Shown one piece after another: positions 1 through 64,000 of a stretch of 64,000 nt of DNA. Made by a program: the position numbers and the translations under genes. The notes under the pieces are model-generated. The model was not told where the DNA came from and made no database searches. It was given only the letters and a program-made list of their open reading frames with translations. Origin of the DNA: a virus; the IMG/VR virus record IMGVR_UViG_3300031715_000001, positions 42,689 to 106,688 of that record; one strand, given 5' to 3'. The number at the start of each line of letters is the position of its first letter. Position 1 is the stretch's first letter.

Positions 1-28
1 GCCCTACGCAGCCAAATACCCGGCGAGT

Positions 29-460
29 ATGCAATTTGGCCCTATCCTTCCCAATGCGGTTTATCACTGGCGGCATCCCAACACCAACCCGCCCGCGAAA
101 ACCGCCGACGTAAAAGTGACCGCGGTGATCTTTTTGGGCGGCAAGGAAGAGGGCGATCCGCTGCGTACCATCCCGCTATTCGTGGCGCGCGCGCAGATGA
201 CCGGCGAATTAACTTATTGGGCCAAGGCCATCGATTCCGTCCACACGCTGGCCCAGCTCGAAACCTTGCTCAGCCATCCGCGAACGCCGGCCGACGCGAC
301 TACGGCGGCCGTGATTCTTAGTACGCTGCGCAGCGTGCCCGCATCCGTGAGCGCTGGGGTGATGACCGAAGGAGCGGGTTTGAACTACGTCCAGGTATAT
401 CTAAAGCGAATGCTGTCCACGTTGGAAGTCGAATCGGTCCGCAAAGGAGGCCAGCAATGA
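29..460 (+). CDS. hypothetical protein (true start may differ or lie upstream of the window)
   Basis: 143-aa ORF whose stop overlaps the next ATG (ATGA); AAGGAGG RBS for the next gene lies in its 3' end. Confidence 0.5.
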   Translation: MQFGPILPNAVYHWRHPNTNPPAKTADVKVTAVIFLGGKEEGDPLRTIPLFVARAQMTGELTYWAKAIDSVHTLAQLETLLSHPRTPADATTAAVILSTLRSVPASVSAGVMTEGAGLNYVQVYLKRMLSTLEVESVRKGGQQ

Positions 461-1098
461 ACCAGTTATTTCTTGCGTTGCTGTTCGCTCCACTCGCGGC
501 CGCGCAGTGTCCCGGTTGGGCCATGAGCATCGGAGGGATCTTGGCCGGAACACAGTACAGCTTTTCGCAAACCGGTCCCACCGGAACTGGTATACCTTTC
601 TCCAACTTTTACATCACGCGGACCTACTGGCCGGCTTGTATCTCGCTCACGGGAGCCGGGAGCACGAGCTCGCCGACTTCGCTTAACGCCAGCGGGACTT
701 ACGGCTTTGCCGGAATCTATCCGCAGTGCAATCCCATTTTCAGCGCCGTAAACAGCGGGTATGCAACCGGAATTCAATACGCACAGTATGGAGCCGTCAA
801 CGAAGGTTGGCTGGGAGTCTGTGTCGCGACGGGCATAGTTTCGGCACAGGTCAATTGCCCGACTAGCTGTCAAGCCTCATTGCCGCCACCAACTAAGCCG
901 ACAACCTGTGGGAGCGTGGGGACGCCTCCAGCGTGGTCCTGCAACCTCTGGTGCTGCGACACGTTTTACGGGCTGTGGTACTGTACCGAAGACGGAGTAT
1001 GCAGCAACAACTATTCCAAAAACAGTCCGTTCCTGGTCCGGCCGCGACGGCAGAGTGATGTCCTGGCCATTCAACTCGGGCCACCGCCAGGGAAGTAA
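457..1098 (+). CDS. secreted Cys-rich protein
   Basis: Signal peptide MNQLFLALLFAPLAAAQ; strong RBS; many Cys residues and a Pro-rich linker. Confidence 0.65.
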   Translation: MNQLFLALLFAPLAAAQCPGWAMSIGGILAGTQYSFSQTGPTGTGIPFSNFYITRTYWPACISLTGAGSTSSPTSLNASGTYGFAGIYPQCNPIFSAVNSGYATGIQYAQYGAVNEGWLGVCVATGIVSAQVNCPTSCQASLPPPTKPTTCGSVGTPPAWSCNLWCCDTFYGLWYCTEDGVCSNNYSKNSPFLVRPRRQSDVLAIQLGPPPGK

Positions 1099-1127
1099 AA
1101 GCAACGCCCAGTCATAAAGAACCCGCT

Positions 1128-1817
1128 ATGCTAAGAAACTTTGCGCTTCTCAATCTTCTCGCGCTGTCACTCGGCGCAACTCCGACCTATCTCGACACCG
1201 GATCAGCCAGCATCACCTGTGTCCCGAACGGCCCTGGAGATCCAACCACCGTCCAATCCAGTGGTCCGCAGGCAGCGGCGCAGTGCCAATTGCCCAATCT
1301 CAGCCCTGGTGGTGCCGGTGTAGACGCCAATGGCCTTAACCTTTTGGGTAGTATCGGAGGTTGGGCCAGCGCAGCTTCTTTTAGTGCTAGCGGACAGTCC
1401 GTAGATACCGTCACTGAGGGCGACAGCAGCGGAGTCGCTCAGTTCAATATCTCATTCCAATGGGGCGTGCTTTTAGATTTTGGAATTCAAGCTGACGTGG
1501 CGGCTGATTTTTACATCAATGGGGTACCGGTTTGGAATGACAACCATTTTGTGACTGGTGATGTCTCAGTAGGCAATTTTGATATCGCCGCTGTCGATGA
1601 ACCGTTCAGTCTAGGACAGCAATTCACCTTGCAGGAAGATGTTAGCATCTCTGGATCGGGGGGCGGTCCAACTGGGATAGAAGAGTACGGAAACTACATC
1701 AGCGTTGTCGGGATATTAGAAATCAGCGATCCAATTCTTATTCCAGAGCCACGCACGGCTTTTATGGTAATAGTCGGAATCTTACTGCTGGGTATTGCGG
1801 GCAGGGACTATCTATGA
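1128..1817 (+). CDS. PEP-CTERM sorting-domain surface protein
   Basis: N-terminal signal peptide; C-terminal IPEP motif followed by a hydrophobic helix (IPEPRTAFMVIVGILLLGIAGR). Confidence 0.8.
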   Translation: MLRNFALLNLLALSLGATPTYLDTGSASITCVPNGPGDPTTVQSSGPQAAAQCQLPNLSPGGAGVDANGLNLLGSIGGWASAASFSASGQSVDTVTEGDSSGVAQFNISFQWGVLLDFGIQADVAADFYINGVPVWNDNHFVTGDVSVGNFDIAAVDEPFSLGQQFTLQEDVSISGSGGGPTGIEEYGNYISVVGILEISDPILIPEPRTAFMVIVGILLLGIAGRDYL

Positions 1818-2033
1818 ATTCAAGAACTTGGAATGACATACTGATAGCCAGAATCGGCTGGCTGTTATTAAGTATCAGCCTGATGATGCTACTGCAACCG
1901 CCCAAATCATTGAAGGTCTTACTATATTCAATGGCCTGCGCGTCTGTGGGATTCGTCTCTTGTAAAGTCGGTGAAGCGGTTGCGCGCAGATGGTCGAGTC
2001 GCAGGGAGTCAAGTATATAATTACCTAACCTTT

Positions 2034-2873
2034 TCAAGTTCCCTGACAAGGTACTGCGCTCGAAGTAAATGTACCTGTTGAGTCTACACAAACATACCGT
2101 AGGCCGCTGCCGCTCTTCAGGGTTGGCATAACAATCTCCCCTGGTTGGCTGCCGCTCGCGCCAGTTTTTAGCGTACCTGGAATGCTCACATTTCCACCTG
2201 AATCCAGAACTACGCAATTCGGACAGGAGATCACGCCGGTTGCAGGGTTGTAGACAAGCGGCGCGAGAACGCCATTAATGACCAATGGACCAATCGCTGG
2301 AACGGGCGCTGGCTGTGCGGTTCCGGATATCTCGACGCGGAGCCCGGTTGGATTGGGATTGGGCGTATAGTTCGTGACCACAAAATCAAGCGTGTTGATT
2401 CCGGCGATAAATCCGGTCGAGATGGGGAAAGGCGTAAGGGAAAGAAAGGAATCGGAACTGGGGCCAACCGCTGTACCGTTGATCTTTATGATGATAGGGG
2501 GATCGTCGGAAGCAACCTTCACCGTAAGGGCCGCCGTGCTGATATTCAATCCGGTGAGGTCGAAAGTGGTTCGGTAGGTATATGCGCCCGCTAGGTTGCC
2601 AGATCCAGCATCCGCTCTAGGCCCAATCCATTTGGAATTTGGCCCGCTAGCCAGCCAAAGATTCGTTGCAATCGGCCAAGCGTTATTGACCACATATGCG
2701 TTCGGGCCTGGGTAGGCAGGGTCCGCGCTGGTGATCAACTTGTAATGCGCGTCCACGCTAGCGTCGGATGCCAGGACGCCAGGGGAGACCGTGCCGGTAT
2801 TAAAAATTGGAATCGCGACTGGGGTTTGGGCAAGAATGGAACAGGTTATGCCGAGGTATATTAGCATTCTCAT
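2034..2873 (-). CDS. secreted beta-sandwich (carbohydrate-binding-like) protein, last gene of the tail cluster
   Basis: ATG at 2873 overlaps the upstream TGA; signal peptide MRMLIYLGITCSILAQ; SKWIGP...YTYRTTFDLTG...NTLDFVVTN jelly-roll-like segment. Confidence 0.6.
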   Translation of the reverse strand: MRMLIYLGITCSILAQTPVAIPIFNTGTVSPGVLASDASVDAHYKLITSADPAYPGPNAYVVNNAWPIATNLWLASGPNSKWIGPRADAGSGNLAGAYTYRTTFDLTGLNISTAALTVKVASDDPPIIIKINGTAVGPSSDSFLSLTPFPISTGFIAGINTLDFVVTNYTPNPNPTGLRVEISGTAQPAPVPAIGPLVINGVLAPLVYNPATGVISCPNCVVLDSGGNVSIPGTLKTGASGSQPGEIVMPTLKSGSGLRYVCVDSTGTFTSSAVPCQGT

Positions 2874-5584
2874 CTGACAGTTACCCCAGAAATCGTCGCG
2901 CCAGAGAATGTAGTGTTGCCAGTCGGCGTAGGCAAAGAGAAGCCTGTCGCGCCGCAATAAACAGCCAGGTTGTCTGGTGCTCCGGAATCACTGTGGCCGC
3001 ACTGCAATGTTCCGTCTGGCGAGATGGAAGTTTGGCTGACGTAGTAATCCGTGCCTGTATAGTCACCAATGACACTCACGCCGCGAGTTTTGAGTAATTC
3101 AACTACGTTTATCGGGGTGGCCGAAGTGCCAGTAGCCATCGGCGAAAAGTCCAGAATCATCATGTCCGACTGATTCTGGTAAGGACCGTTTACGCCACTA
3201 GTTGCCATCGTAACGTCGGGGGTGAATATTCCGGTCCCGGCAGTCCAGGTACCCCCCAACGTCCCTCCACAATTGAAGGTCGAGCCCCACTGAGCCGTAG
3301 CGCCTGAAACCGTCCCGGCGTTGTCGGTCAGCGTTAGGCTCGTGCCGCTATTTACCGTCGCCACTTTACAGAACTTTCCTGAACCCAGAGAACAGGTGGT
3401 GACGCCAGCGATCTGAATGTAGTGGCCGGCCAGCGCACTATCAAAGGCAGGACCGCTCGTTGCGGTTAGCGCCGTACCGCCCGTTACGTTCACGCTGCCG
3501 GTCAGATTGGTAAGTCCAGCGATGGTGCATTTATTATTAACGTCCAACAGTCCAGTCACGCCAGAGAGAGTGATCGGGCTTCCGACGATCTTATTGCCGT
3601 TTGATACTGGCAGGTTTCCATTTATATAGTTAGCATCAACGGTGAGTGAGCCTGGGGTGCCGGTTGTCAGACTTCGAATGGCGTAGCCGTATACTGCGGG
3701 GGCGCTGTTACCATTGTCAACAGTTATGATTGACAATGGAGCCGTCAAAGCTCCACCGACATGAAAGTCCTGAAGTTGGTGGTCTATCGGGAAGAGGAAG
3801 TATGCGCCACCGCCTGCCTGCACGGGCGTGAACATACTGACTGCGCCGCCCGCATCTGGATCAGAAGCGGTAACGACGCTGTATGCAGCCAAGTCTACGC
3901 CTTGAACAAAAAGCTCATGCTTGACGCCGCCTATGGAAACCTCAACCCAGCCCGCGTGCCCAGCGGAATTACAATTGGCATTCGCACAATCGGTCGCTGC
4001 ATTGGAAATTTGTTTGAATAGAAATCCTTTATCGCTTGATGATGGCCTTACCGGCATCGGACCTTCATCTACAATGGTGTGCCCCGGCCCTAGCCAACTC
4101 AAGAGTTCGTCAGCGGCGCTTGTAGCGCTCGTTGCTTCCAGAATGCACCACATCTTACCACTAACACCGGAGAATCCCTGACTGCACTGAAGAATTCCTC
4201 TGATATTCGTTTGGCTGCTACTACTAGGATTAGGATTCCCTGGGCTGATCGTTGTGAGCGAGCCATAATTGTACGTAACATAAGTCCCATTCGTTACGTC
4301 TGCGATTAGGGCTATTGGGCTATTACCTGTAACATGTACGTTGTTGGTGAGTGGGAAATACTTCCCACCAACCACCATTGTGTCGTTTGAAGAGGCGAGA
4401 CTATATAAGGCCGTAAAGGAGGGTCCGGTCGTTCCCACCAACAAACCTATATCCGCGTCGGAGCCGCCCGGAATCAGGACCCGATGAATTGTGGCGGAAT
4501 GCGTAGTATAGAGATAGGCATCCAAGCCTGGATTGAACGCTGTATAACTTGGGTCCCAGAGCATGTCTCCATCAGTTAGGGTTGTGACAGTCAACACATC
4601 ACCAGTACCATTCGTCTTGGTGATGTAAGTCGTACCACCTGGAAGGGTCTCTGTTATTACGTAATTGCCTGTCGTGCTGACGGAAGACTGAGGACCATCC
4701 GTTAGGATCACTCGAATGGCATTCGATGGGGTAACGCGATAACGAACACTCCCTGCTCCTGGGCCAAAGTTCGGGTCGGTGTCGGTGGTGGACGTACCGG
4801 GAGTCGTCGGCAGGAAACGAGTTCCACCAGGCACGGCGTTTGTAATAGTGCAAAGTTCCTCGTGTTGATAAATAGCACTCCCAACAGCACAGTTTACAGC
4901 AGCCCCGTTAGGAGTCTTCCAATTTTGAACGGACGGTGCAAAGGTCTGATAGTTGATTGTTTCCGTACAGCCCGAAGGGCACGAGCCGCTTTGAGTGATG
5001 GTGATAGTGGACTGCGGGCAGTTTGTTCCTACTGTTGAGCATGCCGGGAAACCTGTCAGATTCGATCCGGTCCAGTAAACGTAGACCTGATTTGGGGCAG
5101 TTGTCGTTGACACCGTGGCTGTCCCAGAGCATGAAGCCGCTGTTCCAGGGCTTGCTATAGCCGTGGTTGGACTGGAAGTATAGCCGCCGCCTCCATTGGT
5201 GATGACAAGTGCTGTCCCTCCGGCGATTGTATTTGTGCCGGTCAACGCCACTGTGGCCGCGCCGAGTTCCCCACCTCCGTTGAACAGATTCAGGACACAG
5301 GTCTGGCTGACTGAACCGACTGCCGTGATGCCGCTTGTATAAGTCCCAGCCGTTAGTGTCGAAGTGACCTGGGTGTGCATGATAGCGCACAGAGAACCAC
5401 CGGTCGTGATAGTATTCGCGCATCCCGATACCGTGATCGTGCCCGAACCGCCAGTGAGGGTGATTGCGCGCGGGTAGTCCTGCGCATAGGCCGAGACGCC
5501 TTGGAAGGTCAGCGTAGTAGGGCTGATCTGTCCCAACAATGCGGAAGAAATGGCCAGCGCCAATGCTAAAAAGCCGAATTTCAT
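2870..5584 (-). CDS. large Thr/Gly/Ser-rich tail appendage or adhesin-like protein with signal peptide
   Basis: 904-aa ORF translationally coupled to its neighbours; signal peptide ending LLGQ; beta-rich composition. Confidence 0.6.
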   Translation of the reverse strand: MKFGFLALALAISSALLGQISPTTLTFQGVSAYAQDYPRAITLTGGSGTITVSGCANTITTGGSLCAIMHTQVTSTLTAGTYTSGITAVGSVSQTCVLNLFNGGGELGAATVALTGTNTIAGGTALVITNGGGGYTSSPTTAIASPGTAASCSGTATVSTTTAPNQVYVYWTGSNLTGFPACSTVGTNCPQSTITITQSGSCPSGCTETINYQTFAPSVQNWKTPNGAAVNCAVGSAIYQHEELCTITNAVPGGTRFLPTTPGTSTTDTDPNFGPGAGSVRYRVTPSNAIRVILTDGPQSSVSTTGNYVITETLPGGTTYITKTNGTGDVLTVTTLTDGDMLWDPSYTAFNPGLDAYLYTTHSATIHRVLIPGGSDADIGLLVGTTGPSFTALYSLASSNDTMVVGGKYFPLTNNVHVTGNSPIALIADVTNGTYVTYNYGSLTTISPGNPNPSSSSQTNIRGILQCSQGFSGVSGKMWCILEATSATSAADELLSWLGPGHTIVDEGPMPVRPSSSDKGFLFKQISNAATDCANANCNSAGHAGWVEVSIGGVKHELFVQGVDLAAYSVVTASDPDAGGAVSMFTPVQAGGGAYFLFPIDHQLQDFHVGGALTAPLSIITVDNGNSAPAVYGYAIRSLTTGTPGSLTVDANYINGNLPVSNGNKIVGSPITLSGVTGLLDVNNKCTIAGLTNLTGSVNVTGGTALTATSGPAFDSALAGHYIQIAGVTTCSLGSGKFCKVATVNSGTSLTLTDNAGTVSGATAQWGSTFNCGGTLGGTWTAGTGIFTPDVTMATSGVNGPYQNQSDMMILDFSPMATGTSATPINVVELLKTRGVSVIGDYTGTDYYVSQTSISPDGTLQCGHSDSGAPDNLAVYCGATGFSLPTPTGNTTFSGATISGVTVR

Positions 5585-7128
5585 CGCAGCGTTACTCCAG
5601 GAGTTATATTCATGCCACTTCCTAGAATGGAAGGCAAGATCGTAGTTCCACCGCTGAACTCATAAGCCCCCGCATCCCACACACCGGTTGCCGGTCGAGA
5701 AGTGGTGGAACGAGACACGGCCTTATGATTAACCGAATCGTAGCTGGTGTAAGTTGAATCGCTCGTGCATAAACTGGCAAAGACGCCCGAGCACGAACTA
5801 GTGAAGTCTGTCCCGACCCCAACTGTTGAGTTGGTCGAAGCTACCGGTGAGTAGGCATAGGTTTCTGAAGCCGTATACTGATCGAAGCGAGGGGAACTGT
5901 CAGAGTCAGCCTGTGCCGCCGTCTGTTGCACGTTGCCACCATCGTTGATGCAACTTCCGTTCACGAAATTGCATATTGTTGGCGAGATGCAGTGAAAATT
6001 GCCGTAATGCGCCGTGCCCGTTCCCGCAGACCCGTTTTGCATACACGCTCCCGTGGCTGTTACGACGGTATTGTTGTAATAATAGAATGTGCCGTTCGTT
6101 GAAGGACCACCGATGCTAAAGCCTTTATCGGAGTTCACCTCGTTATCGTAAAGAACATTATTGAAGGCATAGGCAACGTAGGATGGGTTGGCTGAATTGG
6201 CCAACATGAAAATGGTGGTCCCGCCGCTACACACCGAGTGACGGACGACGTTGTTGGAAACTTGGATTACCGTACCGCTAAAGACCCCCTGCGGATAAAT
6301 CATGTTGCAGTGATCGCCCGTGGTCGAGAGGTTGTTATATTCAACTAGATTTCCGTCGATCACGTTGAAGATGCCGTTCATCCCGTCATACACGTAACGC
6401 ACGATGTTGCCATGTACGATGTTGCCGTGCAAGATTCCACCGAAACAGTAGTTGCCTCCTATGTCTGATGAGTCCGATCCGTCGATGACGTTGTACTGAA
6501 AAAGATTGCCGGTTCCTTCGCCGCCGAAGTTGCTCCAGTTCATGGTCATGGCGAATGGATCGTTTGTGCCGGAACCGCAAGAGCCACCCGTACGTGACCA
6601 GCCATGAATGTAAAGATTTTCTACCGTAATACCGTTGCCGTAAGTAGCGACGATGTTTGAACTAGACCCATCGTACTTATAGCCGGTGACCTCGATGTTG
6701 TCGAGAGTCAGGTAATTCCCCGCAAGCCAGACCACGTTACCGAGAGTGCTAGAGTTATTCCCGCAATTAGTCGCTTGGCAACTCCAAATAGGCCGCGTCC
6801 AGGATGCTCCCGTGAACCACGTTTGATCCACGCCGATGTAGATCGTGGACCCGCTGGAACCGGAGTAGGTAAGGTTCACGCCGCCTAAGTCCGTCGAACC
6901 CCACGTATCCCCTCCGTAGAGGATAAAGCGATCCCCAGGATTAGGGGAATATCCAGCAGCGTTAGATGTAGCGCCAGCCATTCCTGGAATATGCGCCCAC
7001 GGAGTTGCTTTCGATTGGGCAGTTGTAGAAGAACGAGTATCGAGACCGTTTGTTTTTGAGATATAAAATGTCGCCCCAGACAATGGAAGGCATAGCAGTG
7101 CTAAGAGAGCAAATCTCCTGTAGGTCAT
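5581..7128 (-). CDS. right-handed beta-helix (pectate-lyase-like, putative depolymerase) protein with signal peptide
   Basis: ATFYIS...PWAHIPG N-terminal motif; Asn-ladder repeats (YNVIDG, GNIVRY, NNVVRH, NNTVVT); C-terminal WDAGAYEF motif. Confidence 0.7.
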   Translation of the reverse strand: MTYRRFALLALLCLPLSGATFYISKTNGLDTRSSTTAQSKATPWAHIPGMAGATSNAAGYSPNPGDRFILYGGDTWGSTDLGGVNLTYSGSSGSTIYIGVDQTWFTGASWTRPIWSCQATNCGNNSSTLGNVVWLAGNYLTLDNIEVTGYKYDGSSSNIVATYGNGITVENLYIHGWSRTGGSCGSGTNDPFAMTMNWSNFGGEGTGNLFQYNVIDGSDSSDIGGNYCFGGILHGNIVHGNIVRYVYDGMNGIFNVIDGNLVEYNNLSTTGDHCNMIYPQGVFSGTVIQVSNNVVRHSVCSGGTTIFMLANSANPSYVAYAFNNVLYDNEVNSDKGFSIGGPSTNGTFYYYNNTVVTATGACMQNGSAGTGTAHYGNFHCISPTICNFVNGSCINDGGNVQQTAAQADSDSSPRFDQYTASETYAYSPVASTNSTVGVGTDFTSSCSGVFASLCTSDSTYTSYDSVNHKAVSRSTTSRPATGVWDAGAYEFSGGTTILPSILGSGMNITPGVTLR

Positions 7129-9252
7129 TTAATTAAAACACGCATTCGCTGCATAGAATGTATCCCCACTTGTTCCATCAGTGACGACAGGCGTTTTAGA
7201 ACCAGCCGTAGTCGTAATCAACGCAACAGACCCGTCCTGCGTGTTGCCATAAATTGTGTGGGCATAACTGAACGAATTGCCGGATGCGGGGGCCGTCGTT
7301 AAAGATCCGTTGACGCCAAACCCAGCCAAACAGAAATCATTCGTTCCTGTCGTAGTTACCGATGGTCCTGTGCAAGTAGTCCCGCTACAAGTCCCCGCAT
7401 TTGTCGCTCCGCCCGAGCCGTCCTGGGACCAACTACTCCCAGAACCCTTGGCAACTTGATAGATCGTAAGCTCCGCGTTTGTTACAGCGCCGCTAAATAC
7501 GATGTGAATTTGTGATGCTGCGGTACTGGGAGCACTCACAAACCAAATAGAAGGCGTCATGTGGCCCGTGGCAGCGGTCGCCCCGGCAGCTTTTGACATG
7601 GTGCCACCCGTAATGCAAGAACCCCCGGAAGACAAACAGACAGAGGATGTCGAAATCGCCGCGCTTCCGCTTTGCTGCGCTATCTCAACCGCCATGAGAT
7701 TGTTCTGAATAGAGGCTTTAGTCAGCGCGAAATTTAGGGATGATCCACTAGTAGCTTGATCCGACTCGCCATCTATGATACCGATGCCACCAGACCCCCA
7801 AAATCCAACAACGTCTCCTGTCCACCCTGTACTCCCCGATGCCGACAGTGTGAATGTGAATGGTGGCCCAATGGTTCCTGCCGATGGGATGCAATGCCCA
7901 AATGGATTATTCTGCCAAAGCGGTTGTGGTCCATCTATAGGCTCACCGCCGAAAGATCCAGCATCGAATTGACAGTTCGATCCCGTCCCGGAGGGAGCCG
8001 TCAACGCAATAGCGGTGTTCGTTCCCTCCGACCCAACGGCCTCTGAAATTCCCACGGATGGCAGAGGACTCCAGGTAGGCCCAGATGAAACCGCATCAAA
8101 GGCTAACGATGTAGCACCGCTGCTCCCGCTTGAGAAAGAAGCGCGACCTGCCGTAACGCTAGTGGGCGCATTGACGTACTCTCTCAACACAAACGTACAA
8201 TCTTGGGACGTAGCAACGGTGAAGGTCAGGTCTCCTGGGGATGTCGCCGCCGCGTTGGCAAGATAATACTCATTGAGTCCGCCGACCGAGCCGTTAAATG
8301 TGGTAGTCCAGGTACGGCCCGCATCCGTAATCGCGGTCGGCCCAGCGCTGATACAAGAATTGGTGTCGGTAAGTAAGCTCCCGCTGGCGTTGGGAAATTG
8401 CACCTTAAAGGATGTGGCCGATGAGCTATTCGGTTCTGAATAACCCAACATGCGGCTGACATATACTCCACTTGGGGCTGTACCGGCAGACGCAGATTTG
8501 AATGCAATGAGAAATTCCGTATAACTGGAAGATGTTCCCAGCGTTATGGTGGGGTTCTGTACCCCTGCCGAAGTAGCGACAGTCCAACCTACAGCACAAT
8601 CGTCCTGTAGGTTACTAGGCCCTTGCGTCCATCCACCCGGAAAGGTGATAGATGCTTGGACTTGGCTACTGGCCGGACAAACCTGAGCCAGAACAAGATC
8701 GTTTGCCGCCGTGGTGGTTATGCTGGCGCAATTGGCGGACGTTGTTGCAGCGTGACTACAACTTGTGTCCACATCCACCGGGCTAGAGGTTGCAATGTTA
8801 TAAAACTCCCAGACTTGGGCGCTGGCGTTGCTGACGGCTGTTGTTCCGAACGTAACGTTTGTCTTGATAGCCCCAGCGGTCACATTTGGCGCATAGGCAA
8901 TACCATTCCACAGGTTAGTCCCGCTTGGGTCTTGTGATCCTGAGAGCACGGTAAAAGAATTGCTCTTATCGTCTGCTGCCGTCGCCGTTACCGAAGTACT
9001 GGCATGGGCATACTGAAACGGAACTACCCTGAGGTTCCCGCTGAGCGCCGGGTATGACGCCTGGAGACAATAGGAAAAGGTAGGACAGGCGGTCTGGCCT
9101 GTAGGGTTACTACCCACGCTTGTGCCGGTCGTGCTATTGCTTGCGCTTGCGCTGACGAAGCCGGGAGTGGCCGGTACAACAGAATTGAAAACTGTCGGAA
9201 CAAATTGACCAAAACAAGCGCCTGCTGCTAACAATACAGATAACACTCGCAT
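7129..9252 (-). CDS. tail-associated protein with duplicated beta-sandwich modules and signal peptide
   Basis: Signal peptide MRVLSVLLAAGACFGQ; internal repeat (SITTTAANDLVLA / SVTTTGTNDFCLA). Confidence 0.55.
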   Translation of the reverse strand: MRVLSVLLAAGACFGQFVPTVFNSVVPATPGFVSASASNSTTGTSVGSNPTGQTACPTFSYCLQASYPALSGNLRVVPFQYAHASTSVTATAADDKSNSFTVLSGSQDPSGTNLWNGIAYAPNVTAGAIKTNVTFGTTAVSNASAQVWEFYNIATSSPVDVDTSCSHAATTSANCASITTTAANDLVLAQVCPASSQVQASITFPGGWTQGPSNLQDDCAVGWTVATSAGVQNPTITLGTSSSYTEFLIAFKSASAGTAPSGVYVSRMLGYSEPNSSSATSFKVQFPNASGSLLTDTNSCISAGPTAITDAGRTWTTTFNGSVGGLNEYYLANAAATSPGDLTFTVATSQDCTFVLREYVNAPTSVTAGRASFSSGSSGATSLAFDAVSSGPTWSPLPSVGISEAVGSEGTNTAIALTAPSGTGSNCQFDAGSFGGEPIDGPQPLWQNNPFGHCIPSAGTIGPPFTFTLSASGSTGWTGDVVGFWGSGGIGIIDGESDQATSGSSLNFALTKASIQNNLMAVEIAQQSGSAAISTSSVCLSSGGSCITGGTMSKAAGATAATGHMTPSIWFVSAPSTAASQIHIVFSGAVTNAELTIYQVAKGSGSSWSQDGSGGATNAGTCSGTTCTGPSVTTTGTNDFCLAGFGVNGSLTTAPASGNSFSYAHTIYGNTQDGSVALITTTAGSKTPVVTDGTSGDTFYAANACFN

Positions 9253-9254
9253 GA

Positions 9255-12200
9255 CTAGTTCGCCTGCACCACTAACAGCCTCGGAAAGGTTACATCGGCT
9301 GAGTAAAAGTTGATATTACCTGTCGCTGTATCGGTAGCCCGCCCGACCTGTACAATCATCAATCCCCCTGCAATACAACCGCTCATTTGTGTAGCACCGA
9401 ATTGAACATTCGAGCCGTTATAGAAGCCGTTCGCTACCGCGCTAGCTCCGAATGTGACGGTACTTGATGACTGCGCCGCTGAAAAGGTAGCGTCATCCGA
9501 CACCGTGCCATTTCCGGCAGTAGGGCACGATACCTTCACCTGTGGGATTACGGTATGCCCGTTAGTTGTATCGGAAGCAGCCGAGAAATAAAAGCGGACG
9601 TATGGATTGGTCGCCGTATCCCAATCTTCAGGAATAGTTAGTGAGAACTGAGCAAACGTGCTGGAGGTGTCGGTAATAGTAACGAATCCGCCCTGGTTGT
9701 TTGTTCCTGCCCGGCAGCCAACGGTGCCTCCCGATCCAATTGACCAACCCGCTCCAGCCGTAGTGTTATTGCAATTAGCTGCCGGGATCTGAAGGCGTTC
9801 GGGGAAGTCTATATAGGTTGGTTTGGTGCTAGCACCCTGAGAAACAAATACTTGCCCGCTAGTCCCCGCAACAGAGGACTGAAAAGCACCGGTTGATGTA
9901 GTACCGCCTAAGATAGGAGCGAAAGCCGTAACAGACGTGTCGCCAGTGCCGCCCCCTGAGACAGTAATCGTTGGTAGATCTCCGGTTGCAATAGCCCTGA
10001 ATGCTGGAGCGCCTGCAGTGGCGAACAATGCATGAGTCGTTGTCGTGTCAGCCGAGATGGTAGCCTCAGCTTGCGAGCCTTGACCGATCACGACAGCGTT
10101 GTTGGTCAATGCTGCCGCACTGGTTACCTGGGTGGCCGGGTTTAAAGAAAACTGAGCGTACGTGATGGCACTTCCAGAAGATCCGATGGCCGTCACCTGG
10201 GACGTGAGAAGCCAAGAAGTGGTCCCGTTGACGGTGCCGGATTGAACAGGAATGCTTCCGGTATTGTTGACGTCGGACGGCGTATCGTAGTCTAAAGCTC
10301 GCGTGAACACGGTGCTTATGCCCGTAGTCCCCACCACGGTCACTGTGTATACGCCATTGTAAGCTGCCGTGGATAGATTCTTTAGTAGGTAACGCTGCCC
10401 GGTTCCACTAACAGTCACGCCGTCAATGGTCGTCGTCCCGGTTGCTGTCAGGGTATACGTGTCACCGATACCACCCCCGACCTGCACGTACGTACCTGGG
10501 ATATTAGCGGTAGTAGCTGCAAGTACGGCAACCGCTGGATTGACGGCTGCGATGGCATTCGATACGGCGGTGGTAACGAAAGCGTCAGTGGCGAGGTCGG
10601 TCGAATTATCACCGGCTGTCTGGGTGGGAGCGGTGGGGGTACCGGTCAGCGCAGGACTAGCGGAAAGAACAGCCGTGGTGCCCGTTCCGGTGGTGGTGGT
10701 GGCAATGAGTTGCTTACTGCTGTTGGTTCCTAGCAAGGTGGCTGATGTTGGAATTGCAGCGCCTTCGACCTGCACCACCGTAGCAGCCACAGATCCAGAA
10801 CCGGACGCCGTCACATCGCCAGTTAATGCGCTGATACCTCCGCCCGAGGCAGCAGCCCCCGCAGGATTCATGTCAATCAGCGGAAGAGTGGTGGAGAGAG
10901 TAGCCGAAATACCGTCTCCGAACATACCGGCAGGCAGCGTTCCGGCAACCGCCATGACGATACCAACAGTGGAACCTTGCCCGGACGTACATGAACTCGT
11001 TCCACCAGAATCCGTCACTTGGCCAGCCGTTGAGCCCGCGCAAACGGTATGGTTTAACGTCACCGCTGAGGAGGCGTTGATCGGGATCAAGCTCCCAATC
11101 TTAGCCACATGCACAGTATTCGTAAGGACTTTTTCAGCAGCGCCTAGCCAATTCGTAGGACTAGCAGGGCAATCAGCGACAGTGTTAGCTGTGGCCGCAA
11201 CAGGGCATTCCAAATTGAACTGTGTCGCTGTTGTACCTTTATCGTATGGCTGTAAGAGTATCAACGGCCCCTGCAAACCTTGTGTTGTTCCGGTGGACTC
11301 TCCGCCTTGCAACTGCAAGCTCCCCGCTACCGAAGCCGCATTCGCCACAGCGTTGTTTCCGCCGCGCACAAGCGTGTAACCACCGACCGAAGAAGAACCG
11401 CCACCAGCCTGGCTATCCGCACCACGAAAGACACCACCTGGGAGCGTGCCATTCAGGGCTGTATCTAATCCACCATCATAAACCCCTGGATTTCCGCTAT
11501 TGTTGTACATGGTGTTTCCGGGAGCCGAAAAATTGCTCGTGGTTAACTGACCCCCGAAACCACCACCCATCGAAATAACGCCGTTCCCTAGATTCACCGT
11601 TGAATAGGCCGAATAAGCATTGGCCCCATTGCCCCAAATCATGGGCTGCGCGTTGGTTGAGTTGATGCCGAAGTTGTCGGTGGCTGTTGCGGTGAAGCCC
11701 GCAGCGGCGGGGATTTTTAAGTTACCGGCGCTTCCATCGAAGATACCTCCTGATCCGAGGGTGATCGTAGTTCCAGAGTAGGTAAGTTGGCTAATTCCGC
11801 CGAACGCGCCCGCGTTATTATATTGAATCTGTGTGCTACTGCCTCCGGGACTTCCGCCTCCGCCGCCCGAGGGAGTAACTGCGTTATAGCAAGGATTGGG
11901 GCTACCTCCGGTCGTGTATTCGATCGCCTGGCCATTGGTTGGGGTAAACCCCGAGCACAGAGGAACTCCGTTAATTCCGGCCACGGTGGTTGCTGGGAAG
12001 GTACCAGAAACATCTCCGGTGAACACGCCCGCATTTACCAGGTCAGCGGCTGGAACCAACCCATAGGTTATTTGCGACACGTTGCTACTGGGAGCGCCGA
12101 CAAGCATGACTCCTGCGGCTGAAGGGCCGGTAGGTGACGCCTGTAAACCGTAACCTGTGAACGTTGCTACATCAGGACCTATAAAACTGAATATATTCGC

Positions 12201-13991
12201 TAGTATCGGCCACAGGGTGGTGTTGCCGACGAGTTGGACAACCCCTGAATTAACCCCATTGTTGGCGGAAGAGACCGGGCCTGGGAAGGTTGTGGTGGCT
12301 ACTCCCGTCGCGCTGCCGGTGTGGGTGAAGGCGATGGTAGAGGCGGCATCGGTTCCATTCCCCGGCTGAAATTGAAGCGAGACGCAGCCCTTGGTTGAAG
12401 CCGCCGCGTGCCATTCGTTACCGCAGGAGAGATCTAGGGATGGACCGCTTTGGGAAGTACTGGAGGTTGCGGCGGTTGTGTTGTACCAGGCAAACGCATC
12501 TGCCAACGCTGAGGTGTAGTCAAAAACCGACGTGTCCCCGGTCATGCTAAGGGTGAGGTTTCCGGTTGGGTTGCCGATAGCGCTCCAAATTACCGAGCCC
12601 GATCCAACAGCCCCGCAGGTTAGCGTGTGGCTTGGATAGACCAGTGCATGTGCGCCGTCATTGGCACAGACGGGGATGGCTTGAGTGCTTGGGATTGCTG
12701 AGGAGGCAGTGAAATTACCGAAGATGTTGTCCGCGCCGACGCTGGCTAATCCGCCTGCCGGGAGGCCAAGCGCATTTGCTAGATTTACGCTGACTGGCGT
12801 TCCAAGTGCAGGAGCTACCAAGGTTTTACTGGAGAGGGTTTGGGGGTCGGTGGTGCCGACTATCGTACCTGTGGGCGCAGCCACCGTGGTTCCCCACGAG
12901 GTGCCTGAAACTACAATCGGAACGCCGGAGCCGGTAGGATAGACCATCCCGCTTCCGCTCCCAAGGGCGGTCCATATATTTGTAGTAGCGCAGCCTTTGA
13001 ACGTCGCCGCCACGGTATTAAATTCGATCTGACCAGCCGCGCAACTTGCTGGGTCGGAGGCATGGTTGGGGAGTAACAGATCCACAGCGCTGAAACTCTG
13101 CAACCCTGTGGAGTACGTATTCGCTTGGTCGTTGAATACAACATCGCTGGCTAGGCGCGCTTTTGCAAGCGTCCCAGTCCACCCTGCCGTAAGGACTCCG
13201 CCAGATAGTGAAAGCGTTACATTGGTATCATTCGCGGTGGATGTGACCGTGCCTAAACAGGACCCACTGCCGAACAATGCGTGGGTGGCGTCACAAGTAC
13301 CAGTCCACAGGCCAATTATGTCGCTAGCCAACGCAGACGCCGTCCCTCCAGCCCCATTACCTTTGAGTGGAGCGCTTCCGGAAGTTGCGGCCACGTAATC
13401 GGTGCCAGCAACAGCTAATCCCGCCACACCGCTGGTAACCTTCACGATTCCCGTACCGGAGGGAGCAGGACCAGCCGGACCAGCCGGTCCAGTTGCGCCA
13501 GTCGCCCCAGGGACTCCGGGGAGTCCCCACGTCATGGTGACAGACCCGGTGATGGAGCCTCCCGCCACCACCATCCGGATGTCGATGAGGTCATTCACGG
13601 CTGTCGTGAAATTAGCGGTGCTGCCGCATGTGATATTTGCCGGCGCGGAAGAACTGCCATTGACAGGGCACGTCACTGTTTGCGGCAACGTGTTGTCCAT
13701 AAATGTAAATGTGGCCGTGACGCCGGCACCTAGAGCGGAACTCCAGCGCGCCGCGAAATTTGAAATAGAACCAGCGATCAGTACAGGCGTTTGGACAACG
13801 GTCTCAGTCGTGTTGGCCGCGATATTGCCGCCGGCTGCCGGGAAGTAGTAAGTGCCTGCGATATAGGTGGCGGATGCAACCGCGGAACTTCCGCCGCCTC
13901 CCCCGCCGCCGCCCGTGCCGCCCGGACCATTGACGAACTGAGCCTGGACGAATGCGCACACGAATACGGCAAAGAAAAGAAGTCTTCTCAT
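9255..13991 (-). CDS. long tail fibre protein
   Basis: 1578 aa; collagen-like GxY triplets (GVPGATGATGPAGPAG); tail-fibre repeat SPALTGTPTAPT...LATDAFV; GGSSTQIQYNNAGAFGG motif; N-terminal signal peptide. Confidence 0.8.
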   Translation of the reverse strand: MRRLLFFAVFVCAFVQAQFVNGPGGTGGGGGGGGSSAVASATYIAGTYYFPAAGGNIAANTTETVVQTPVLIAGSISNFAARWSSALGAGVTATFTFMDNTLPQTVTCPVNGSSSAPANITCGSTANFTTAVNDLIDIRMVVAGGSITGSVTMTWGLPGVPGATGATGPAGPAGPAPSGTGIVKVTSGVAGLAVAGTDYVAATSGSAPLKGNGAGGTASALASDIIGLWTGTCDATHALFGSGSCLGTVTSTANDTNVTLSLSGGVLTAGWTGTLAKARLASDVVFNDQANTYSTGLQSFSAVDLLLPNHASDPASCAAGQIEFNTVAATFKGCATTNIWTALGSGSGMVYPTGSGVPIVVSGTSWGTTVAAPTGTIVGTTDPQTLSSKTLVAPALGTPVSVNLANALGLPAGGLASVGADNIFGNFTASSAIPSTQAIPVCANDGAHALVYPSHTLTCGAVGSGSVIWSAIGNPTGNLTLSMTGDTSVFDYTSALADAFAWYNTTAATSSTSQSGPSLDLSCGNEWHAAASTKGCVSLQFQPGNGTDAASTIAFTHTGSATGVATTTFPGPVSSANNGVNSGVVQLVGNTTLWPILANIFSFIGPDVATFTGYGLQASPTGPSAAGVMLVGAPSSNVSQITYGLVPAADLVNAGVFTGDVSGTFPATTVAGINGVPLCSGFTPTNGQAIEYTTGGSPNPCYNAVTPSGGGGGSPGGSSTQIQYNNAGAFGGISQLTYSGTTITLGSGGIFDGSAGNLKIPAAAGFTATATDNFGINSTNAQPMIWGNGANAYSAYSTVNLGNGVISMGGGFGGQLTTSNFSAPGNTMYNNSGNPGVYDGGLDTALNGTLPGGVFRGADSQAGGGSSSVGGYTLVRGGNNAVANAASVAGSLQLQGGESTGTTQGLQGPLILLQPYDKGTTATQFNLECPVAATANTVADCPASPTNWLGAAEKVLTNTVHVAKIGSLIPINASSAVTLNHTVCAGSTAGQVTDSGGTSSCTSGQGSTVGIVMAVAGTLPAGMFGDGISATLSTTLPLIDMNPAGAAASGGGISALTGDVTASGSGSVAATVVQVEGAAIPTSATLLGTNSSKQLIATTTTGTGTTAVLSASPALTGTPTAPTQTAGDNSTDLATDAFVTTAVSNAIAAVNPAVAVLAATTANIPGTYVQVGGGIGDTYTLTATGTTTIDGVTVSGTGQRYLLKNLSTAAYNGVYTVTVVGTTGISTVFTRALDYDTPSDVNNTGSIPVQSGTVNGTTSWLLTSQVTAIGSSGSAITYAQFSLNPATQVTSAAALTNNAVVIGQGSQAEATISADTTTTHALFATAGAPAFRAIATGDLPTITVSGGGTGDTSVTAFAPILGGTTSTGAFQSSVAGTSGQVFVSQGASTKPTYIDFPERLQIPAANCNNTTAGAGWSIGSGGTVGCRAGTNNQGGFVTITDTSSTFAQFSLTIPEDWDTATNPYVRFYFSAASDTTNGHTVIPQVKVSCPTAGNGTVSDDATFSAAQSSSTVTFGASAVANGFYNGSNVQFGATQMSGCIAGGLMIVQVGRATDTATGNINFYSADVTFPRLLVVQAN

Positions 13992-14060
13992 GAAGTTGGA
14001 ACCTTAAAGTTGAAATTGGTGGAGAGCGGGGAGCTTTACGCTAGATCTCTAGGGCGCATA

Positions 14061-17000
14061 TTATTTGGCGGTCACTGTCCAGGCCGAGCCATCACAGTAG
14101 GCTTCGACGTGGTTTGATCCCCCGCCGGTGATTGTCGCTCCCCACGTGTTGGTCACTGAGTCGGTAACGGGCGCATGGCGCCCTTCGTTTCCGGATGCAC
14201 AGGTAGCCAGAGCCGAGAATGAATTGGTTTTCGATCCGTAGGACCCGACGTCATCAAGCGACCAAGCCAGCGCTTTGGCGTTGTTCAAAATCTGGTACTG
14301 GCCCGCGCTGGCTACGCGAAAGTATTTTATGGGCGACGTGGCGCCGGTCTCCACATTTTCGAAAATCATCTCGTTGGTGTCGCTGGTTGCGTTGAAGCGG
14401 TAACGAGCCGGTGTCTCGAAGGTGGCGTATTGGGTGGCGGCCGTATAGGCGTTCAACTCAGTCGAATCAACAAGCGGAACTCCAGACGACGCCTGCACTG
14501 GCGCCCTCATGACCAAACGTGTCGGCGGTGTCGATGTATCCAGCCTGATGCTGCGAAAGGTTCCCCCAAATTTCGGATTAATGAAGGAAACCAAGTCGGA
14601 CGAGGTTTGGACCTTGACGTCGCCGCCCAAGCCCGATGCATTATTGCTCCCGAACGTAGTGTTGCCGAACGACACGATGGCGCTGTTATCGATAAGCCCC
14701 GCGAATACGGAGCCGCTGACGGAATTGGAGAAAAAGGAATTGTCTATCTGAACGTTTCGCGCGTTGTGCGTATAGAGCGATGACGTTGAGGCGGTCCCAT
14801 CGACGATCAACTGATCGAAAAACGAGAACATCGATTGCAGCGAATTGGTGTTCTCTATTTGTACGGCGACTGCCCACGCACCATAGATTCTGATCCCAAA
14901 GCCGTAGGTTGCTCCAGCAGCGGCCGCCGTGGTGGCAAGATCATGAAACGCTATCTGCCCGGTTCCCGCCGGCGGATTGATGACAACATTGTAGAAGCTG
15001 TTCTCTCCGGCGCTCCCCGTCTTGTCATGATGAACTGCGTCGCAACTGACATTGGTAATACCCAGATTGCCGAAACCGGATGCCTGCGTGAGGGCGATAT
15101 TGAGGCCGTTACAGCCGCCATAGAGAGATGCATCGGAGACGAAGTCAGGAACTCCGCCCAGGCCGCCGTAACTCGACACCACGACGTCGTCCTTTGTGGT
15201 GCTCTGGTTGTCCACCGTCAACTTGTGGAGTCCGACGCGGTCGCGTCCTATGGGGCCCGGATTTTGACTGTCGCAGGTGAACCGGAAGGCAGGATTCGGA
15301 ATCGTGGCATCGTAGACCAAGACCACACCGCTTCGCGAGGTGCCGACTATTTCCACGAGGTTTAGATAGACCTCTACCCCGGCGTGCATTGTGAAGGTCC
15401 CGTCGGGAATGGTTACCGTGCCGGAGTGGCCGCCGAAGTTGGGATCCACTGGAAGAGCCCACATTGCTTCATCGATGCCGGCGGTTGCGCTCGATATCGT
15501 CCAGGAGCCGGTATGATTATTAGCCGGCACAAAGGTGAGGGTTCCAGTGGAGGCGCCGGACGTGCACGTTCCACCGGTGATGAGCACCGCCTCGGCGGTT
15601 CCCGTCCCGGCCGAAATCCACTTGTAGTCGCGCGCGTTCGTCCCGTTCACCCCTAAAGGACAGGGAGCCATGTTGGCTGTGTTCGTAAGCCCCGCAATGA
15701 GGGTTCCTCCTGGACTTTGGGCTTGAAAGTTGTAATCAGCGGCATTATTGATGGCCAGCGTGCTGAACTGCAGTGTCGGCGTCACGATATTGGGCGCGAC
15801 GCGCAAATAGTTAAGCTGCGCTCCCGTTCCCAGCCCGAGGCCGCCATTTGCGAGCTGTAATATTCCAGTCACATCCGTTGTGAGCCCGACCGGGGAATAA
15901 GCTGGAGGACCGGCCACGTTTCCGTGCAGCAAGGTGGTCGTCGTTCCTAGGGTCGAGAGCGCCGAAGTCCCCTGCGAACCGGCCCCGATGATCAGAGCGT
16001 TCAGCGTCTCCGCCGCGGCGCTCGTTACGCACGTCGGGCAGGCGATCGCGCCCGTAGCCGTGATCGGACCTCCGGTGATTGGACCGGTGGTCGTGATGCT
16101 CGTGACCGTGCCCGTTCCAGCCGTGTTAGCGACCCATTGGACACCGCCTGGTTGGGCGGAATTGGACTCCAGGACGAAGCCGTTGGTGCCCGCAACCGTG
16201 ATCCCGAAGGTTCCGGTGCCGGTCCCGGTGACGATTCCGCCTTTGGCAACCCCGCTCGAATCGAAGCCGGTTCCGCCTTGCGCGGGCGTCACCGCCGCAT
16301 TGGTGGTTAATACCGTGGCGCTGGCGTTCGGGAATGCAAAGGTCTTGAGCGAAGTGGTGGGTCCTGAGACGGCGAAAAAGCCGTTGCCTGATCCACCGCT
16401 CGCGCCCGGCAGAATTCCCGCGACATCGGTGGTCAGAGTAACCGGAAGAAAAGAGCCGGTGCCTCCAGCGTTGCCGTGGTAGACCGTCGTCGTACTTCCA
16501 AGCGTCCCCAGCACCGTCGCGTCGTTTGCACCATTGCCGATCAGCAGTTGTCCCGCAAAGAGTGGGCCGCTCGAGTTGGTAACCGTCCCCGCGCCCGCTA
16601 CGGTCGCCCAGGTTCCATCGCCGCGCCAGAAAGTGATGCTCGACGCTCCCGTGCCGCCGTTCAAGTTTGAAACTGGTAGATTACCGGTCACGCCGCCATT
16701 TCCCGAGGCCGCCAGGTTGATCGCCGCCAGGCGCGCCCCTGCGACTGTTCCGCCCGAGAGATTGTTACCGTTCGTTGCGTCAATGGTCGCCGAAGGCGAA
16801 AAGCCGGTGCCGTTCGTGGTTGTGACGATCGTGGCGCAGCTTCCGGCCGCTTTCTGCACATCTCCGGTAAAAGCGGGAACTTGAGGACAGAGCAGCGAGC
16901 CGCTCAATACGGAAGCGGGCAGGCTTGTGATCCAGGCGGGATTCGAATAGCTTCCCGTCGAGACGATGAGATTCGCCGCCGGAATCGAACTGTCGATGAT

Positions 17001-17738
17001 ATTGCCGCTCGAATCGAAGAACGGAATATCCCCTGTCGAAAAGACACCTGATCCGCTGGTGAGTTTCCCGCTGTTTCCATACAGCGAAGTGATGGGCACG
17101 CCTAGGATCTGATTGGCGTTATTGATTCCGGTTCCTGAAAAGGTCAAGACACTGCTCGATCCGACCGTCAGGGTCTGGCCGGTGTTATTCACTCCGGTCA
17201 GGATGGAGGAAAAGGTGGTGGATCCGCCGCCTCCCCCTCCGCCCGCGCCCGGCGCCCAATAATTGCCGTTCCAGGTGAGCACGTTGCCGATCGAAGCGCC
17301 GGCGTTTGAGATTTGCGCGGGTGCGATGATGCCGGTAGAAGGAGGCGGGCAACCGACTGAGGATTCGACGATGTTGAGCGAGACCGGGGAGGAGGAGACT
17401 GGGACGTACCAGTATCGTGAGCTGGCCTGCCCATTGAGCCGGTATTGGACTTGAAAACAGCCGATCGGCAACATGGCCGCGGTGGGGAACAAAGAGATGT
17501 TGACCGCACCGTTTGTGATCGAGACGGTCTCCGAGCCGGGAAAAATCACCTGCCGCGGATTGGCGTCGTTGGTGTAACGCCCCCACGAAATTACGATCGT
17601 GCCGCTTGGATGCGTATTGTTCGGCCAGGTGATGGTGTCGGAGATCTGGGTCAGCGCGGACTGCCCGAAAACATTGAGTGAAAACGCTAAAGCGATGGTA
17701 AGATACAGAATGAGCCGCGCGACGTTGACGCGCCGCAG
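14061..17738 (-). CDS. tail fibre/tailspike with C-terminal beta-helix region (start uncertain; CTG at 17738 proposed)
   Basis: GNLPVSNLNGGTGASSITFWRGDGTW and GTGTVTSITT fibre motifs; GTVTIPDGTF beta-helix entry motif; signal-like segment RRVNVARLILYLTIALAFSLNVFGQ. Confidence 0.7.
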   Translation of the reverse strand: MRRVNVARLILYLTIALAFSLNVFGQSALTQISDTITWPNNTHPSGTIVISWGRYTNDANPRQVIFPGSETVSITNGAVNISLFPTAAMLPIGCFQVQYRLNGQASSRYWYVPVSSSPVSLNIVESSVGCPPPSTGIIAPAQISNAGASIGNVLTWNGNYWAPGAGGGGGGGSTTFSSILTGVNNTGQTLTVGSSSVLTFSGTGINNANQILGVPITSLYGNSGKLTSGSGVFSTGDIPFFDSSGNIIDSSIPAANLIVSTGSYSNPAWITSLPASVLSGSLLCPQVPAFTGDVQKAAGSCATIVTTTNGTGFSPSATIDATNGNNLSGGTVAGARLAAINLAASGNGGVTGNLPVSNLNGGTGASSITFWRGDGTWATVAGAGTVTNSSGPLFAGQLLIGNGANDATVLGTLGSTTTVYHGNAGGTGSFLPVTLTTDVAGILPGASGGSGNGFFAVSGPTTSLKTFAFPNASATVLTTNAAVTPAQGGTGFDSSGVAKGGIVTGTGTGTFGITVAGTNGFVLESNSAQPGGVQWVANTAGTGTVTSITTTGPITGGPITATGAIACPTCVTSAAAETLNALIIGAGSQGTSALSTLGTTTTLLHGNVAGPPAYSPVGLTTDVTGILQLANGGLGLGTGAQLNYLRVAPNIVTPTLQFSTLAINNAADYNFQAQSPGGTLIAGLTNTANMAPCPLGVNGTNARDYKWISAGTGTAEAVLITGGTCTSGASTGTLTFVPANNHTGSWTISSATAGIDEAMWALPVDPNFGGHSGTVTIPDGTFTMHAGVEVYLNLVEIVGTSRSGVVLVYDATIPNPAFRFTCDSQNPGPIGRDRVGLHKLTVDNQSTTKDDVVVSSYGGLGGVPDFVSDASLYGGCNGLNIALTQASGFGNLGITNVSCDAVHHDKTGSAGENSFYNVVINPPAGTGQIAFHDLATTAAAAGATYGFGIRIYGAWAVAVQIENTNSLQSMFSFFDQLIVDGTASTSSLYTHNARNVQIDNSFFSNSVSGSVFAGLIDNSAIVSFGNTTFGSNNASGLGGDVKVQTSSDLVSFINPKFGGTFRSIRLDTSTPPTRLVMRAPVQASSGVPLVDSTELNAYTAATQYATFETPARYRFNATSDTNEMIFENVETGATSPIKYFRVASAGQYQILNNAKALAWSLDDVGSYGSKTNSFSALATCASGNEGRHAPVTDSVTNTWGATITGGGSNHVEAYCDGSAWTVTAK

Positions 17739-17771
17739 CGGCTCGGCACGAGACCCATAGGAGGGGTCAAC

Positions 17772-18578
17772 ATGCAAACCAATATTACACCTGCGCTCAG
17801 TTGGCACATCCAGGATATTTCCGGGCAGACCTTTGGAGCGCTCATCGTCGAAGAATTTAGTCATGTTGGAAAGAGACATACGACCTACTGGAAATGCCGT
17901 TGCGCATGCGGGGTGGTGAGAACCATCCGTCAGGACCAATTGAAAGCGGGCCAGCCCTGCAAGGCTTGCTATGTGGGGCAGAAGAGGGAACGAGTACTAG
18001 CGAGGATGGAAAAGCGCTGCAGTGTCTGCCATCAGACGCTTCCGCTATGCGGGTTCAATAAGGACAATCAATACACGGGGCGGATCAGTTCCCGCTGCAA
18101 GGCCTGCGCCATAGAAATGCAAATACGACAGAGGGAGAGAATAAAGGTCCTAGCCCTTCAAAGGCAAAAGCGGAGAGCGTCAGAGTCCGCGTTGGAAGAA
18201 AAACTCTGCCCGAAATGCCACAAGACCAAACCGGTTGGAGACTTTTGGAAAACTAAGCAGACCGTTCATGGGCTAACGTCCCGGTGTAAGGAGTGCCTAG
18301 TAGCAGACGATCGCGAACGAAAATTCGGTCTTACTCCAGAAGCGCTGCAGTCTATGTCGAAGTCGCAAGGGAACTGTTGTTATGTCTGTCACAGTCCTTT
18401 TTCCGGCCCTCACACAAGAGCAATAGACCATTGTCATGAGTCTGGATTGGTTCGCGGGCTATTATGCCCACAGTGCAATCTTGGACTCGGGTGTTTTCGT
18501 GACTCGCCTGACCGACTCCGGGCCGCCGCTCTCTATATCGAGAAATGGCTGGAGCGGCGCGCCACCCCTGCGGCGTAA
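17772..18578 (+). CDS. free-standing endonuclease VII-family HNH (putative homing) endonuclease
   Basis: N-terminal DISGQTFGALIV...WKCRCACG domain; CxxC zinc fingers; C-terminal CYVC...IDHCHESGLVRGLLCPQCNLGLG EndoVII motif; GGAGG RBS. Confidence 0.85.
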   Translation: MQTNITPALSWHIQDISGQTFGALIVEEFSHVGKRHTTYWKCRCACGVVRTIRQDQLKAGQPCKACYVGQKRERVLARMEKRCSVCHQTLPLCGFNKDNQYTGRISSRCKACAIEMQIRQRERIKVLALQRQKRRASESALEEKLCPKCHKTKPVGDFWKTKQTVHGLTSRCKECLVADDRERKFGLTPEALQSMSKSQGNCCYVCHSPFSGPHTRAIDHCHESGLVRGLLCPQCNLGLGCFRDSPDRLRAAALYIEKWLERRATPAA

Positions 18579-18620
18579 GCTAAATGCAGGTGTTAGGGAT
18601 GAACCGGGATGATCTTGTAG

Positions 18621-19019
18621 CTATTTCTTCTCGGGCGTAGGGGGCTTATTCCACCACACGTGCGGCGTTACGGGCCGCCCCTCCGGGCCCTTTAGCAACT
18701 TTCCATCCGGGCCGAATCCGCTGACTCCGCATTCCGGGGTCTTTATCTTGTCCTTGGGGACGCCCACCGATTCACAAGCTTTCGCTACCATCGCTTGCTG
18801 ATCAGCGATCACGGGATCGATCTCATTGTGATAGTCGTCGATCTTGTAATTCTTGTTGATCAGATTGATTTGAGAGATCGTGAAGGCTAAGTGATAGGTC
18901 TCTTCGTCGGTGAAATCTCTTCCATTCGATGATTTCTCGGTTTGCTTCGGAACTACTGATTTCGGTTCCTGAGCATAAATAAGTGATGTCAAAAGTGTAA
19001 GTAAAATCAAAAGCTTCAT
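18621..19019 (-). CDS. small secreted protein
   Basis: AAGGA RBS; signal peptide MKLLILLTLLTSLIYAQ. Confidence 0.65.
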   Translation of the reverse strand: MKLLILLTLLTSLIYAQEPKSVVPKQTEKSSNGRDFTDEETYHLAFTISQINLINKNYKIDDYHNEIDPVIADQQAMVAKACESVGVPKDKIKTPECGVSGFGPDGKLLKGPEGRPVTPHVWWNKPPTPEKK

Positions 19020-19035
19020 GCTTTTTCCTTTCGTG

Positions 19036-19347
19036 CGTCTCGTGCGCTCCTGGAACCCGCGCACGTTGGGGATTAGTTATTTCGTATCGTCAGCAGCGCA
19101 TGGAAACTGGTGCTCTGGAAACTCGGCAGGATCGCCGGGATACTCACCACCGCAGTTTTCGCAGTAGGTGACCGTCTCGTACGAGTCGGCCACGTCAGGA
19201 GGCCCACCAGCACGCTGACTCTTCCATTTATGCTCCATCTCGCCAGTCTCCCACGTGCCCGTCGGCATCGAGCGAAGACGGGTCCCCGTACTTATCCGCA
19301 GGATAAGGCCGGGTATCCAGGATGCGAGTGGACGAGGGCACGAAACG
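19036..19347. mobile_element. hairpin-flanked cassette A (left end 19036-19074, right end 19254-19347)
   Basis: Left CGTCT-cgtgcgc-tcctggaaccc-gcgcacg-TTGGGGATT; inverted right end cgtgccc-(75-nt loop)-gggcacg-AAACG; outer inverted repeat cgtgcgtYtcgtgc. Confidence 0.7.
19077..19238 (-). CDS. cassette A cargo, small CxxC protein (53 aa)
   Basis: GGAG RBS; MEHKWKSQ...YCENCGGEY; lies entirely between the two hairpins. Confidence 0.55.
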   Translation of the reverse strand: MEHKWKSQRAGGPPDVADSYETVTYCENCGGEYPGDPAEFPEHQFPCAADDTK

Positions 19348-19367
19348 CACGATAGCCTCAATTCCAT

Positions 19368-21884
19368 TTAACAACCACTTGAGCTAATTAAGAGCCCAAA
19401 TGTGAAATTCATAGAGCAACTTCCATTAACTACTGTCTTGCTGGCTCCCGCACCACTCGGAGTCTGGTATCCGATGTTGGTGAAGAAACCATTCACGCCG
19501 TCCATGGTGGCTTTCACATTTCCTGATGCATCCGTGGCCGCGCATTGCCCGGCTCCGCTCAATCCACCTCGCGAGCCGGCATCGCACCACACCACTAGTT
19601 CGCCGCCAGCGCTATAGCCCGAAAACGAGTAAGGCGCCGTCGCGCTGCTCACCCAATTCCCATAGGCCGCTGTGTAGGTATTTCCGCGGTGATGGTCCGC
19701 GTTGTCGATCACGTTCGCCCCGCCGACCTGGAAGGCTCCCGAGGTGTTCGATACACTCACCGCTCCATTTCCCGTTACCCAAAAAGCGAAATTCGAGTTC
19801 GAGAATGTGAATAAGCCACCTGTGTTGTTGGCCGTCATCTGCAGGAACTGAACACTGTTCGCGGTCCCGATCTGCTGCGGCAACGTTAAAGCTACGGTTG
19901 ACCCGGAGGGTGTAACGGTGATCGCGTTCGGCTGCGCGCCATTTGTGATCGTCAGCGTACCGAGGTTGTTCCAGGCGGTCCCGTTGAAGACTTTTTCCTG
20001 AGCCGCGCCGTTATCCCAGTACATCGCCCCTGCGGCGAAGGTGTCGCCCGTGGTCAAGGTCGGAGTTCCCGAGGAATTTCCGGTCTGGATGTAATGAGCG
20101 GCGCTGAAGCTCAAGGCCGTCATTCCGGCGTCGACCGCTTGGACGGCATCGAACCGGGTATTGGTCCCGAAGGGAAGTACTTTGAATCCGTTGTCTGATT
20201 GCACGTAGCCGCCGGCTACCGTGATGGCTTGATTCGATCCCGTTCCGTGAACGGTCAGCGTATTGATGGAATTCTGCCAGGTCAGGTTGGCGCTACCACC
20301 GAAGATTCCGGCGTTGTTGTATTGCAGGTTCGTATCGGCGCCCGCCGGTGTTCCGCCCCCTCCGCCTCCCCCGGAAAGCGCTACCCAGGCCGTTCCGTTG
20401 TAGTATTTTTCGACACAAGGGCTTACGCTCGTATCGCAGAACATCATGCCCTGGTTCAAATTGTCGCCTGGAGTAATGGGCGCGGATCCGCCGCCCGATC
20501 CGGGAGGACCGCTCGAAAATCCGGTGGTGATGTAATTGGCGGCAGTGAAGCTCGATGCCTTCATTCCGGCGGGAGTGATGATGGAATCGTAGCGCGTGGC
20601 AAGACCGAAGGGAACTGCGAAACCCCAGTCGGAGGTTACTAGGCCGGTTTGGACCTCCAGGGCCGGGATACCGGGACCGCCGGCGTTCCCGACTACATGC
20701 AAAATCTGGTTGGTATTGTCCCACCAGAAATTGGCGCTTCCGGCGAAAGAGCCCGCGCTATTGAACTGAACGTTGGTTGTCGCGCCACCCGGCGAAGTAG
20801 CGCCGCCCGAGGCCAGATTCACCCAGGCTGAGCCGTTATAGAGTTTCTCCTGGCAGGGTGAGCTGCCGGTATCGCAATACATCGTTCCGGCGTGCGGAAA
20901 GCCAGGCTCGCTGCCCGTGGCTGGAGGCGCTCCGGACGAGGCCCCGGTTTCAATGTAGTTCAAAGCTGTGACGCTGGTTGCGAGCACCCCCGTGCCTATT
21001 GCGCTGATCGCGCTGTAGCCGGCGCTGGTTCCGTTCACCAGGAATCCGTAATCGGAGCTCACGGAGGCCTTTGAGACTACGAGGGACGCAGGCGCGAGGC
21101 CCAGGCCCGTAAAGGTCCCGGATATATGCACAACCTGATTGGTGTTGTCCCACCAGAAATTGGCGCTGCCCGCCAGCGCGCCCGCATTGTTGTACTGGAC
21201 GCTGGTCGTCGGGCCGCCGGGCGTCCCCCCTCCGCCGCCTCCACCTCCACCGCCCGGAGCGAATACAAGATTGCCCGCGCCATCGGAGGTCAGCGCGCCC
21301 GCCGCGTCCTGTTGCGGCAGCGTCCAGGCCAGATTCTGCGACATGCCCGGATTGGCCTTGAATATTGCGTAATTCGGGGTTGGATTTCCGTTGCCGACTT
21401 CGAGGGCCTGTCCGGCGATCACATTCGCGCCGGCCGTAAAATTTCCGCCCACGATTACCGGGCCACCTCCGCCTCCATTGCTGTTGCTGATGGTGGCTCC
21501 TGACAATGTCCAGTAATTCCCATTGCCCACTGGGGTTACCGAGGAACCGATCAGATTGTCCCCGCCCGCCCCCACGATGACGGCGCCGGTTGAAGTTGTG
21601 ACGACTAGCTTGTAAGGAACATTGGGAGTCAACCAGATCCCCGAAGGTGTGCGTCCTGATCCATCGAGGATGATGGGATTGGAATTGGCTAACGTTCCCG
21701 CTGAGGTGGTGAAGGTCCCTAATGGCGTGCCTGGACAACTTGAGCCTGCCGCACAGGTGTAAACTCTGCCGTTCGATAGTGGATTGCCGTTGTTATCAAA
21801 GAACTGCTGATTAGCCCAAGGAACAATAAGAGCTTGACCGCATAAATAAAACGGGAGTAAGAGAAGTAGAAGTAGTTTACGCAT
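19368..21884 (-). CDS. tail fibre/spike with virion-attachment N-terminal domain
   Basis: QQFFDNNGNPLSNGRVYT.AAG...NPIILDGSGR motif typical of podovirus fibre attachment domains; three repeats of PGG.TT.VQYNNAG.FAGSANF.W; signal peptide MRKLLLLLLLPFYLCGQ. Confidence 0.8.
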   Translation of the reverse strand: MRKLLLLLLLPFYLCGQALIVPWANQQFFDNNGNPLSNGRVYTCAAGSSCPGTPLGTFTTSAGTLANSNPIILDGSGRTPSGIWLTPNVPYKLVVTTSTGAVIVGAGGDNLIGSSVTPVGNGNYWTLSGATISNSNGGGGGPVIVGGNFTAGANVIAGQALEVGNGNPTPNYAIFKANPGMSQNLAWTLPQQDAAGALTSDGAGNLVFAPGGGGGGGGGGTPGGPTTSVQYNNAGALAGSANFWWDNTNQVVHISGTFTGLGLAPASLVVSKASVSSDYGFLVNGTSAGYSAISAIGTGVLATSVTALNYIETGASSGAPPATGSEPGFPHAGTMYCDTGSSPCQEKLYNGSAWVNLASGGATSPGGATTNVQFNSAGSFAGSANFWWDNTNQILHVVGNAGGPGIPALEVQTGLVTSDWGFAVPFGLATRYDSIITPAGMKASSFTAANYITTGFSSGPPGSGGGSAPITPGDNLNQGMMFCDTSVSPCVEKYYNGTAWVALSGGGGGGGTPAGADTNLQYNNAGIFGGSANLTWQNSINTLTVHGTGSNQAITVAGGYVQSDNGFKVLPFGTNTRFDAVQAVDAGMTALSFSAAHYIQTGNSSGTPTLTTGDTFAAGAMYWDNGAAQEKVFNGTAWNNLGTLTITNGAQPNAITVTPSGSTVALTLPQQIGTANSVQFLQMTANNTGGLFTFSNSNFAFWVTGNGAVSVSNTSGAFQVGGANVIDNADHHRGNTYTAAYGNWVSSATAPYSFSGYSAGGELVVWCDAGSRGGLSGAGQCAATDASGNVKATMDGVNGFFTNIGYQTPSGAGASKTVVNGSCSMNFTFGLLISSSGC

Positions 21885-21952
21885 GGATTTTCTTTTTGGG
21901 TCGACGCTCTTCAGATCTGTCGTGGTAAATTCGGTTTGAGGACGTTCGCGCT

Positions 21953-22435
21953 ATGAATGATTTCGCCCGTTCGATCAAAGAGCCGATCCGTTTCTTTTTG
22001 CGATCGGGCCCCGATTCCTGGTTAGCGGCGCTGCTGGCGCATGCCCAGGACGGCAAGCTGGGGTTCTACAGTTGCTGTTGTTTCGTCGGAAGCCGCACTG
22101 CGACGCATGCGCTCCGACCGGCTTATGGGACCAACAACGCCTTTGTAGAGTCTCTCCATTGTGAGTGGCGGTGGTCTTCCCCACACCATTGGCTGCCTAG
22201 TATCGCTGGCTCCGCTGACCATCTAAAGGAGGCTCGTAAGCAGCCTGGAGGAACGGAAGCTGAAATTGCCTTCAGAGATCTTGGTCTTCGCTATGGAGTG
22301 AACGACGATGCACTTCGCCGGCGCGTCGTGATTCCCATGATCAAGGCCGAAATGCGGAGACGCGAGAGAGCAAGCGAATCCCCAACGCACGCGGGCTCCA
22401 GGAGCGTGCGAAACGAGCCAGTATTGACCTGTTAA
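21953..22435 (+). CDS. antisense moron / cassette B cargo, hypothetical protein
   Basis: 160-aa ORF with GAGG RBS filling the gap between two minus-strand virion genes; runs through a hairpin element at its 3' end. Confidence 0.65.
   Translation: MNDFARSIKEPIRFFLRSGPDSWLAALLAHAQDGKLGFYSCCCFVGSRTATHALRPAYGTNNAFVESLHCEWRWSSPHHWLPSIAGSADHLKEARKQPGGTEAEIAFRDLGLRYGVNDDALRRRVVIPMIKAEMRRRERASESPTHAGSRSVRNEPVLTC
22377..22415 (-). repeat. hairpin element (TTGGGGATT type), right end of cassette B
   Basis: AATCCCCAA-cgcacgc-gggctccagga-gcgtgcg-AAACG. Confidence 0.8.
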
Positions 22436-22469
22436 ATACCCGTACTGGGGACCGTTCCACGTGCAACGT

Positions 22470-25400
22470 TTACCGTGAACTGGCCGTGGCGGCGCGCTGT
22501 TGCTGCAGCACATGTTCCGCCGCGAAAGGATTGGTGGAGTTTCCAATTAGTCCGGTGCCGACGATGCTCATATTCAGTACATTGTTGAGCACAGCGGTGG
22601 CGTTTATCTTGACCGGTCCTACTTTGACGCGAGCCGCTTCCTGTTCCCGCTTTTCGTTGCCTTGAAGTCCCGCTATGTCACCAATTGAATTCGCGAACGC
22701 GTTCAGTTGCGCCGCCGCCGCTAGGGCGGTTCTCCAAGTAGTAGGCCAGCCAGCCGGAGTCTTATCCGGTATAGCCGACATCAGTTCAGGCGCTAGTTTC
22801 CCGCTGCGATCGCGGAAGCCGGTGAGGTACGGCTCTTTGGATAATGTGGCGGTCACAGCCGCTCGCGGTAGCGGGCCAAGTACCGGATGGCTGAAGGTGT
22901 TCACAATGTCGCGCATCCCAGCCTCGCGCGCCTGCCCGCCCGTCCCGCGCTCCATGAGCGTCTGGTAAGCCCCCGGGACTCCAAGCGCCATCGCTCCGCG
23001 ACGGATCAATGGATTGAAGGCGTAGACGTTTACGTAACCAACTTCTGGCCCCTTCCCCCAGAGCGTGTTCCCGAGTGTGCTGTGCCGGAACTTGTCGATT
23101 CGCCCCGCACCGCTTCCCACGGGAATGGACAGGAACTTCGAGCGCTTATCCTCCCAGGGATATTTGCCTGTGAGTTCCTTGCTCAACAGGAACCAGACTC
23201 CCAGCGTTCCGAGGATTCCAGCGGTGAGAGCGTGCCAGAGCCGCAACTGCGCTTTGTTCTTCGGAACCCACGGAGCTTTTCCTTCTCCGGGCGTAATCGT
23301 CGGACCGGAACTGAACATGGCGTTCACACCGTTGCGGATCATCGTAGACCCGGCGGTGTAGAAGGGTGAAAACGGGAATGCTTTGACGTGCTTCTCGAGA
23401 TCCGACCAAAGGGCCGGTGTGTAATTTCCAAGTTGATTTACGAACTCGTTCAACTCTTGGGGCGACACATTGGGATTGATTGCCTTGGCGACTCTCCACA
23501 TGATGTAGCGGGCGCGCGCGTCAATCCCTTTGGGACCGTAGAGCATCGGAGACAGCGAGTATCGGACCAGCTTCGCTCCGGTCAGCTTCGCGAGTTCCTT
23601 ACTGTACGTTACCGAAGCATACCGGGTCGGAAGAGCGCCGGCGTCGGCCATTTCCTGAAAGGCTTGGACCGCCTCTTCTTTTGTGGGGTCCGTTGTGGCC
23701 AGCATTCCGAGCGCCTGGAATTTCTTGGTCAAGATATTCGAAGATGCGAGCATGCCTCCGAGCGACGAAGAGAGGAACGGAGTATTCGCAATGAGTGCGC
23801 CCACGAGATTGGCGGAGTGGAAAGTCATGTCCGCCGGGCCCTGCAACGCGAAGGTATTGACCATCTGTAGCGCCCTGTGAATAGCACCGGGCTCTGGTCT
23901 TGAGTCTTTATCGACCACGTCCTTGATTTCGTCGTAGAACCATTTCGGCATGTAAGCTTGAACGGCTTGGGTGTAGAAAGACTTTTCTCCCTGCTTGATG
24001 ACCATTCGCGGAGGCGTGACGGTAACCTTCTTGGTGGGATATTCCTTGCCGCGCCACAGGAATGTATCGGTATCGACCGAACTGGACCTGGGTACTTTCT
24101 TCATGAGGCCCGCGTCATAAGCCGCTTGAATTACGGACGCCCTTCCGCCTTGTGATAAGTCTCTTGCGAGAGCTTGACGAAAGCGCTCGATGTCGACGAC
24201 ATAGCCTTTTTTCGAAAGTCCGGTCGCCATGACGTTCCGCGAGTTACCGGGTTTCTTGAAGCCCAGCTTTTCAAAAAAGGTCGGTTTGCCTTCTTCGGCC
24301 GCGAGTAATGGAAAATAGCGTCCCGCTGGTCCTAGAGCGGTGGTAAAGACGCCTTCGTTCAAGGCGTGATTCTGCGCGATGGGGTGCTCGATGCGCTCGC
24401 CGTAGATCCGGTCGGCTTCTTTCACCTTCGGATTGGTTTTGATCTGATCGCGGATGTGATCGAAGTGATCGGTATCCATGGCGGGACGGACGTTGTTGGC
24501 AGCGGTCTCAAAGAGCGGCCAGAGGTAATTCCGAAGGTCTTCCCAGCGTTTCTGCTCGACCAGGGCACTGGCTATTTGCGCGGGGTTTTCCGGCATTCCG
24601 GCTCTACCCTGTAGATTGTCGAGCATATCCACGAAGTCTTGCGACATCGAGCCTTCTTCGCCGCCGCCCGAGAAATCCTTTTCCATCTGCTCGTCCGTCA
24701 GTTTTTGCGCTTGATTGGCGAAGTCCTGCCAGCGGTCCCGGATTCCCTGGAGGCGTGAGTCGACGTAATAGAGAAACAGCGATTCCACCGGGACTCCGGT
24801 GCCTTCGAGAGCTTTGCGCATCAGCGGTAAAGATGCTCTGATGATGGCCGCCGAGCGAGCTTCAGGCGATGCTCCGCGCAGCATGGCTTCGTGGACGGGA
24901 GGCGATGCACGCTTGGTTTGACCGAGACCGCGGATTAGCGAGGATTCGACCGCGCCTCGGACGCTGTAGTTCCCTCCGCGTGCTCCTTCGTAACCGGTTT
25001 GGATGAGGTCCCCCAAGGCCGGGGCCGATCCACGTTCCCCACGCTTGCCGGGGACTACATCCCGTGTTTTTCGGGGTCGTACTTCTCGGTCGGTTGTGGT
25101 GGGGGATTCGTCAGGACCTGGGCGTGGCTGCTCGTCAGAAAACGAACTCTCTTCAGGGCGGTAGGCGGATATATCTGGTCCAGAGCTTCCTGAAGGCCCT
25201 TCTCCCCGTTCCGTTGCAGGCCCACCAGGCAATTCTTGAGATTCGCTTGGGGCTCGTTCAGGGCCGAAGGCGGAGAAGACTTCGCGGGCGATTCGTCCTG
25301 GAGCTTTAGATCCATATTCTCTCCTCAATGTTCGCACGTATTGCGCCGCAAGGGAACGCGCGTCTGGTACCGACAGGCCCAGTTCCTGGTAGCCCTGTGG

Positions 25401-28400
25401 GCGCATTAAACGCACGGCCACTTCCGTAGCTTGTTCTGGTGAGTCAGGAGCGAGATCGCTGTACGTTCTAGAAAGATGAAGCGCAGCCTTCTCGTAAACC
25501 GGACTGCCGGTAAAACGAGAAAGAGATTCTCCGAAATGCTTGGTCGCCGTTCCCTGAAGGGTCGCCTGGAGCGCGTGGTGTAATTCTTCCGTGAAGGCAG
25601 TATCGCGATGCTGATCCATTGCCGGAGAATCCGAGACAAGGATAAAAGACTTTCCAGCCGGTCCCGCCGAATCGAGCATCTCACGAAGACGGCGCACTGG
25701 CTCGGGCGCGTTGTGAGGGAAAAGGCGTCCGAGGTTACGGGAGAGAACGAACGTATCGCGTGGTGAGATATGAAGCGCGGCGTGAGTAAAAGGGATCGAG
25801 TCCTGTGTTTTATTCCCGGCGCGGGCGACCAATTCCATGGCACTCTGGTTTCCGAGATAGGCGACGGCAAGGTCGTGATATTGCGGCCCGATGGGTATTG
25901 GTTCGATGACGGCTCTGCGGGCGTGGAATCCGTTCGGTGCCTCGCTTATGTATTGGGCGTTTCGCACGTCCTCGGGAAGATGCGGAATGCGGGAACCCTC
26001 TATGCTGACTGGTTCAGAAGCAAGCGCAGTCAGCGACCTCAGTTTCTCTGGTACAGCGTCGTTCCTGATCGGCATGACGAGGCCAACAAGCTTGCTTCCC
26101 TTGTGAGCCTGAAATGCCTCGTTGGTCGCGATCGCGGTCCACTTATCCGGCTTGTGCGCCTTATTGAGGTAATCGAAGTACCCTGAATCCATCACGCCGC
26201 CGTTCGAGAAGACGACGTATTCGTGAGCGCCTTGTTTGTAGAAGCCAACCGGAGTGACTGTTTTGCCGCCCTTGTTTGGGATGACCTTCGAAATATCAGG
26301 CCCTTTTCTCTCTACCTCCGACGGCGTCCAATATTTCGGCGGTGCTCCCTCGACCAGAATGTGTCCGTTCGTGTGCCACACGCCGCCCTTGAATGGAATT
26401 GGCCCGTTGAATCCAAACCTACTATCACCCGGATCTTCAATCTTTCCAGACCCAGGTTTGTACTCTGACATGGGCAGTCCAGCTTCGGCTTTAGCAAAAG
26501 GACTTGGCTCGCCCTTCAAGAACGCTTCCGCAACGGCGCGGGCTTCGGCCTTTGGATACCCAGCGCCAACGATCTCAGTTTCCTGTCTGCCGTATTTATT
26601 CGCTTCGCCGGGAGGTGTGTCGTAGTATTTCCGCTCAACATCCCAACCGTCTGAAATGTTGCGCGACTGCCGGAGGTCTACGCGCTCGCCAGTCGGCTTA
26701 CCTTCGGCGTCCACGCCGTAAGCGGTGAACACTTTTCTTCCGTTTTCCGCTTTCTCTTTTCCGAAAGTAACGGTTGAAGCTTTAACCTCGATGGGCGGAC
26801 CCTTCTTCTTGGCCTCGGGAACCTTTTGTTTCTGTTTTGCCAGTGCATCATTCCGACGGATGTGTCCGTCACGAATGACTTGATCGGCATATTCGTAGTT
26901 GGACGGAGTCTGCAGGTTTGCGCTGGCGCGGTATTCTTCCGCCTCTTCGAGGAGATTCCCGTATTCCTGAGACGCTGGTTTCCCGCGCTTCAGCCGCTCC
27001 TCCAGCGATTCGATCCAGGTACGCACGAGTCCTGGGGAAGCTGCTGTTCCTGGTACCTCATCAGGCTTTGGAGCAGCGGCCATCGCTTGCTGCTCCTTTT
27101 TCTGCACCGACGGAGCGGCACGCTCTGGCATCTTCGGCTGCTCTGGCGCGGGCGCTCCTTCCAATGCGCTTGGGCTCTTGGGGGCGAGATAATCTGTTGG
27201 TTGCGTGACTGATGCCCGCGACACGATCCTTGAGCCTTTGTCTGGTGGCGTAGAATGCGTCCTTGGCTGCTCACCCGCGATCGGACTACCATCCTCGTTG
27301 ACGCGCTGCTCGGTTAGTGTCCAACCGCCGCCCGGTTTCTCGTCGTACGCTAGGACCTTGTCGTACGTGTGCCAGTAGCCGCTAAAGATTACGTTGCCGG
27401 GCGTGTAGAACTCACGACGGCGAGCGATCAACGGAGGAACCGGCTTGGACTTCTTCGCTGTGGCCTTTGTTGGCTTCTCCCTAGTTGTTGTTATAGGCTG
27501 CTGCCGCATCGCGGATATATTCAGCGGCGTCCATGCGGAAGGTACCAGGGTACGACCATTACCATGTATCGCGCCCCATAGCCACGTCTTTCCGTTCGGC
27601 TCGCGGGTCAGGAAGGATTGGCTCTTGGACGGACCTTCGACTTCGAGTCCTAATTCTTTGGCCTTCGCTACGAAAGCGTCATTGGCCGCGTGCCGCAAAT
27701 CTTCGACTTGATCGTTCGTAAGACCGGACGCGCTCTTTACAGTTTTGGCACTTTCACCTTTGGCGCGCTCAGTTTCGGTACCTTCGCCGGCGGGAGCACT
27801 TGTTGGACCCTCGGTACCGCGCTCTGAAATGCTGGATGTAGAGGCTCTGGGACTGGATGGGCCAGGTTGGGCACCTTTGGATCCGCCAGCTTCGGAGGTT
27901 TCACTAGGCGTGGCTTCGGTAGGCGGATGCGCAGGACGTTGGGGGACGACTTCGGTTGGCTTGGATTCATTCTTCTCACCAGTTTTAGACTTTTGTGGTT
28001 CTTGCTGCCGCCCTGGAGTTGCGGCAGCGCTGGATGCTTGTGCTCCGAGTGGGATGTCCGTTCGTTCGCCCGTCTTCGGCATGAAATGAACTCGGTCAAA
28101 TTCGATTTGCTTGCCAGTCAGGCCCGGTACCGCGCGGCCGGCGTACTTCTTTCCTTCGCCCGCTTTCACATAGGCGATGGTCACGTGGGGCTTGTACTCC
28201 GGGAATTCGTTGCCGTTGGGGAGCTTGGAGAGTTTCTTATTCAGTCGCTTCAAACCCTCCGAGTCGACGGCGAGTTTGAGCACATCGTAATCGGGATGCT
28301 GTTTCGACGCAGGGAAGATCGAGATGCGACCAATGTTAGCTTTGATCGGTCCTTGGTCCGCGATGAGCTTTTGCACGTCAGCGGGTTCATTGGTATGCAA

Positions 28401-31400
28401 TCCGTAGAAGACGGTGATGTGAGGTTCGGTTTCACGTCCATCCTCGGCGAGATCGGAATCGGGAATCTTCGCGGCGGCTTTGCGGAAGGCGTCGGCGAAT
28501 TGCTGTGGCAGATTGACCTGAGTAGAAGAATAATCGTGTGCCTTCTTTTCCGTTGGAGCGTTTTGCTGCCCAACTGAGGCTTGGGCAGCGGCGCGCGCTT
28601 CCGTCGCTTTATCTGCCCCCTCCTGTCCGAAGGCATCAACAATCTCGTTCAAGGTTGCCGCCGCCATTTGGCGCGCATTCGCTAGCGAGGCTTCGAGTTC
28701 CTTCTTCCGCTTCGGCGTGAGCTTCGGATTTCGGAGGGCTTCCTCTAAATTGCGCGCTGCGTTTGCGTGCCCGACGTATTGGTCGCGGGCTCCCTCGAAT
28801 AGCGCCTCGGGCGGATTCTCTTCGCCTTCATAGCGGGAGCCTTCCCGGACTTTCAGCGGTTCGGCAGCCGGCGGTTTCGCCGCAGCAGTGGGCTCTGGCT
28901 GGAGTTTCTTAATCCAGTCGATCATCGCCTGTTGACGTTTGGCAGTTTTCTCGGGAACATCCGACGGAAGTTTTGCCGTCAGCGCATTCTGCGGGCGTGT
29001 TGCACTTTTCAGAAATTCCTGAATCGCTTCCTCGCGTGTTGGATAGAACTTATCGAATCCCGAAGTTCCGAGGTGTCCGCCAGCTTGTCCCTGTAAATTG
29101 AAATTGCCCGCGACTTGCCATCCCTTTCCAGGATGATTGCCAATATGTACATCAATCTTGTCGTTGCCCTTCGAGCGATATTGAAGTTTCTCGACTTGCG
29201 GCTCGGGGCCTGCCGCGGGAAGGGAAGAAGGAGTTTCAGAGGTAGCTGCGGGCTTCAGTAATTCGCGAGGCTTCGAACCATCCGCTGGTCCGATGATTCC
29301 TTCCTTCTCCATCCGATCAAGCATGCGGGCGGCTTGACCGTAGCCCATTCGCAACTTTCGTTGCAGGATAGACGGTGAGGCTTTTCCAGCCTCGCGGACG
29401 ACTTGAAGCGCTTCGGGATAACGAGCCTCTTCCGCTTCTGGAAGAGTGGGTGCCGGGAGAGAAACCTCTTTCGGAAGAGGTGTCGCTTCCGGCTGCGCCT
29501 TCACACTCTTCGGTGGATTAAAACTAGTTGCTGCATGTTCAGTTAAGTACACTCCTGGTTCTGCATCATCAGATACTTTCTGTAATCCTTTATCTGTTGA
29601 TTTGAATAATTGTCCTGTTGCGGACCAATAAGGCTTCTTAGCCATCTCAGCATGGTCAAATTGGAAATCAGAGGGTGATCCGGCTTTCTTCCAGGCATCG
29701 ACGATCTGCAGGCCTCCGCCGGTCAAGACGACTAACGCACGGCCTTGGGGCGGAAGATTCTTTTCGACCTGGTCGAAATTCTGTAGCGTCGGCAATTTGA
29801 ATTGGTTGAAGCTTTGCCCCGGTTCACCGGAGATAGGACTTACGCCTTCCGGTTTCGAATCCGGATTGAGCATGAGCGAGGAGACTTTGTCTGCGACCTG
29901 GTCAACTGGTTTACCTTCATCCTCACCGCGGGCCCAGCCGTCGAAGGCCGGAACTTGGGTGGGCGAGTCCGAGAAGTTCTTGGCCGTATCGACTAATCGA
30001 TCGTCGGTACCGGTAATGACCTGATCGAAGGGCTTCGATAATTTGGAGGCTAATTCTGAGGCTTGTTGTTCTCCTTGAGAAGACAGGGGAATATCGGCTG
30101 ATCCGGTGACTCTACGAACTGATCCTGCAGTATCCGCGCCTTGAGCGGGGGGAGGAGGTTCAGGTTGAGCACTGCCAGGTCCGCCTCCGGTCTCCACAGG
30201 AAGTCCACGTAGACCTGCGGGGCGTTGATCCTCAACTGGCGGTTGGACACTACCTGGCTGACTTTCAGGAACAGCTCCGGACTGTTGCAGTTCCTGATCT
30301 CGACCGTTACTAGGTGATACATTGGTTGCCTTTGCGGCCAGTTTGGTGAACAAAGAGAGCGGCAACCGCTGGCCGGGGACCACGCTTCCATCAGGTAGTT
30401 TCTGGTCGAATTGAACGCCCGTGTTATCGGATTTGGTGACAGTGTAGGTCCCTGAAGGGAGTTCGAAGCTGGAGCCAGGACTCAGCGCGGACGGTGCTGG
30501 AGACGTTGCCGCGGCGGGAGTTTTGAGAAAGTCTTCGGGCGCGACGGAGAGATCTGGAGCAGCTCCGCCGGCGGGTTGAACGGGCGGGACGCCAGGCGGG
30601 GGAATTTCGCCTGCAGGCGGAGTAGGCGGCGCTTCAGGTGCGGGGCCCGCGATTTGCTTCGGTGCCATGGCAGCGCGTTCTTGGGCCTGACGCTCCGCGT
30701 ATTCGCGGTTGACCTTGTTCTGGAGGAAGTCCTTTAGCGCGGCGCGAAACTGCGCGTTTCGGATCATGCCCGGTATGCCGGTGATAACCCCGCCTCCGGC
30801 CGCTCCGACGAGACCGGCTAAAGTTGAGGCTACTTCGTCGTATTCCTCGGGTACGTCCAGTTTCTTGAGCAGTGCATGGGTGGCTTCGGTCGAAGCCGTC
30901 CCCAGACCGAGGGCGATAGCAGCCTCTACGGGCGCGATAACTCCTTCACCGACCATCGCGGGTGTGCCGGCTTTCATCGCTCCACCCAAGACGTTCCCCA
31001 CCCCTCCTGCAAATTGCCGGGTGAGTTGTTCCTGCTCCGATGGGCTGACGGGCGGCGGTTGCGCTGGCACGATGGAGCTTGGGCCAGCGACGATAGGCGC
31101 TCTCCTTGAAAGCGGCTCTGCCATCTGTTCGGCGCCGCGAGCGATTTGCTCTACTCCCTGTACTGGGGCGTCTAAAACTCCGAGCGGGCCGGTGCCGGTG
31201 TCATCGCCGTAGTAGCGTGCTCCGGTTCGCGGGTTGATGAACAAAGGCGCATTGTTCGCTATTGCTCGTGCCTTGGCGTCCGCGGGCGTCTGCAGCTCGC
31301 CAGGGGCAGGCGGAGTGGGAAGTGCTGGTACTGACCCCGGCTCAGGTTGTGCGGTGGTGAGCCCCGGTGGAACCGTGAGTGGAGTAGTGGGTGGTATGGC

Positions 31401-31925
31401 CGTACTGGAGACCGTTCCACGTGCCACGTCGGGAGCAGTGATCGGAGTTTCCCCGGCCACTTCCCAGCCAGTGTTAGAGACCGGTGATTCTGACGCGACG
31501 TCCCAGACAGCAGAACTGCTTTCTTTGTTCGCTTGGAAAGCTGCTAATTTCTCACGATCGACGGAGGAGAGCTTGGCAGTTCTGTTCGCGCCCAGCGACT
31601 TCTCCGCGTCCCGAATGTACTGCTCGGTATCGTTTTCAGACGGCGGCGCGTAGGAGTTGATATAGTCGCCGAGCGTGTCCCCTTTGTCCGCCCTGGACTG
31701 GATGTGCTGCCGGAGCGCCTCGTAGCCCGACTCAGGGGAATCGAATTTCGCAAAGCTTCCATTCTGGGTTGCACCGGGTTGTTTAGCATACTCCAAATTT
31801 CCTGGGTTGTTGTTCTGGTAGGCCAACTGGACGCGGTTCGGCTGTCCGGGCGCGACGGGAGGAATCGTCACGCTCGCGCTAGGAGCAAGGTCCTGTTCTT
31901 CTTCTACTTCCCAAGCTACGGGCAT
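22470..31925 (-). CDS. giant polyvalent DNA-ejection (internal virion) protein, P22 gp16 position
   Basis: 3151 aa, third gene of the ejection cluster; NNPGNL lysozyme-like N-domain, histidine-phosphatase-like domain, FtsK-gamma domain, 2H phosphoesterase (HIT/HVT), EELHH metallopeptidase-like motif. Confidence 0.8.
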   Translation of the reverse strand: MPVAWEVEEEQDLAPSASVTIPPVAPGQPNRVQLAYQNNNPGNLEYAKQPGATQNGSFAKFDSPESGYEALRQHIQSRADKGDTLGDYINSYAPPSENDTEQYIRDAEKSLGANRTAKLSSVDREKLAAFQANKESSSAVWDVASESPVSNTGWEVAGETPITAPDVARGTVSSTAIPPTTPLTVPPGLTTAQPEPGSVPALPTPPAPGELQTPADAKARAIANNAPLFINPRTGARYYGDDTGTGPLGVLDAPVQGVEQIARGAEQMAEPLSRRAPIVAGPSSIVPAQPPPVSPSEQEQLTRQFAGGVGNVLGGAMKAGTPAMVGEGVIAPVEAAIALGLGTASTEATHALLKKLDVPEEYDEVASTLAGLVGAAGGGVITGIPGMIRNAQFRAALKDFLQNKVNREYAERQAQERAAMAPKQIAGPAPEAPPTPPAGEIPPPGVPPVQPAGGAAPDLSVAPEDFLKTPAAATSPAPSALSPGSSFELPSGTYTVTKSDNTGVQFDQKLPDGSVVPGQRLPLSLFTKLAAKATNVSPSNGRDQELQQSGAVPESQPGSVQPPVEDQRPAGLRGLPVETGGGPGSAQPEPPPPAQGADTAGSVRRVTGSADIPLSSQGEQQASELASKLSKPFDQVITGTDDRLVDTAKNFSDSPTQVPAFDGWARGEDEGKPVDQVADKVSSLMLNPDSKPEGVSPISGEPGQSFNQFKLPTLQNFDQVEKNLPPQGRALVVLTGGGLQIVDAWKKAGSPSDFQFDHAEMAKKPYWSATGQLFKSTDKGLQKVSDDAEPGVYLTEHAATSFNPPKSVKAQPEATPLPKEVSLPAPTLPEAEEARYPEALQVVREAGKASPSILQRKLRMGYGQAARMLDRMEKEGIIGPADGSKPRELLKPAATSETPSSLPAAGPEPQVEKLQYRSKGNDKIDVHIGNHPGKGWQVAGNFNLQGQAGGHLGTSGFDKFYPTREEAIQEFLKSATRPQNALTAKLPSDVPEKTAKRQQAMIDWIKKLQPEPTAAAKPPAAEPLKVREGSRYEGEENPPEALFEGARDQYVGHANAARNLEEALRNPKLTPKRKKELEASLANARQMAAATLNEIVDAFGQEGADKATEARAAAQASVGQQNAPTEKKAHDYSSTQVNLPQQFADAFRKAAAKIPDSDLAEDGRETEPHITVFYGLHTNEPADVQKLIADQGPIKANIGRISIFPASKQHPDYDVLKLAVDSEGLKRLNKKLSKLPNGNEFPEYKPHVTIAYVKAGEGKKYAGRAVPGLTGKQIEFDRVHFMPKTGERTDIPLGAQASSAAATPGRQQEPQKSKTGEKNESKPTEVVPQRPAHPPTEATPSETSEAGGSKGAQPGPSSPRASTSSISERGTEGPTSAPAGEGTETERAKGESAKTVKSASGLTNDQVEDLRHAANDAFVAKAKELGLEVEGPSKSQSFLTREPNGKTWLWGAIHGNGRTLVPSAWTPLNISAMRQQPITTTREKPTKATAKKSKPVPPLIARRREFYTPGNVIFSGYWHTYDKVLAYDEKPGGGWTLTEQRVNEDGSPIAGEQPRTHSTPPDKGSRIVSRASVTQPTDYLAPKSPSALEGAPAPEQPKMPERAAPSVQKKEQQAMAAAPKPDEVPGTAASPGLVRTWIESLEERLKRGKPASQEYGNLLEEAEEYRASANLQTPSNYEYADQVIRDGHIRRNDALAKQKQKVPEAKKKGPPIEVKASTVTFGKEKAENGRKVFTAYGVDAEGKPTGERVDLRQSRNISDGWDVERKYYDTPPGEANKYGRQETEIVGAGYPKAEARAVAEAFLKGEPSPFAKAEAGLPMSEYKPGSGKIEDPGDSRFGFNGPIPFKGGVWHTNGHILVEGAPPKYWTPSEVERKGPDISKVIPNKGGKTVTPVGFYKQGAHEYVVFSNGGVMDSGYFDYLNKAHKPDKWTAIATNEAFQAHKGSKLVGLVMPIRNDAVPEKLRSLTALASEPVSIEGSRIPHLPEDVRNAQYISEAPNGFHARRAVIEPIPIGPQYHDLAVAYLGNQSAMELVARAGNKTQDSIPFTHAALHISPRDTFVLSRNLGRLFPHNAPEPVRRLREMLDSAGPAGKSFILVSDSPAMDQHRDTAFTEELHHALQATLQGTATKHFGESLSRFTGSPVYEKAALHLSRTYSDLAPDSPEQATEVAVRLMRPQGYQELGLSVPDARSLAAQYVRTLRREYGSKAPGRIAREVFSAFGPERAPSESQELPGGPATERGEGPSGSSGPDISAYRPEESSFSDEQPRPGPDESPTTTDREVRPRKTRDVVPGKRGERGSAPALGDLIQTGYEGARGGNYSVRGAVESSLIRGLGQTKRASPPVHEAMLRGASPEARSAAIIRASLPLMRKALEGTGVPVESLFLYYVDSRLQGIRDRWQDFANQAQKLTDEQMEKDFSGGGEEGSMSQDFVDMLDNLQGRAGMPENPAQIASALVEQKRWEDLRNYLWPLFETAANNVRPAMDTDHFDHIRDQIKTNPKVKEADRIYGERIEHPIAQNHALNEGVFTTALGPAGRYFPLLAAEEGKPTFFEKLGFKKPGNSRNVMATGLSKKGYVVDIERFRQALARDLSQGGRASVIQAAYDAGLMKKVPRSSSVDTDTFLWRGKEYPTKKVTVTPPRMVIKQGEKSFYTQAVQAYMPKWFYDEIKDVVDKDSRPEPGAIHRALQMVNTFALQGPADMTFHSANLVGALIANTPFLSSSLGGMLASSNILTKKFQALGMLATTDPTKEEAVQAFQEMADAGALPTRYASVTYSKELAKLTGAKLVRYSLSPMLYGPKGIDARARYIMWRVAKAINPNVSPQELNEFVNQLGNYTPALWSDLEKHVKAFPFSPFYTAGSTMIRNGVNAMFSSGPTITPGEGKAPWVPKNKAQLRLWHALTAGILGTLGVWFLLSKELTGKYPWEDKRSKFLSIPVGSGAGRIDKFRHSTLGNTLWGKGPEVGYVNVYAFNPLIRRGAMALGVPGAYQTLMERGTGGQAREAGMRDIVNTFSHPVLGPLPRAAVTATLSKEPYLTGFRDRSGKLAPELMSAIPDKTPAGWPTTWRTALAAAAQLNAFANSIGDIAGLQGNEKREQEAARVKVGPVKINATAVLNNVLNMSIVGTGLIGNSTNPFAAEHVLQQQRAATASSR

Positions 31926-31933
31926 TTAGTTTT

Positions 31934-33463
31934 TTACTGACCGGGTTGGTCGAGTCTGACCTGCTTGCCACCCTGAAGCGTCCAGGTCTGGCCATTCTTG
32001 AACTTCGTCGCCACTCCCTCTTTGAGGACAGAAGCGGGCGGCGCTTGACTTGTGGCCGCCGGTGTTCCGGCCGGAGCCTGGCTGGGCGACTGGATAGCCG
32101 GGGTATATTTTCCCCACCCGTGGCGTTTCAGAATCTCATCTTGCTGGTTGTTCAGAATCTGCGCTCGCTGGTCGATGCCGTTCATGAGCGTGGTGGCATC
32201 GTCGATCGGCATGTCGCGATTGGTCTTGGGATCTTTAATCGTGTCCTGACCGTCGGCGGACGCCTTCTGAATTCGGTTCTTGTACTGCGCTTTCAGTTGC
32301 CAGAGTTGCGCTTCCTGGCCCTGCAGCGTCTTCTGTAGTTGCGCCTGACGCTCGTCGTCGCGCGATTGGATCATCTGCTGATTGGCTGACGCGCCCGAAG
32401 TTCCTTTCGCCTTCTGTTGCAGCGCCAATGCGTTGGCCGCCGACTGGCGCACTTCCGGAGTTTGCGTCGGATCGCTCGCAAGCACGGCCAGGGCTCCAGG
32501 AGTGGTCCCAGCGCGTTGGGTCATGGCGTCGGCGCGCTGCTTTTGTACGTCCCGTGAGGTCCGTTGATTCGAGTTGAGCGGTACTTCCTGAATCTTCGCG
32601 GCCGTTGCCTGGCCCTGCGGCGTTGACGGGTCGAAGGTCTGGAAATTCTGGAAGAACGGTTTTACCGCTGGATCCAGATTTTCGAGCCATTCGGAATGCT
32701 GTTCCTGGTTGGTGACTCCCAGGTGCTCGGCGGCGGCGTTCTCTTTCTTCTGCTGTAGCGCGTAAGCATCGTTCCCGGCGGCATACTTCTTCTCGATACC
32801 GAGCCGCTCTTTGGCCTGCGCTTGCGCATCCACGTCCTTGTCCCAAGCGGCGAGCGCCCCGACATGCGCTAGGTGAGACCGGAGCGTAGTGTCGGACAAA
32901 TCTCCCGGTTGTGCGGGATAGTCCGGGTCGTTCTCGCCGATGAACTTTTGATCAAGTAGCGTTTGACGCAATCCGGGATAGGCGCCTGCACGCTGCTCGG
33001 CCGGAAGCGAGAGTAGGCTCTGTCCCGCGTTCGCCAGGGCCGTATTCCTAAGCGCGTTGTTTTCCTGTTGGATCTTGGGGAGTTCCAGTTGCTGCTTGAT
33101 GTAGGCCTGTTGGTAATCCTGAATCGGCTTCCAATTCCTGGGCTTGATCTGGGGTTGTACGTCTGCCTGGAAACCGTTCCAATCAGTCGTGCCGTCGGGT
33201 TTCTGGAAACGCGCCATCGAGTCCTGGATGGTCTGCTGATCGGCCTGGTCCTCTTGCGCCTTTTGTAGGTTCAGTTGGAATTCCTGACCTTGCGTCCCAC
33301 TGTTTTGCACCTGGTTGGCGAGAGCCTGGGCGCGCAAGGGACCTTCGGCTACCTGTTGACGCAATAATGCCGCACGATTAGCCGTCTCCGCTATAATCGC
33401 CGGATCGGTGATGTCGGGAGGCTTTATTCCTGTGGCAATTATGGATGGATCAAGAAGTGGCAT
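31934..33463 (-). CDS. DNA ejection/transfer protein (P22 gp20 position)
   Basis: Gln/Ala-rich helical 509-aa protein between the gp7-like and giant ejection genes; C-terminal FKNGQTWTL motif. Confidence 0.6.
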   Translation of the reverse strand: MPLLDPSIIATGIKPPDITDPAIIAETANRAALLRQQVAEGPLRAQALANQVQNSGTQGQEFQLNLQKAQEDQADQQTIQDSMARFQKPDGTTDWNGFQADVQPQIKPRNWKPIQDYQQAYIKQQLELPKIQQENNALRNTALANAGQSLLSLPAEQRAGAYPGLRQTLLDQKFIGENDPDYPAQPGDLSDTTLRSHLAHVGALAAWDKDVDAQAQAKERLGIEKKYAAGNDAYALQQKKENAAAEHLGVTNQEQHSEWLENLDPAVKPFFQNFQTFDPSTPQGQATAAKIQEVPLNSNQRTSRDVQKQRADAMTQRAGTTPGALAVLASDPTQTPEVRQSAANALALQQKAKGTSGASANQQMIQSRDDERQAQLQKTLQGQEAQLWQLKAQYKNRIQKASADGQDTIKDPKTNRDMPIDDATTLMNGIDQRAQILNNQQDEILKRHGWGKYTPAIQSPSQAPAGTPAATSQAPPASVLKEGVATKFKNGQTWTLQGGKQVRLDQPGQ

Positions 33464-33494
33464 TTAAAAAAGAATGAAGGTCTCAGACTTGGAA

Positions 33495-34020
33495 CGTTTC
33501 GTGCCGAACTGAGGTTTCGGCACGTTGGGCTAGCGCGTTCCGGCGTTCTATCCGTTTGTTTCGCCAGTGGTAATAACGCCAGCGACAGTGCAGAATGAGC
33601 GAAGAAAGCGAACGCTCAGTATATTCGCTGCACCCGATTTGAATCGAACTTGTGGTTGTTTTCTGGTCGACATACCACTGCCGCCAGACGATATGACCAT
33701 CCGCCCTCTTGCGAACGTCGAGGTGCGAAGGAAAGTCCTCCAATCGGCACATGATCGGAGGGTCAGCTTCCTTCGGGCATATTCGGATAAACAGGCAGAG
33801 TACGACGTTTCGGTAGATATTCCCGGTCGAGGCTTCCGTACAGTCGCCACGCTTCCGTTCGCCGGAATCGTAAAGCCCGACCGAAAGACCGTCTTCGTCG
33901 TAATGTGCAGTAAGTCGCTGAATGTCAGGTCCGTGCATCGCAAGTCTCCTGGCCGATAACCGGACTGCCCGGTTAGCGGTCCGATGTGCTCTGCGCCCGT
34001 TTACAGGAGGGCGCAAGACG
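33495..34020. mobile_element. hairpin-flanked cassette C (left 33495-33531, right 33956-34020)
   Basis: Left CGTTT-cgtgccg-aactgaggttt-cggcacg-TTGGG; right ATAACCGGACTG...tgcgccc-gtttacagga-gggcgca-AGACG. Confidence 0.7.
33548..33943 (-). CDS. cassette C cargo, hypothetical protein
   Basis: AGGAG RBS immediately before a TTG start just inside the right hairpin end; alternative frames exist. Confidence 0.45.
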   Translation of the reverse strand: MRCTDLTFSDLLHITTKTVFRSGFTIPANGSVATVRKPRPGISTETSYSACLSEYARRKLTLRSCADWRTFLRTSTFARGRMVISSGGSGMSTRKQPQVRFKSGAANILSVRFLRSFCTVAGVITTGETNG

Positions 34021-34028
34021 GAAGAAAG

Positions 34029-35027
34029 TTATGGGGTTCCAGTCGGGCTATAAGATCCCGCAGGAGGTGGTGCTGCTGTTCCATTTACTCCCCCACCAGG
34101 TATGAGTAAAGTGTTTCCGCTGTTGCCAGGCATTCCGTATACCACGCGATTGGCGGCATTGGTGATTCCGCCCAAGGCCGTGTTTAAAGCATTGGTCTGC
34201 CCGATCACACCCGCGCCTTGTGCGGCCGCTCCGCCCTCTAAAGCTTGCCCGGCGATCTGGGCCGCCTGCAGGCCTGTGTTGCCGGCGTAGGTCGCGGCGC
34301 TCGTGGTGTTGGCTGCGATTTTCCCCGCCGTGTTCTGTACGTTCGTATTCTGGAGCTGCCCGGTGTTTCCGATGTCGGTGTTGACCAGGCCGGTCGCCTG
34401 CAGTCCGCTTCCAGAGAGATTCTGGAGTCCCGAGATCTGCGAGAGCACGTTTTGACGGTTGGTGTTGTACTCCGATAGTGCATTATTGAAATCGGCTTGG
34501 TAGTTGGTGGCCGCCAGGCTATTGGCGAGCCGTGATGTTTCCCTCGTCGCTCCACCGGTGAGCAGTCCACCCGACGCCGCCTGGCTCCGCTGCAAGGCTT
34601 GCTGTTGCTGCTGGACCTCATAGTTATAACCGGGATTGGCGGGATTATTGGTTAGATCATTCGCGGTAAAGCTGAACTGATTCGACGGTGCGGTCAGTGA
34701 GCTGAGCGCGGCCTGCAGCCCCGTGGTGGCTGTCTGTCCGGCCTGGACATAAGGATTGACCGCCGCGATCTGATTGGTGAGGGCGCTGCTTAATGTCGCG
34801 TTGCCCGTATCGGACGCCGCCTGTAGTCCGGTGTTCGCGGCTCCGGTTGCTGTGTTGACGCCCGCCGCCGCGGTTCCGGCCGCCGCTGTAGCCTGCTGAC
34901 CGACCTGTTGCGCCGCTTGAGTCTGGATCTGGGCGGCTTTCGCGGCGCCCTTGCCGCCGAAGATACCCCCGAGCAGGCTTCCGCCCGCGCCAATCGCACC
35001 AGCAGTGACGGCCCCCCCAAGCGGCAT
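34029..35027 (-). CDS. DNA ejection/pilot protein (P22 gp7-like)
   Basis: Gly/Ala-rich N-terminus (GAGGSLLGGIFGGKGAAKAAQIQ); NPYVQAGQTA and NPGY...AASGGLLTG motifs. Confidence 0.8.
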   Translation of the reverse strand: MPLGGAVTAGAIGAGGSLLGGIFGGKGAAKAAQIQTQAAQQVGQQATAAAGTAAAGVNTATGAANTGLQAASDTGNATLSSALTNQIAAVNPYVQAGQTATTGLQAALSSLTAPSNQFSFTANDLTNNPANPGYNYEVQQQQQALQRSQAASGGLLTGGATRETSRLANSLAATNYQADFNNALSEYNTNRQNVLSQISGLQNLSGSGLQATGLVNTDIGNTGQLQNTNVQNTAGKIAANTTSAATYAGNTGLQAAQIAGQALEGGAAAQGAGVIGQTNALNTALGGITNAANRVVYGMPGNSGNTLLIPGGGVNGTAAPPPAGSYSPTGTP

Positions 35028-35030
35028 TGT

Positions 35031-35498
35031 TTAATTAATCTCCATCGGTCGGGACAGCCCAACAATAATCAAATCTTGAAGTCGGCCATGTTTCATAAAC
35101 GAGCGTGGGTGTACGCCGACGATTTCCATGCCCGAAGCCTTGGCAAACGCTAAAGCAGCGCGGTTACTCGCCACGATCGTTCCAATCAGTCTTTGGCATT
35201 TGGTTTCGCCCCAGATCCATTCCCTGAATTCCCTTGCGGCCCTACGCGCTCTTCGTCCCCAGGCTGAAGGGAGAAAGGCTTCGTGCAGTTCCCACATCAC
35301 GTGAGAATGTTTGGCGACCATGAATAATCCGATCAGCTCGGGACCGTCTTTGACCAGCACGTACTTCAGTAATTCGTGCTCGGGCGGTTCCCATTCGGAA
35401 GCCGGCGGCGCGAAATCATCGTGCATGTGTTCGTAGAGTTTGGGGTGTGTCAGTATGCTCTTGAGGATCTTTGGATCGGCGCAAACCTCGAAAGTCAT
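35031..35498 (-). CDS. GNAT-fold protein (P22 gp14/DUF2824-like)
   Basis: WELHEAFLPSAWGR...NRAALAFAKASGM GNAT motifs; conserved position just upstream of the gp7-like gene. Confidence 0.7.
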   Translation of the reverse strand: MTFEVCADPKILKSILTHPKLYEHMHDDFAPPASEWEPPEHELLKYVLVKDGPELIGLFMVAKHSHVMWELHEAFLPSAWGRRARRAAREFREWIWGETKCQRLIGTIVASNRAALAFAKASGMEIVGVHPRSFMKHGRLQDLIIVGLSRPMEIN

Positions 35499-35979
35499 TC
35501 GCGGTGATACTCACTGTCAGGTATGGGACGAGCTGGCCCGCGCGCCAGGAGCTGCCCGGCATATCGCAGTCTTTAGCGGCCAGCTTGGCCAGGAATTTCG
35601 CGATCGCGATATTGTCCGAGAAGAATTCGGCGTAAACGCGCTCGACGCCCGCCTCAAACCCGCGCTTCAAAACCTCGAAGACAGCTTCGAGCGGAAGTCC
35701 CGAACCGTGCACCTCTCTGGTGAAACAGATGCCACGGAACCAGGCCACGGGCTTCCCTTGAATCTCCATGCGCTGGTATCCGATGGCTCCGATCGGCAGG
35801 CTATCCCAGAAGACCAGATAAAGGTCCCAGCCACGCTCTTTTCTCCGCTCCATCTCTTCGGTGAACTCGATGTAACTCTTCGGTCCATGGTCGGAGAAGT
35901 TAAACTCCGGGAATTCTTGCATCCATTCCCAAAGGGTTGTGTAATACCACGATGGAAAGGGTGTCACTAATCGAATCAT
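35416..35979 (-). CDS. GNAT family acetyltransferase
   Basis: PIGAIGY...REVHGSGL...DNIAIAKFLAKL acetyl-CoA-binding motifs. Confidence 0.65.
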   Translation of the reverse strand: MIRLVTPFPSWYYTTLWEWMQEFPEFNFSDHGPKSYIEFTEEMERRKERGWDLYLVFWDSLPIGAIGYQRMEIQGKPVAWFRGICFTREVHGSGLPLEAVFEVLKRGFEAGVERVYAEFFSDNIAIAKFLAKLAAKDCDMPGSSWRAGQLVPYLTVSITANDFRGLRRSKDPQEHTDTPQTLRTHAR

Positions 35980-36053
35980 TTAGGTTATGGTGCGTCTTGC
36001 GCCCTCCTGTCAACGGGCGCAATGGAGAGGGGATGGTTTACCCGGCGGTCCGT

Positions 36054-36335
36054 TTATTGTGCGGCGGCCGCAACACCGGAGTAAGGCACGGCCCGGAGCG
36101 CGAATCCCAGTTCAGGAAACAGTTTCTCCTTCACGGCTTCCGCATCCAACTTGCGCGCGAAGCGCAGCGCATCGGCTCGCACTCGCGTAAAGGAATCCTT
36201 CTTCAAGCCGCATCCGGACCAGTACACTTGATCGCCTTCGATAATCCAGCCGAGTTCGGCCCCAGGGGCGAAAGGCGGCTCATAAGGCGCTGGCTTCTTA
36301 GCGGCGCGCTTTCTCTTTGCGGGTTTCTTTGTCAT
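36054..36335 (-). CDS. cassette D cargo 1, basic hypothetical protein
   Basis: MTKKPAKRKR...; its stop TAA lies in the element's inner motif. Confidence 0.5.
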   Translation of the reverse strand: MTKKPAKRKRAAKKPAPYEPPFAPGAELGWIIEGDQVYWSGCGLKKDSFTRVRADALRFARKLDAEAVKEKLFPELGFALRAVPYSGVAAAAQ

Positions 36336-36362
36336 TGGCTCGAATCCTGGATAATAGTCAGC

Positions 36363-36695
36363 ATGGCTGATTGTGAAAACTGCGCTGTTCTCCAGGCTCG
36401 AATTGACAACCTTTTGACCCTTCTCCAGGAGCAAATAGCGAAACTTGGAGACCAAACGCTAAAGAGCCCTTCCTGGGAAAGGAGAATGCGGATATTAAAG
36501 GCTGTCATGAACAATGACGCACCGGAGCGCGGTCAGCTTAGAGAAGACTTAGTGAGGGCGGTTGCTGATCGTGACATGAGTCATATCTTCCACGAATCCT
36601 TAGCGATAGCTGTCGTTGCGGCGCATGAACTCGGCATGACGCCGGAGCACCTCTACAAAGCTGTAAGGCCAATGTGGGAGGCCGAGCATAGATAA
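36363..36695 (+). CDS. cassette D cargo 2, CxxC coiled-coil hypothetical protein
   Basis: MADCENCAVLQARIDNLL...; its stop is the TAA of the ATAACC motif. Confidence 0.55.
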   Translation: MADCENCAVLQARIDNLLTLLQEQIAKLGDQTLKSPSWERRMRILKAVMNNDAPERGQLREDLVRAVADRDMSHIFHESLAIAVVAAHELGMTPEHLYKAVRPMWEAEHR

Positions 36696-36774
36696 CCGAA
36701 CTGCTCGGGCGAAGATCGCCTTTTGATTGCGTGCGGGTTCCAGGAGCACGCAAGGCGTACCAGAACCTAAATAT

Positions 36775-37269
36775 TTATTGGCTCATGTCCTGCAACACCG
36801 TTCCGTCGTACAGCAGATCGATGATCCCGCCCACTCCATAAGCTGTTGCGATATTCAAGGCCGGATTGAAGTGCGACCGTATTGGGATTGCCGGGCCGTC
36901 GTTGTACGCGCACGAATTCACGCCGACCTGCAAGGTATGGGCGAGCTTGATCCGGAACTCGACACCCACCGCCAGAACAGGTCCAGAGCCTTCGGGACAC
37001 GCGATTGCGTTATTCGCGCCCGTCTCGGTGAGGATCACATGCGGGAACTCGGTGAGCCCGGTCACCGTCTGGTCGACCATCAGGAGCAACTGGTAAAGCG
37101 ACATCACCACTTGGTGCACGCGGTCGATGTACTGATACCACGGGATGCTGAAGACGTTCTCGGTAAGAGTACTCTTCGGGTCAGTCGATGGCGCGAGGAC
37201 TTGATCCTCGTAATTAGGCATCGGAGTCAATTGAATGACTGTACCCGGTGTGATTGCAGTAGTACTCAT
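36775..37269 (-). CDS. virion structural protein (downstream of gp10-like gene)
   Basis: 164-aa ORF in the operon direction; FSIPWYQYI and IDLLYDGT motifs resembling fibre-like modules. Confidence 0.55.
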   Translation of the reverse strand: MSTTAITPGTVIQLTPMPNYEDQVLAPSTDPKSTLTENVFSIPWYQYIDRVHQVVMSLYQLLLMVDQTVTGLTEFPHVILTETGANNAIACPEGSGPVLAVGVEFRIKLAHTLQVGVNSCAYNDGPAIPIRSHFNPALNIATAYGVGGIIDLLYDGTVLQDMSQ

Positions 37270-37381
37270 CTCAAGTATTCAATGATCTTTGGGGGTTCAC
37301 GCTTGTCTCAGCACGCGAGGAGAGACTGGGCTTTGGTTCGTGCGCGCTCCGGGCCGTTGGGATTAAGATTGAGCTATCGAC

Positions 37382-37711
37382 GTGGTTCGGATGACTCCCA
37401 CACACAACCCGGTCGCAAATGTGGCCGTGCTCGCTGGCAACTTCGTTCAGTTCGAATGGTACGTGAAAGAGTATATCCGGGACTCGCCTAAGATCGAAGT
37501 GGCCTACTTCCACGGCTTTTCCGTCCAGGTGGGAGACCGTCGCTTTATCTACGCCAGCGACCGATACCGAATCGTTGGGCTTCCGTTGGACGACGTGGTC
37601 TGTGTCGGAACGTGGTATGAGAACCCAGACGCCATCGAAATCAAGAACACTGCCGAGCTGTACCGACGGAGACCTATCGCCTCTTCCCCAATAAACGAAC
37701 CGCTCGGTTAA
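37382..37711 (+). CDS. antisense cargo, hypothetical protein
   Basis: 109-aa ORF between a degenerate element (~37331-37363) and an inner motif (CAGTTCCGTTTAT, ~37719-37732). Confidence 0.55.
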   Translation: MVRMTPTHNPVANVAVLAGNFVQFEWYVKEYIRDSPKIEVAYFHGFSVQVGDRRFIYASDRYRIVGLPLDDVVCVGTWYENPDAIEIKNTAELYRRRPIASSPINEPLG

Positions 37712-37729
37712 GCGCACGAGCAGTTCCGT

Positions 37730-38023
37730 TTATCGGCCCGGAATCGGGTTCCATCCGCAGGGCTCCTTGCATTCCACAATCGTGATGGTCTTCCAGTGTT
37801 GTCCTAATTCGCGCTTTACAAGATTCACCACTTGTCGCGGCGAATCGCACCATGTGACACCTCCGAAGCCAGGAGAATCCATGAGCACCTCGTATCGTCG
37901 GCTCGGCCTTGATCCAGGGCCAATCGGCAGTGCCCAAGCTCCCATCATCAACAGGAGTGCGGCAAGGGTGGCGAAGAAAACCTGCCGATAAACGGACCGG
38001 CCGATCGAAGACTTGATCTTCAT
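37730..38023 (-). CDS. cargo, small membrane or secreted protein
   Basis: Hydrophobic segment VFFATLAALLLMMGAWAL; stop TAA falls in the inner motif. Confidence 0.4.
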   Translation of the reverse strand: MKIKSSIGRSVYRQVFFATLAALLLMMGAWALPIGPGSRPSRRYEVLMDSPGFGGVTWCDSPRQVVNLVKRELGQHWKTITIVECKEPCGWNPIPGR

Positions 38024-38120
38024 TGCGCCCGTCGGCCAGAAGCGAAGATGGGTGCCCCTGCTTATCCGCAGGACAAGGCCGGGTATCCAGGATGCGAGTG
38101 GACGAGGAGGGCGCAAAACG
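37988..38120 (-). repeat. long-loop hairpin element, right end of cassette E
   Basis: ATAAACGGACCG...tgcgccc-(78-nt loop closely similar to that at 19261-19335)-gggcgca-AAACG. Confidence 0.8.
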
Positions 38121-38147
38121 GAAATATGGTATACCATACTTCACTTC

Positions 38148-39902
38148 TTATGAAGGCCCCAATTCAATCAAGGCATTATAAATAGCTTTCAGTTGTCGAG
38201 CCGTACTCTTGATCTTAAAAGTCTTTGAAATCCAGAAAGCACCGAGTGAGTACCACACAGGCTTAGGATCGAAGACTTGAGGATTAGTCTGCGAGTTCTG
38301 CGTCATATCGGTGATCTCGTCCGGCGTCAGGAAAGTTCCCTCATACTCTCCAGATCGTCCAAGCGATGCAGCTCCGGCATCTACCCAGGTGCGCGCACCG
38401 TCCGATGACGTGGCCAGGTTGACGGTGGGGATCAGCGGCTTTCCATCCAGCCCCAAGTTAGCGGGGTCGATTGTTCCTAACTCGCAATCGAGGGCAAAAC
38501 ATTTGATGTTCTGCATTTCGAGGTTGGAATTGATGTGCGGGGAAATCCGCATCACCGGGATATCGACGCCGTCGTCCTGGTCGAAGTCGGGCGAAACCTG
38601 CCAGATCTTGCCCGAAGCGAAGCCCGCGACCAAGTCCATCCTGGTCCCGCTCGGCCAGGTGACGTGTACCCGAAAAGTTCCCGGGTCGGCCCCATATACT
38701 TCGTCCTCGGGCGTCTCCGGACCCATTTCCGACCACACACCGCCCGCCGTCTGGTCCCATTCCCAGGTTCGATTCGCGGTTGGAAAGTCAATGCGGTAAA
38801 TCGAGTGCCCGCCCTCGAGGTACGTCGAGCCAATGGCATCGTAGACGAGAGGATAGCTTCGCATGGCGTTTTCGATGCCGTGATCGGAAATACGCACAGG
38901 CGCTCCACCAGCGGAGTGAACGATCTGATCCTCGCCCCGCAGCGTGCTAAGCAGGCTGCAGATCGATCCATCGGCGAGCTTCGCCACCGACCACGGCGCG
39001 GATGTCCCGGCGTTGATATTGCGCCCGCTCACTCTGGTGAAAGGGAAATCGGCGTTTCCGGAGTCGCCCCAGACTTCGGTTTGGCTCGTGTCTCCGATCA
39101 AAGCCAATTGTCCGTTGACTTCTTGGATGGCCCCAATATTGTCGATCGAGCCCGATTTGTCCGCGAAATCGAGCTCGTCCCAGGTGCTTCCGTCCCCGAG
39201 CGCTGAGAGACGAAACTGCTTGGTGTTGGGTTGAGAGACGATGAAGTAGTCGTCGATAAATTCCGGCATGACGCCGGTCAAATACTCGGTGCCGGCCTGA
39301 TAAGCCACGTCCTCGATCATTCCGGCGTCTTTGTCCAACACTAGGTCCGTGGCGTCTGTAACGGCGATGACGTTGTAGAGAGTCGTGCCGATCATGAACA
39401 GATCGCCTGGCAGGACATCGCCGCCCGCGCCCTGGAAAAGCGCGCCCGATACCCAACTGACCGCGTTGCCGTTTACGTTTACTGTTCCGGTCGCATAGCT
39501 GATGATCGGACGGAAGAGTGAGACTCCGTTGTAGAGGTACACATTGCCGGCGCTGCACACCAAAAGCTGTAAGCCGTTGGCCCGCATGGTGGCCGGATTT
39601 CCACCTACCGCGATCGGTCCGGCCGCGTGGCTGGAAGTGTCTTCGAATATCTCGTAGAGCATCCCCCCACAAACGACGAAGACCCTGGTCTTGTTGGCCC
39701 ACATCCCTTGTACGCCGGCGCCGGGTGTTTTAAGAGTGGTGAAGAGCTTTTTGCCGGAACGCGGGAATAAGGTGAAGGGACTTTTCGAAGCAGGATCCAT
39801 ATTCTGCTCGATCCGCATGTTTACGGTACGCGTGGCCGAGGCTCCTCTAGCCCGTGAGTTGTAGGAGCCAGCGCAGAAATTAGCTATGGGCGTCAGTGGC
39901 AT
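38148..39902 (-). CDS. tail hub / packaged-DNA stabilization protein (P22 gp10-like)
   Basis: 584-aa beta-propeller-like protein; DGSTWDELDFA, EVWGDSG.ADFPF, RISDHGIE and SSDGARTW motifs; gene order. Confidence 0.8.
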   Translation of the reverse strand: MPLTPIANFCAGSYNSRARGASATRTVNMRIEQNMDPASKSPFTLFPRSGKKLFTTLKTPGAGVQGMWANKTRVFVVCGGMLYEIFEDTSSHAAGPIAVGGNPATMRANGLQLLVCSAGNVYLYNGVSLFRPIISYATGTVNVNGNAVSWVSGALFQGAGGDVLPGDLFMIGTTLYNVIAVTDATDLVLDKDAGMIEDVAYQAGTEYLTGVMPEFIDDYFIVSQPNTKQFRLSALGDGSTWDELDFADKSGSIDNIGAIQEVNGQLALIGDTSQTEVWGDSGNADFPFTRVSGRNINAGTSAPWSVAKLADGSICSLLSTLRGEDQIVHSAGGAPVRISDHGIENAMRSYPLVYDAIGSTYLEGGHSIYRIDFPTANRTWEWDQTAGGVWSEMGPETPEDEVYGADPGTFRVHVTWPSGTRMDLVAGFASGKIWQVSPDFDQDDGVDIPVMRISPHINSNLEMQNIKCFALDCELGTIDPANLGLDGKPLIPTVNLATSSDGARTWVDAGAASLGRSGEYEGTFLTPDEITDMTQNSQTNPQVFDPKPVWYSLGAFWISKTFKIKSTARQLKAIYNALIELGPS

Positions 39903-39933
39903 GGATCGGAAAAGCTAGAATTGGGCTTAGGTT

Positions 39934-40325
39934 CGTTTCGCAGCGAACTGAGGTTTCGCTGCGGAGGGGCTGTGAGCAAGAACTTTCCACTGACCGCACG
40001 AAAGTACGATCTTTATGTAGCCTTGGATGAGGCGGTAGAAGTTGGCCGCGTACTATTCGCAGGGCGCAAGCGGCGTTTCGTGATTAAGGAGCTTATGTCT
40101 CGCGAGGCGTGGGATGCCGAAAGAGCCATTCCGCCCCAAGGCGATCCGAAGGGGCGCTGGCTAGGGCCTGGAAAATGTGACGACAAGCCCAATGATGAAA
40201 GCCTGAGCTACAACCCGTCCGCAGGCATTCCAGAAGAATGCAAATTCTTCTATGGGGCGGACTACCTACCTCAGGACCTCAGGACTAATCCCCAACGTGC
40301 CCGTGCTCCGGGAGGGCACGAGACG
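39934..40325. mobile_element. hairpin-flanked cassette F (left 39934-39963, right 40287-40325)
   Basis: Left CGTTT-cgcagcg-aactgaggttt-cgctgcg; right AATCCCCAA-cgtgccc-gtgctccggga-gggcacg-AGACG. Confidence 0.7.
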
Positions 40326-40343
40326 GACCACAGGCCTGATTGA
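39972..40343 (+). CDS. cassette F cargo, hypothetical protein
   Basis: GGAGG RBS and GTG start right after the left hairpin; reads through the right hairpin. Confidence 0.55.
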   Translation: MSKNFPLTARKYDLYVALDEAVEVGRVLFAGRKRRFVIKELMSREAWDAERAIPPQGDPKGRWLGPGKCDDKPNDESLSYNPSAGIPEECKFFYGADYLPQDLRTNPQRARAPGGHETDHRPD

Positions 40344-40528
40344 TGATGTGCCCTCGCTGCCGTAGGGAGCTTTCCCTTGGCGAAGTCCACATCGCCTGCT
40401 CTCCAGCGATTACCATGGCGTGCCCGATATGCCGCGCCGAAAATGACCGTACACGCTCAAAGTGCCATCACTGCGAATCCGAGCTGCATCCCAAGCGGCA
40501 GGTTCAGCATGTGACCACTGATCACTGA
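40340..40528 (+). CDS. small zinc-ribbon protein
   Basis: CPRC, CPIC and CHHC motifs; coupled to the upstream stop. Confidence 0.5.
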   Translation: MMMCPRCRRELSLGEVHIACSPAITMACPICRAENDRTRSKCHHCESELHPKRQVQHVTTDH

Positions 40529-41262
40529 TATCTGTTTCCAAGATATACGTTACTTCTTCGGTCTCCCACCGCCCAGTCGAGTTCTCTCTTTAATGGCCGG
40601 TCGTTGTTCATCTTGATCAGTGCGAGTGATCGGATGGCATTGGCTCGCGTGTCTTCCGACATTTGCTGTTCGTTGGGATAGCGCGCGGCCAATTGTACGG
40701 CTAAATTGGACTCGATCATCATCTGGTAGCCGTTGGGATAAGTCAGTTCGGCGTCGCCAGTGGCATCGATTTGCGAAAGCGGCTGCTCGAGATACAACGC
40801 TATCTGGTTGGCATCGGTCGGAACGAATACCAAGTGCAGGGTACCAAGGGGCGGCTGAGAGCGTTCGTAGTAGAAGCATCTTGGATAACTGATAGTCTGG
40901 GTCTTTAATGTCCAGCCCTGCCATTCATCGAGCGTGAGTGGTTGCATCCGATATTCAGGGTAGGGCGCGTTGGCTGTGACGGTTACGAGTACCCCGGCGC
41001 GTTCGATCTGGTTCGGTGCGACCGGCATATCGAAGTCTCCGCCCGGTCCTACCAGATAATCGCCCTGGTTCGAAACCAGAGGAAACAGCATACGTGCGAC
41101 GTGCGAGACGGTGAAGCCGTCGGCGGCTAGTTGATCGACGAAGCGGTTGTAGAGCTGCCGGCATTCCTCGTTCTGATCTGGAGAGAGGATGGTCTGCTCG
41201 GTTTTGACAATCCCTGCGTCTCTAAATGCGCCGTAGAATAATTGAGTGATCGATATGCCCAT
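40522..41262 (-). CDS. head-to-tail adaptor (P22 gp4-like), copy 2
   Basis: TQLFYGAFRDAGI...YLVGPGGDF...YPNGY..MIESNLAVQLAARY pattern; upstream of the gp10-like gene. Confidence 0.7.
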   Translation of the reverse strand: MGISITQLFYGAFRDAGIVKTEQTILSPDQNEECRQLYNRFVDQLAADGFTVSHVARMLFPLVSNQGDYLVGPGGDFDMPVAPNQIERAGVLVTVTANAPYPEYRMQPLTLDEWQGWTLKTQTISYPRCFYYERSQPPLGTLHLVFVPTDANQIALYLEQPLSQIDATGDAELTYPNGYQMMIESNLAVQLAARYPNEQQMSEDTRANAIRSLALIKMNNDRPLKRELDWAVGDRRSNVYLGNRYQ

Positions 41263-41296
41263 GAGGATTTAGGAGAAACTGAAATGACGTTAGGAG

Positions 41297-41796
41297 CGTT
41301 TCGTGCCGCACTGAATTAGCGACACGGTCGGAATATGATCATCGTTCGTCTATCTCTGTGGCAAAAGCTAAAGTTACTTTTCGGTTGGTACCTGCAGATC
41401 GAGGAATGGCCAATCGGTCAGAGTTATTACCAGTACGTGCTAGGGCCTTGGGAAACACCGCGACAATTCAGGAGCCGGTGGCGGTGCGAGCGTTGCGGTG
41501 AATATATCGAAGGTGATCGTGATGGTCATAAGTGTGTTCCGCGTCGGCCTCCGTATAGTTCCTATGTTTACGGTGAAGGTGTTGTGCTCGCTGAGATCCT
41601 TAAAGTGGTAGGCAGGCGGGGTATTCAACTCCGTGACATTCAGAATCTCCCAGGCGTTCTCGAACAGGACTATTCGACAATTCAGGACAGGATTGAAGAA
41701 TACGAAAAGCAGATCGCCGTCCTGGAGACGATCAAATCGTCAAGTGTGCCCGACACAGATCCCCAACGTGCCCGTGCTCCAGGAGGGCACGAGACG
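41297..41796. mobile_element. hairpin-flanked cassette G (left 41297-41326, right 41758-41796)
   Basis: Left CGTTT-cgtgccg-cactgaattag-cgacacg; right GATCCCCAA-cgtgccc-gtgctccagga-gggcacg-AGACG. Confidence 0.7.
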
Positions 41797-41802
41797 GAAT
41801 AA
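41335..41802 (+). CDS. cassette G cargo, hypothetical zinc-binding protein
   Basis: 155-aa antisense ORF starting 9 nt after the left hairpin; CERC...HKC motif. Confidence 0.6.
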   Translation: MIIVRLSLWQKLKLLFGWYLQIEEWPIGQSYYQYVLGPWETPRQFRSRWRCERCGEYIEGDRDGHKCVPRRPPYSSYVYGEGVVLAEILKVVGRRGIQLRDIQNLPGVLEQDYSTIQDRIEEYEKQIAVLETIKSSSVPDTDPQRARAPGGHETE

Positions 41803-41810
41803 AGTTGAAT

Positions 41811-42206
41811 TTAATTCAGTAAGAACTGCTTGCTATTGGATGTCGTAATTGTCACCATTGCCCCGGCAGCGTGAGGGACGGCATTTGTTCCAAGGGGAAA
41901 GGCAACCGTTGGCCATCCCAGGGTGAAAGCGCGGATGACTGGAACATGCGAGCTGCCGATGCGCCAGCGCGAAGTGACCTGCATGTACTCCCGATCGATC
42001 TGAATCAACGTCGGCGTCGAATGGTGACAGCCTCCCGAGTCAGGATGCAAGATTCCTGTAGGGTCCGCGACAATGATGTAGTCCTCGGTGATTCCCACCG
42101 CGTTCGCCAGCACGGTCGTGTAGGTGTTGACACGGGTGACGGGTGGCGGAGGAGGAGGCGGCGCCGCTGGCTGCGAGAGATCGAAAACCAGCAGCGCCGC
42201 ATGCAT
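41811..42206 (-). CDS. small virion protein, paralog of 44096-44401
   Basis: TYTTVLANAVG...IQIDREYM...HAAGAMV motif. Confidence 0.55.
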   Translation of the reverse strand: MHAALLVFDLSQPAAPPPPPPPVTRVNTYTTVLANAVGITEDYIIVADPTGILHPDSGGCHHSTPTLIQIDREYMQVTSRWRIGSSHVPVIRAFTLGWPTVAFPLGTNAVPHAAGAMVTITTSNSKQFLLN

Positions 42207-42211
42207 GAGGT

Positions 42212-42739
42212 TCAGTACTGCGTGTACGAAATCATAATGTTCACGGTGCCGGCCGCGCTATTGGTAGCGCACAACGCGCTCCCCGCCGGCGTCTGAAATA
42301 GAGTTCCGATCCCCGAACCTAGGCCCCAAGGAGGCGCACTGGTCGAGAGGGGGAAGTTCCAGGTCGGCGTCAGCGTGGCGGTCGGAGTAGCGCACGCCGT
42401 ACCTGTTCCGGCGATAAATTTCAGGGTGGTGGCCGTCGAGGTAACCGAGCCCTGCACTGAAATCGCGCAGACCCGGATCGCCGTCGTCCCTGAGAGCGCC
42501 ACAATCTGCGTCGTGGTCGCAGTCGCCATCTGCAATTGCGCGGAGTTGTTGCAGACAGCGAGACCGGTCTGAAGTCCTGCGGCGTTGCCGGCGATATAGA
42601 TCGCCTTGGCAGGCACGGCGCTTCCTGTCGCACTACTGGCCGCGTCTACAACCGGGGCGGGTTGAGCGACGTTCAGATCCGCGCGGCACACTAAAAAGAC
42701 AACGAGCAGTGCGAGCGCCAGGCGCAAGGTCGATTTCAA
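42212..42739 (-). CDS. secreted structural protein
   Basis: Signal peptide MKSTLRLALALLVVFLVCRA; beta-sandwich-like mature region. Confidence 0.6.
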   Translation of the reverse strand: MKSTLRLALALLVVFLVCRADLNVAQPAPVVDAASSATGSAVPAKAIYIAGNAAGLQTGLAVCNNSAQLQMATATTTQIVALSGTTAIRVCAISVQGSVTSTATTLKFIAGTGTACATPTATLTPTWNFPLSTSAPPWGLGSGIGTLFQTPAGSALCATNSAAGTVNIMISYTQY

Positions 42740-42743
42740 AAGG

Positions 42744-43547
42744 TTACTCCCTGGTCAGTAAATGAAGGTTGAGGGCCGAAGCGGTGCCCGCGATCGCCGT
42801 GATGCCCGAGGCCATAACTACGCCGCCCAGGTCCATGCCGCCGTTGGCGCCGCAACCCATGTTGGAATTCGGGGGAATCGAGAAATCGCCGTTGCCGCCG
42901 ATCCAGATAATCGGAGTGCCGGTTTTATCCTGGATGCGCAGCGTGACGGCGGAGTTGGTGATGTTATTCACGAAGCATTCGACCACGCAGCCCGTGACGG
43001 AACTGACTGACGTCCCCGTGCTGACTGCCACTCCCACCGTGTTGTGAATAACGTAGGCAGTTCCAGTTCCGCTGCAGCCGGCTGGAAGGTTGAAGGTACT
43101 GCCCAGGATGTTCGCCCCGGCCGGGAGAGCGTTGGTGATGGCGGTTACCGCCGTGATCGTTCCGCTATTGACCACTACGCCGTTGGTGGTCCCAGCGGTC
43201 GTTTGATCGATGCCAAACTTCCCGGCGATGGCCGTGCCTGCGGTGAGCGCTACGGCATTGGTGGTGCCCGGCGTGGTCTGATCGATTCCGAACTTGCCCA
43301 GCAGGTTCGTACCGGCCGGGAGCGCGGCATTCACCTGTACGCCGTTGGTGGTGCCTGGTGTGGTCTGGTCGATGCCGAACTTGCCGGCCAGGGCGGATCC
43401 GGCCTGCAGGGTGACCGCCGAGCCTCCGCCGCCCGATTGATTCAACTGGCCCATGACCAGGCCCGCGCAAAGCAGCGAGACCAGCAGAGCGCTAACGATA
43501 AATTTCGGGCTCCTGAGAAGCGCCCGCGGCTGAATTCCGAATAGCAT
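42744..43547 (-). CDS. secreted structural protein with three GKFGIDQTT.GTTN repeats
   Basis: Hydrophobic leader ending VMGQ; beta-strand repeats (ALPAGTNLLGK type). Confidence 0.6.
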   Translation of the reverse strand: MLFGIQPRALLRSPKFIVSALLVSLLCAGLVMGQLNQSGGGGSAVTLQAGSALAGKFGIDQTTPGTTNGVQVNAALPAGTNLLGKFGIDQTTPGTTNAVALTAGTAIAGKFGIDQTTAGTTNGVVVNSGTITAVTAITNALPAGANILGSTFNLPAGCSGTGTAYVIHNTVGVAVSTGTSVSSVTGCVVECFVNNITNSAVTLRIQDKTGTPIIWIGGNGDFSIPPNSNMGCGANGGMDLGGVVMASGITAIAGTASALNLHLLTRE

Positions 43548-43559
43548 TGGTTTTACCTT

Positions 43560-44087
43560 TCAACTGTGGTCGTAATACACCGTGGCGAACACCCCGCAGG
43601 AAGCGTCATCGAAGTTTTCTACGGTGAGCCGAAAGAACGCTTCTGCCGGGATCTGGTGATAGTCCTTGTGAGGAGGTTCGTAGTCTTCGCTGGTACCGTT
43701 TGAAACCAGATAACCGAGGATCGTCTCGACGCCGCCTGAAACCGATTTGACGGTCCAGACACAATCGCGGCTGGAAGCAACGATGACCTTGGCCAGCTTT
43801 CCGCCCGCTGAAATGGCGGGGCAGTCGAAATTTTCAGAGCCCGCCGCCGCGAGAGTGCTATTGGAGAACACCTGAAAGGTCGGGTTCATGGGCCCGGCCT
43901 GGCGAACCACCGCGCCTCCGTCGGCTGAGCCCGGATCCACGGCGCGAACATCCTGCAAATCGCCGGCATTGGCACCTGCGATGCGTCCGCGTTCCCGGTA
44001 AACCAACTTGCCCGCGACTTCGAGCGAATCCGCATCGAGGCTTTTGCCCGGCCCGTCTTCCGGCAGTCCGATAACATCGTTGGCCAT
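43560..44087 (-). CDS. virion structural protein, hypothetical
   Basis: 175-aa ORF in the operon; LPEDGPGK..D...YRER N-terminal motif. Confidence 0.55.
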   Translation of the reverse strand: MANDVIGLPEDGPGKSLDADSLEVAGKLVYRERGRIAGANAGDLQDVRAVDPGSADGGAVVRQAGPMNPTFQVFSNSTLAAAGSENFDCPAISAGGKLAKVIVASSRDCVWTVKSVSGGVETILGYLVSNGTSEDYEPPHKDYHQIPAEAFFRLTVENFDDASCGVFATVYYDHS

Positions 44088-44095
44088 TTGGCTGT

Positions 44096-44401
44096 TTATT
44101 CGCGGCTATCAGTGGTCGTGATCATCACCGTAGCCCCGGCTGCGTGCACAACCACATCCGATCCTATGCTCGGTGCTTGCCAAGCCAGTCCGCGAACCAC
44201 CGTGACGATATTCGAGCCGAAGCGGTAGCGGGCGTCGACGGCCATATACTCCTGATCGATTTGGATAATGGATTGGATGGCGTTGTGAGCCCCGCCTGAG
44301 TCCGCATTTACAATTCCCGTTGGATTGGCGACGACGATGTAATTGTCCTGGAGGCCAACGGCGTTGAGCAGCGTCGTGGTATAAGTTTTGGTCGAGGGCA
44401 T
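44096..44401 (-). CDS. small virion protein, paralog of 41811-42206
   Basis: TYTTTLLNAVG...IQIDQEYM...VRG...HAAGATV motif. Confidence 0.6.
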   Translation of the reverse strand: MPSTKTYTTTLLNAVGLQDNYIVVANPTGIVNADSGGAHNAIQSIIQIDQEYMAVDARYRFGSNIVTVVRGLAWQAPSIGSDVVVHAAGATVMITTTDSRE

Positions 44402-44843
44402 CGTGTACGTTATTCCGTTTCAGCTCAACGCTCGCGAGTATTCTATCTTCGTGGTCCTGCAGGAGGAGGGCTTGAAGCGGATCCGCGCCTACGATCCGGC
44501 CCAGGTGAACGTGCAGGCGCTAGGCCCGGCGTTTACGCATCTGCGGCTGAAGGATATTCACGTCGGGTACGCCACTGATTCTGAAATCCGGGAGGTCCTC
44601 AGACTCGCTGAATTAGGGCGAGTGCAGGATGGCCTGAAGTGGCTATCCCGTGGTTTCGAGTTCAAGCCCGAATTCATACACCGTGGCGAACACCCCGCAG
44701 GAAGCGTCATCGAAGTTTTCTACGGTGAGCCGAAAGAACGCTTCTGCCGGGATCTGGTGATAGTCCTTGTCAAGCCCGAATTCGGGGATCACGACGGGCC
44801 GCCGTTGAGCCTGAAACGAAAGCCTGGGGAGCCCGCGCAGTGA
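44388..44843 (+). CDS. antisense cargo, hypothetical protein with a 36-codon templated insertion (start uncertain)
   Basis: Open ORF; 44676-44770 is a copy of 43575-43669. Confidence 0.5.
   Translation: MVEGIVYVIPFQLNAREYSIFVVLQEEGLKRIRAYDPAQVNVQALGPAFTHLRLKDIHVGYATDSEIREVLRLAELGRVQDGLKWLSRGFEFKPEFIHRGEHPAGSVIEVFYGEPKERFCRDLVIVLVKPEFGDHDGPPLSLKRKPGEPAQ
44662..44783 (+). repeat. 95-bp exact duplicate of 43575-43669 bounded by the direct repeat TCAAGCCCGAATTC
   Basis: Direct comparison; repeats at 44662-44675 and 44770-44783, 108 bp apart. Confidence 0.9.
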
Positions 44844-44856
44844 TACGCTTGCGAAT

Positions 44857-45123
44857 ATGCAACCAGCAACATCCGCTCCCAATGATCTGACGCGCGCTGA
44901 TCGTCTGACCCCCGCCATCGAGGAGGAGATCGTTCGACAATTCTCACCTCAAATCTGGAATGACGAACAACAGATCCGGGGTGGCCTCGTTCGGGACGCA
45001 CTTATTAAAGCGACGGGCGTCATCATCGCCAACGTTCCGCCTGGTCCCGATCGCACGGTGGCACTACGTAAGCTGCGTGAGGCACGAATGGACTGTAGTG
45101 TGGCAATCAGCTTGAACATATAA
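44857..45123 (+). CDS. small helical phage protein (Acb2/Tad1-like hairpin family possible)
   Basis: IIANVPPGPDRTVALRKLREARMDCSVAI resembles the P..RE.SLA.TKLEEA..W...AI pattern; stop lies in the ATAACC motif. Confidence 0.55.
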   Translation: MQPATSAPNDLTRADRLTPAIEEEIVRQFSPQIWNDEQQIRGGLVRDALIKATGVIIANVPPGPDRTVALRKLREARMDCSVAISLNI

Positions 45124-45183
45124 CCGGACTGCCGGGGCGGCGTCCGCTCTTCATTGCGCCCGTTGCCAGGAGGGCGCAAAACG
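45120..45183 (-). repeat. hairpin element (ATAACC type), right end of cassette H
   Basis: ATAACCGGACTG...tgcgccc-gttgccagga-gggcgca-AAACG. Confidence 0.8.
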
Positions 45184-45197
45184 AACCAAAGCCTTGA

Positions 45198-45959
45198 TCA
45201 CTGTCCCGGAACTACTGGTGTTCCATCACCCTTAGTAGGTCCAGCTAATGTTCTTGAAGATCCAAATGCTCCACTCAGTTTGTCATTATTGATCTGCTCT
45301 AACTTCTGAATTGCATCCTGATACTGTGCCGTCACTTCCGGGGTGACACTGAACCGGTAAGCGGGAGCTAGTGCGATCGTCAAACCGAGGCGCATCGGTA
45401 GGATATATTCAGTCGGAAAGTAGTTCTCGATCAGCTGCTGCTCGTCGCCTGGGGCAAAGGTGGTCAGCGGATTCCACTGCGCCTGCTTCAGGAATCCGTT
45501 GAACTGCGGGATGGGCGCGACATTGATGGTCGCAATCGGCACGTTGTAGTCGTAGAAATAATCCGTGGGCCCGTCCGGATCCTGGAGAGTCCTTGTCGTC
45601 AGGCTTCCAAACTGGGGCCGGGTCAGGATATTCAGCGGCCAGCGGCGCGCGGTTCCGACGATATACCAGACGGCCTGCACGTACACCGGCCTGGTGTAAG
45701 TGGGATTCGCGCCTCCGGTCTCGAAGTTTGGCGCAGCGCCGGCCCCCGGCCCGATCTGATAGCTCCCGACGCCCGCCGTGAGCGGATAAGAGACCTCGGG
45801 CACGAAGTTTAGCCGGAGCCTCGAGGCGGACCAGCTTTGCAGCATATCCGTCTGCGTTCGCATGGCGTGCGCGACACGTTGGCCGGACGGAGTCTGTCCG
45901 GGCGTGAGCGCGCCCACGTCAGAGAGCGAGTCGCTTATGAGGTCGAGTACAGAGGGCAT
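45198..45959 (-). CDS. head-to-tail adaptor (P22 gp4-like), copy 1
   Basis: LDLISDSLSDVGAL..GQTP...YQIGPG...FPTEY...LGLTIALAPAY pattern. Confidence 0.7.
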   Translation of the reverse strand: MPSVLDLISDSLSDVGALTPGQTPSGQRVAHAMRTQTDMLQSWSASRLRLNFVPEVSYPLTAGVGSYQIGPGAGAAPNFETGGANPTYTRPVYVQAVWYIVGTARRWPLNILTRPQFGSLTTRTLQDPDGPTDYFYDYNVPIATINVAPIPQFNGFLKQAQWNPLTTFAPGDEQQLIENYFPTEYILPMRLGLTIALAPAYRFSVTPEVTAQYQDAIQKLEQINNDKLSGAFGSSRTLAGPTKGDGTPVVPGQ

Positions 45960-46014
45960 CGGGAGCTATCGCGACCACTGCGGTTCGGACTGTTCAGCTT
46001 TTGTTTTGTCGGCT

Positions 46015-46569
46015 TTACTTGTTCGCATCGGCCGCTCTCTTGTCCGCATCGGCCGCTCTCTTGTCCGCATCGGCCGCTTTCTTTTTCTCGGCGTTCAATT
46101 GGTCCTCGCAGTCGGGATCCTTTCCCGGTTGAAAGTCTTTTTCCGGTAGAGGGGGGTTGGCGAGGGGCGGCATGAAACGGCCTTGTTGGGTCGGCGCCGG
46201 CACGAGAACAGCCTCGGGAGCGAGGCGAAGAGGAGGTTCCCCTTCGGGCTGCACGGGCGCTGGGACCACTGGCGCCGTGTAAGCCGCCCGGATCGCCGCG
46301 CCGATATTTCTGCCGATGGACCCGGTTTTGGGGAACTGCTCGGCTATCGCTACGTCGCGGCCCATCTGGTCCAGAACTCCCTGGTTGTAGCCGCGCTGAT
46401 AATCTTCGTCGGCCAGTGCCAGGCGCGAGGCGGTGTCGGTAATGGCACGCTCGCGCGTGAATTGTTTGTAGTCTTCCGGATTCACGCGGCTGTGCTCGAG
46501 TTCATCCTTGACGAGCCGGGGTTTGCCTGGGTTTTGGGGATCCGGGATATAGCGGGGATGATGTTCCAT
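46015..46569 (-). CDS. hypothetical protein with C-terminal KRAADAD repeats
   Basis: AAGGAG RBS; 21-bp tandem repeat at about 46024-46078. Confidence 0.6.
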   Translation of the reverse strand: MEHHPRYIPDPQNPGKPRLVKDELEHSRVNPEDYKQFTRERAITDTASRLALADEDYQRGYNQGVLDQMGRDVAIAEQFPKTGSIGRNIGAAIRAAYTAPVVPAPVQPEGEPPLRLAPEAVLVPAPTQQGRFMPPLANPPLPEKDFQPGKDPDCEDQLNAEKKKAADADKRAADADKRAADANK

Positions 46570-46581
46570 AAAAACTCCTTT

Positions 46582-47007
46582 TTAGTTCGTGCTCCAGTAG
46601 GAAACGATCACGGTGTCACCCGAGTGCGTTCCATCGATACAGGCCATCGCCAGGTCTTCCCGGTCCGAGGGTGTGTTCCCGTTGGCTCCCTGGGGATCGG
46701 ATAGGCTATTGCCCGGCGAGGTCGACGTGCCGGGGCCGAGTTCGGCCGTCAATTGGGAGGGGTCGGTCGCGCTGCACGCGGTAGCGGCGGGAACGCCAAG
46801 CATGACGTACACGAGGCCCGTGCTGTTGTGGCGATTCTGAACAAATAAGCGGTCGACCAGCGTGGATTTGATCGCCAGGCGGATGGGCGTGCCGGCGGTG
46901 ATCGTTAAGAAGCCGCCACCGGAGGCCACCACATTGACGCGGCGGGCGTCCGCTAGCGGCGCGGTAAGAAATAGAATTGCAAGCAGCGATAGGGCGAGCC
47001 GTTTCAT
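46582..47007 (-). CDS. secreted or structural protein
   Basis: GAGG RBS; signal peptide MKRLALSLLAILFLTAPLADA. Confidence 0.6.
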   Translation of the reverse strand: MKRLALSLLAILFLTAPLADARRVNVVASGGGFLTITAGTPIRLAIKSTLVDRLFVQNRHNSTGLVYVMLGVPAATACSATDPSQLTAELGPGTSTSPGNSLSDPQGANGNTPSDREDLAMACIDGTHSGDTVIVSYWSTN

Positions 47008-47028
47008 TCGGATGTTCCTCGGTTGAAG

Positions 47029-47073
47029 AAAAAGGGGGAGAGAGCGGCGACTCGGTCGGATCGCCACTCTCTC
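47029..47073 (-). terminator. rho-independent terminator downstream of the capsid and decoration genes
   Basis: On the minus strand, 13-bp stem gagagagtggcga/tcgccgctctctc followed by CCCCTTTTT. Confidence 0.6.
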
Positions 47074-47124
47074 GCGTAGGGGAAGGACCCCGGCACTCTG
47101 CAGCGACGTTAGTCGGTGCCGGCC

Positions 47125-47799
47125 TTAGAATACGACAGTGCCTTCGCTATAGACGGTGTAAGCCGGATTGATCACGTTGGTGATCACCACCCGGAAGCGT
47201 TTGCTGTTGTTCTGCGCCACGGTAACGGTGCCGACAATCGTCGCGCCCGTACCAGCCACCAAGGTAATGGCGAACGCGCCGGCCGAAGAGTTGAGAATCG
47301 TGAACTCGAAGCTCTGGTCGATGAAGGGCGTGCAATAAGACCCGATCGAGGCCAGCAGAAGCGTTGCCGTCGGCAGGGTATAGTTGGCCGCGGCGGTAGG
47401 AACCCCGAGAATCAGGATGCCCAACAGTTGCTCGGGCGTCAGAGTGACGGTGCCGATCAGATTGGCGATGTTGACGGTCTCGAATGAGGGCGTGAGGCGG
47501 CTGTAAAGCCCGAGACCTTGCTCCATGAAGGGCGGAAAGTCTTTTTCAGCTCCAGCCCAGACCAGCGCGCCGGCGCCGTGATAGCGGGCCGCCGATCCGA
47601 GTACCCCGCGGTTGGTCGCTACGATGAAATTCACGGGATCGACGATGGAATCGACTTCCAGGCCTTCGCGTCCGATCCAGAGGATGGTCCGGTTGGATTT
47701 GTTAGGTCCGGGAGCGGTAATGCCAGTGAGCGACCCCAGGGTGACGTTCTTGTCGGTGGGCTGAATGGTCGAGGTGAGAGAGGTGACTACGATAGACAT
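47125..47799 (-). CDS. capsid decoration/cement-like protein
   Basis: Immediately after the capsid gene with AAGGAG RBS; NYTLPTA...F.FTILN...ITLVAGTG motif. Confidence 0.6.
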   Translation of the reverse strand: MSIVVTSLTSTIQPTDKNVTLGSLTGITAPGPNKSNRTILWIGREGLEVDSIVDPVNFIVATNRGVLGSAARYHGAGALVWAGAEKDFPPFMEQGLGLYSRLTPSFETVNIANLIGTVTLTPEQLLGILILGVPTAAANYTLPTATLLLASIGSYCTPFIDQSFEFTILNSSAGAFAITLVAGTGATIVGTVTVAQNNSKRFRVVITNVINPAYTVYSEGTVVF

Positions 47800-47845
47800 G
47801 ATTGGTTGTTCTCCTTATTTGCTGTCTTTTCTTCAAGCCCGCTTT

Positions 47846-49105
47846 TTACAGCGAGCAGATCAGACAAGCCTTTCTCGATTGGCCAACCAGCGTGCCCAAA
47901 AGCATGTCTAGCCGTGTGACCACCTCGCCCGACATCACATCGGAAGCGCGCCAGACGCGCATCCCGATCTTCATGATCTTCGAGCGCGTGCGCCCGGAGA
48001 GTTTGTCGACGTCGGCCGGAAGCACGAGGTTCGGTGAGGCGTAAACCAGCGCCGATTTGTGCATGGCGATTCCCACCGTGAAAGTGATGCTGGAGATGGC
48101 GTTCATCGTGGCGCCGGTGGGTTGGCCCCAGATGAATACGGGAGCGTTGGCGGCCGGAAGCGCGGAAACGTTGGCGTAAGCGGTGCCGAACTCGATTGCC
48201 TCGGTGAGGGTAACGGTCACGGTCCCGGTGTTCGAGGAATTACAGGCGGCCGCAACGGTGAAAGCCTGCAGATCGCCTGGATAGACGACACCCAAGACCG
48301 GGTGCACCATGGCGCAGCCGGTAAACTGCAGCTTGTCGCCTTGCAGAAGGACGCCGGTGATGCTGTTCGCAAAACCGGAGAGGTTGATCGAAGTGCCGGA
48401 TTGATTGGCTCCAGCAACAAGCGGAACCGCGCCGGTGAAATTACCGGTGGTTTGCTGATAGAGCGCCTGTTCCATGTACCAGGTCGCTCCGCCGAATTCT
48501 CCCATCTTGCCGGCCATCGAACCAGTCCGATAGCGTTCGCTGATTTCGGCGGTGGGGTTGAAGAACGTGCGTCCGGTCGCGGTCGCCTTCTGATCCATCG
48601 CGGCGTCGACCAGGATGTGTCTTACTCCGCCCATGCCGGCGGGCGTTCCACCTTGACTCAGTAGCCGGTGGGCGTCTTGGTAGACATCGAGCGAGGTCGG
48701 TACGACGCCCGGAGTACCTACGAAATTCGAAACGCCGAGCGCCATGGTCTGAGTGGCGGATTTCGCGGCGGCGGCCCCGATGGCGTCCACGTGGGGCTCG
48801 AGGACTTGTTCTTTGAAGTCGTTCAATTCCATCGACAGCATGCGGTCGGTCAAAAGTGAGTCCGAACCGAAGGCGGGAGGAATGACCATTGTGACCAGGC
48901 GCTCGTCGATGGCCTGGGGTTGTGCGCGCTCTCCGCGGCGCGATTGCATGTAAACGGGCAACCGGATGGCGATCGTATCGCCTTTTACCGGAGAATTCGC
49001 CCATTGGGGATCGTAGCGGCCGTCTGCCAATTGCAGGATGACGGAATTCTGGCTATACCGCTCCATCGCTTCGTCGAGGATGATGTCGCTAGTTAATAGA
49101 GGCAA
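47846..49105 (-). CDS. major capsid protein (P22 coat gp5 family)
   Basis: KGDTIAIRLP, FFNPTAEISERY, LLQGDKLQF, TRLDMLLG motifs; follows the scaffold gene. Confidence 0.85.
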   Translation of the reverse strand: MPLLTSDIILDEAMERYSQNSVILQLADGRYDPQWANSPVKGDTIAIRLPVYMQSRRGERAQPQAIDERLVTMVIPPAFGSDSLLTDRMLSMELNDFKEQVLEPHVDAIGAAAAKSATQTMALGVSNFVGTPGVVPTSLDVYQDAHRLLSQGGTPAGMGGVRHILVDAAMDQKATATGRTFFNPTAEISERYRTGSMAGKMGEFGGATWYMEQALYQQTTGNFTGAVPLVAGANQSGTSINLSGFANSITGVLLQGDKLQFTGCAMVHPVLGVVYPGDLQAFTVAAACNSSNTGTVTVTLTEAIEFGTAYANVSALPAANAPVFIWGQPTGATMNAISSITFTVGIAMHKSALVYASPNLVLPADVDKLSGRTRSKIMKIGMRVWRASDVMSGEVVTRLDMLLGTLVGQSRKACLICSL

Positions 49106-49192
49106 GTGAGGTCTCCCGAGTTCAGGCGCGCTTCAAGCGGCCCGAGAATTGGGGAGCGAAGGATCGAGTCTTCGGTAGCCTGGGGACGAACC

Positions 49193-50473
49193 CTACATCT
49201 CTCCGCGTTCCTTGCGCAGTTTGCGCCGGGCGTCGGAGTCCATGGGGTCTACATCTTCCGGTTTCAAAGTCGGTGCCGCGCTGCGACCCTTAATGGGCGT
49301 GGGCGACGGCTCTTCTCTCCGGGGTGGCTGGTTGGGTGAAGTCTGCTGGGGGGCCGCTGCTGCAGCAGCTGCGGCAAGCGGGGGAACTGCGGCGACTGGC
49401 GCGGCTGGCGGTTTGGTTTCGCTCTTGAGCTTATAGCGGAAAATGGCGATCTCCTGAGCGGCGACGTAAAGCGCTTGCGATACCTCGTCCGGCGTCTTGG
49501 GATCTCCTACTTTCTTGACTATTTCTTCCAGTTCCGCTTGATGAGCGGGTTGAGCGAGCTCGTACGCCAGTTCAAGTCCATCGGGCAACGACTCTACGAG
49601 CAGGTGCCGCATGATTTTGTTGGTATTGTCCCGGCCGAAGTTGGCGGCGTCGGTTTCCCTGTCGAAGTTGGGATGCGCCTGACGCACATCGCTCAACCTC
49701 TTGGTGATACCTTCGTTACGCTTGACTTCGGTCTGGCGCTGCGTGTCGCGTTCGCGCTGGGCCGTATCCACCCGCTGTTTCTCGGTTTGATCGAAAGCTC
49801 GCCTCTTATCGTTCCAGTCGACTAGCTTCTCGGTGTACTCGGTACGCGCTTCCTCGAGCGCCGCTACCGGGTCGTCCTGATCGGCATAATCTTCCAGTTT
49901 GGGCCGGGCGGGTCTCGCTTCGGAGAATTCAACGGGCTTAATGGGCTCTTCTGCTTTGGCGGGTTCCTTTGCGGGCGTAGCTGCGGGTTGAGGAGTAGCT
50001 ACCAGCGATGACGGGGTAGATGGTTGTGCCACCCGCGCCCGTAATTCGGCAATCGTAGCTTCCTGGACCGCAAGCTTGCGCGCATCCTCGGATCTGGCCG
50101 TTTCGAGTTCATGCAGCCGTTTGGTACGTTTGGCGTGTCTCCCTAGCTTTTCTTCATCAGATTTGGTCGATTCGGCCTGATATTCAGCTCGTGTTTCTGC
50201 GTCGATCGCTTCGTGCTCCTCGGCAGCGGGCGCGCCGGCGGCAGGTACTGCCTTTTCAGGGGCAGGTGGTGCTGCAGCGCTCTTGTCTGGCTCGGGGGGT
50301 GCGGGCGTCTTCGGTTCGGCTGGCTTATCGGCCGGTTGGTGCTGTTCTTCCCCCGACTCTTCGACTTGGACGTCGTAGCCCTTGTCCTTAAAGTGGGCAA
50401 GCGTTGCCGCCTGTTCCTCGGGGGATTGTTCTACGGCGTTCTCAAATGTTCTGTCGTCTAAAGCAGAGGGCAT
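49193..50473 (-). CDS. scaffolding protein
   Basis: Acidic, Pro-rich and coiled-coil composition; RPKLEDY and GLELAYELA motifs; upstream of the capsid gene. Confidence 0.75.
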   Translation of the reverse strand: MPSALDDRTFENAVEQSPEEQAATLAHFKDKGYDVQVEESGEEQHQPADKPAEPKTPAPPEPDKSAAAPPAPEKAVPAAGAPAAEEHEAIDAETRAEYQAESTKSDEEKLGRHAKRTKRLHELETARSEDARKLAVQEATIAELRARVAQPSTPSSLVATPQPAATPAKEPAKAEEPIKPVEFSEARPARPKLEDYADQDDPVAALEEARTEYTEKLVDWNDKRRAFDQTEKQRVDTAQRERDTQRQTEVKRNEGITKRLSDVRQAHPNFDRETDAANFGRDNTNKIMRHLLVESLPDGLELAYELAQPAHQAELEEIVKKVGDPKTPDEVSQALYVAAQEIAIFRYKLKSETKPPAAPVAAVPPLAAAAAAAAPQQTSPNQPPRREEPSPTPIKGRSAAPTLKPEDVDPMDSDARRKLRKERGEM

Positions 50474-50507
50474 TTTCCTATGTCAAGAGTGAGGCATGAA
50501 ACGCGGT

Positions 50508-50762
50508 TTACCTAGGATTGGCCGGTAATACATGCCGATGTGAATTGGCTTGTATCCGCGCTACTTCCGAGTGCATGACACGCGCGATCAGTCCAATTTC
50601 GGAATCCTGGACGTGCATGCGATGGTCCCGGCCGTCCCGCCAGCGATGGGAGCCGCATTCCGGACACCGCCGGCACTCCGGGCGTCCATTGCGTTTCTTC
50701 CACCAGTGGCGGCAGATGTGACAAGTACGTAGTAATGAATCGATCATCAGGCGTCGTTCCAT
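50508..50762 (-). CDS. zinc-ribbon protein
   Basis: CHICRHWW...RCPECGSHRW motif. Confidence 0.5.
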   Translation of the reverse strand: MERRLMIDSLLRTCHICRHWWKKRNGRPECRRCPECGSHRWRDGRDHRMHVQDSEIGLIARVMHSEVARIQANSHRHVLPANPR

Positions 50763-50986
50763 CCATCGCTGCGTTTGCGCCGCTTCTTCACACGGAGTCT
50801 CCGGTAGCCGTATTTCTGCTTGGGCGGCACTGTGTGCTCCGGTAAATCCGATTCCTTGGTTGCGGCGAAGTCGTGGAGTTGCTGGTGTGGCATCTTCAGC
50901 AATCCTTTATTGCGTGCGTAGAGTTGCTCCGGATGGTGCTCCGCGATCGCCATCACGGTTCGCTGTGCTTTGCTTATGGATGGCAC
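50747..50986 (-). CDS. DUF3008-like small phage protein
   Basis: MPSISKAQR...LHDFAATKESDLPE pattern; AAGGA RBS. Confidence 0.65.
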   Translation of the reverse strand: MPSISKAQRTVMAIAEHHPEQLYARNKGLLKMPHQQLHDFAATKESDLPEHTVPPKQKYGYRRLRVKKRRKRSDGWNDA

Positions 50987-51085
50987 GGTGTTTTTCCTTC
51001 TGCCACTGAGATTAAGTACTGCGAAAAACCGTGTTCGGTACTAATTGGAGATGACACGCGGGTTAAAAGCGCATAGCATTGAGCA

Positions 51086-51892
51086 ATGCCAATCCAGAAT
51101 ACGAAGGTCTGCACGAAGTGTGGTCGCGAATTGCCCACATCATCTTTCTGGGTTACCAAAACGCGGAACAACTATATTCACGCACGCTGCAAGGACTGTG
51201 ACATTAGCGCCAAGCGCTCCACCGTGCGAGAGTTTAATCGTTCCGCCGCCCTCTGTGAGAATGGGCACGACGATTGGCAAGTCAACGCGAATGGATTCCG
51301 CTATTGCGTAACGTGCAAGCGTGCTGCTGGTAAGCCGCTATCCAGAAAAGAGCACAACAAACGGCAGGCTCAAAGAAAGCGGAATCTTGCTTCGAAACGC
51401 GGTCACCCATTGTGCGCTTGTGGTTGCGGCGACCGGGTGGTTATCGAAAGTTCTAGATTTCTCAAAGGACACGGACGGGATCCTTGGACTTTATGCGCAA
51501 ATGGGCATTTGCTTTCGGAGACTCGGAAAAGGCACCCCAACGGGGATACCTTTTGCTCTGTTTGTAGAAATGGGCGCTCGAAGAAGTTTGCGGAGGATCA
51601 TAGGGATAGGCTTCCAGCGTACAACCGAAAATCCAAGATCAAACGATCTTATGGCCTGACCACGCGAGACTTTGAGGCCCTCCTCGAATCCCAGGGCGGG
51701 GTATGCGCCATCTGCGGCGGCCAAGATTGGGGTTTTCGCGGTCCCCATATCGATCATGACCATAAGACCGATAAGATTCGCGGCGTTCTCTGCCATCGGT
51801 GCAACACAGGGCTTGGACTCCTGCGCGATAGCGAAGATATTCTAATGAAGGCCATATCCTATTTGGCCAGCCGAAATCAGCGAGCCGCCTGA
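51086..51892 (+). CDS. free-standing endonuclease VII-family HNH endonuclease
   Basis: C-terminal QGGVCAICG...HIDHDHKTDKIRGVLCHRCNTGLG motif; several CxNGH/CxxC modules. Confidence 0.85.
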   Translation: MPIQNTKVCTKCGRELPTSSFWVTKTRNNYIHARCKDCDISAKRSTVREFNRSAALCENGHDDWQVNANGFRYCVTCKRAAGKPLSRKEHNKRQAQRKRNLASKRGHPLCACGCGDRVVIESSRFLKGHGRDPWTLCANGHLLSETRKRHPNGDTFCSVCRNGRSKKFAEDHRDRLPAYNRKSKIKRSYGLTTRDFEALLESQGGVCAICGGQDWGFRGPHIDHDHKTDKIRGVLCHRCNTGLGLLRDSEDILMKAISYLASRNQRAA

Positions 51893-51919
51893 AACCGCCC
51901 TTGCCGGGGAGAAGAGGCA

Positions 51920-52345
51920 TTACGCCATCGTCACGCCTTGGAGGTTGACGACTTTCCACTTTCCGTTGTATGCCACTAGCTCGATGCCGCCGCCCGCATT
52001 AGCCGCAAACGTCGCGGTGTTCACATGCGCTGCTCCGTCCTGGAATAGTCCCGTGGCGGTGATAACGTGGGCTTGGGCGGTATCGCTGGTGAAGACCAGC
52101 CTGACTCCGTCGTCCCCATTGGCTGACTGCGCGCCAGCGGTAGGGGCCGGAAGCGTGATGGCGCAGGCCCCGGCGGCGTAGGTGATCACGTAAACCGCCG
52201 AAACATGCTGATTGATGAGCGCCGTAGAGAGCGGGAGCGGAATTGGGAAATAAGGCACTTGCCCGAGAGCAACCGCCTTGACTACCTTGATGGCATCGTT
52301 GGCGATAACACCGCCATCTTGCTGGACTTTCACATTGAGGGACAT
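51920..52345 (-). CDS. virion structural (decoration-like) protein
   Basis: AAGGAG RBS; AITLPAPTAG...IELVAYNGKWKV motif. Confidence 0.6.
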   Translation of the reverse strand: MSLNVKVQQDGGVIANDAIKVVKAVALGQVPYFPIPLPLSTALINQHVSAVYVITYAAGACAITLPAPTAGAQSANGDDGVRLVFTSDTAQAHVITATGLFQDGAAHVNTATFAANAGGGIELVAYNGKWKVVNLQGVTMA

Positions 52346-52512
52346 TTTAGATTTCTCCTTTGAATTCGAATTGGGATGAGTAGGGGCTTTGCGGGCGCCA
52401 CGTCGGCGCAGCACGCAGTCTATGGGTTGCTTCATTTATTTCACGAACCGAGATCTGAGGGGCACCCATCTTCGGTCGATGCCGCCGAGCGCGTTGGGGA
52501 TTTGCGGTCCGG

Positions 52513-52812
52513 TTACCTGGGCTTGGTGGTCCTACAGTTGCAATCGAAGGTGTCCCAGATGGCGCAGTCTTTGTGATGCGTGACCATACCGTGTGCAGCG
52601 GCGCGCTCTACCTGACGCGCCGCCGCTCCCAGAAAAAGCGCTGTCGTGGTGGGGTCTTCTGAAACCGCGATGCCGTGCATGTCGATCTCGCCGTTGCTCA
52701 TGAAGGCGTGGTCGTAGCCGGCTGCTTTCAGTTTCAGTTTGATCTCCTGGTATGCATCCGAAGAGACTTCCAGTACCACGTAGGTGTGTGTGTTATGCAT
52801 CGTTCCATCCAT
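52513..52812 (-). CDS. conserved-looking phage hypothetical protein
   Basis: THTYVVLEVS..AY.EI..KL..AGYDHAF...IDMHGIA. Confidence 0.55.
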   Translation of the reverse strand: MDGTMHNTHTYVVLEVSSDAYQEIKLKLKAAGYDHAFMSNGEIDMHGIAVSEDPTTTALFLGAAARQVERAAAHGMVTHHKDCAIWDTFDCNCRTTKPR

Positions 52813-53272
52813 CGCTGTGTTGCTTTTTTACGCGTATAACCGCGTGCGCTTTTCGTCCGCCCGCAATCAACTGAATCAGAGCCGGGGTCGTCAGCTTAGC
52901 GCGCTTCGGATCCGCTTCCCAGAGATTGCAGCAACCCATTGGGTCGATCTTGCCCGGTGTTGCCCCCGGTGACCGCTTATCCACGCGCTTGCAATCGTCG
53001 GGCGCTTCTAATTCCTCGCAACGCCGGCACCCGAACCCTGGTTTATTCTCGACGTATCCGGTTTCGATTCGGGTCTTGTCGTGATTGCCTTCGATCCGTC
53101 CCTTGCTTAGATCTTTCCAGTCGTTGCATCCGCCGAATGGCTTCACGTCTTCATCAGACTTTACGTAGTCGGTGCACTTCCCTTTAGAAGAGATGAAGGC
53201 ACACTCACTACAGTGCAGTTCGCATCCGGAGGCAAGAATGTACCCGGCTTCTGCTTTCGTGAGTTTTTCCAA
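52793..53272 (-). CDS. tandem HiPIP-like (putative Fe-S) Cys-rich protein
   Basis: Two copies of GY...CxxC...C...P.G.C..W. Confidence 0.5.
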   Translation of the reverse strand: MEKLTKAEAGYILASGCELHCSECAFISSKGKCTDYVKSDEDVKPFGGCNDWKDLSKGRIEGNHDKTRIETGYVENKPGFGCRRCEELEAPDDCKRVDKRSPGATPGKIDPMGCCNLWEADPKRAKLTTPALIQLIAGGRKAHAVIRVKKQHSDGWNDA

Positions 53273-53278
53273 TGAGGT

Positions 53279-53614
53279 TTATTCCGTCTCGTGCCGCCCT
53301 GGAGTTGCGGCACGTTGGGGATTCCCGCCTGCCGTGGGGGCCTGTTTCTCTCTTGTGACTTCGGCGAGTTTGCCAGCCTCTTCGTCATCGTACTTAAACG
53401 CGCTCCACTCACAGTGAGCTTTTGCGGCTTCGAGCGTCAGATACGATCTATCCACGCCTGCGACTCTTAGATCTGTGACGAACAGGAGGTGCCCGAAACG
53501 GGGCTCGCAAATCGTGGCGTAACATAGCTGGCTGTTGCGGTCGACTAGATAGTGGACGGTGTACCGCTCTCCATCGGCATCGACCGGCGTAGCCTGCAGC
53601 CATTCAACTTCCAT
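53279..53614 (-). CDS. cassette I cargo, hypothetical protein
   Basis: 111 aa; ends by reading through the hairpin element (NPQRAATPGRHETE). Confidence 0.55.
   Translation of the reverse strand: MEVEWLQATPVDADGERYTVHYLVDRNSQLCYATICEPRFGHLLFVTDLRVAGVDRSYLTLEAAKAHCEWSAFKYDDEEAGKLAEVTREKQAPTAGGNPQRAATPGRHETE
53285..53323 (+). repeat. hairpin element (TTGGGGATT type)
   Basis: CGTCT-cgtgccg-ccctggagttg-cggcacg-TTGGGGATT. Confidence 0.8.
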
Positions 53615-53617
53615 CCG

Positions 53618-53854
53618 CTACTTCTTCCACTTCCGTGCATTGTTGGCGAAGTTGGCCATCTGGCGCACGTGTGCATCATCGGAGTTCAAATCTTTGTCGA
53701 TGGTCGACTGCGGGATCTCTTCCCCTTCAGGCGTCCCCGTATGGGCGCGGTAATCCCCTTCATGGGAAGGTTTGATTTTGATCGGCCCGGCACTCTTATC
53801 GGCGTTAGCCGGTGCCGGCTTGCGCTTCTTGATCAGTTTCACCCGCACCCGCAT
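53618..53854 (-). CDS. small basic phage protein
   Basis: IKIKPSHEG...RQMANFANNARKWKK; GGAG RBS. Confidence 0.6.
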   Translation of the reverse strand: MRVRVKLIKKRKPAPANADKSAGPIKIKPSHEGDYRAHTGTPEGEEIPQSTIDKDLNSDDAHVRQMANFANNARKWKK

Positions 53855-53857
53855 TGG

Positions 53858-54184
53858 CTATTCTCCGTCCGTGGCTGGAGAGGCGGGCGGTGTGTACGGC
53901 TTCTTGGTCTTCATCGGCCCCGCTGGCTGCTCGGTGATCTCATTGCCTGCAGGTTCGCTGTTTGTCGTTCCGGGCGGCACGCCTAAATGCTCGCCAGCAT
54001 GTGCCAATGCTTCCTGGATGGTTGAGAATGATCCGGTGTGCTTACGCATCGGGAAGGGATCTTTCTTCGATCCGGCATTGAGGGTGTGGACGTCGGCTCC
54101 TCCGTTTTCGGCTTTACCGATGTGCACTTCTTTCACTTCGCCGTCGGCGATGGCTTTGGCCTTGGGCTTTACACTGATCTTCAT
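53858..54184 (-). CDS. hypothetical protein
   Basis: AAGGAG RBS; 108-aa ORF in the operon direction. Confidence 0.6.
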   Translation of the reverse strand: MKISVKPKAKAIADGEVKEVHIGKAENGGADVHTLNAGSKKDPFPMRKHTGSFSTIQEALAHAGEHLGVPPGTTNSEPAGNEITEQPAGPMKTKKPYTPPASPATDGE

Positions 54185-54223
54185 GATTTACTCCTTGGGA
54201 TTCTGTTCTTACTGGTTTTGGTG

Positions 54224-54891
54224 CGTTTCGTGCCGCACTGAATTAGCGGCACGTTGGGGATTGGCTCACCGAGCTCCCGCAGCACCTCGCCGGTCTCGGA
54301 ATCGATAAGTTCAATTCGGGTGTAGACGATACCTTCCCGCCAGTCCTTCTCGAAGCGATGAAATCTTATCCCGAGCACTGCGGAAACCTTGGATTCAGCG
54401 CCCATTTGAGAGCGAGCCGCCAATTCCCGAAGGGTCCACGCCGGTAACGGCTAAGCATGTCTCCCGGCTCCATATTCGCTTCTGCCCACCAGACTCTTCG
54501 GCCGTCGATCATCGCAGCGTAAACGCTCGGCTTGCGCTCCTGATAATTAATGGCTTCCGGGTCGCCGATCCACTGCCGAACAACGACCGCACCATCTGAT
54601 CGCGTTCGTATATCGAGATGGGAAAACTGCGATGGATCAATCCTCCCGGACGGCAGGACTTGAATCAATAGCCGGACGAGAAGGTTACGGTAGTGACGGT
54701 CGGCGTACACATCGTAATAGTCAGCCCGTTTGCGTTGGCCCGTGTCATAAGCGCCTGGAGCGAGTTGCTCTTCGTCCCACACCTCGGGCAACAACTGGAT
54801 TGGTAGAATGCTCATTCGGAATTGCCGATAACCGAACTGTCGGGGTACGGGACCTCTTGACCGTGCGCGGGTTCCAGGAGCGCACAGGACG
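54224..54891. mobile_element. hairpin-flanked cassette J (left 54224-54262, right 54828-54891)
   Basis: Left CGTTT-cgtgccg-cactgaattag-cggcacg-TTGGGGATT; right ATAACCGAACTG...cgtgcgc-gggttccagga-gcgcaca-GGACG. Confidence 0.7.
54366..54815 (-). CDS. cassette J cargo, hypothetical protein
   Basis: 149-aa ORF starting just inside the right end. Confidence 0.55.
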   Translation of the reverse strand: MSILPIQLLPEVWDEEQLAPGAYDTGQRKRADYYDVYADRHYRNLLVRLLIQVLPSGRIDPSQFSHLDIRTRSDGAVVVRQWIGDPEAINYQERKPSVYAAMIDGRRVWWAEANMEPGDMLSRYRRGPFGNWRLALKWALNPRFPQCSG

Positions 54892-55174
54892 GAATACTCT
54901 CTTTCGGAACTTCAATCTTCTTTTTTGGTGATGGGAACATCTGCATCCGCATTGCAGTATTGGACACGGCGTGCTGGACCACTTCTTCAAGCGATCGCGG
55001 GCCTTTGGGCTTCTCACTGTGGATCTTGTCCCTCTCGAGCAGCCGGCATTTGGAGGTACAGCGCGGGCAGAAGGGCGTCGGTGATATGACTTCGGCGGCC
55101 TTGCCACCTGGGCGCCAGCTCCTGAAGTCTTTCGAACATCGGTCGCAGATATAGAACGAACGGGTTTCGCTCAT
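54812..55174 (-). CDS. zinc-finger hypothetical protein
   Basis: CDRC...CPRC motif; coupled to the portal stop; 3' end runs through a hairpin element. Confidence 0.5.
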   Translation of the reverse strand: MSETRSFYICDRCSKDFRSWRPGGKAAEVISPTPFCPRCTSKCRLLERDKIHSEKPKGPRSLEEVVQHAVSNTAMRMQMFPSPKKKIEVPKESIPSCALLEPAHGQEVPYPDSSVIGNSE

Positions 55175-57462
55175 TGGGTCGGTCCAGCACTCCCTGCGCC
55201 GTTAGGCTGTGGTGGTCCTGGAGGGCCTGGCGCCGGTCCACCCGGTGCCGGCGGCATGGAAGCATTCAATCCGGTTGGCGCTCCCGTGGGCCCGCCAGGC
55301 GGCGCCGGAGCGGCTGGCGTTGGCGTTGAGGGCGACGGCTCGGAAGAATTTTCCGGCAGTTCGTTCTCCAAGGCCATGAGGATTGATTCGAGTTTCGCGT
55401 TTAGAACCGCGATATTCCCGGCGTGTCCCGCCTTGGCGTCGGCCGCCAGAATCTCCGCGCGGTCTGAGGCTGCCGCAATTCTCTCCTTCGATGCTATTTC
55501 CAGGCGCTTGGTGAATTGCACATCGCCCAGTTCCTTTACCTTCTGGATTAGCATCTGAATGAGCTTGTCGGCTTGTTGCAGGTTCTGTTCCTGCGCCTGC
55601 AGGGCTTGGGTAAGTTGTCCCGTGGTCGGTCCGTCGTCGTCGCCAGCTTTGAATCCTGGAGGACGGAGGCGCTCGGCGTACCTGGCCGCATTCGGAACTC
55701 CGAGGTCCTGAATGATCAGGTCTAACGCTTGCCCGACCTGCGGGAAGGACTTAGCCAGGTCAAGCAGCCGTTGCGCCGATTCATTCATTTGGCTGGCGTA
55801 GCTCGGGGCGAGGTTTGGCACCGGACCGTATTTGTGCTGGCCGAAGATATGGCTTGTGACCTTGCCCGTCTGCTGGTCCACGTATTCCTGGTTAATCAAG
55901 ACACGCTTGGTCTTGTCATCAGGCTGTGTGATGGTGATGGCCTGCTTGTCGGTGTAACAGAAGTCCATCAACTCGTTCACGATTTCCGCTTCCTGATTCA
56001 GCGCGCGGTTGAAATTGTCGGGAAATGCCGCGTGCGACACGTCGCCCGATTGTTTGATTTGCGAGATTGCGACGCCGGACTGCTTGCCCTGTTGTTCGCC
56101 TAATTGCGGCGCGAAGGTATTCAGTACCCTTTGCAGGTCGTCCTTGGCACCGGCGGTCGCCTGCACCACGGCTGCTGTGTTGGGCGACGGGGATACCCAT
56201 TGCGGCGGCGGTAGCGCTCGGCCGCTCTGATCTTCTAATGCAGTCGATTCAATGAGCGACCACGGGTAGCGGTTGATATTTTGGACGATGGCCTTCTGCT
56301 GCGGAGAGAGTTGCCCGACGACGCCCATCATGTGCGGCAGCGGAGCCAAGCCAACTTCGTCGATGGTCCGCGACACCATGTAGTCGTGAATGCGCGAGGG
56401 GTGCATGGCAGGCTTCACCATGCCCGAATGAATCTTAGGTCTCTTGCCGCGAAATACCTCGCGTCCGATGCAGACCACGATGGGAATGAGTTTTCCGGGC
56501 CAGAGGCGTTTCTCAACGCACTGCGTGCCGGTCATCTTGCGCCATTCAAGCCAATCGTCCAGTTTTTTCTTCACCCGGATCGGTTCGGCTCCCGGGGGCA
56601 CATCCTCTTTCCACCACTCGGTTCCATCGGCCAGCTTCCAGACCTCGCGCATGGCCCACTTCCTGCGCCAGTATTCGCCCACCCGGATCTTGTCCTTGGG
56701 AAACCACAGCGTGCGCTGCGAATCGTCGGTGATCGCCAGACCGTTCAGATCGAGCGCACGCTCTCCGTCGAAGCCGTAATTGGCCTTGAACTCGTCGCGC
56801 CATAGATCTTCGAACGCATAGCCCCAGCCGGCGTCCGAATAATCGAAGTTGAGGACGGTCGGGTCCATCGCGATCGAATGCAGGTTGTCGACGCGCTGGA
56901 TCCTCAAGCGCCTGGAAAACGTAGGTCCGTCTTCGTCCTCTATTACCACCCGCCAATAGCCCCGCCCGACTGAAACGGCGAACTGGTAGCCGGTCTCGCG
57001 CGCGATGGGGGCTTTCGACTGCCGGTCGATGTTGCGGTAGAGGCCCGAACGCACATCCGCGGTCGCCTGTTTGGCGCCTTCGCTCATAGGAACGAATTCG
57101 ACGGTCAGCTTGTTGACACGGATCGTGTTGACGACCAGATCGACTGAAGGCGAAAGCAGATCGATGACGAAAGCCGAGCGCCCCTGCGCCATCATCTGTT
57201 TGGCTTTGTCTTGACCGGTCTCCTCTTCAATCCAGTGGCGGCCGGACAGGAAGTCTAATTCGATGTCGGTATTGTGCTGGAATTCCGAGTCTGCCTCTTC
57301 CCATTCGGTGAAACGGCGGCGCAGCTCGCTAGCGACTTCGGCTTCTTTGGGATCGCCGAGCTCCGGGTGCACGACGTCGTCAAAGTTTTTGGAGTCGCGC
57401 GAGGACTCGGGTGCGCCGGGGCGTTCACGCTGGGGCGAGATGTTAAGGGTTTGAATAGCCAA
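55171..57462 (-). CDS. portal protein (P22 gp1-like)
   Basis: DFLSGRHW, AVSVGRGYWRV, DYSDAGWG, WPGKLIPIV and QSGVAI motifs; Pro-rich C-terminus; downstream of terL. Confidence 0.85.
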   Translation of the reverse strand: MAIQTLNISPQRERPGAPESSRDSKNFDDVVHPELGDPKEAEVASELRRRFTEWEEADSEFQHNTDIELDFLSGRHWIEEETGQDKAKQMMAQGRSAFVIDLLSPSVDLVVNTIRVNKLTVEFVPMSEGAKQATADVRSGLYRNIDRQSKAPIARETGYQFAVSVGRGYWRVVIEDEDGPTFSRRLRIQRVDNLHSIAMDPTVLNFDYSDAGWGYAFEDLWRDEFKANYGFDGERALDLNGLAITDDSQRTLWFPKDKIRVGEYWRRKWAMREVWKLADGTEWWKEDVPPGAEPIRVKKKLDDWLEWRKMTGTQCVEKRLWPGKLIPIVVCIGREVFRGKRPKIHSGMVKPAMHPSRIHDYMVSRTIDEVGLAPLPHMMGVVGQLSPQQKAIVQNINRYPWSLIESTALEDQSGRALPPPQWVSPSPNTAAVVQATAGAKDDLQRVLNTFAPQLGEQQGKQSGVAISQIKQSGDVSHAAFPDNFNRALNQEAEIVNELMDFCYTDKQAITITQPDDKTKRVLINQEYVDQQTGKVTSHIFGQHKYGPVPNLAPSYASQMNESAQRLLDLAKSFPQVGQALDLIIQDLGVPNAARYAERLRPPGFKAGDDDGPTTGQLTQALQAQEQNLQQADKLIQMLIQKVKELGDVQFTKRLEIASKERIAAASDRAEILAADAKAGHAGNIAVLNAKLESILMALENELPENSSEPSPSTPTPAAPAPPGGPTGAPTGLNASMPPAPGGPAPGPPGPPQPNGAGSAGPTQ

Positions 57463-57476
57463 GGTAGTATTGAGGG

Positions 57477-57788
57477 GTGGAGCAGGAGGATCAGTACGTG
57501 AAGGCGCTGGAGGCTGAGCTTAATGAGTGGAAGACGGCTTTCACCGGGCTACTCGGGGAGCAACCCATCACTCTCACGCCTGGGCTTCTCTGGAACGCGA
57601 TTAATCATCTTCGGGCGGAGAAAGAGGATCTCGTCCTGGTACTGAAAATGCTTGACGATGACTTCAAATACTTGGAGGGAAGCTGTCCAGGTTTGTACTT
57701 GACAGGCGCGGGATACGTTCTCGCCCCACGAGTCCTAGAGATACGGAAATTGCTGGGTTCCCCCACGGAGCGAAACCATGAACCTTAG
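57477..57788 (+). CDS. antisense moron, coiled-coil hypothetical protein
   Basis: GAGG RBS and GTG start; lies between the terL and portal genes. Confidence 0.5.
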   Translation: MEQEDQYVKALEAELNEWKTAFTGLLGEQPITLTPGLLWNAINHLRAEKEDLVLVLKMLDDDFKYLEGSCPGLYLTGAGYVLAPRVLEIRKLLGSPTERNHEP

Positions 57789-57978
57789 CCGCCGTGGAGT
57801 CCTAGCGTTCCTGGCTGCGGGGCTCGCGCTCGATCCTGAGCGGTTGCTGTGGGTGCCGGGGAAGAAACTGATCTCGATACCTAAGCCGCTAGTTGACTGG
57901 AATCTTATCGATTCCTACGAGGCGGCGGCCATGGATCTGTTTGAACTGATTAACGCGCTGGATATGACCCGGTATTAA
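57778..57978 (+). CDS. small protein with twin-arginine-like N-terminus
   Basis: MNLSRRGVLAFLAAGLALDPERLLWVPG; GGAG RBS. Confidence 0.55.
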   Translation: MNLSRRGVLAFLAAGLALDPERLLWVPGKKLISIPKPLVDWNLIDSYEAAAMDLFELINALDMTRY

Positions 57979-58139
57979 TGGGAGAGTTGGGCTCTACACT
58001 CCAGCCGGTCGCCGCACTGGTAAAACGCAGAGACCGTCGCTCATAGAAGCCCCAGGACGAATCGCTGAGCCTCGGGTGATACTTCAGGGTCACCTTCGCG
58101 CAACATAGAATCAACAACTTCCAGTTTTGAATCTTGGTT

Positions 58140-58251
58140 CGTCTCGTGCGCTCCTGGAACCCGCGCACGTTGGGGATTGGACACCGATAACCGGATCGTT
58201 CGGTTATCGGTCCGCTCTTCACTGCGCCCGTTGCCAGGAGGGCGCAGGATA
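58140..58251. mobile_element. empty hairpin-pair element K (no cargo, 112 bp)
   Basis: TTGGGGATT-type end (58140-58178) nearly abutting an ATAACC-type end (58187-58251). Confidence 0.7.
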
Positions 58252-58259
58252 GAAACTAT

Positions 58260-59813
58260 TCATCTAGCCCAGCTCATAGATCCACCCACATTCCTTGGTT
58301 CTGGTTGGTTAGATCCTAAAACTGGAGGAGGAGCAACCTTACGTACAAACGTGCACGCCAGCGCATCGGGATAGTCCGGAGATTTAATCTTGCGTTTCGA
58401 CATTGACTCTTTCGACTCCAGCGTGAGTTTTCCGTGGTTGTGATGAAACCCTGGCCCCAGGAACTCCTGAGCCAGTTTCTCATCGTCTGGTATCGCTCCC
58501 AGACGCATCCACTCGCGCATACGGTCCCACATCAGAGAGCGCACATTCAGATAATGCCGCTCACCCGACGTCTCTCCGAAATTGACTTCAAAGCAATTGG
58601 TGAAGCCTGAGTCCTTCGCCCGCTGGATGATCACCGCTCCGAAGGCCTGGTCGCCGAATAACGCGGCTACCTTGCGCTGCGACGAACGATCGGCCATGAT
58701 GTCGCACATCTTCGCGACCACCTGATCACGCGGTGTATCGCCCGGCAGGATCACCGGAGGAATAGACTTACCGTCCAAGCCTCTCCGGAATGCGAATACG
58801 TGCCTTGCCATTCCGCCGTTGGCCGCGTCATACCCGACTATCAAGGGCTCGTCGGGAAGTACGCGGTGAATACGTCTGCGCGCTTCGTCGACGATCTGCT
58901 GCGAGATGAACTGTAATTCGCTCGCTCGCGGACACAGCCCCAGGACGCGGACGCGGAAAAGATCGGAATCTTCGCCCCACTCTTCCCGCCACTCCTCGAT
59001 GAACTTCTTGTTGGTGAAAGCGCTTTCTAAACCTGACCAGATGCGGGTATTCCACAGCTTCGAGGCCTTCCCATTGGTGACGTTGTGGAACTCGCCCGTA
59101 TTGCGGAGCATCTGCCCCCAGGCGAAGAACATCGGCTCCCCATCGGTCATTCCGAAGTAGGCCGGCGTCCAGTTTTCATCGGGAATTTCCGATGCTTCGT
59201 CGAAGAGGTACCAGGAGGTAGACGTTCTGGCGTGCTGGCCGGCGAAGGATTGGGCTCGTTCTTTTGAGGCTGTCTTGGGGTTACATTTCCATTTCTCGCG
59301 CTTCAGCGGGTCCTTGTGAAAAACACCCGATTTCTGGATGTCGAACAAGTCCTTGCCGTGCCCGGCATTGCCCCAGTACATGATGTCGGCCCAGGTGCGC
59401 TCCTCCAGTTGCTGGTAGGTCCCTGCGGTCACAGTGCCGACCGACAGAGGCCGCGTGCGCAACAGAAACCAGGCGATCCAGGCTCCCAGCGTCGATTTGC
59501 CGGTTCCATGCGCCGACTGTATTCCCATCCGGATGGGTTCGACCGGCGTGTGTCCGTCGAAATTGTTGGCCGTTATCTTTTCTCCCAGGTCTATTAGGAA
59601 CTGGGTCTGCAGGGCGTCCGGCCCCTCCATGTGCTCGAATTCGGTGCCCTTTTGCTTCCATGGCCATTCGTTTAATACAAAGCCTAAGGGATCGTGCTTG
59701 TATACCTCTGCAGTAATCTCGGTAGAAGAGGAATGCAGGCCCTGTAGTTTTCCTTCGAGTAAAGAGGCGGCTCCTCTCATGAGATCGAGGTTTTGGTGGT
59801 AAAGATCTAACAA
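58260..59813 (-). CDS. terL: terminase large subunit
   Basis: Walker A SAHGTGKS; Walker B YLFDEASE; nuclease motifs VGYDAA and SPDYPDALACTF. Confidence 0.9.
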   Translation of the reverse strand: MLDLYHQNLDLMRGAASLLEGKLQGLHSSSTEITAEVYKHDPLGFVLNEWPWKQKGTEFEHMEGPDALQTQFLIDLGEKITANNFDGHTPVEPIRMGIQSAHGTGKSTLGAWIAWFLLRTRPLSVGTVTAGTYQQLEERTWADIMYWGNAGHGKDLFDIQKSGVFHKDPLKREKWKCNPKTASKERAQSFAGQHARTSTSWYLFDEASEIPDENWTPAYFGMTDGEPMFFAWGQMLRNTGEFHNVTNGKASKLWNTRIWSGLESAFTNKKFIEEWREEWGEDSDLFRVRVLGLCPRASELQFISQQIVDEARRRIHRVLPDEPLIVGYDAANGGMARHVFAFRRGLDGKSIPPVILPGDTPRDQVVAKMCDIMADRSSQRKVAALFGDQAFGAVIIQRAKDSGFTNCFEVNFGETSGERHYLNVRSLMWDRMREWMRLGAIPDDEKLAQEFLGPGFHHNHGKLTLESKESMSKRKIKSPDYPDALACTFVRKVAPPPVLGSNQPEPRNVGGSMSWAR

Positions 59814-59836
59814 GCAATGGGAAGAGAATGATCGAG

Positions 59837-59866
59837 CGTTTCGTGCGCTCCTGGAACCCGCGCACG
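59837..59866 (+). repeat. hairpin element upstream of terL
   Basis: CGTTT-cgtgcgc-tcctggaaccc-gcgcacg. Confidence 0.8.
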
Positions 59867-59882
59867 CTGAAGAGAGGACTGA

Positions 59883-60224
59883 TTACCGGGTGTTCCGTTT
59901 ATTTGTGAATTCGCTACGCAGCGCTTCGATAACCTTCGCTTGCATCGCCGGGTACTTGGCAGCGATGTTCTCGTGAGGATTGAATAACGAGCCTTTGCCC
60001 TTTAGGTACGCTGGTAACCTGACCGTGATCGTGTCGCCGCGCTGAGGCACGGGCATTTCCATGCCCCGCAGCCGTGCAAGTACCTGGTTCAAATACAGCT
60101 CGTTGTACACCAGCGGCGACAACCGATCAACTGCGCGACATTGCCGCCCCATGGCGGGCTTGGGCGCGATAAGCGCGGCCAGGGTTGCAAAGAAGGAACG
60201 GCGGTCGAGTCTCATGTCAGGCAT
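59883..60224 (-). CDS. small mosaic protein with twin-arginine-like leader and capsid-like peptides
   Basis: RRSFFATLAAL leader; GDTITVRLPAY and SLFNPHENIAAKY segments. Confidence 0.5.
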   Translation of the reverse strand: MPDMRLDRRSFFATLAALIAPKPAMGRQCRAVDRLSPLVYNELYLNQVLARLRGMEMPVPQRGDTITVRLPAYLKGKGSLFNPHENIAAKYPAMQAKVIEALRSEFTNKRNTR

Positions 60225-61194
60225 GCAACAGCCCTACCTCGCGCCTGCGGAATCCCTCGACCGGCTTGGGCTGCATTTCCATGCCCCGCAGCCGTTGAAG
60301 TACCTGCTCGTAATCCTGCTCCAGGCAGACCACCGCGACCACCAGCTCGCGCAGATGTGCAATGCTCAATCCCTCGGTCTCATCGCACCACCGTTCCAGC
60401 GGGACCTTCGCCCCGGCGCACGCTTTTCTGAGATAAACCATTCGCGCCGCGGCCGATGGCATACCGATCTTTACCCGCTCGTCGAATCGCGACGGCCGGT
60501 TGATCAGCCTGGCGCCCAGCCGCTCCGGATAATTGGTCGTAGCGACATAGACCACGTTGTCGGTCTGGTGCTCGCCATCGAGCATCGCCAGGATGGAGTG
60601 CTCGCCGTAAGAGGCGATCGTTTCATCCACGTCCTCCAGCACCACGATCAGCGGTCTTTCCGGTTCAATCCTTCGCAGAAAGACCAGCGCCGCCACGGTC
60701 ATGCGTGGATCGGAAGAGACGATCACCACGCCGTCATACTGGCGGATGATCTCCTGCACCAACAATTGCGCCGTTACCGTCTTGCCGCCGCCCGGGGGAC
60801 CCCACAGCAGTACACCGCGTTTGTAAATCAGCCCGTGCTTTTGATAGAGATCCTTGGCGCGCCAAAATTTCCGGATACCGGCCAATACCCTCAGGTGCGA
60901 TGCCTCCGGAAGCTCGACGATCTCATCGGAGAGGATAACCATCCTCTGCAGGAAGAGACCATTATCATCCTGTCCCACGCAGTATGCGCCGGCGTTCAGC
61001 CGCTCCAGGGTACGTGAGCCGGGGCGAAACCGATTATTGGGGAGGACCTGCCAAAGCGCGTAGTCGACGTCGGTTCGAGAATTCGGACTGGGCGAACTCG
61101 GCTGGGCGCACTCCGCATTGTTGGCGCGCTCACGAAGGAACGGCGCTGGAGGCTCGCTAGCCAGCAACTCGCCCAGTTCCTGTTCTTCGGTCAC
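60217..61194 (-). CDS. classical AAA+ ATPase (BCS1/Cdc48-like core)
   Basis: KRGVLLWGPPGGGKT, VVLEDVDE, ATTNYPERLG and RPSRFD motifs. Confidence 0.85.
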   Translation of the reverse strand: MTEEQELGELLASEPPAPFLRERANNAECAQPSSPSPNSRTDVDYALWQVLPNNRFRPGSRTLERLNAGAYCVGQDDNGLFLQRMVILSDEIVELPEASHLRVLAGIRKFWRAKDLYQKHGLIYKRGVLLWGPPGGGKTVTAQLLVQEIIRQYDGVVIVSSDPRMTVAALVFLRRIEPERPLIVVLEDVDETIASYGEHSILAMLDGEHQTDNVVYVATTNYPERLGARLINRPSRFDERVKIGMPSAAARMVYLRKACAGAKVPLERWCDETEGLSIAHLRELVVAVVCLEQDYEQVLQRLRGMEMQPKPVEGFRRREVGLLHA

Positions 61195-61202
61195 GCTTCA
61201 GT

Positions 61203-61772
61203 CTACTTCTTTCGCTCAGGCTCGGCAGGCTGCACTTCCGCCGCGGGTAATTGTGCCGCTTCCTTCTGCATCTGTATGCTCTCGGCAGCCTGTATTCCTT
61301 TGCGCAGCCATTCGAGGAGGTCCCGTACTTGCCCCTCGGTCAGATTGTCGAGATCTCCCTCGAGCGGCGCTACTCTCTGGCGGTTGAAATGGTCTGGGTC
61401 CCCGGCTTCGAGGAACTTGATCATCAGGTGATCGGAGTAGATGCGCTCGTAGACCAACTGGCCCTGGTGTCTGACCGGTTTGCCCTTGTAGAGCAGCAGC
61501 TTGAGCACGCCGTCGTGTGCCCTCCGGACAGCTTCGTCCTTCATGCTCTGCAGCCACCGCTTCTCAGCCGCCTTGAACCGTACCGGATACGTCGGGTCTT
61601 CGTCGAGCCACCGGTAATGCTCCGAGCGCGCTACCTTGGCCCAGCGGGAGGCGTCGAGCACCCGCCCGCACTCCGCGACACATGCCAGAAAGCGTTCCTG
61701 GGACGCCAGGTTGAACCTCGCGCGCGCGTAAGCGTGTCCGATGGTGTCTGATGGGGGGCCCGAAACGGCCAT
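61203..61772 (-). CDS. terS: terminase small subunit
   Basis: HTH-like segment QERFLACVAECG.V..A....V.RS.HY.W; EAVRRAHDGV...YSDHLMIKFLEA.DP motif; position upstream of terL. Confidence 0.65.
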   Translation of the reverse strand: MAVSGPPSDTIGHAYARARFNLASQERFLACVAECGRVLDASRWAKVARSEHYRWLDEDPTYPVRFKAAEKRWLQSMKDEAVRRAHDGVLKLLLYKGKPVRHQGQLVYERIYSDHLMIKFLEAGDPDHFNRQRVAPLEGDLDNLTEGQVRDLLEWLRKGIQAAESIQMQKEAAQLPAAEVQPAEPERKK

Positions 61773-61780
61773 AACGGGTC

Positions 61781-61978
61781 CTAGTTCGGTACGCACTGCC
61801 AGGTGTATTTGCAGTTGCGGCCATTCTCGTCGCAAGTGCAGACTGGCGCCATTCGAGCGCATCCGGGCGGGGGTGGGGGCGGTGGAGGTGGAGCGCCACA
61901 GCCCTGTCCGTTCGCAGTACTGGTTTGCATCGTCATCAGCAGGATTGCAGTTAGGACTAATAACAGTGTGGACTTCAT
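61781..61978 (-). CDS. small secreted Cys-rich poly-Pro peptide
   Basis: Signal peptide followed by six Cys and nine consecutive Pro. Confidence 0.55.
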   Translation of the reverse strand: MKSTLLLVLTAILLMTMQTSTANGQGCGAPPPPPPPPPGCARMAPVCTCDENGRNCKYTWQCVPN

Positions 61979-62163
61979 GCGGCTCGCTTCTTTCTAGCTT
62001 TACGTCTAGCCTTGGCCAGGCGCTGGCCGATCGCGGCGCGGTCCTTGTCGCTCATTTGCGCATATTTGGCTTCGTTCAGCTTGCGAGCAATTTCAGATCG
62101 CTCATCAGGTGAAGTCTTACTCCAACGCTTTTTTGCCAGTTCGGATGCCGCCGCGTCCGTCAT
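61975..62163 (-). CDS. small basic helical protein (possible DNA-binding regulator)
   Basis: KRWSKTSPDERSEIARK / KYAQMSDKDRAAIGQR duplicated motif; first gene of the leftward unit. Confidence 0.55.
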   Translation of the reverse strand: MTDAAASELAKKRWSKTSPDERSEIARKLNEAKYAQMSDKDRAAIGQRLAKARRKARKKRAA

Positions 62164-62203
62164 CCCCTACAGTCTACACCATTATGTCCGTCCGCACGCG
62201 CAA

Positions 62204-62268
62204 ATAACCGGAACGTCGGGGGATGGGGAACTTTTCAAAGCGCCCGTGCTACAGGAGGGCGCGAAACG
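62204..62268 (-). repeat. hairpin element (ATAACC type) in the divergent control region
   Basis: ATAACCGGAACG...agcgccc-gtgctacagga-gggcgcg-AAACG. Confidence 0.75.
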
Positions 62269-62289
62269 GGAGAATAGTCAGATTCGGGC

Positions 62290-62319
62290 TTGACATGTCC
62301 CTACGCACGGACATACAAT
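62290..62319 (+). promoter_or_regulatory. sigma70-type early promoter with a palindromic operator in the spacer
   Basis: TTGACA-18 nt-TACAAT; ATGTCC-N8-GGACAT palindrome spans the spacer. Confidence 0.7.
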
Positions 62320-62377
62320 CGGGTTGTAACTAAACTGCCCGCGCCGAGGCACGAAACCGGCGAAGGAGAAATACGAA

Positions 62378-62785
62378 ATGAATCATTTACAACGAGAGGA
62401 ACGCGACATGGCCACACAAAACGGCTTCCGCGGCTTCCTCGATCAGAACATCCGTTACCGGGATGACGTTCCCTTGAAGCCCGTCGCCCGCGTCGAACAA
62501 CCGGAGCCACTGCCGCCATTCTCGGCCATGGTCGAACAGGCCTGCGAAGACTGCCGGGGAACCGGACAAGATGCCGGCGCACTCGATGACGATTACGATC
62601 CCTGCTCAGCCTGCAATGGATCGGGGAAAGAACTCGTACTCCGCAAATATCTGGCCGAGGCCTTTGCCATCGCGGCCGGCCAGTCGTCGAGGCAACCAGA
62701 GAAAGCCCACATCGTGGCGTTGACTCAGTATGCGCGGGAAACCGTCAGCGCGTTATTCGCGGGCCAGACCAAAGAGGCCGCATGA
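62378..62785 (+). CDS. early protein with a DnaJ-type CxxCxGxG zinc finger
   Basis: CEDCRGTG and CSACNGSG motifs; AAGGAG RBS. Confidence 0.7.
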   Translation: MNHLQREERDMATQNGFRGFLDQNIRYRDDVPLKPVARVEQPEPLPPFSAMVEQACEDCRGTGQDAGALDDDYDPCSACNGSGKELVLRKYLAEAFAIAAGQSSRQPEKAHIVALTQYARETVSALFAGQTKEAA

Positions 62786-63816
62786 CTAACCAAAACCCGC
62801 TAACTCTCCCAGGGCAGCCGAGTGAACCCGCTAAGATAAACCCGGCTGCCGGATCACCCGTTCAGGTGAACGTCCATTCGAATGGTACTACGGCGATTCG
62901 TAAACCCGCCACCACGGCCTTTCAATTCCATAAGGCCGTCAAACAGAATGCCAAATGCCGTCTAGCAATCTCAGGACCCTCGGGCGCCGGCAAGACTTAT
63001 ACGCTGCTGAAAATAGCCACCGAGCTGGGCGGCCGTATTGCGGTGGTCGACACCGAACACGGCAGCGCATCCAAATACGCCGATACTTTCCAGTTCGACG
63101 TATTAGAGCTCGATAGCTTCGACCCGGACTCTATCCCGGAACTGATCAAGAGCGCGGCCGAGGCTGGTTACGCGGTGCTAATCTTCGATTCGCTTTCCCA
63201 TTTCTGGACCGGCAAGGGCGGCGAACTCGATCAGGTCGACAATATCACCGCACGATCGAGGAGCGGCAATAGCTTTGCCGCCTGGCGCGAAGTATCACCC
63301 AAGCACAATCGCATGGTGGACGCCATGATCTCAGCTCCCATTCACATTCTGGTCAGCCTGCGCGTAAAGACCGAGTGGGTCATGGAGACCAACCGGGACG
63401 GCAAGATGGTTCCGCGCAAGATCGGCTTGCAGCCAGTGATGCGGGACGGCATTGAATATGAATTCGACGTGTGCGGCGACATGGACCAGGAAAACAAACT
63501 GGTCATCAGCAAGAGCCGCTGCCCCACACTCAACGCCCAGGTCTTTTCTAAGCCGGGCGCGGAAGTAGCCAGGATGCTGAAGGACTGGCTAGGCGTTTCT
63601 TCGGCCGAGCCGGCCGTGAATTCGCAGTCCGAAAAGCCCTGGAAAACCGTGCGCGAAATGAAACACGCCTTCGCCCTCGTCCGGGAACAGATCGGCGAGG
63701 TCGTCTTTCTGGGCGAACTCGAAAAGGCCGGCGTAAAGGATTGCGGCCAGTTCCGGACTTCTGATCAAGCGCTGGCTTGCTACGCCTCGCTCATCTCCAA
63801 ACGGGAGGTGGCCTAA
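62782..63816 (+). CDS. sak4: Sak4-like (AAA_24) phage single-strand annealing ATPase
   Basis: GPSGAGKT, VVDTEHGSA, IFDSLSHFW and RDGIEYEFD motifs. Confidence 0.8.
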   Translation: MTNQNPLTLPGQPSEPAKINPAAGSPVQVNVHSNGTTAIRKPATTAFQFHKAVKQNAKCRLAISGPSGAGKTYTLLKIATELGGRIAVVDTEHGSASKYADTFQFDVLELDSFDPDSIPELIKSAAEAGYAVLIFDSLSHFWTGKGGELDQVDNITARSRSGNSFAAWREVSPKHNRMVDAMISAPIHILVSLRVKTEWVMETNRDGKMVPRKIGLQPVMRDGIEYEFDVCGDMDQENKLVISKSRCPTLNAQVFSKPGAEVARMLKDWLGVSSAEPAVNSQSEKPWKTVREMKHAFALVREQIGEVVFLGELEKAGVKDCGQFRTSDQALACYASLISKREVA

Positions 63817-63819
63817 AAT

Positions 63820-64000
63820 ATGTGCGCACTCACCATACTCGCCGCTCCCGTATCTTCCGCCACTCCGCTCTACGCAATCGAAGAGTATCTGGCGGCCATG
63901 GTCGATACCGCCGATCTGGTTTCAGACGAGGAACAAAAGGAGTTCCTCGTTGAATTCCAGCAAGCACTGACAGTGGCGGTCGACAAGCTCGATCGCGTCG
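63820..64000 (+). CDS. Gp157/Gam-like coiled-coil protein (truncated by the window end)
   Basis: GGAGG RBS; PLYAIEEYL...VDKLDRV N-terminus; typical neighbour of sak4. Confidence 0.5.
   Translation, partial: MCALTILAAPVSSATPLYAIEEYLAAMVDTADLVSDEEQKEFLVEFQQALTVAVDKLDRV

Follow-up and report, generated by a model that had tools for sequence, protein, structure and literature searches.

Several small accessory genes of a soil phage end exactly on, or within, a repeated hairpin, which raises the question whether these stops and C-termini reflect a capture mechanism, a functional tag or the repeat itself. The source record is the 107 kb genome of an uncultured soil phage (G000), of which a stretch of 64,000 nucleotides, here called the window, was analysed. 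The stops and tails are probably tolerated by-products of a small palindromic repeat at gene boundaries in a group of soil phages.

The hairpin element and its forms

A covariance model (R1) recognises 41 covarying copies of the hairpin in G000; five further viral records contain 21, 23, 18, 3 and 2. The element consists of a pyrimidine tract, a covarying GC stem of 7-8 bp, a ..CTCCAG.. loop and a purine tail, RAGACGGA, which forms the outer end. The short form is composed of AATCCCCAAC, the hairpin and GAGACGGA. The long form joins the 51-nt hairpin core to an inner module (ATAAACGGA-N4-CCGGG in the copy at 35988-36058), the inner motif of which reads (C/A)(A/G)ATAA(A/C)C. Both strands bear elements, often as inverted pairs, and the copies are spread across the whole 107 kb. 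For comparison with miniature transposons of the MITE type, inverted pairs are present, and one of them, at 58135-58256, is 'empty'; the searches brought up no close relative having a vacant site at which insertion junctions or a target duplication could be defined. In a sequence-pattern search of bacterial genomes, the first 80 matches listed were all rejected by the covariance model.

Stop codons taken from the element

The following long-form elements and inner modules, together with the ORFs that reach them, are relevant here:

35988-36058, minus strand: long-form element with hairpin core 35988-36037 and inner module; TAA at 36054-36056
36691-36762, plus strand: long-form element, core 36712-36762; inverted partner of 35988-36058
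37690-37732: pair of inner modules in inverted orientation, lacking a hairpin core, which lies between convergent ORFs and makes an imperfect palindrome of about 16 bp
45119-45188, plus strand: long-form element with inner module and hairpin core 45139-45188
59832-59882, minus strand: core of a long-form element, next to the gene 59883-60224 (minus strand), which reads through AATAAAC
36054-36455, minus strand: cargo ORF, 133 aa from TTG or 93 aa from ATG 36335, ending in AAAQ
36363-36695, plus strand: cargo ORF, 110 aa from ATG 36363 or perhaps shorter, ending in AEHR on the TAA of AGATAACC
37382-37711, plus strand: ORF of 109 aa
37730-38137, minus strand: cargo ORF ending in IPGR on the TAA of GATAAAC
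44857-45123, plus strand: cargo ORF, 88 aa, ending in AISLNI on the TAA of ATATAACC

The initial annotation had four cargo ORFs ending on the TAA of the inner motif, and the sequence bears this out: the stops at 36054 (minus), 37730 (minus), 36695 (plus) and 45123 (plus) all lie on ATAA(A/C)C. A rule that cargo ORFs stop exactly on this TAA is contradicted by ORF 37382-37711, which reads through AATAAAC in another frame (ending in PINEPLG) and stops on GGTTAA. Likewise, the gene 59883-60224 uses another frame across AATAAAC, ends in FTNKRNTR and has GGTAA at its stop. A TAA or TGA stands at the motif position in 17 of the 20 long-form copies, of which only four terminate a credible ORF. Among co-oriented ORFs that reach the long-form motif four end on the TAA and two read past it in another frame, while one further ORF stops 8 nt before the motif. 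Since four of six compares with an expected one third (p ~0.1, calculated by hand), the excess is not significant, and TAA stops at the element are not above chance frequency.

The four ORFs differ in their credentials. ORF 36054-36455 is an ORFan, for which a homolog search returned none, and its coding score is positive throughout; the divergent ORF 36363-36695 has weak coding support. ORF 37730-38137 is weakly supported as well, its coding score being ambiguous and its residues 1-38 overlapping a long-form element copy; the true start is likely Met39 (38023), which gives a protein of 97 aa with a hydrophobic N-terminus. ORF 44857-45123 has a homolog on another viral contig (L039 1998-2246, 49% identity, ending in AITHDGKY), compared with which it terminates two residues early and differs in the last few residues.

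Tails read from the hairpin

The second group of ORFs crosses the hairpin:

33490-33540: element inside ORF 33483-34016 (minus strand)
33483-34016, minus strand: cargo ORF, 177 aa from TTG, likely 150 aa from Met28; tail AQRAETSVRHETFQV
39929-39979, minus strand: element, pyrimidine-tract complement (GGAGGGG on the plus strand) 3 nt ahead of GTG 39972
39921-40343, plus strand: cargo ORFan, 140 aa from TTG or 123 aa from GTG 39972; tail NPQRARAPGGHETDHRPD
40280-40330, plus strand: short-form element, the best match of covariance model R1 (59.3 bits)
41292-41342, minus strand: element, includes ATG 41335 of ORF 41335-41802
41335-41802, plus strand: cargo ORF, 155 aa; tail DPQRARAPGGHETE
41751-41801, plus strand: short-form element, 98% identity over 40 nt with the copy at 40288-40327
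53279-53614, minus strand: cargo gene, 111 aa, with four homologs elsewhere; tail NPQRAATPGRHETE
53280-53330, minus strand: short-form element that supplies ORF 53279-53614 with its final 13 codons and stop region

It had been noticed before that the ORFs ending at 40343 (plus), 41802 (plus) and 53279 (minus) cross the hairpin in one frame and share a tail, and this was verified in the sequence. The hairpin, translated in one of its frames, gives this tail, (N)PQRAxxPGxHET. A fourth case, absent from the initial annotation, is ORF 33483-34016, which reads through the element 33490-33540 and has a paralog in the same genome (54366-54815, 30% identity, E 7e-18).

The clearest test is offered by ORF 53279-53614. 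Its homologs (P0002-P0004 and L038) are without the shared tail, each having its own unrelated 10-20 terminal residues. Conservation of the core stops around residue 70-80; any similarity declines within about ten residues of the repeat edge and is gone by the element edge. Relative to its homologs the ORF lacks roughly 10-20 native residues at the C-terminus. L038, in which the stop overlaps the next ATG, carries no element. ORF 41335-41802 exceeds its free-standing homologs by about 100 residues. These homologs, proteins of 51-68 aa and one of 99 aa matching over its residues 44-91, cover residues 1-48 only and support the start by beginning MII(V/I). ORF 39921-40343 passes the element 40280-40330 in the shared frame and is present in the database as P0006, starting at GTG 39972 and including the tail; a search for protein homologs found none.

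That the tail ORFs are no real genes, their open frames stemming from a stop-poor element, is quite improbable. The ORFs ending at 40343 and 41802 have positive but low coding scores (about 10 bits each, the latter with a dip in codons 31-80) and no full-length homologs, and those ending at 36695 and 37730 were missed by the codon-usage gene caller, all of which would suit such an artefact. However, homologs or a paralog exist for ORFs 53279-53614, 44857-45123 and 33483-34016, public gene calls contain the tails, and in two other phages (G001 and G002) a protein is conserved on both flanks of an in-frame element.

Reading-frame bias and the nature of the constraint

Of 35 co-oriented genes that enter the element from its 5' (cargo) side, 18-19 continue through the core; of the genes approaching the 3' (outer) side, 34 of 43 stop before the element, mostly 0-13 nt away. 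Half of the short-form copies contain no stop within the core in any frame. Among 18 called read-through genes from five of six mapped phage records, 12 use the shared frame (12:3:3), a bias of only moderate significance (p = 0.004 under equal frames, 0.013 after allowing for the openness of each frame) that rests on codon-usage gene calls made in this analysis. The window alone gives three of three (p = 0.11). The shared frame, the most hydrophilic and poorest in cysteine, is open in 100 of 106 copies compared with 83 and 81 for the other two. The same-frame peptide is found on 16 ORFs in four phages, the upstream parts of which are dissimilar save for one ortholog pair and one ORF with two copies.

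That the shared tail is a functional tag had been suggested. QRAxTPxxxET would then be a C-terminal tag on accessory proteins, for example for degradation, packaging or partner binding, with the element as its carrier, and the frame bias, the openness of this frame and the occurrence of the tail on unrelated small proteins in four phages would all agree with it. Nevertheless, such a tag is improbable. About 85 copies which no credible ORF reads in this frame encode, in conceptual translation, the same RA(A/E)TP..(H/R)ET peptides, and compensatory changes in the stem swap exactly the variable residues (e.g. RARAPGGH, RAATPGRH, RAETPVQR); therefore the constraint lies on the nucleic acid and not on the peptide. 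Moreover, stops fall 6 to 57 nt past the anchor, the residues after ET differ in every case, and tails of unrelated sequence serve the homologs of ORF 53279-53614. Nor is the peptide confined to C-termini: G001 and G002 encode a conserved two-domain protein (about 180 aa) whose interdomain linker contains the element in the shared frame, read as AQRAATP(V/L)PHET. The orthologs in G003 and G005 have shorter linkers and no element according to both the covariance model and DNA alignment.

The frame bias may instead have arisen, as one of several possible causes, from a tolerance filter: selection would sort the surviving fusions so that the most hydrophilic frame with the fewest cysteines predominates. 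The bias provides a simple, testable handle on the tolerability of an added peptide. For annotation it follows that like C-terminal peptides on unrelated small phage proteins may be derived from a repeat and need not indicate homology.

Ribosome-binding sites and coupling

The other side of the element can act at the beginning of genes. The start codons of the ORFs ending at 40343 and 41802 are each separated by 10 nt from the stem of the element to their left, and the purine-rich complement of the element (GGAGGGG, GGTCGGAAT) occupies the Shine-Dalgarno position. Judged from this spacing, the two small accessory genes most likely take their predicted ribosome-binding site from the element too. 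The complement of the pyrimidine tract could serve in this way for a gene reading away from the element, and therefore a cargo ORF can have element sequence at both ends. The earlier claim that cargo ORFs carry almost no flanking DNA of their own is supported, and the stops and tails are derived from the repeat.

Translational coupling would give the hairpin a role in expression: extended by pairing of the pyrimidine tract with the purine tail, it would hide the ribosome-binding site of the next gene until read-through from upstream, selected for and paid for with the tail, opens it. In G001 and G002 a start codon often comes after the purine tail, with SD-like spacing (e.g. GGAGGA-N5-ATG), the start of a small CxxC...CxxC ORF (40340-40528) shares bases with the stop of ORF 39921-40343, ORF 53279-53614 stops 7 nt before the next start, and more than half of the co-oriented upstream genes read through the core. 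Coupling of this kind is still unlikely, since it is independent of frame and leaves the 12:3:3 bias unexplained; in addition, ORF 41335-41802 heads towards a convergent gene with no co-oriented gene downstream, and many copies are oriented against all adjacent genes. A broader version, in which the hairpin would be a general 'gene adaptor' of a group of soil phages, one copy supplying the ribosome-binding site and the other the stop or a defined tail for any ORF set between them, with a frame preference due to a selected function of the peptide or of translation through the hairpin (e.g. a tag, degron or coupling switch), appears quite unlikely.

Insertion of cargo genes

In distant relatives two virion genes encoding 246 and 584 aa lie about 120 nt apart, and here the cassette 39921-40343 intervenes; by this gene order its cargo is to be regarded as an insertion. 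This shows how ORFan accessory genes that bring hardly any further DNA can be placed between essential virion genes of phages. One soil-metagenome contig matches the flank as far as 33475, beyond which come another copy of the element and unrecognised sequence.

An RNA-templated or ORF-precise capture had been proposed from the near lack of flanking DNA. A dedicated mechanism would then place copies of individual ORFs, made from mRNA for instance, between two half-elements, and the trimming of cargo to the ORF, with the start 10 nt from one hairpin and the C-terminus inside the other, would agree with this. Such a capture is hardly probable at all. No reverse transcriptase was found in the 97%-complete genome. 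The joins are imprecise, cutting into ORFs or lengthening them, and both testable cargo genes (ends 53279 and 45123) have truncated C-termini. One inverted pair encloses the divergent ORFs 36054-36455 (minus) and 36363-36695 (plus), which therefore do not derive from one mRNA, and another element-bounded unit encloses two genes. Furthermore, a tyrosine recombinase (Phage_integrase domain) is missing from four of the five element-bearing phages (G001, G002, G003 and G005), three of which have 18-23 copies. The single tyrosine recombinase of G000, a generic one encoded 11 kb upstream of the window, does not match integron-integrase models (33.5 bits against a cut-off of 220 bits on NF040815). 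A search of G000 for a Y1 transposase (PF01797) gave no match, and among the enzymes searched for no transposase or recombinase able to move the element was recognised; a host-encoded enzyme may be involved.

In the order of events that we infer for tolerated by-products of the repeat, cargo DNA would become joined, imprecisely and close to the 3' end of an ORF, to the inner (5') side of the element, through insertion of the element (transposition) or recombination at it, and would then be trimmed under tight phage packing. Translation would run into the element and end at the first in-frame stop: on the TAA opening the long-form inner module, on a GGT(T)AA lying 15-16 nt beyond it in a second frame, or, for short-form copies, shortly after the hairpin, which would yield (N)PQRAxxPGxHET. 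The residues of the peptide are set by the nucleic-acid constraints of the hairpin.

Comparison with known systems

An analogy with integron cassettes had been drawn from cassette genes ending within the TAAC of attC. The likeness consists of a structured imperfect palindrome directly after the cassette ORF, in which the TAAC of the inner box can overlap the stop. However, the analogy fails, as an integron integrase is missing and the element departs from the attC consensus (R'' RYYYAAC, R' GTTRRRY; PMC12901181): only the TAAC of the inner motif fits R'', and the outer end is RAGACGGA instead of GTTRRRY. Integron cassettes and their attC sites also lie in one orientation downstream of attI/Pc, whereas the elements here are scattered on both strands.

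REP/BIME and REPIN sequences are similarly short GC-rich hairpins in many copies, often in inverted pairs at gene ends. In contrast to these, the element is found in phage genomes, no Y1/RAYT gene accompanies it in G000, and it is not extragenic, considering the read-through by about half of the co-oriented genes and its internal position in two orthologous proteins.

The closest analogues are the Rickettsia palindromic elements (RPE) together with the cassettes bounded by promoter-early stem-loops (PeSL) of T4-type phages. PeSLs combine a sigma-70 promoter with a working terminator and occur as direct repeats in one transcription direction, without reported translation (PMC2839356, PMC4122927). 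In PeSL cassettes as in this phage, ORFan accessory genes are flanked by conserved composite intergenic motifs that start from the stop of the preceding gene, and modular shuffling by homologous recombination, with no dedicated recombinase, is proposed; the cargo here comprises ORFans or near-ORFans between conserved genes, and 39921-40343 splits a pair adjacent in distant relatives. Unlike PeSLs, the hairpin has no T-run and inverted pairs are common. A consensus scan of 33000-46000 gave 8 promoter-like sites against 6.2±2.7 in shuffled sequences and 15 terminator-like sites against 11.4±3.1, none of them coinciding with a hairpin core.

RPEs are palindromes of about 150 bp in bacterial chromosomes (Ogata et al. 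2000, as reviewed in PMC10969869). Here as there, and as in intragenic MITE/ERIC/BOX fusions, a small palindrome lies in frame within or at the end of unrelated genes and adds a short tolerated peptide that follows from the nucleic-acid palindrome. The same peptide is given to unrelated genes, and an in-frame repeat in a conserved ORF (G001, G002) is lacking in orthologs (G003, G005). In contrast to RPEs, the element is phage-borne and about 50 nt long. Its translated copies mostly end proteins as C-terminal tails instead of forming internal loops, and the element also encloses entire accessory genes and can provide a ribosome-binding site. Thus a nucleic-acid repeat can rewrite the C-termini and linkers of viral proteins, like RPEs in Rickettsia.

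Forms and distribution of the element

The virus record to which the window belongs (106,688 bp, IMG/VR, rated 97% complete; the window covers its bases 42689-106688) carries a small hairpin element at gene ends. A covariance model of the hairpin (R1) was built from the alignment of 17 window copies, and a search of the whole 106,688-bp record with R1 gave 41 copies at E<=0.001. Each copy comprises a pyrimidine tract and a GC stem of 7-8 bp which covaries among the copies; the loop includes CAG, in most cases as CTCCAGG, and the purine tail reads RAGACGGA. The element comes in two forms. In the short form AATCCCCAAC lies immediately 5' of the stem, its complement being the TTGGGGATT of the initial annotation. 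The long form has an additional inner module about 20 nt upstream, [TAA/TGA/CAA](A/C/G)CGGA-N4-CCGGG, and is confined to this phage among the six genomes with the element. A pattern scan of viral contigs followed by R1 filtering revealed the core in five further records, and the working set consisted of 106 copies from six genomes. A stricter version of the pattern had no match in the viral contigs. In bacterial genomes the pattern scan returned at least 120 stretches, and all 80 listed were rejected by R1 at E<=0.001, so that no bacterial source of the element emerged among them.

Further viral records carrying the core of the element
G001: 44 kb, 21 copies
G002: 86 kb, 23 copies
G003: 39 kb, 18 copies
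G005: 45 kb, 3 copies
G004: 19-kb fragment, 2 copies

Borrowed tails and stops

Read directly, four ORFs stop on the TAA of the inner ATAA(A/C)C motif and three cross the short-form hairpin in one and the same frame (the shared frame), as the initial annotation had stated. A fourth shared-frame case, absent from its list, is ORF 33483-34016, whose paralog lies at 54366-54815 (30% identity).

ORFs of the window ending on or reading through the element
ORF ending at 36054 (-), stop on the inner TAA
ORF ending at 36695 (+), stop on the inner TAA
ORF ending at 37730 (-), stop on the inner TAA
ORF ending at 45123 (+), stop on the inner TAA
ORF ending at 40343 (+), shared tail NPQRARAPGGHETDHRPD, then stop
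ORF ending at 41802 (+), shared tail DPQRARAPGGHETE, then stop
ORF ending at 53279 (-), shared tail NPQRAATPGRHETE, then stop
ORF 33483-34016 (-), shared tail AQRAETSVRHETFQV, then stop

Homologs of ORF 53279-53614 were found in the protein collection (three) and on a metagenome contig (L038). A protein core is common to all of them, and the best alignment can be traced to about ...TAGG, immediately 5' of the element's AAT CCC CAA. That free-standing homologs would lack the shared tail was borne out: each has 10-20 unrelated residues of its own at the C-terminus, and on L038, a contig without the element, the stop of the homolog overlaps the ATG of the next gene. The native C-terminus of ORF 53279-53614 has therefore been replaced by 13 element-encoded residues. 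The viral-contig scan gave no further relatives of this family. ORF 41335-41802 matches other proteins over residues 1-48 only; of the seven proteins matched, six are free-standing and 51-68 aa long. A word-indexed protein search returned the query alone for this ORF and for ORF 39921-40343, which has no relative; the method is too insensitive for the sharing of a 13-residue tail, and tail occurrence was counted instead across the six phage records. The seven ORFs of the initial annotation, compared with PHROGs and Pfam, gave weak matches only.

Among the TAA stops, ORF 44857-45123 is the single case with a homolog permitting a comparison of C-termini. It ends in ...AISLNI and the homolog, located in another viral contig, in ...AITHDGKY, so that the ORF stops at most two residues from its natural end with the last residues replaced. 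Neither this ORF nor ORF 36054-36455 had a match in cultured phages (tblastn), and no relatives of ORF 36054-36335 appeared in the viral-contig scan. The initial observation holds, with stops and tails taken from the element.

The TAA stops are no commoner than chance would give (4/6 against an expected one in three, which is unremarkable). At the stop position of 20 long-form copies the triplet is TAA in 14 (displaced by a base in one), TGA in three and CAA in three, and only three long-form copies and one solo inner module (37730) have a credible ORF ending on it. Genes 37382-37711 (+) and 59883-60224 (-) cross the inner motif in another frame and stop 15-16 nt past it on GGT(T)AA; one further gene stops 8 nt short of it. 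With a TAA:TGA:CAA ratio of 14:3:3 and only four credible ORFs ended, TAA as a selected stop was rejected. The idea that the long form stops translation in all three frames was likewise rejected, since only 3 of 20 copies do so.

Constraint on nucleic acid and peptide

The initial annotation had considered the shared tail as a possible functional tag. Translated in the shared frame, all 106 copies yield RA(A/E/R)(T/A)P..(H/R)ET-like peptides, including about 85 copies lacking a credible ORF that runs through them in this frame. Moreover, the residues varying among copies are those altered by compensatory stem substitutions. Both observations place the conservation in the nucleic acid and speak against a tag.

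Genes were called by a codon-usage model trained per genome, calls outside the window being our own. Called genes read through the core 12 times in the shared, three times in the second and three times in the third frame (p = 0.004 for equal frames; p = 0.013 after correction for frame openness, the frames being open in 100, 83 and 81 of the 106 copies, with 100 for the shared frame), and their upstream parts are mutually unrelated. Of the three frames, the favoured one encodes the most hydrophilic peptides, lowest in cysteine and in hydrophobic residues; we infer that the bias reflects a filter for harmless tails. This modest bias still leaves a slight possibility that the tail, or translation through the hairpin, has a function. 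A less likely rival reading is translational coupling, in which a downstream gene would use the GAGACGGA tract as its ribosome-binding site. One 396-nt fragment has too few substitutions to bear on coding constraint.

Gene packing around the element

Most genes around the borrowed ends lie on the minus strand and are, by size and synteny, virion genes; small ORFs, many of them plus-strand, are wedged among these. Of 35 genes that enter a copy at the 5' side, 18-19 continue through the core (the lower count excludes one gene that starts inside the element). On the other strand, genes approaching the 3' end stop before the core in 34 of 43 cases, the stop lying between -2 and +13 nt from the core end in 22 of them. 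Since in this phage cargo lies at the 5' sides of the element and conserved genes at the 3' sides, the outer junctions spare the neighbouring genes and the inner junctions cut into the cargo.

At the start side, the complement of the pyrimidine tract sits at the ribosome-binding-site position of genes that point away from the element, as a putative site: GGAGGGG-CT-GTG for ORF 39972-40343 (element 39929-39979) and GGTCGGAAT-ATG for ORF 41335-41802 (element 41292-41342), with about a dozen similar cases in other phages. With this on one side and the tail on the other, both ORFs are bounded by elements on both sides. Such complements (GGAGG, GGGGA) precede start codons, and the purine tail (GGAGGA, GGAAGA) of G001 and G002 copies (L015-L022) often has an ATG after it, spaced as from an SD sequence; judging from these motifs, both sides of the element seem to provide ribosome-binding sites.

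The 39921-40343 cassette is an insertion, as the flanking virion genes lie about 120 nt apart in distant relatives. Neither a clean empty site nor a close relative with one was found, including in two soil-metagenome runs, where relatives appeared only as short, low-depth fragments; the 40248-40499 junction was confirmed there. Among the listed sequencing runs containing the region there was no RNA run.

Several further arrangements were observed in this region. A 62-aa ORF with a CPRC...CPIC zinc-ribbon pattern (40340-40528, +) has a start overlapping the stop of ORF 39921-40343 (TGATTGATGATG) and a stop abutting a convergent 246-aa gene. The flank at 33316-33475 is matched by a soil-metagenome contig as far as 33475; beyond it the contig has 33 nt of an oppositely oriented element copy, closest to 45139-45188, and then sequence absent from the window, which suggests a relative with different cargo at this site. 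A perfect 95-nt direct repeat (43575-43669 and 44676-44770) has its second copy inside plus-strand ORF 44388-44843, a duplicate of the 3' end of gene 43560-44087 on the minus strand; a soil-metagenome contig joins 44399 to 44855, so that ORF 44388-44843 is skipped. Virion genes 40522-41262 and 45198-45959 (246 and 253 aa, both matching the same gene in relatives) and 41811-42206 and 44096-44401 (131 and 101 aa, alike by eye) look like paralogous pairs, suggesting that part of the structural module was segmentally duplicated with cargo in between. Tandem repeats occur inside minus-strand genes 42744-43547 (43167-43403, 75-87-nt units) and 46015-46569 (46018-46083, three 21-nt units).

The element inside a conserved protein

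Four of the other records encode a conserved protein of about 180 aa with two domains. R1 and DNA alignment detected no element in the G003 and G005 linkers. The protein has no Pfam or PHROG match.

Occurrence of the two-domain protein
L016:17904-18467 (G001): hairpin in linker, shared frame, AQRAATPVPHET
L019:12533-13048 (G002): hairpin in linker, shared frame, AQRAATPLPHET
L023:2358-2891 (G003): shorter linker, no hairpin
L025:7029-7511 (G005): shorter linker, no hairpin

In addition, a 251-aa ORF of G003 (35827-36397, in L024) contains two copies in the shared frame, one internal and one forming the C-terminus.

Capture and comparison with known systems

An RNA-templated or ORF-precise capture had been proposed, together with a likeness to integron cassettes. 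Neither a reverse transcriptase nor a Y1 transposase was found in this genome, no testable join is precise, and one inverted element pair encloses a divergent gene pair. The only tyrosine recombinase of this genome is generic and far from the window, and four other element-bearing phages have none. Taken together, these findings speak against such a capture and also against counting the element among integrons. Among phages the closest parallel is the PeSL cassette of the T4 type; it begins at the stop codon of an upstream gene, flanks ORFans and is shuffled through homologous recombination (PMC2839356). Unlike in PeSL, no promoter or terminator signal stands out in a consensus scan of 33000-46000. 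The linker insertion in G001 and G002 fits the pattern described for Rickettsia palindromic elements (RPE) (reviewed in PMC10969869), and the borrowed ends are best read as a side effect, tolerated and RPE-like, of a palindromic repeat that phages carry at the boundaries of accessory genes.
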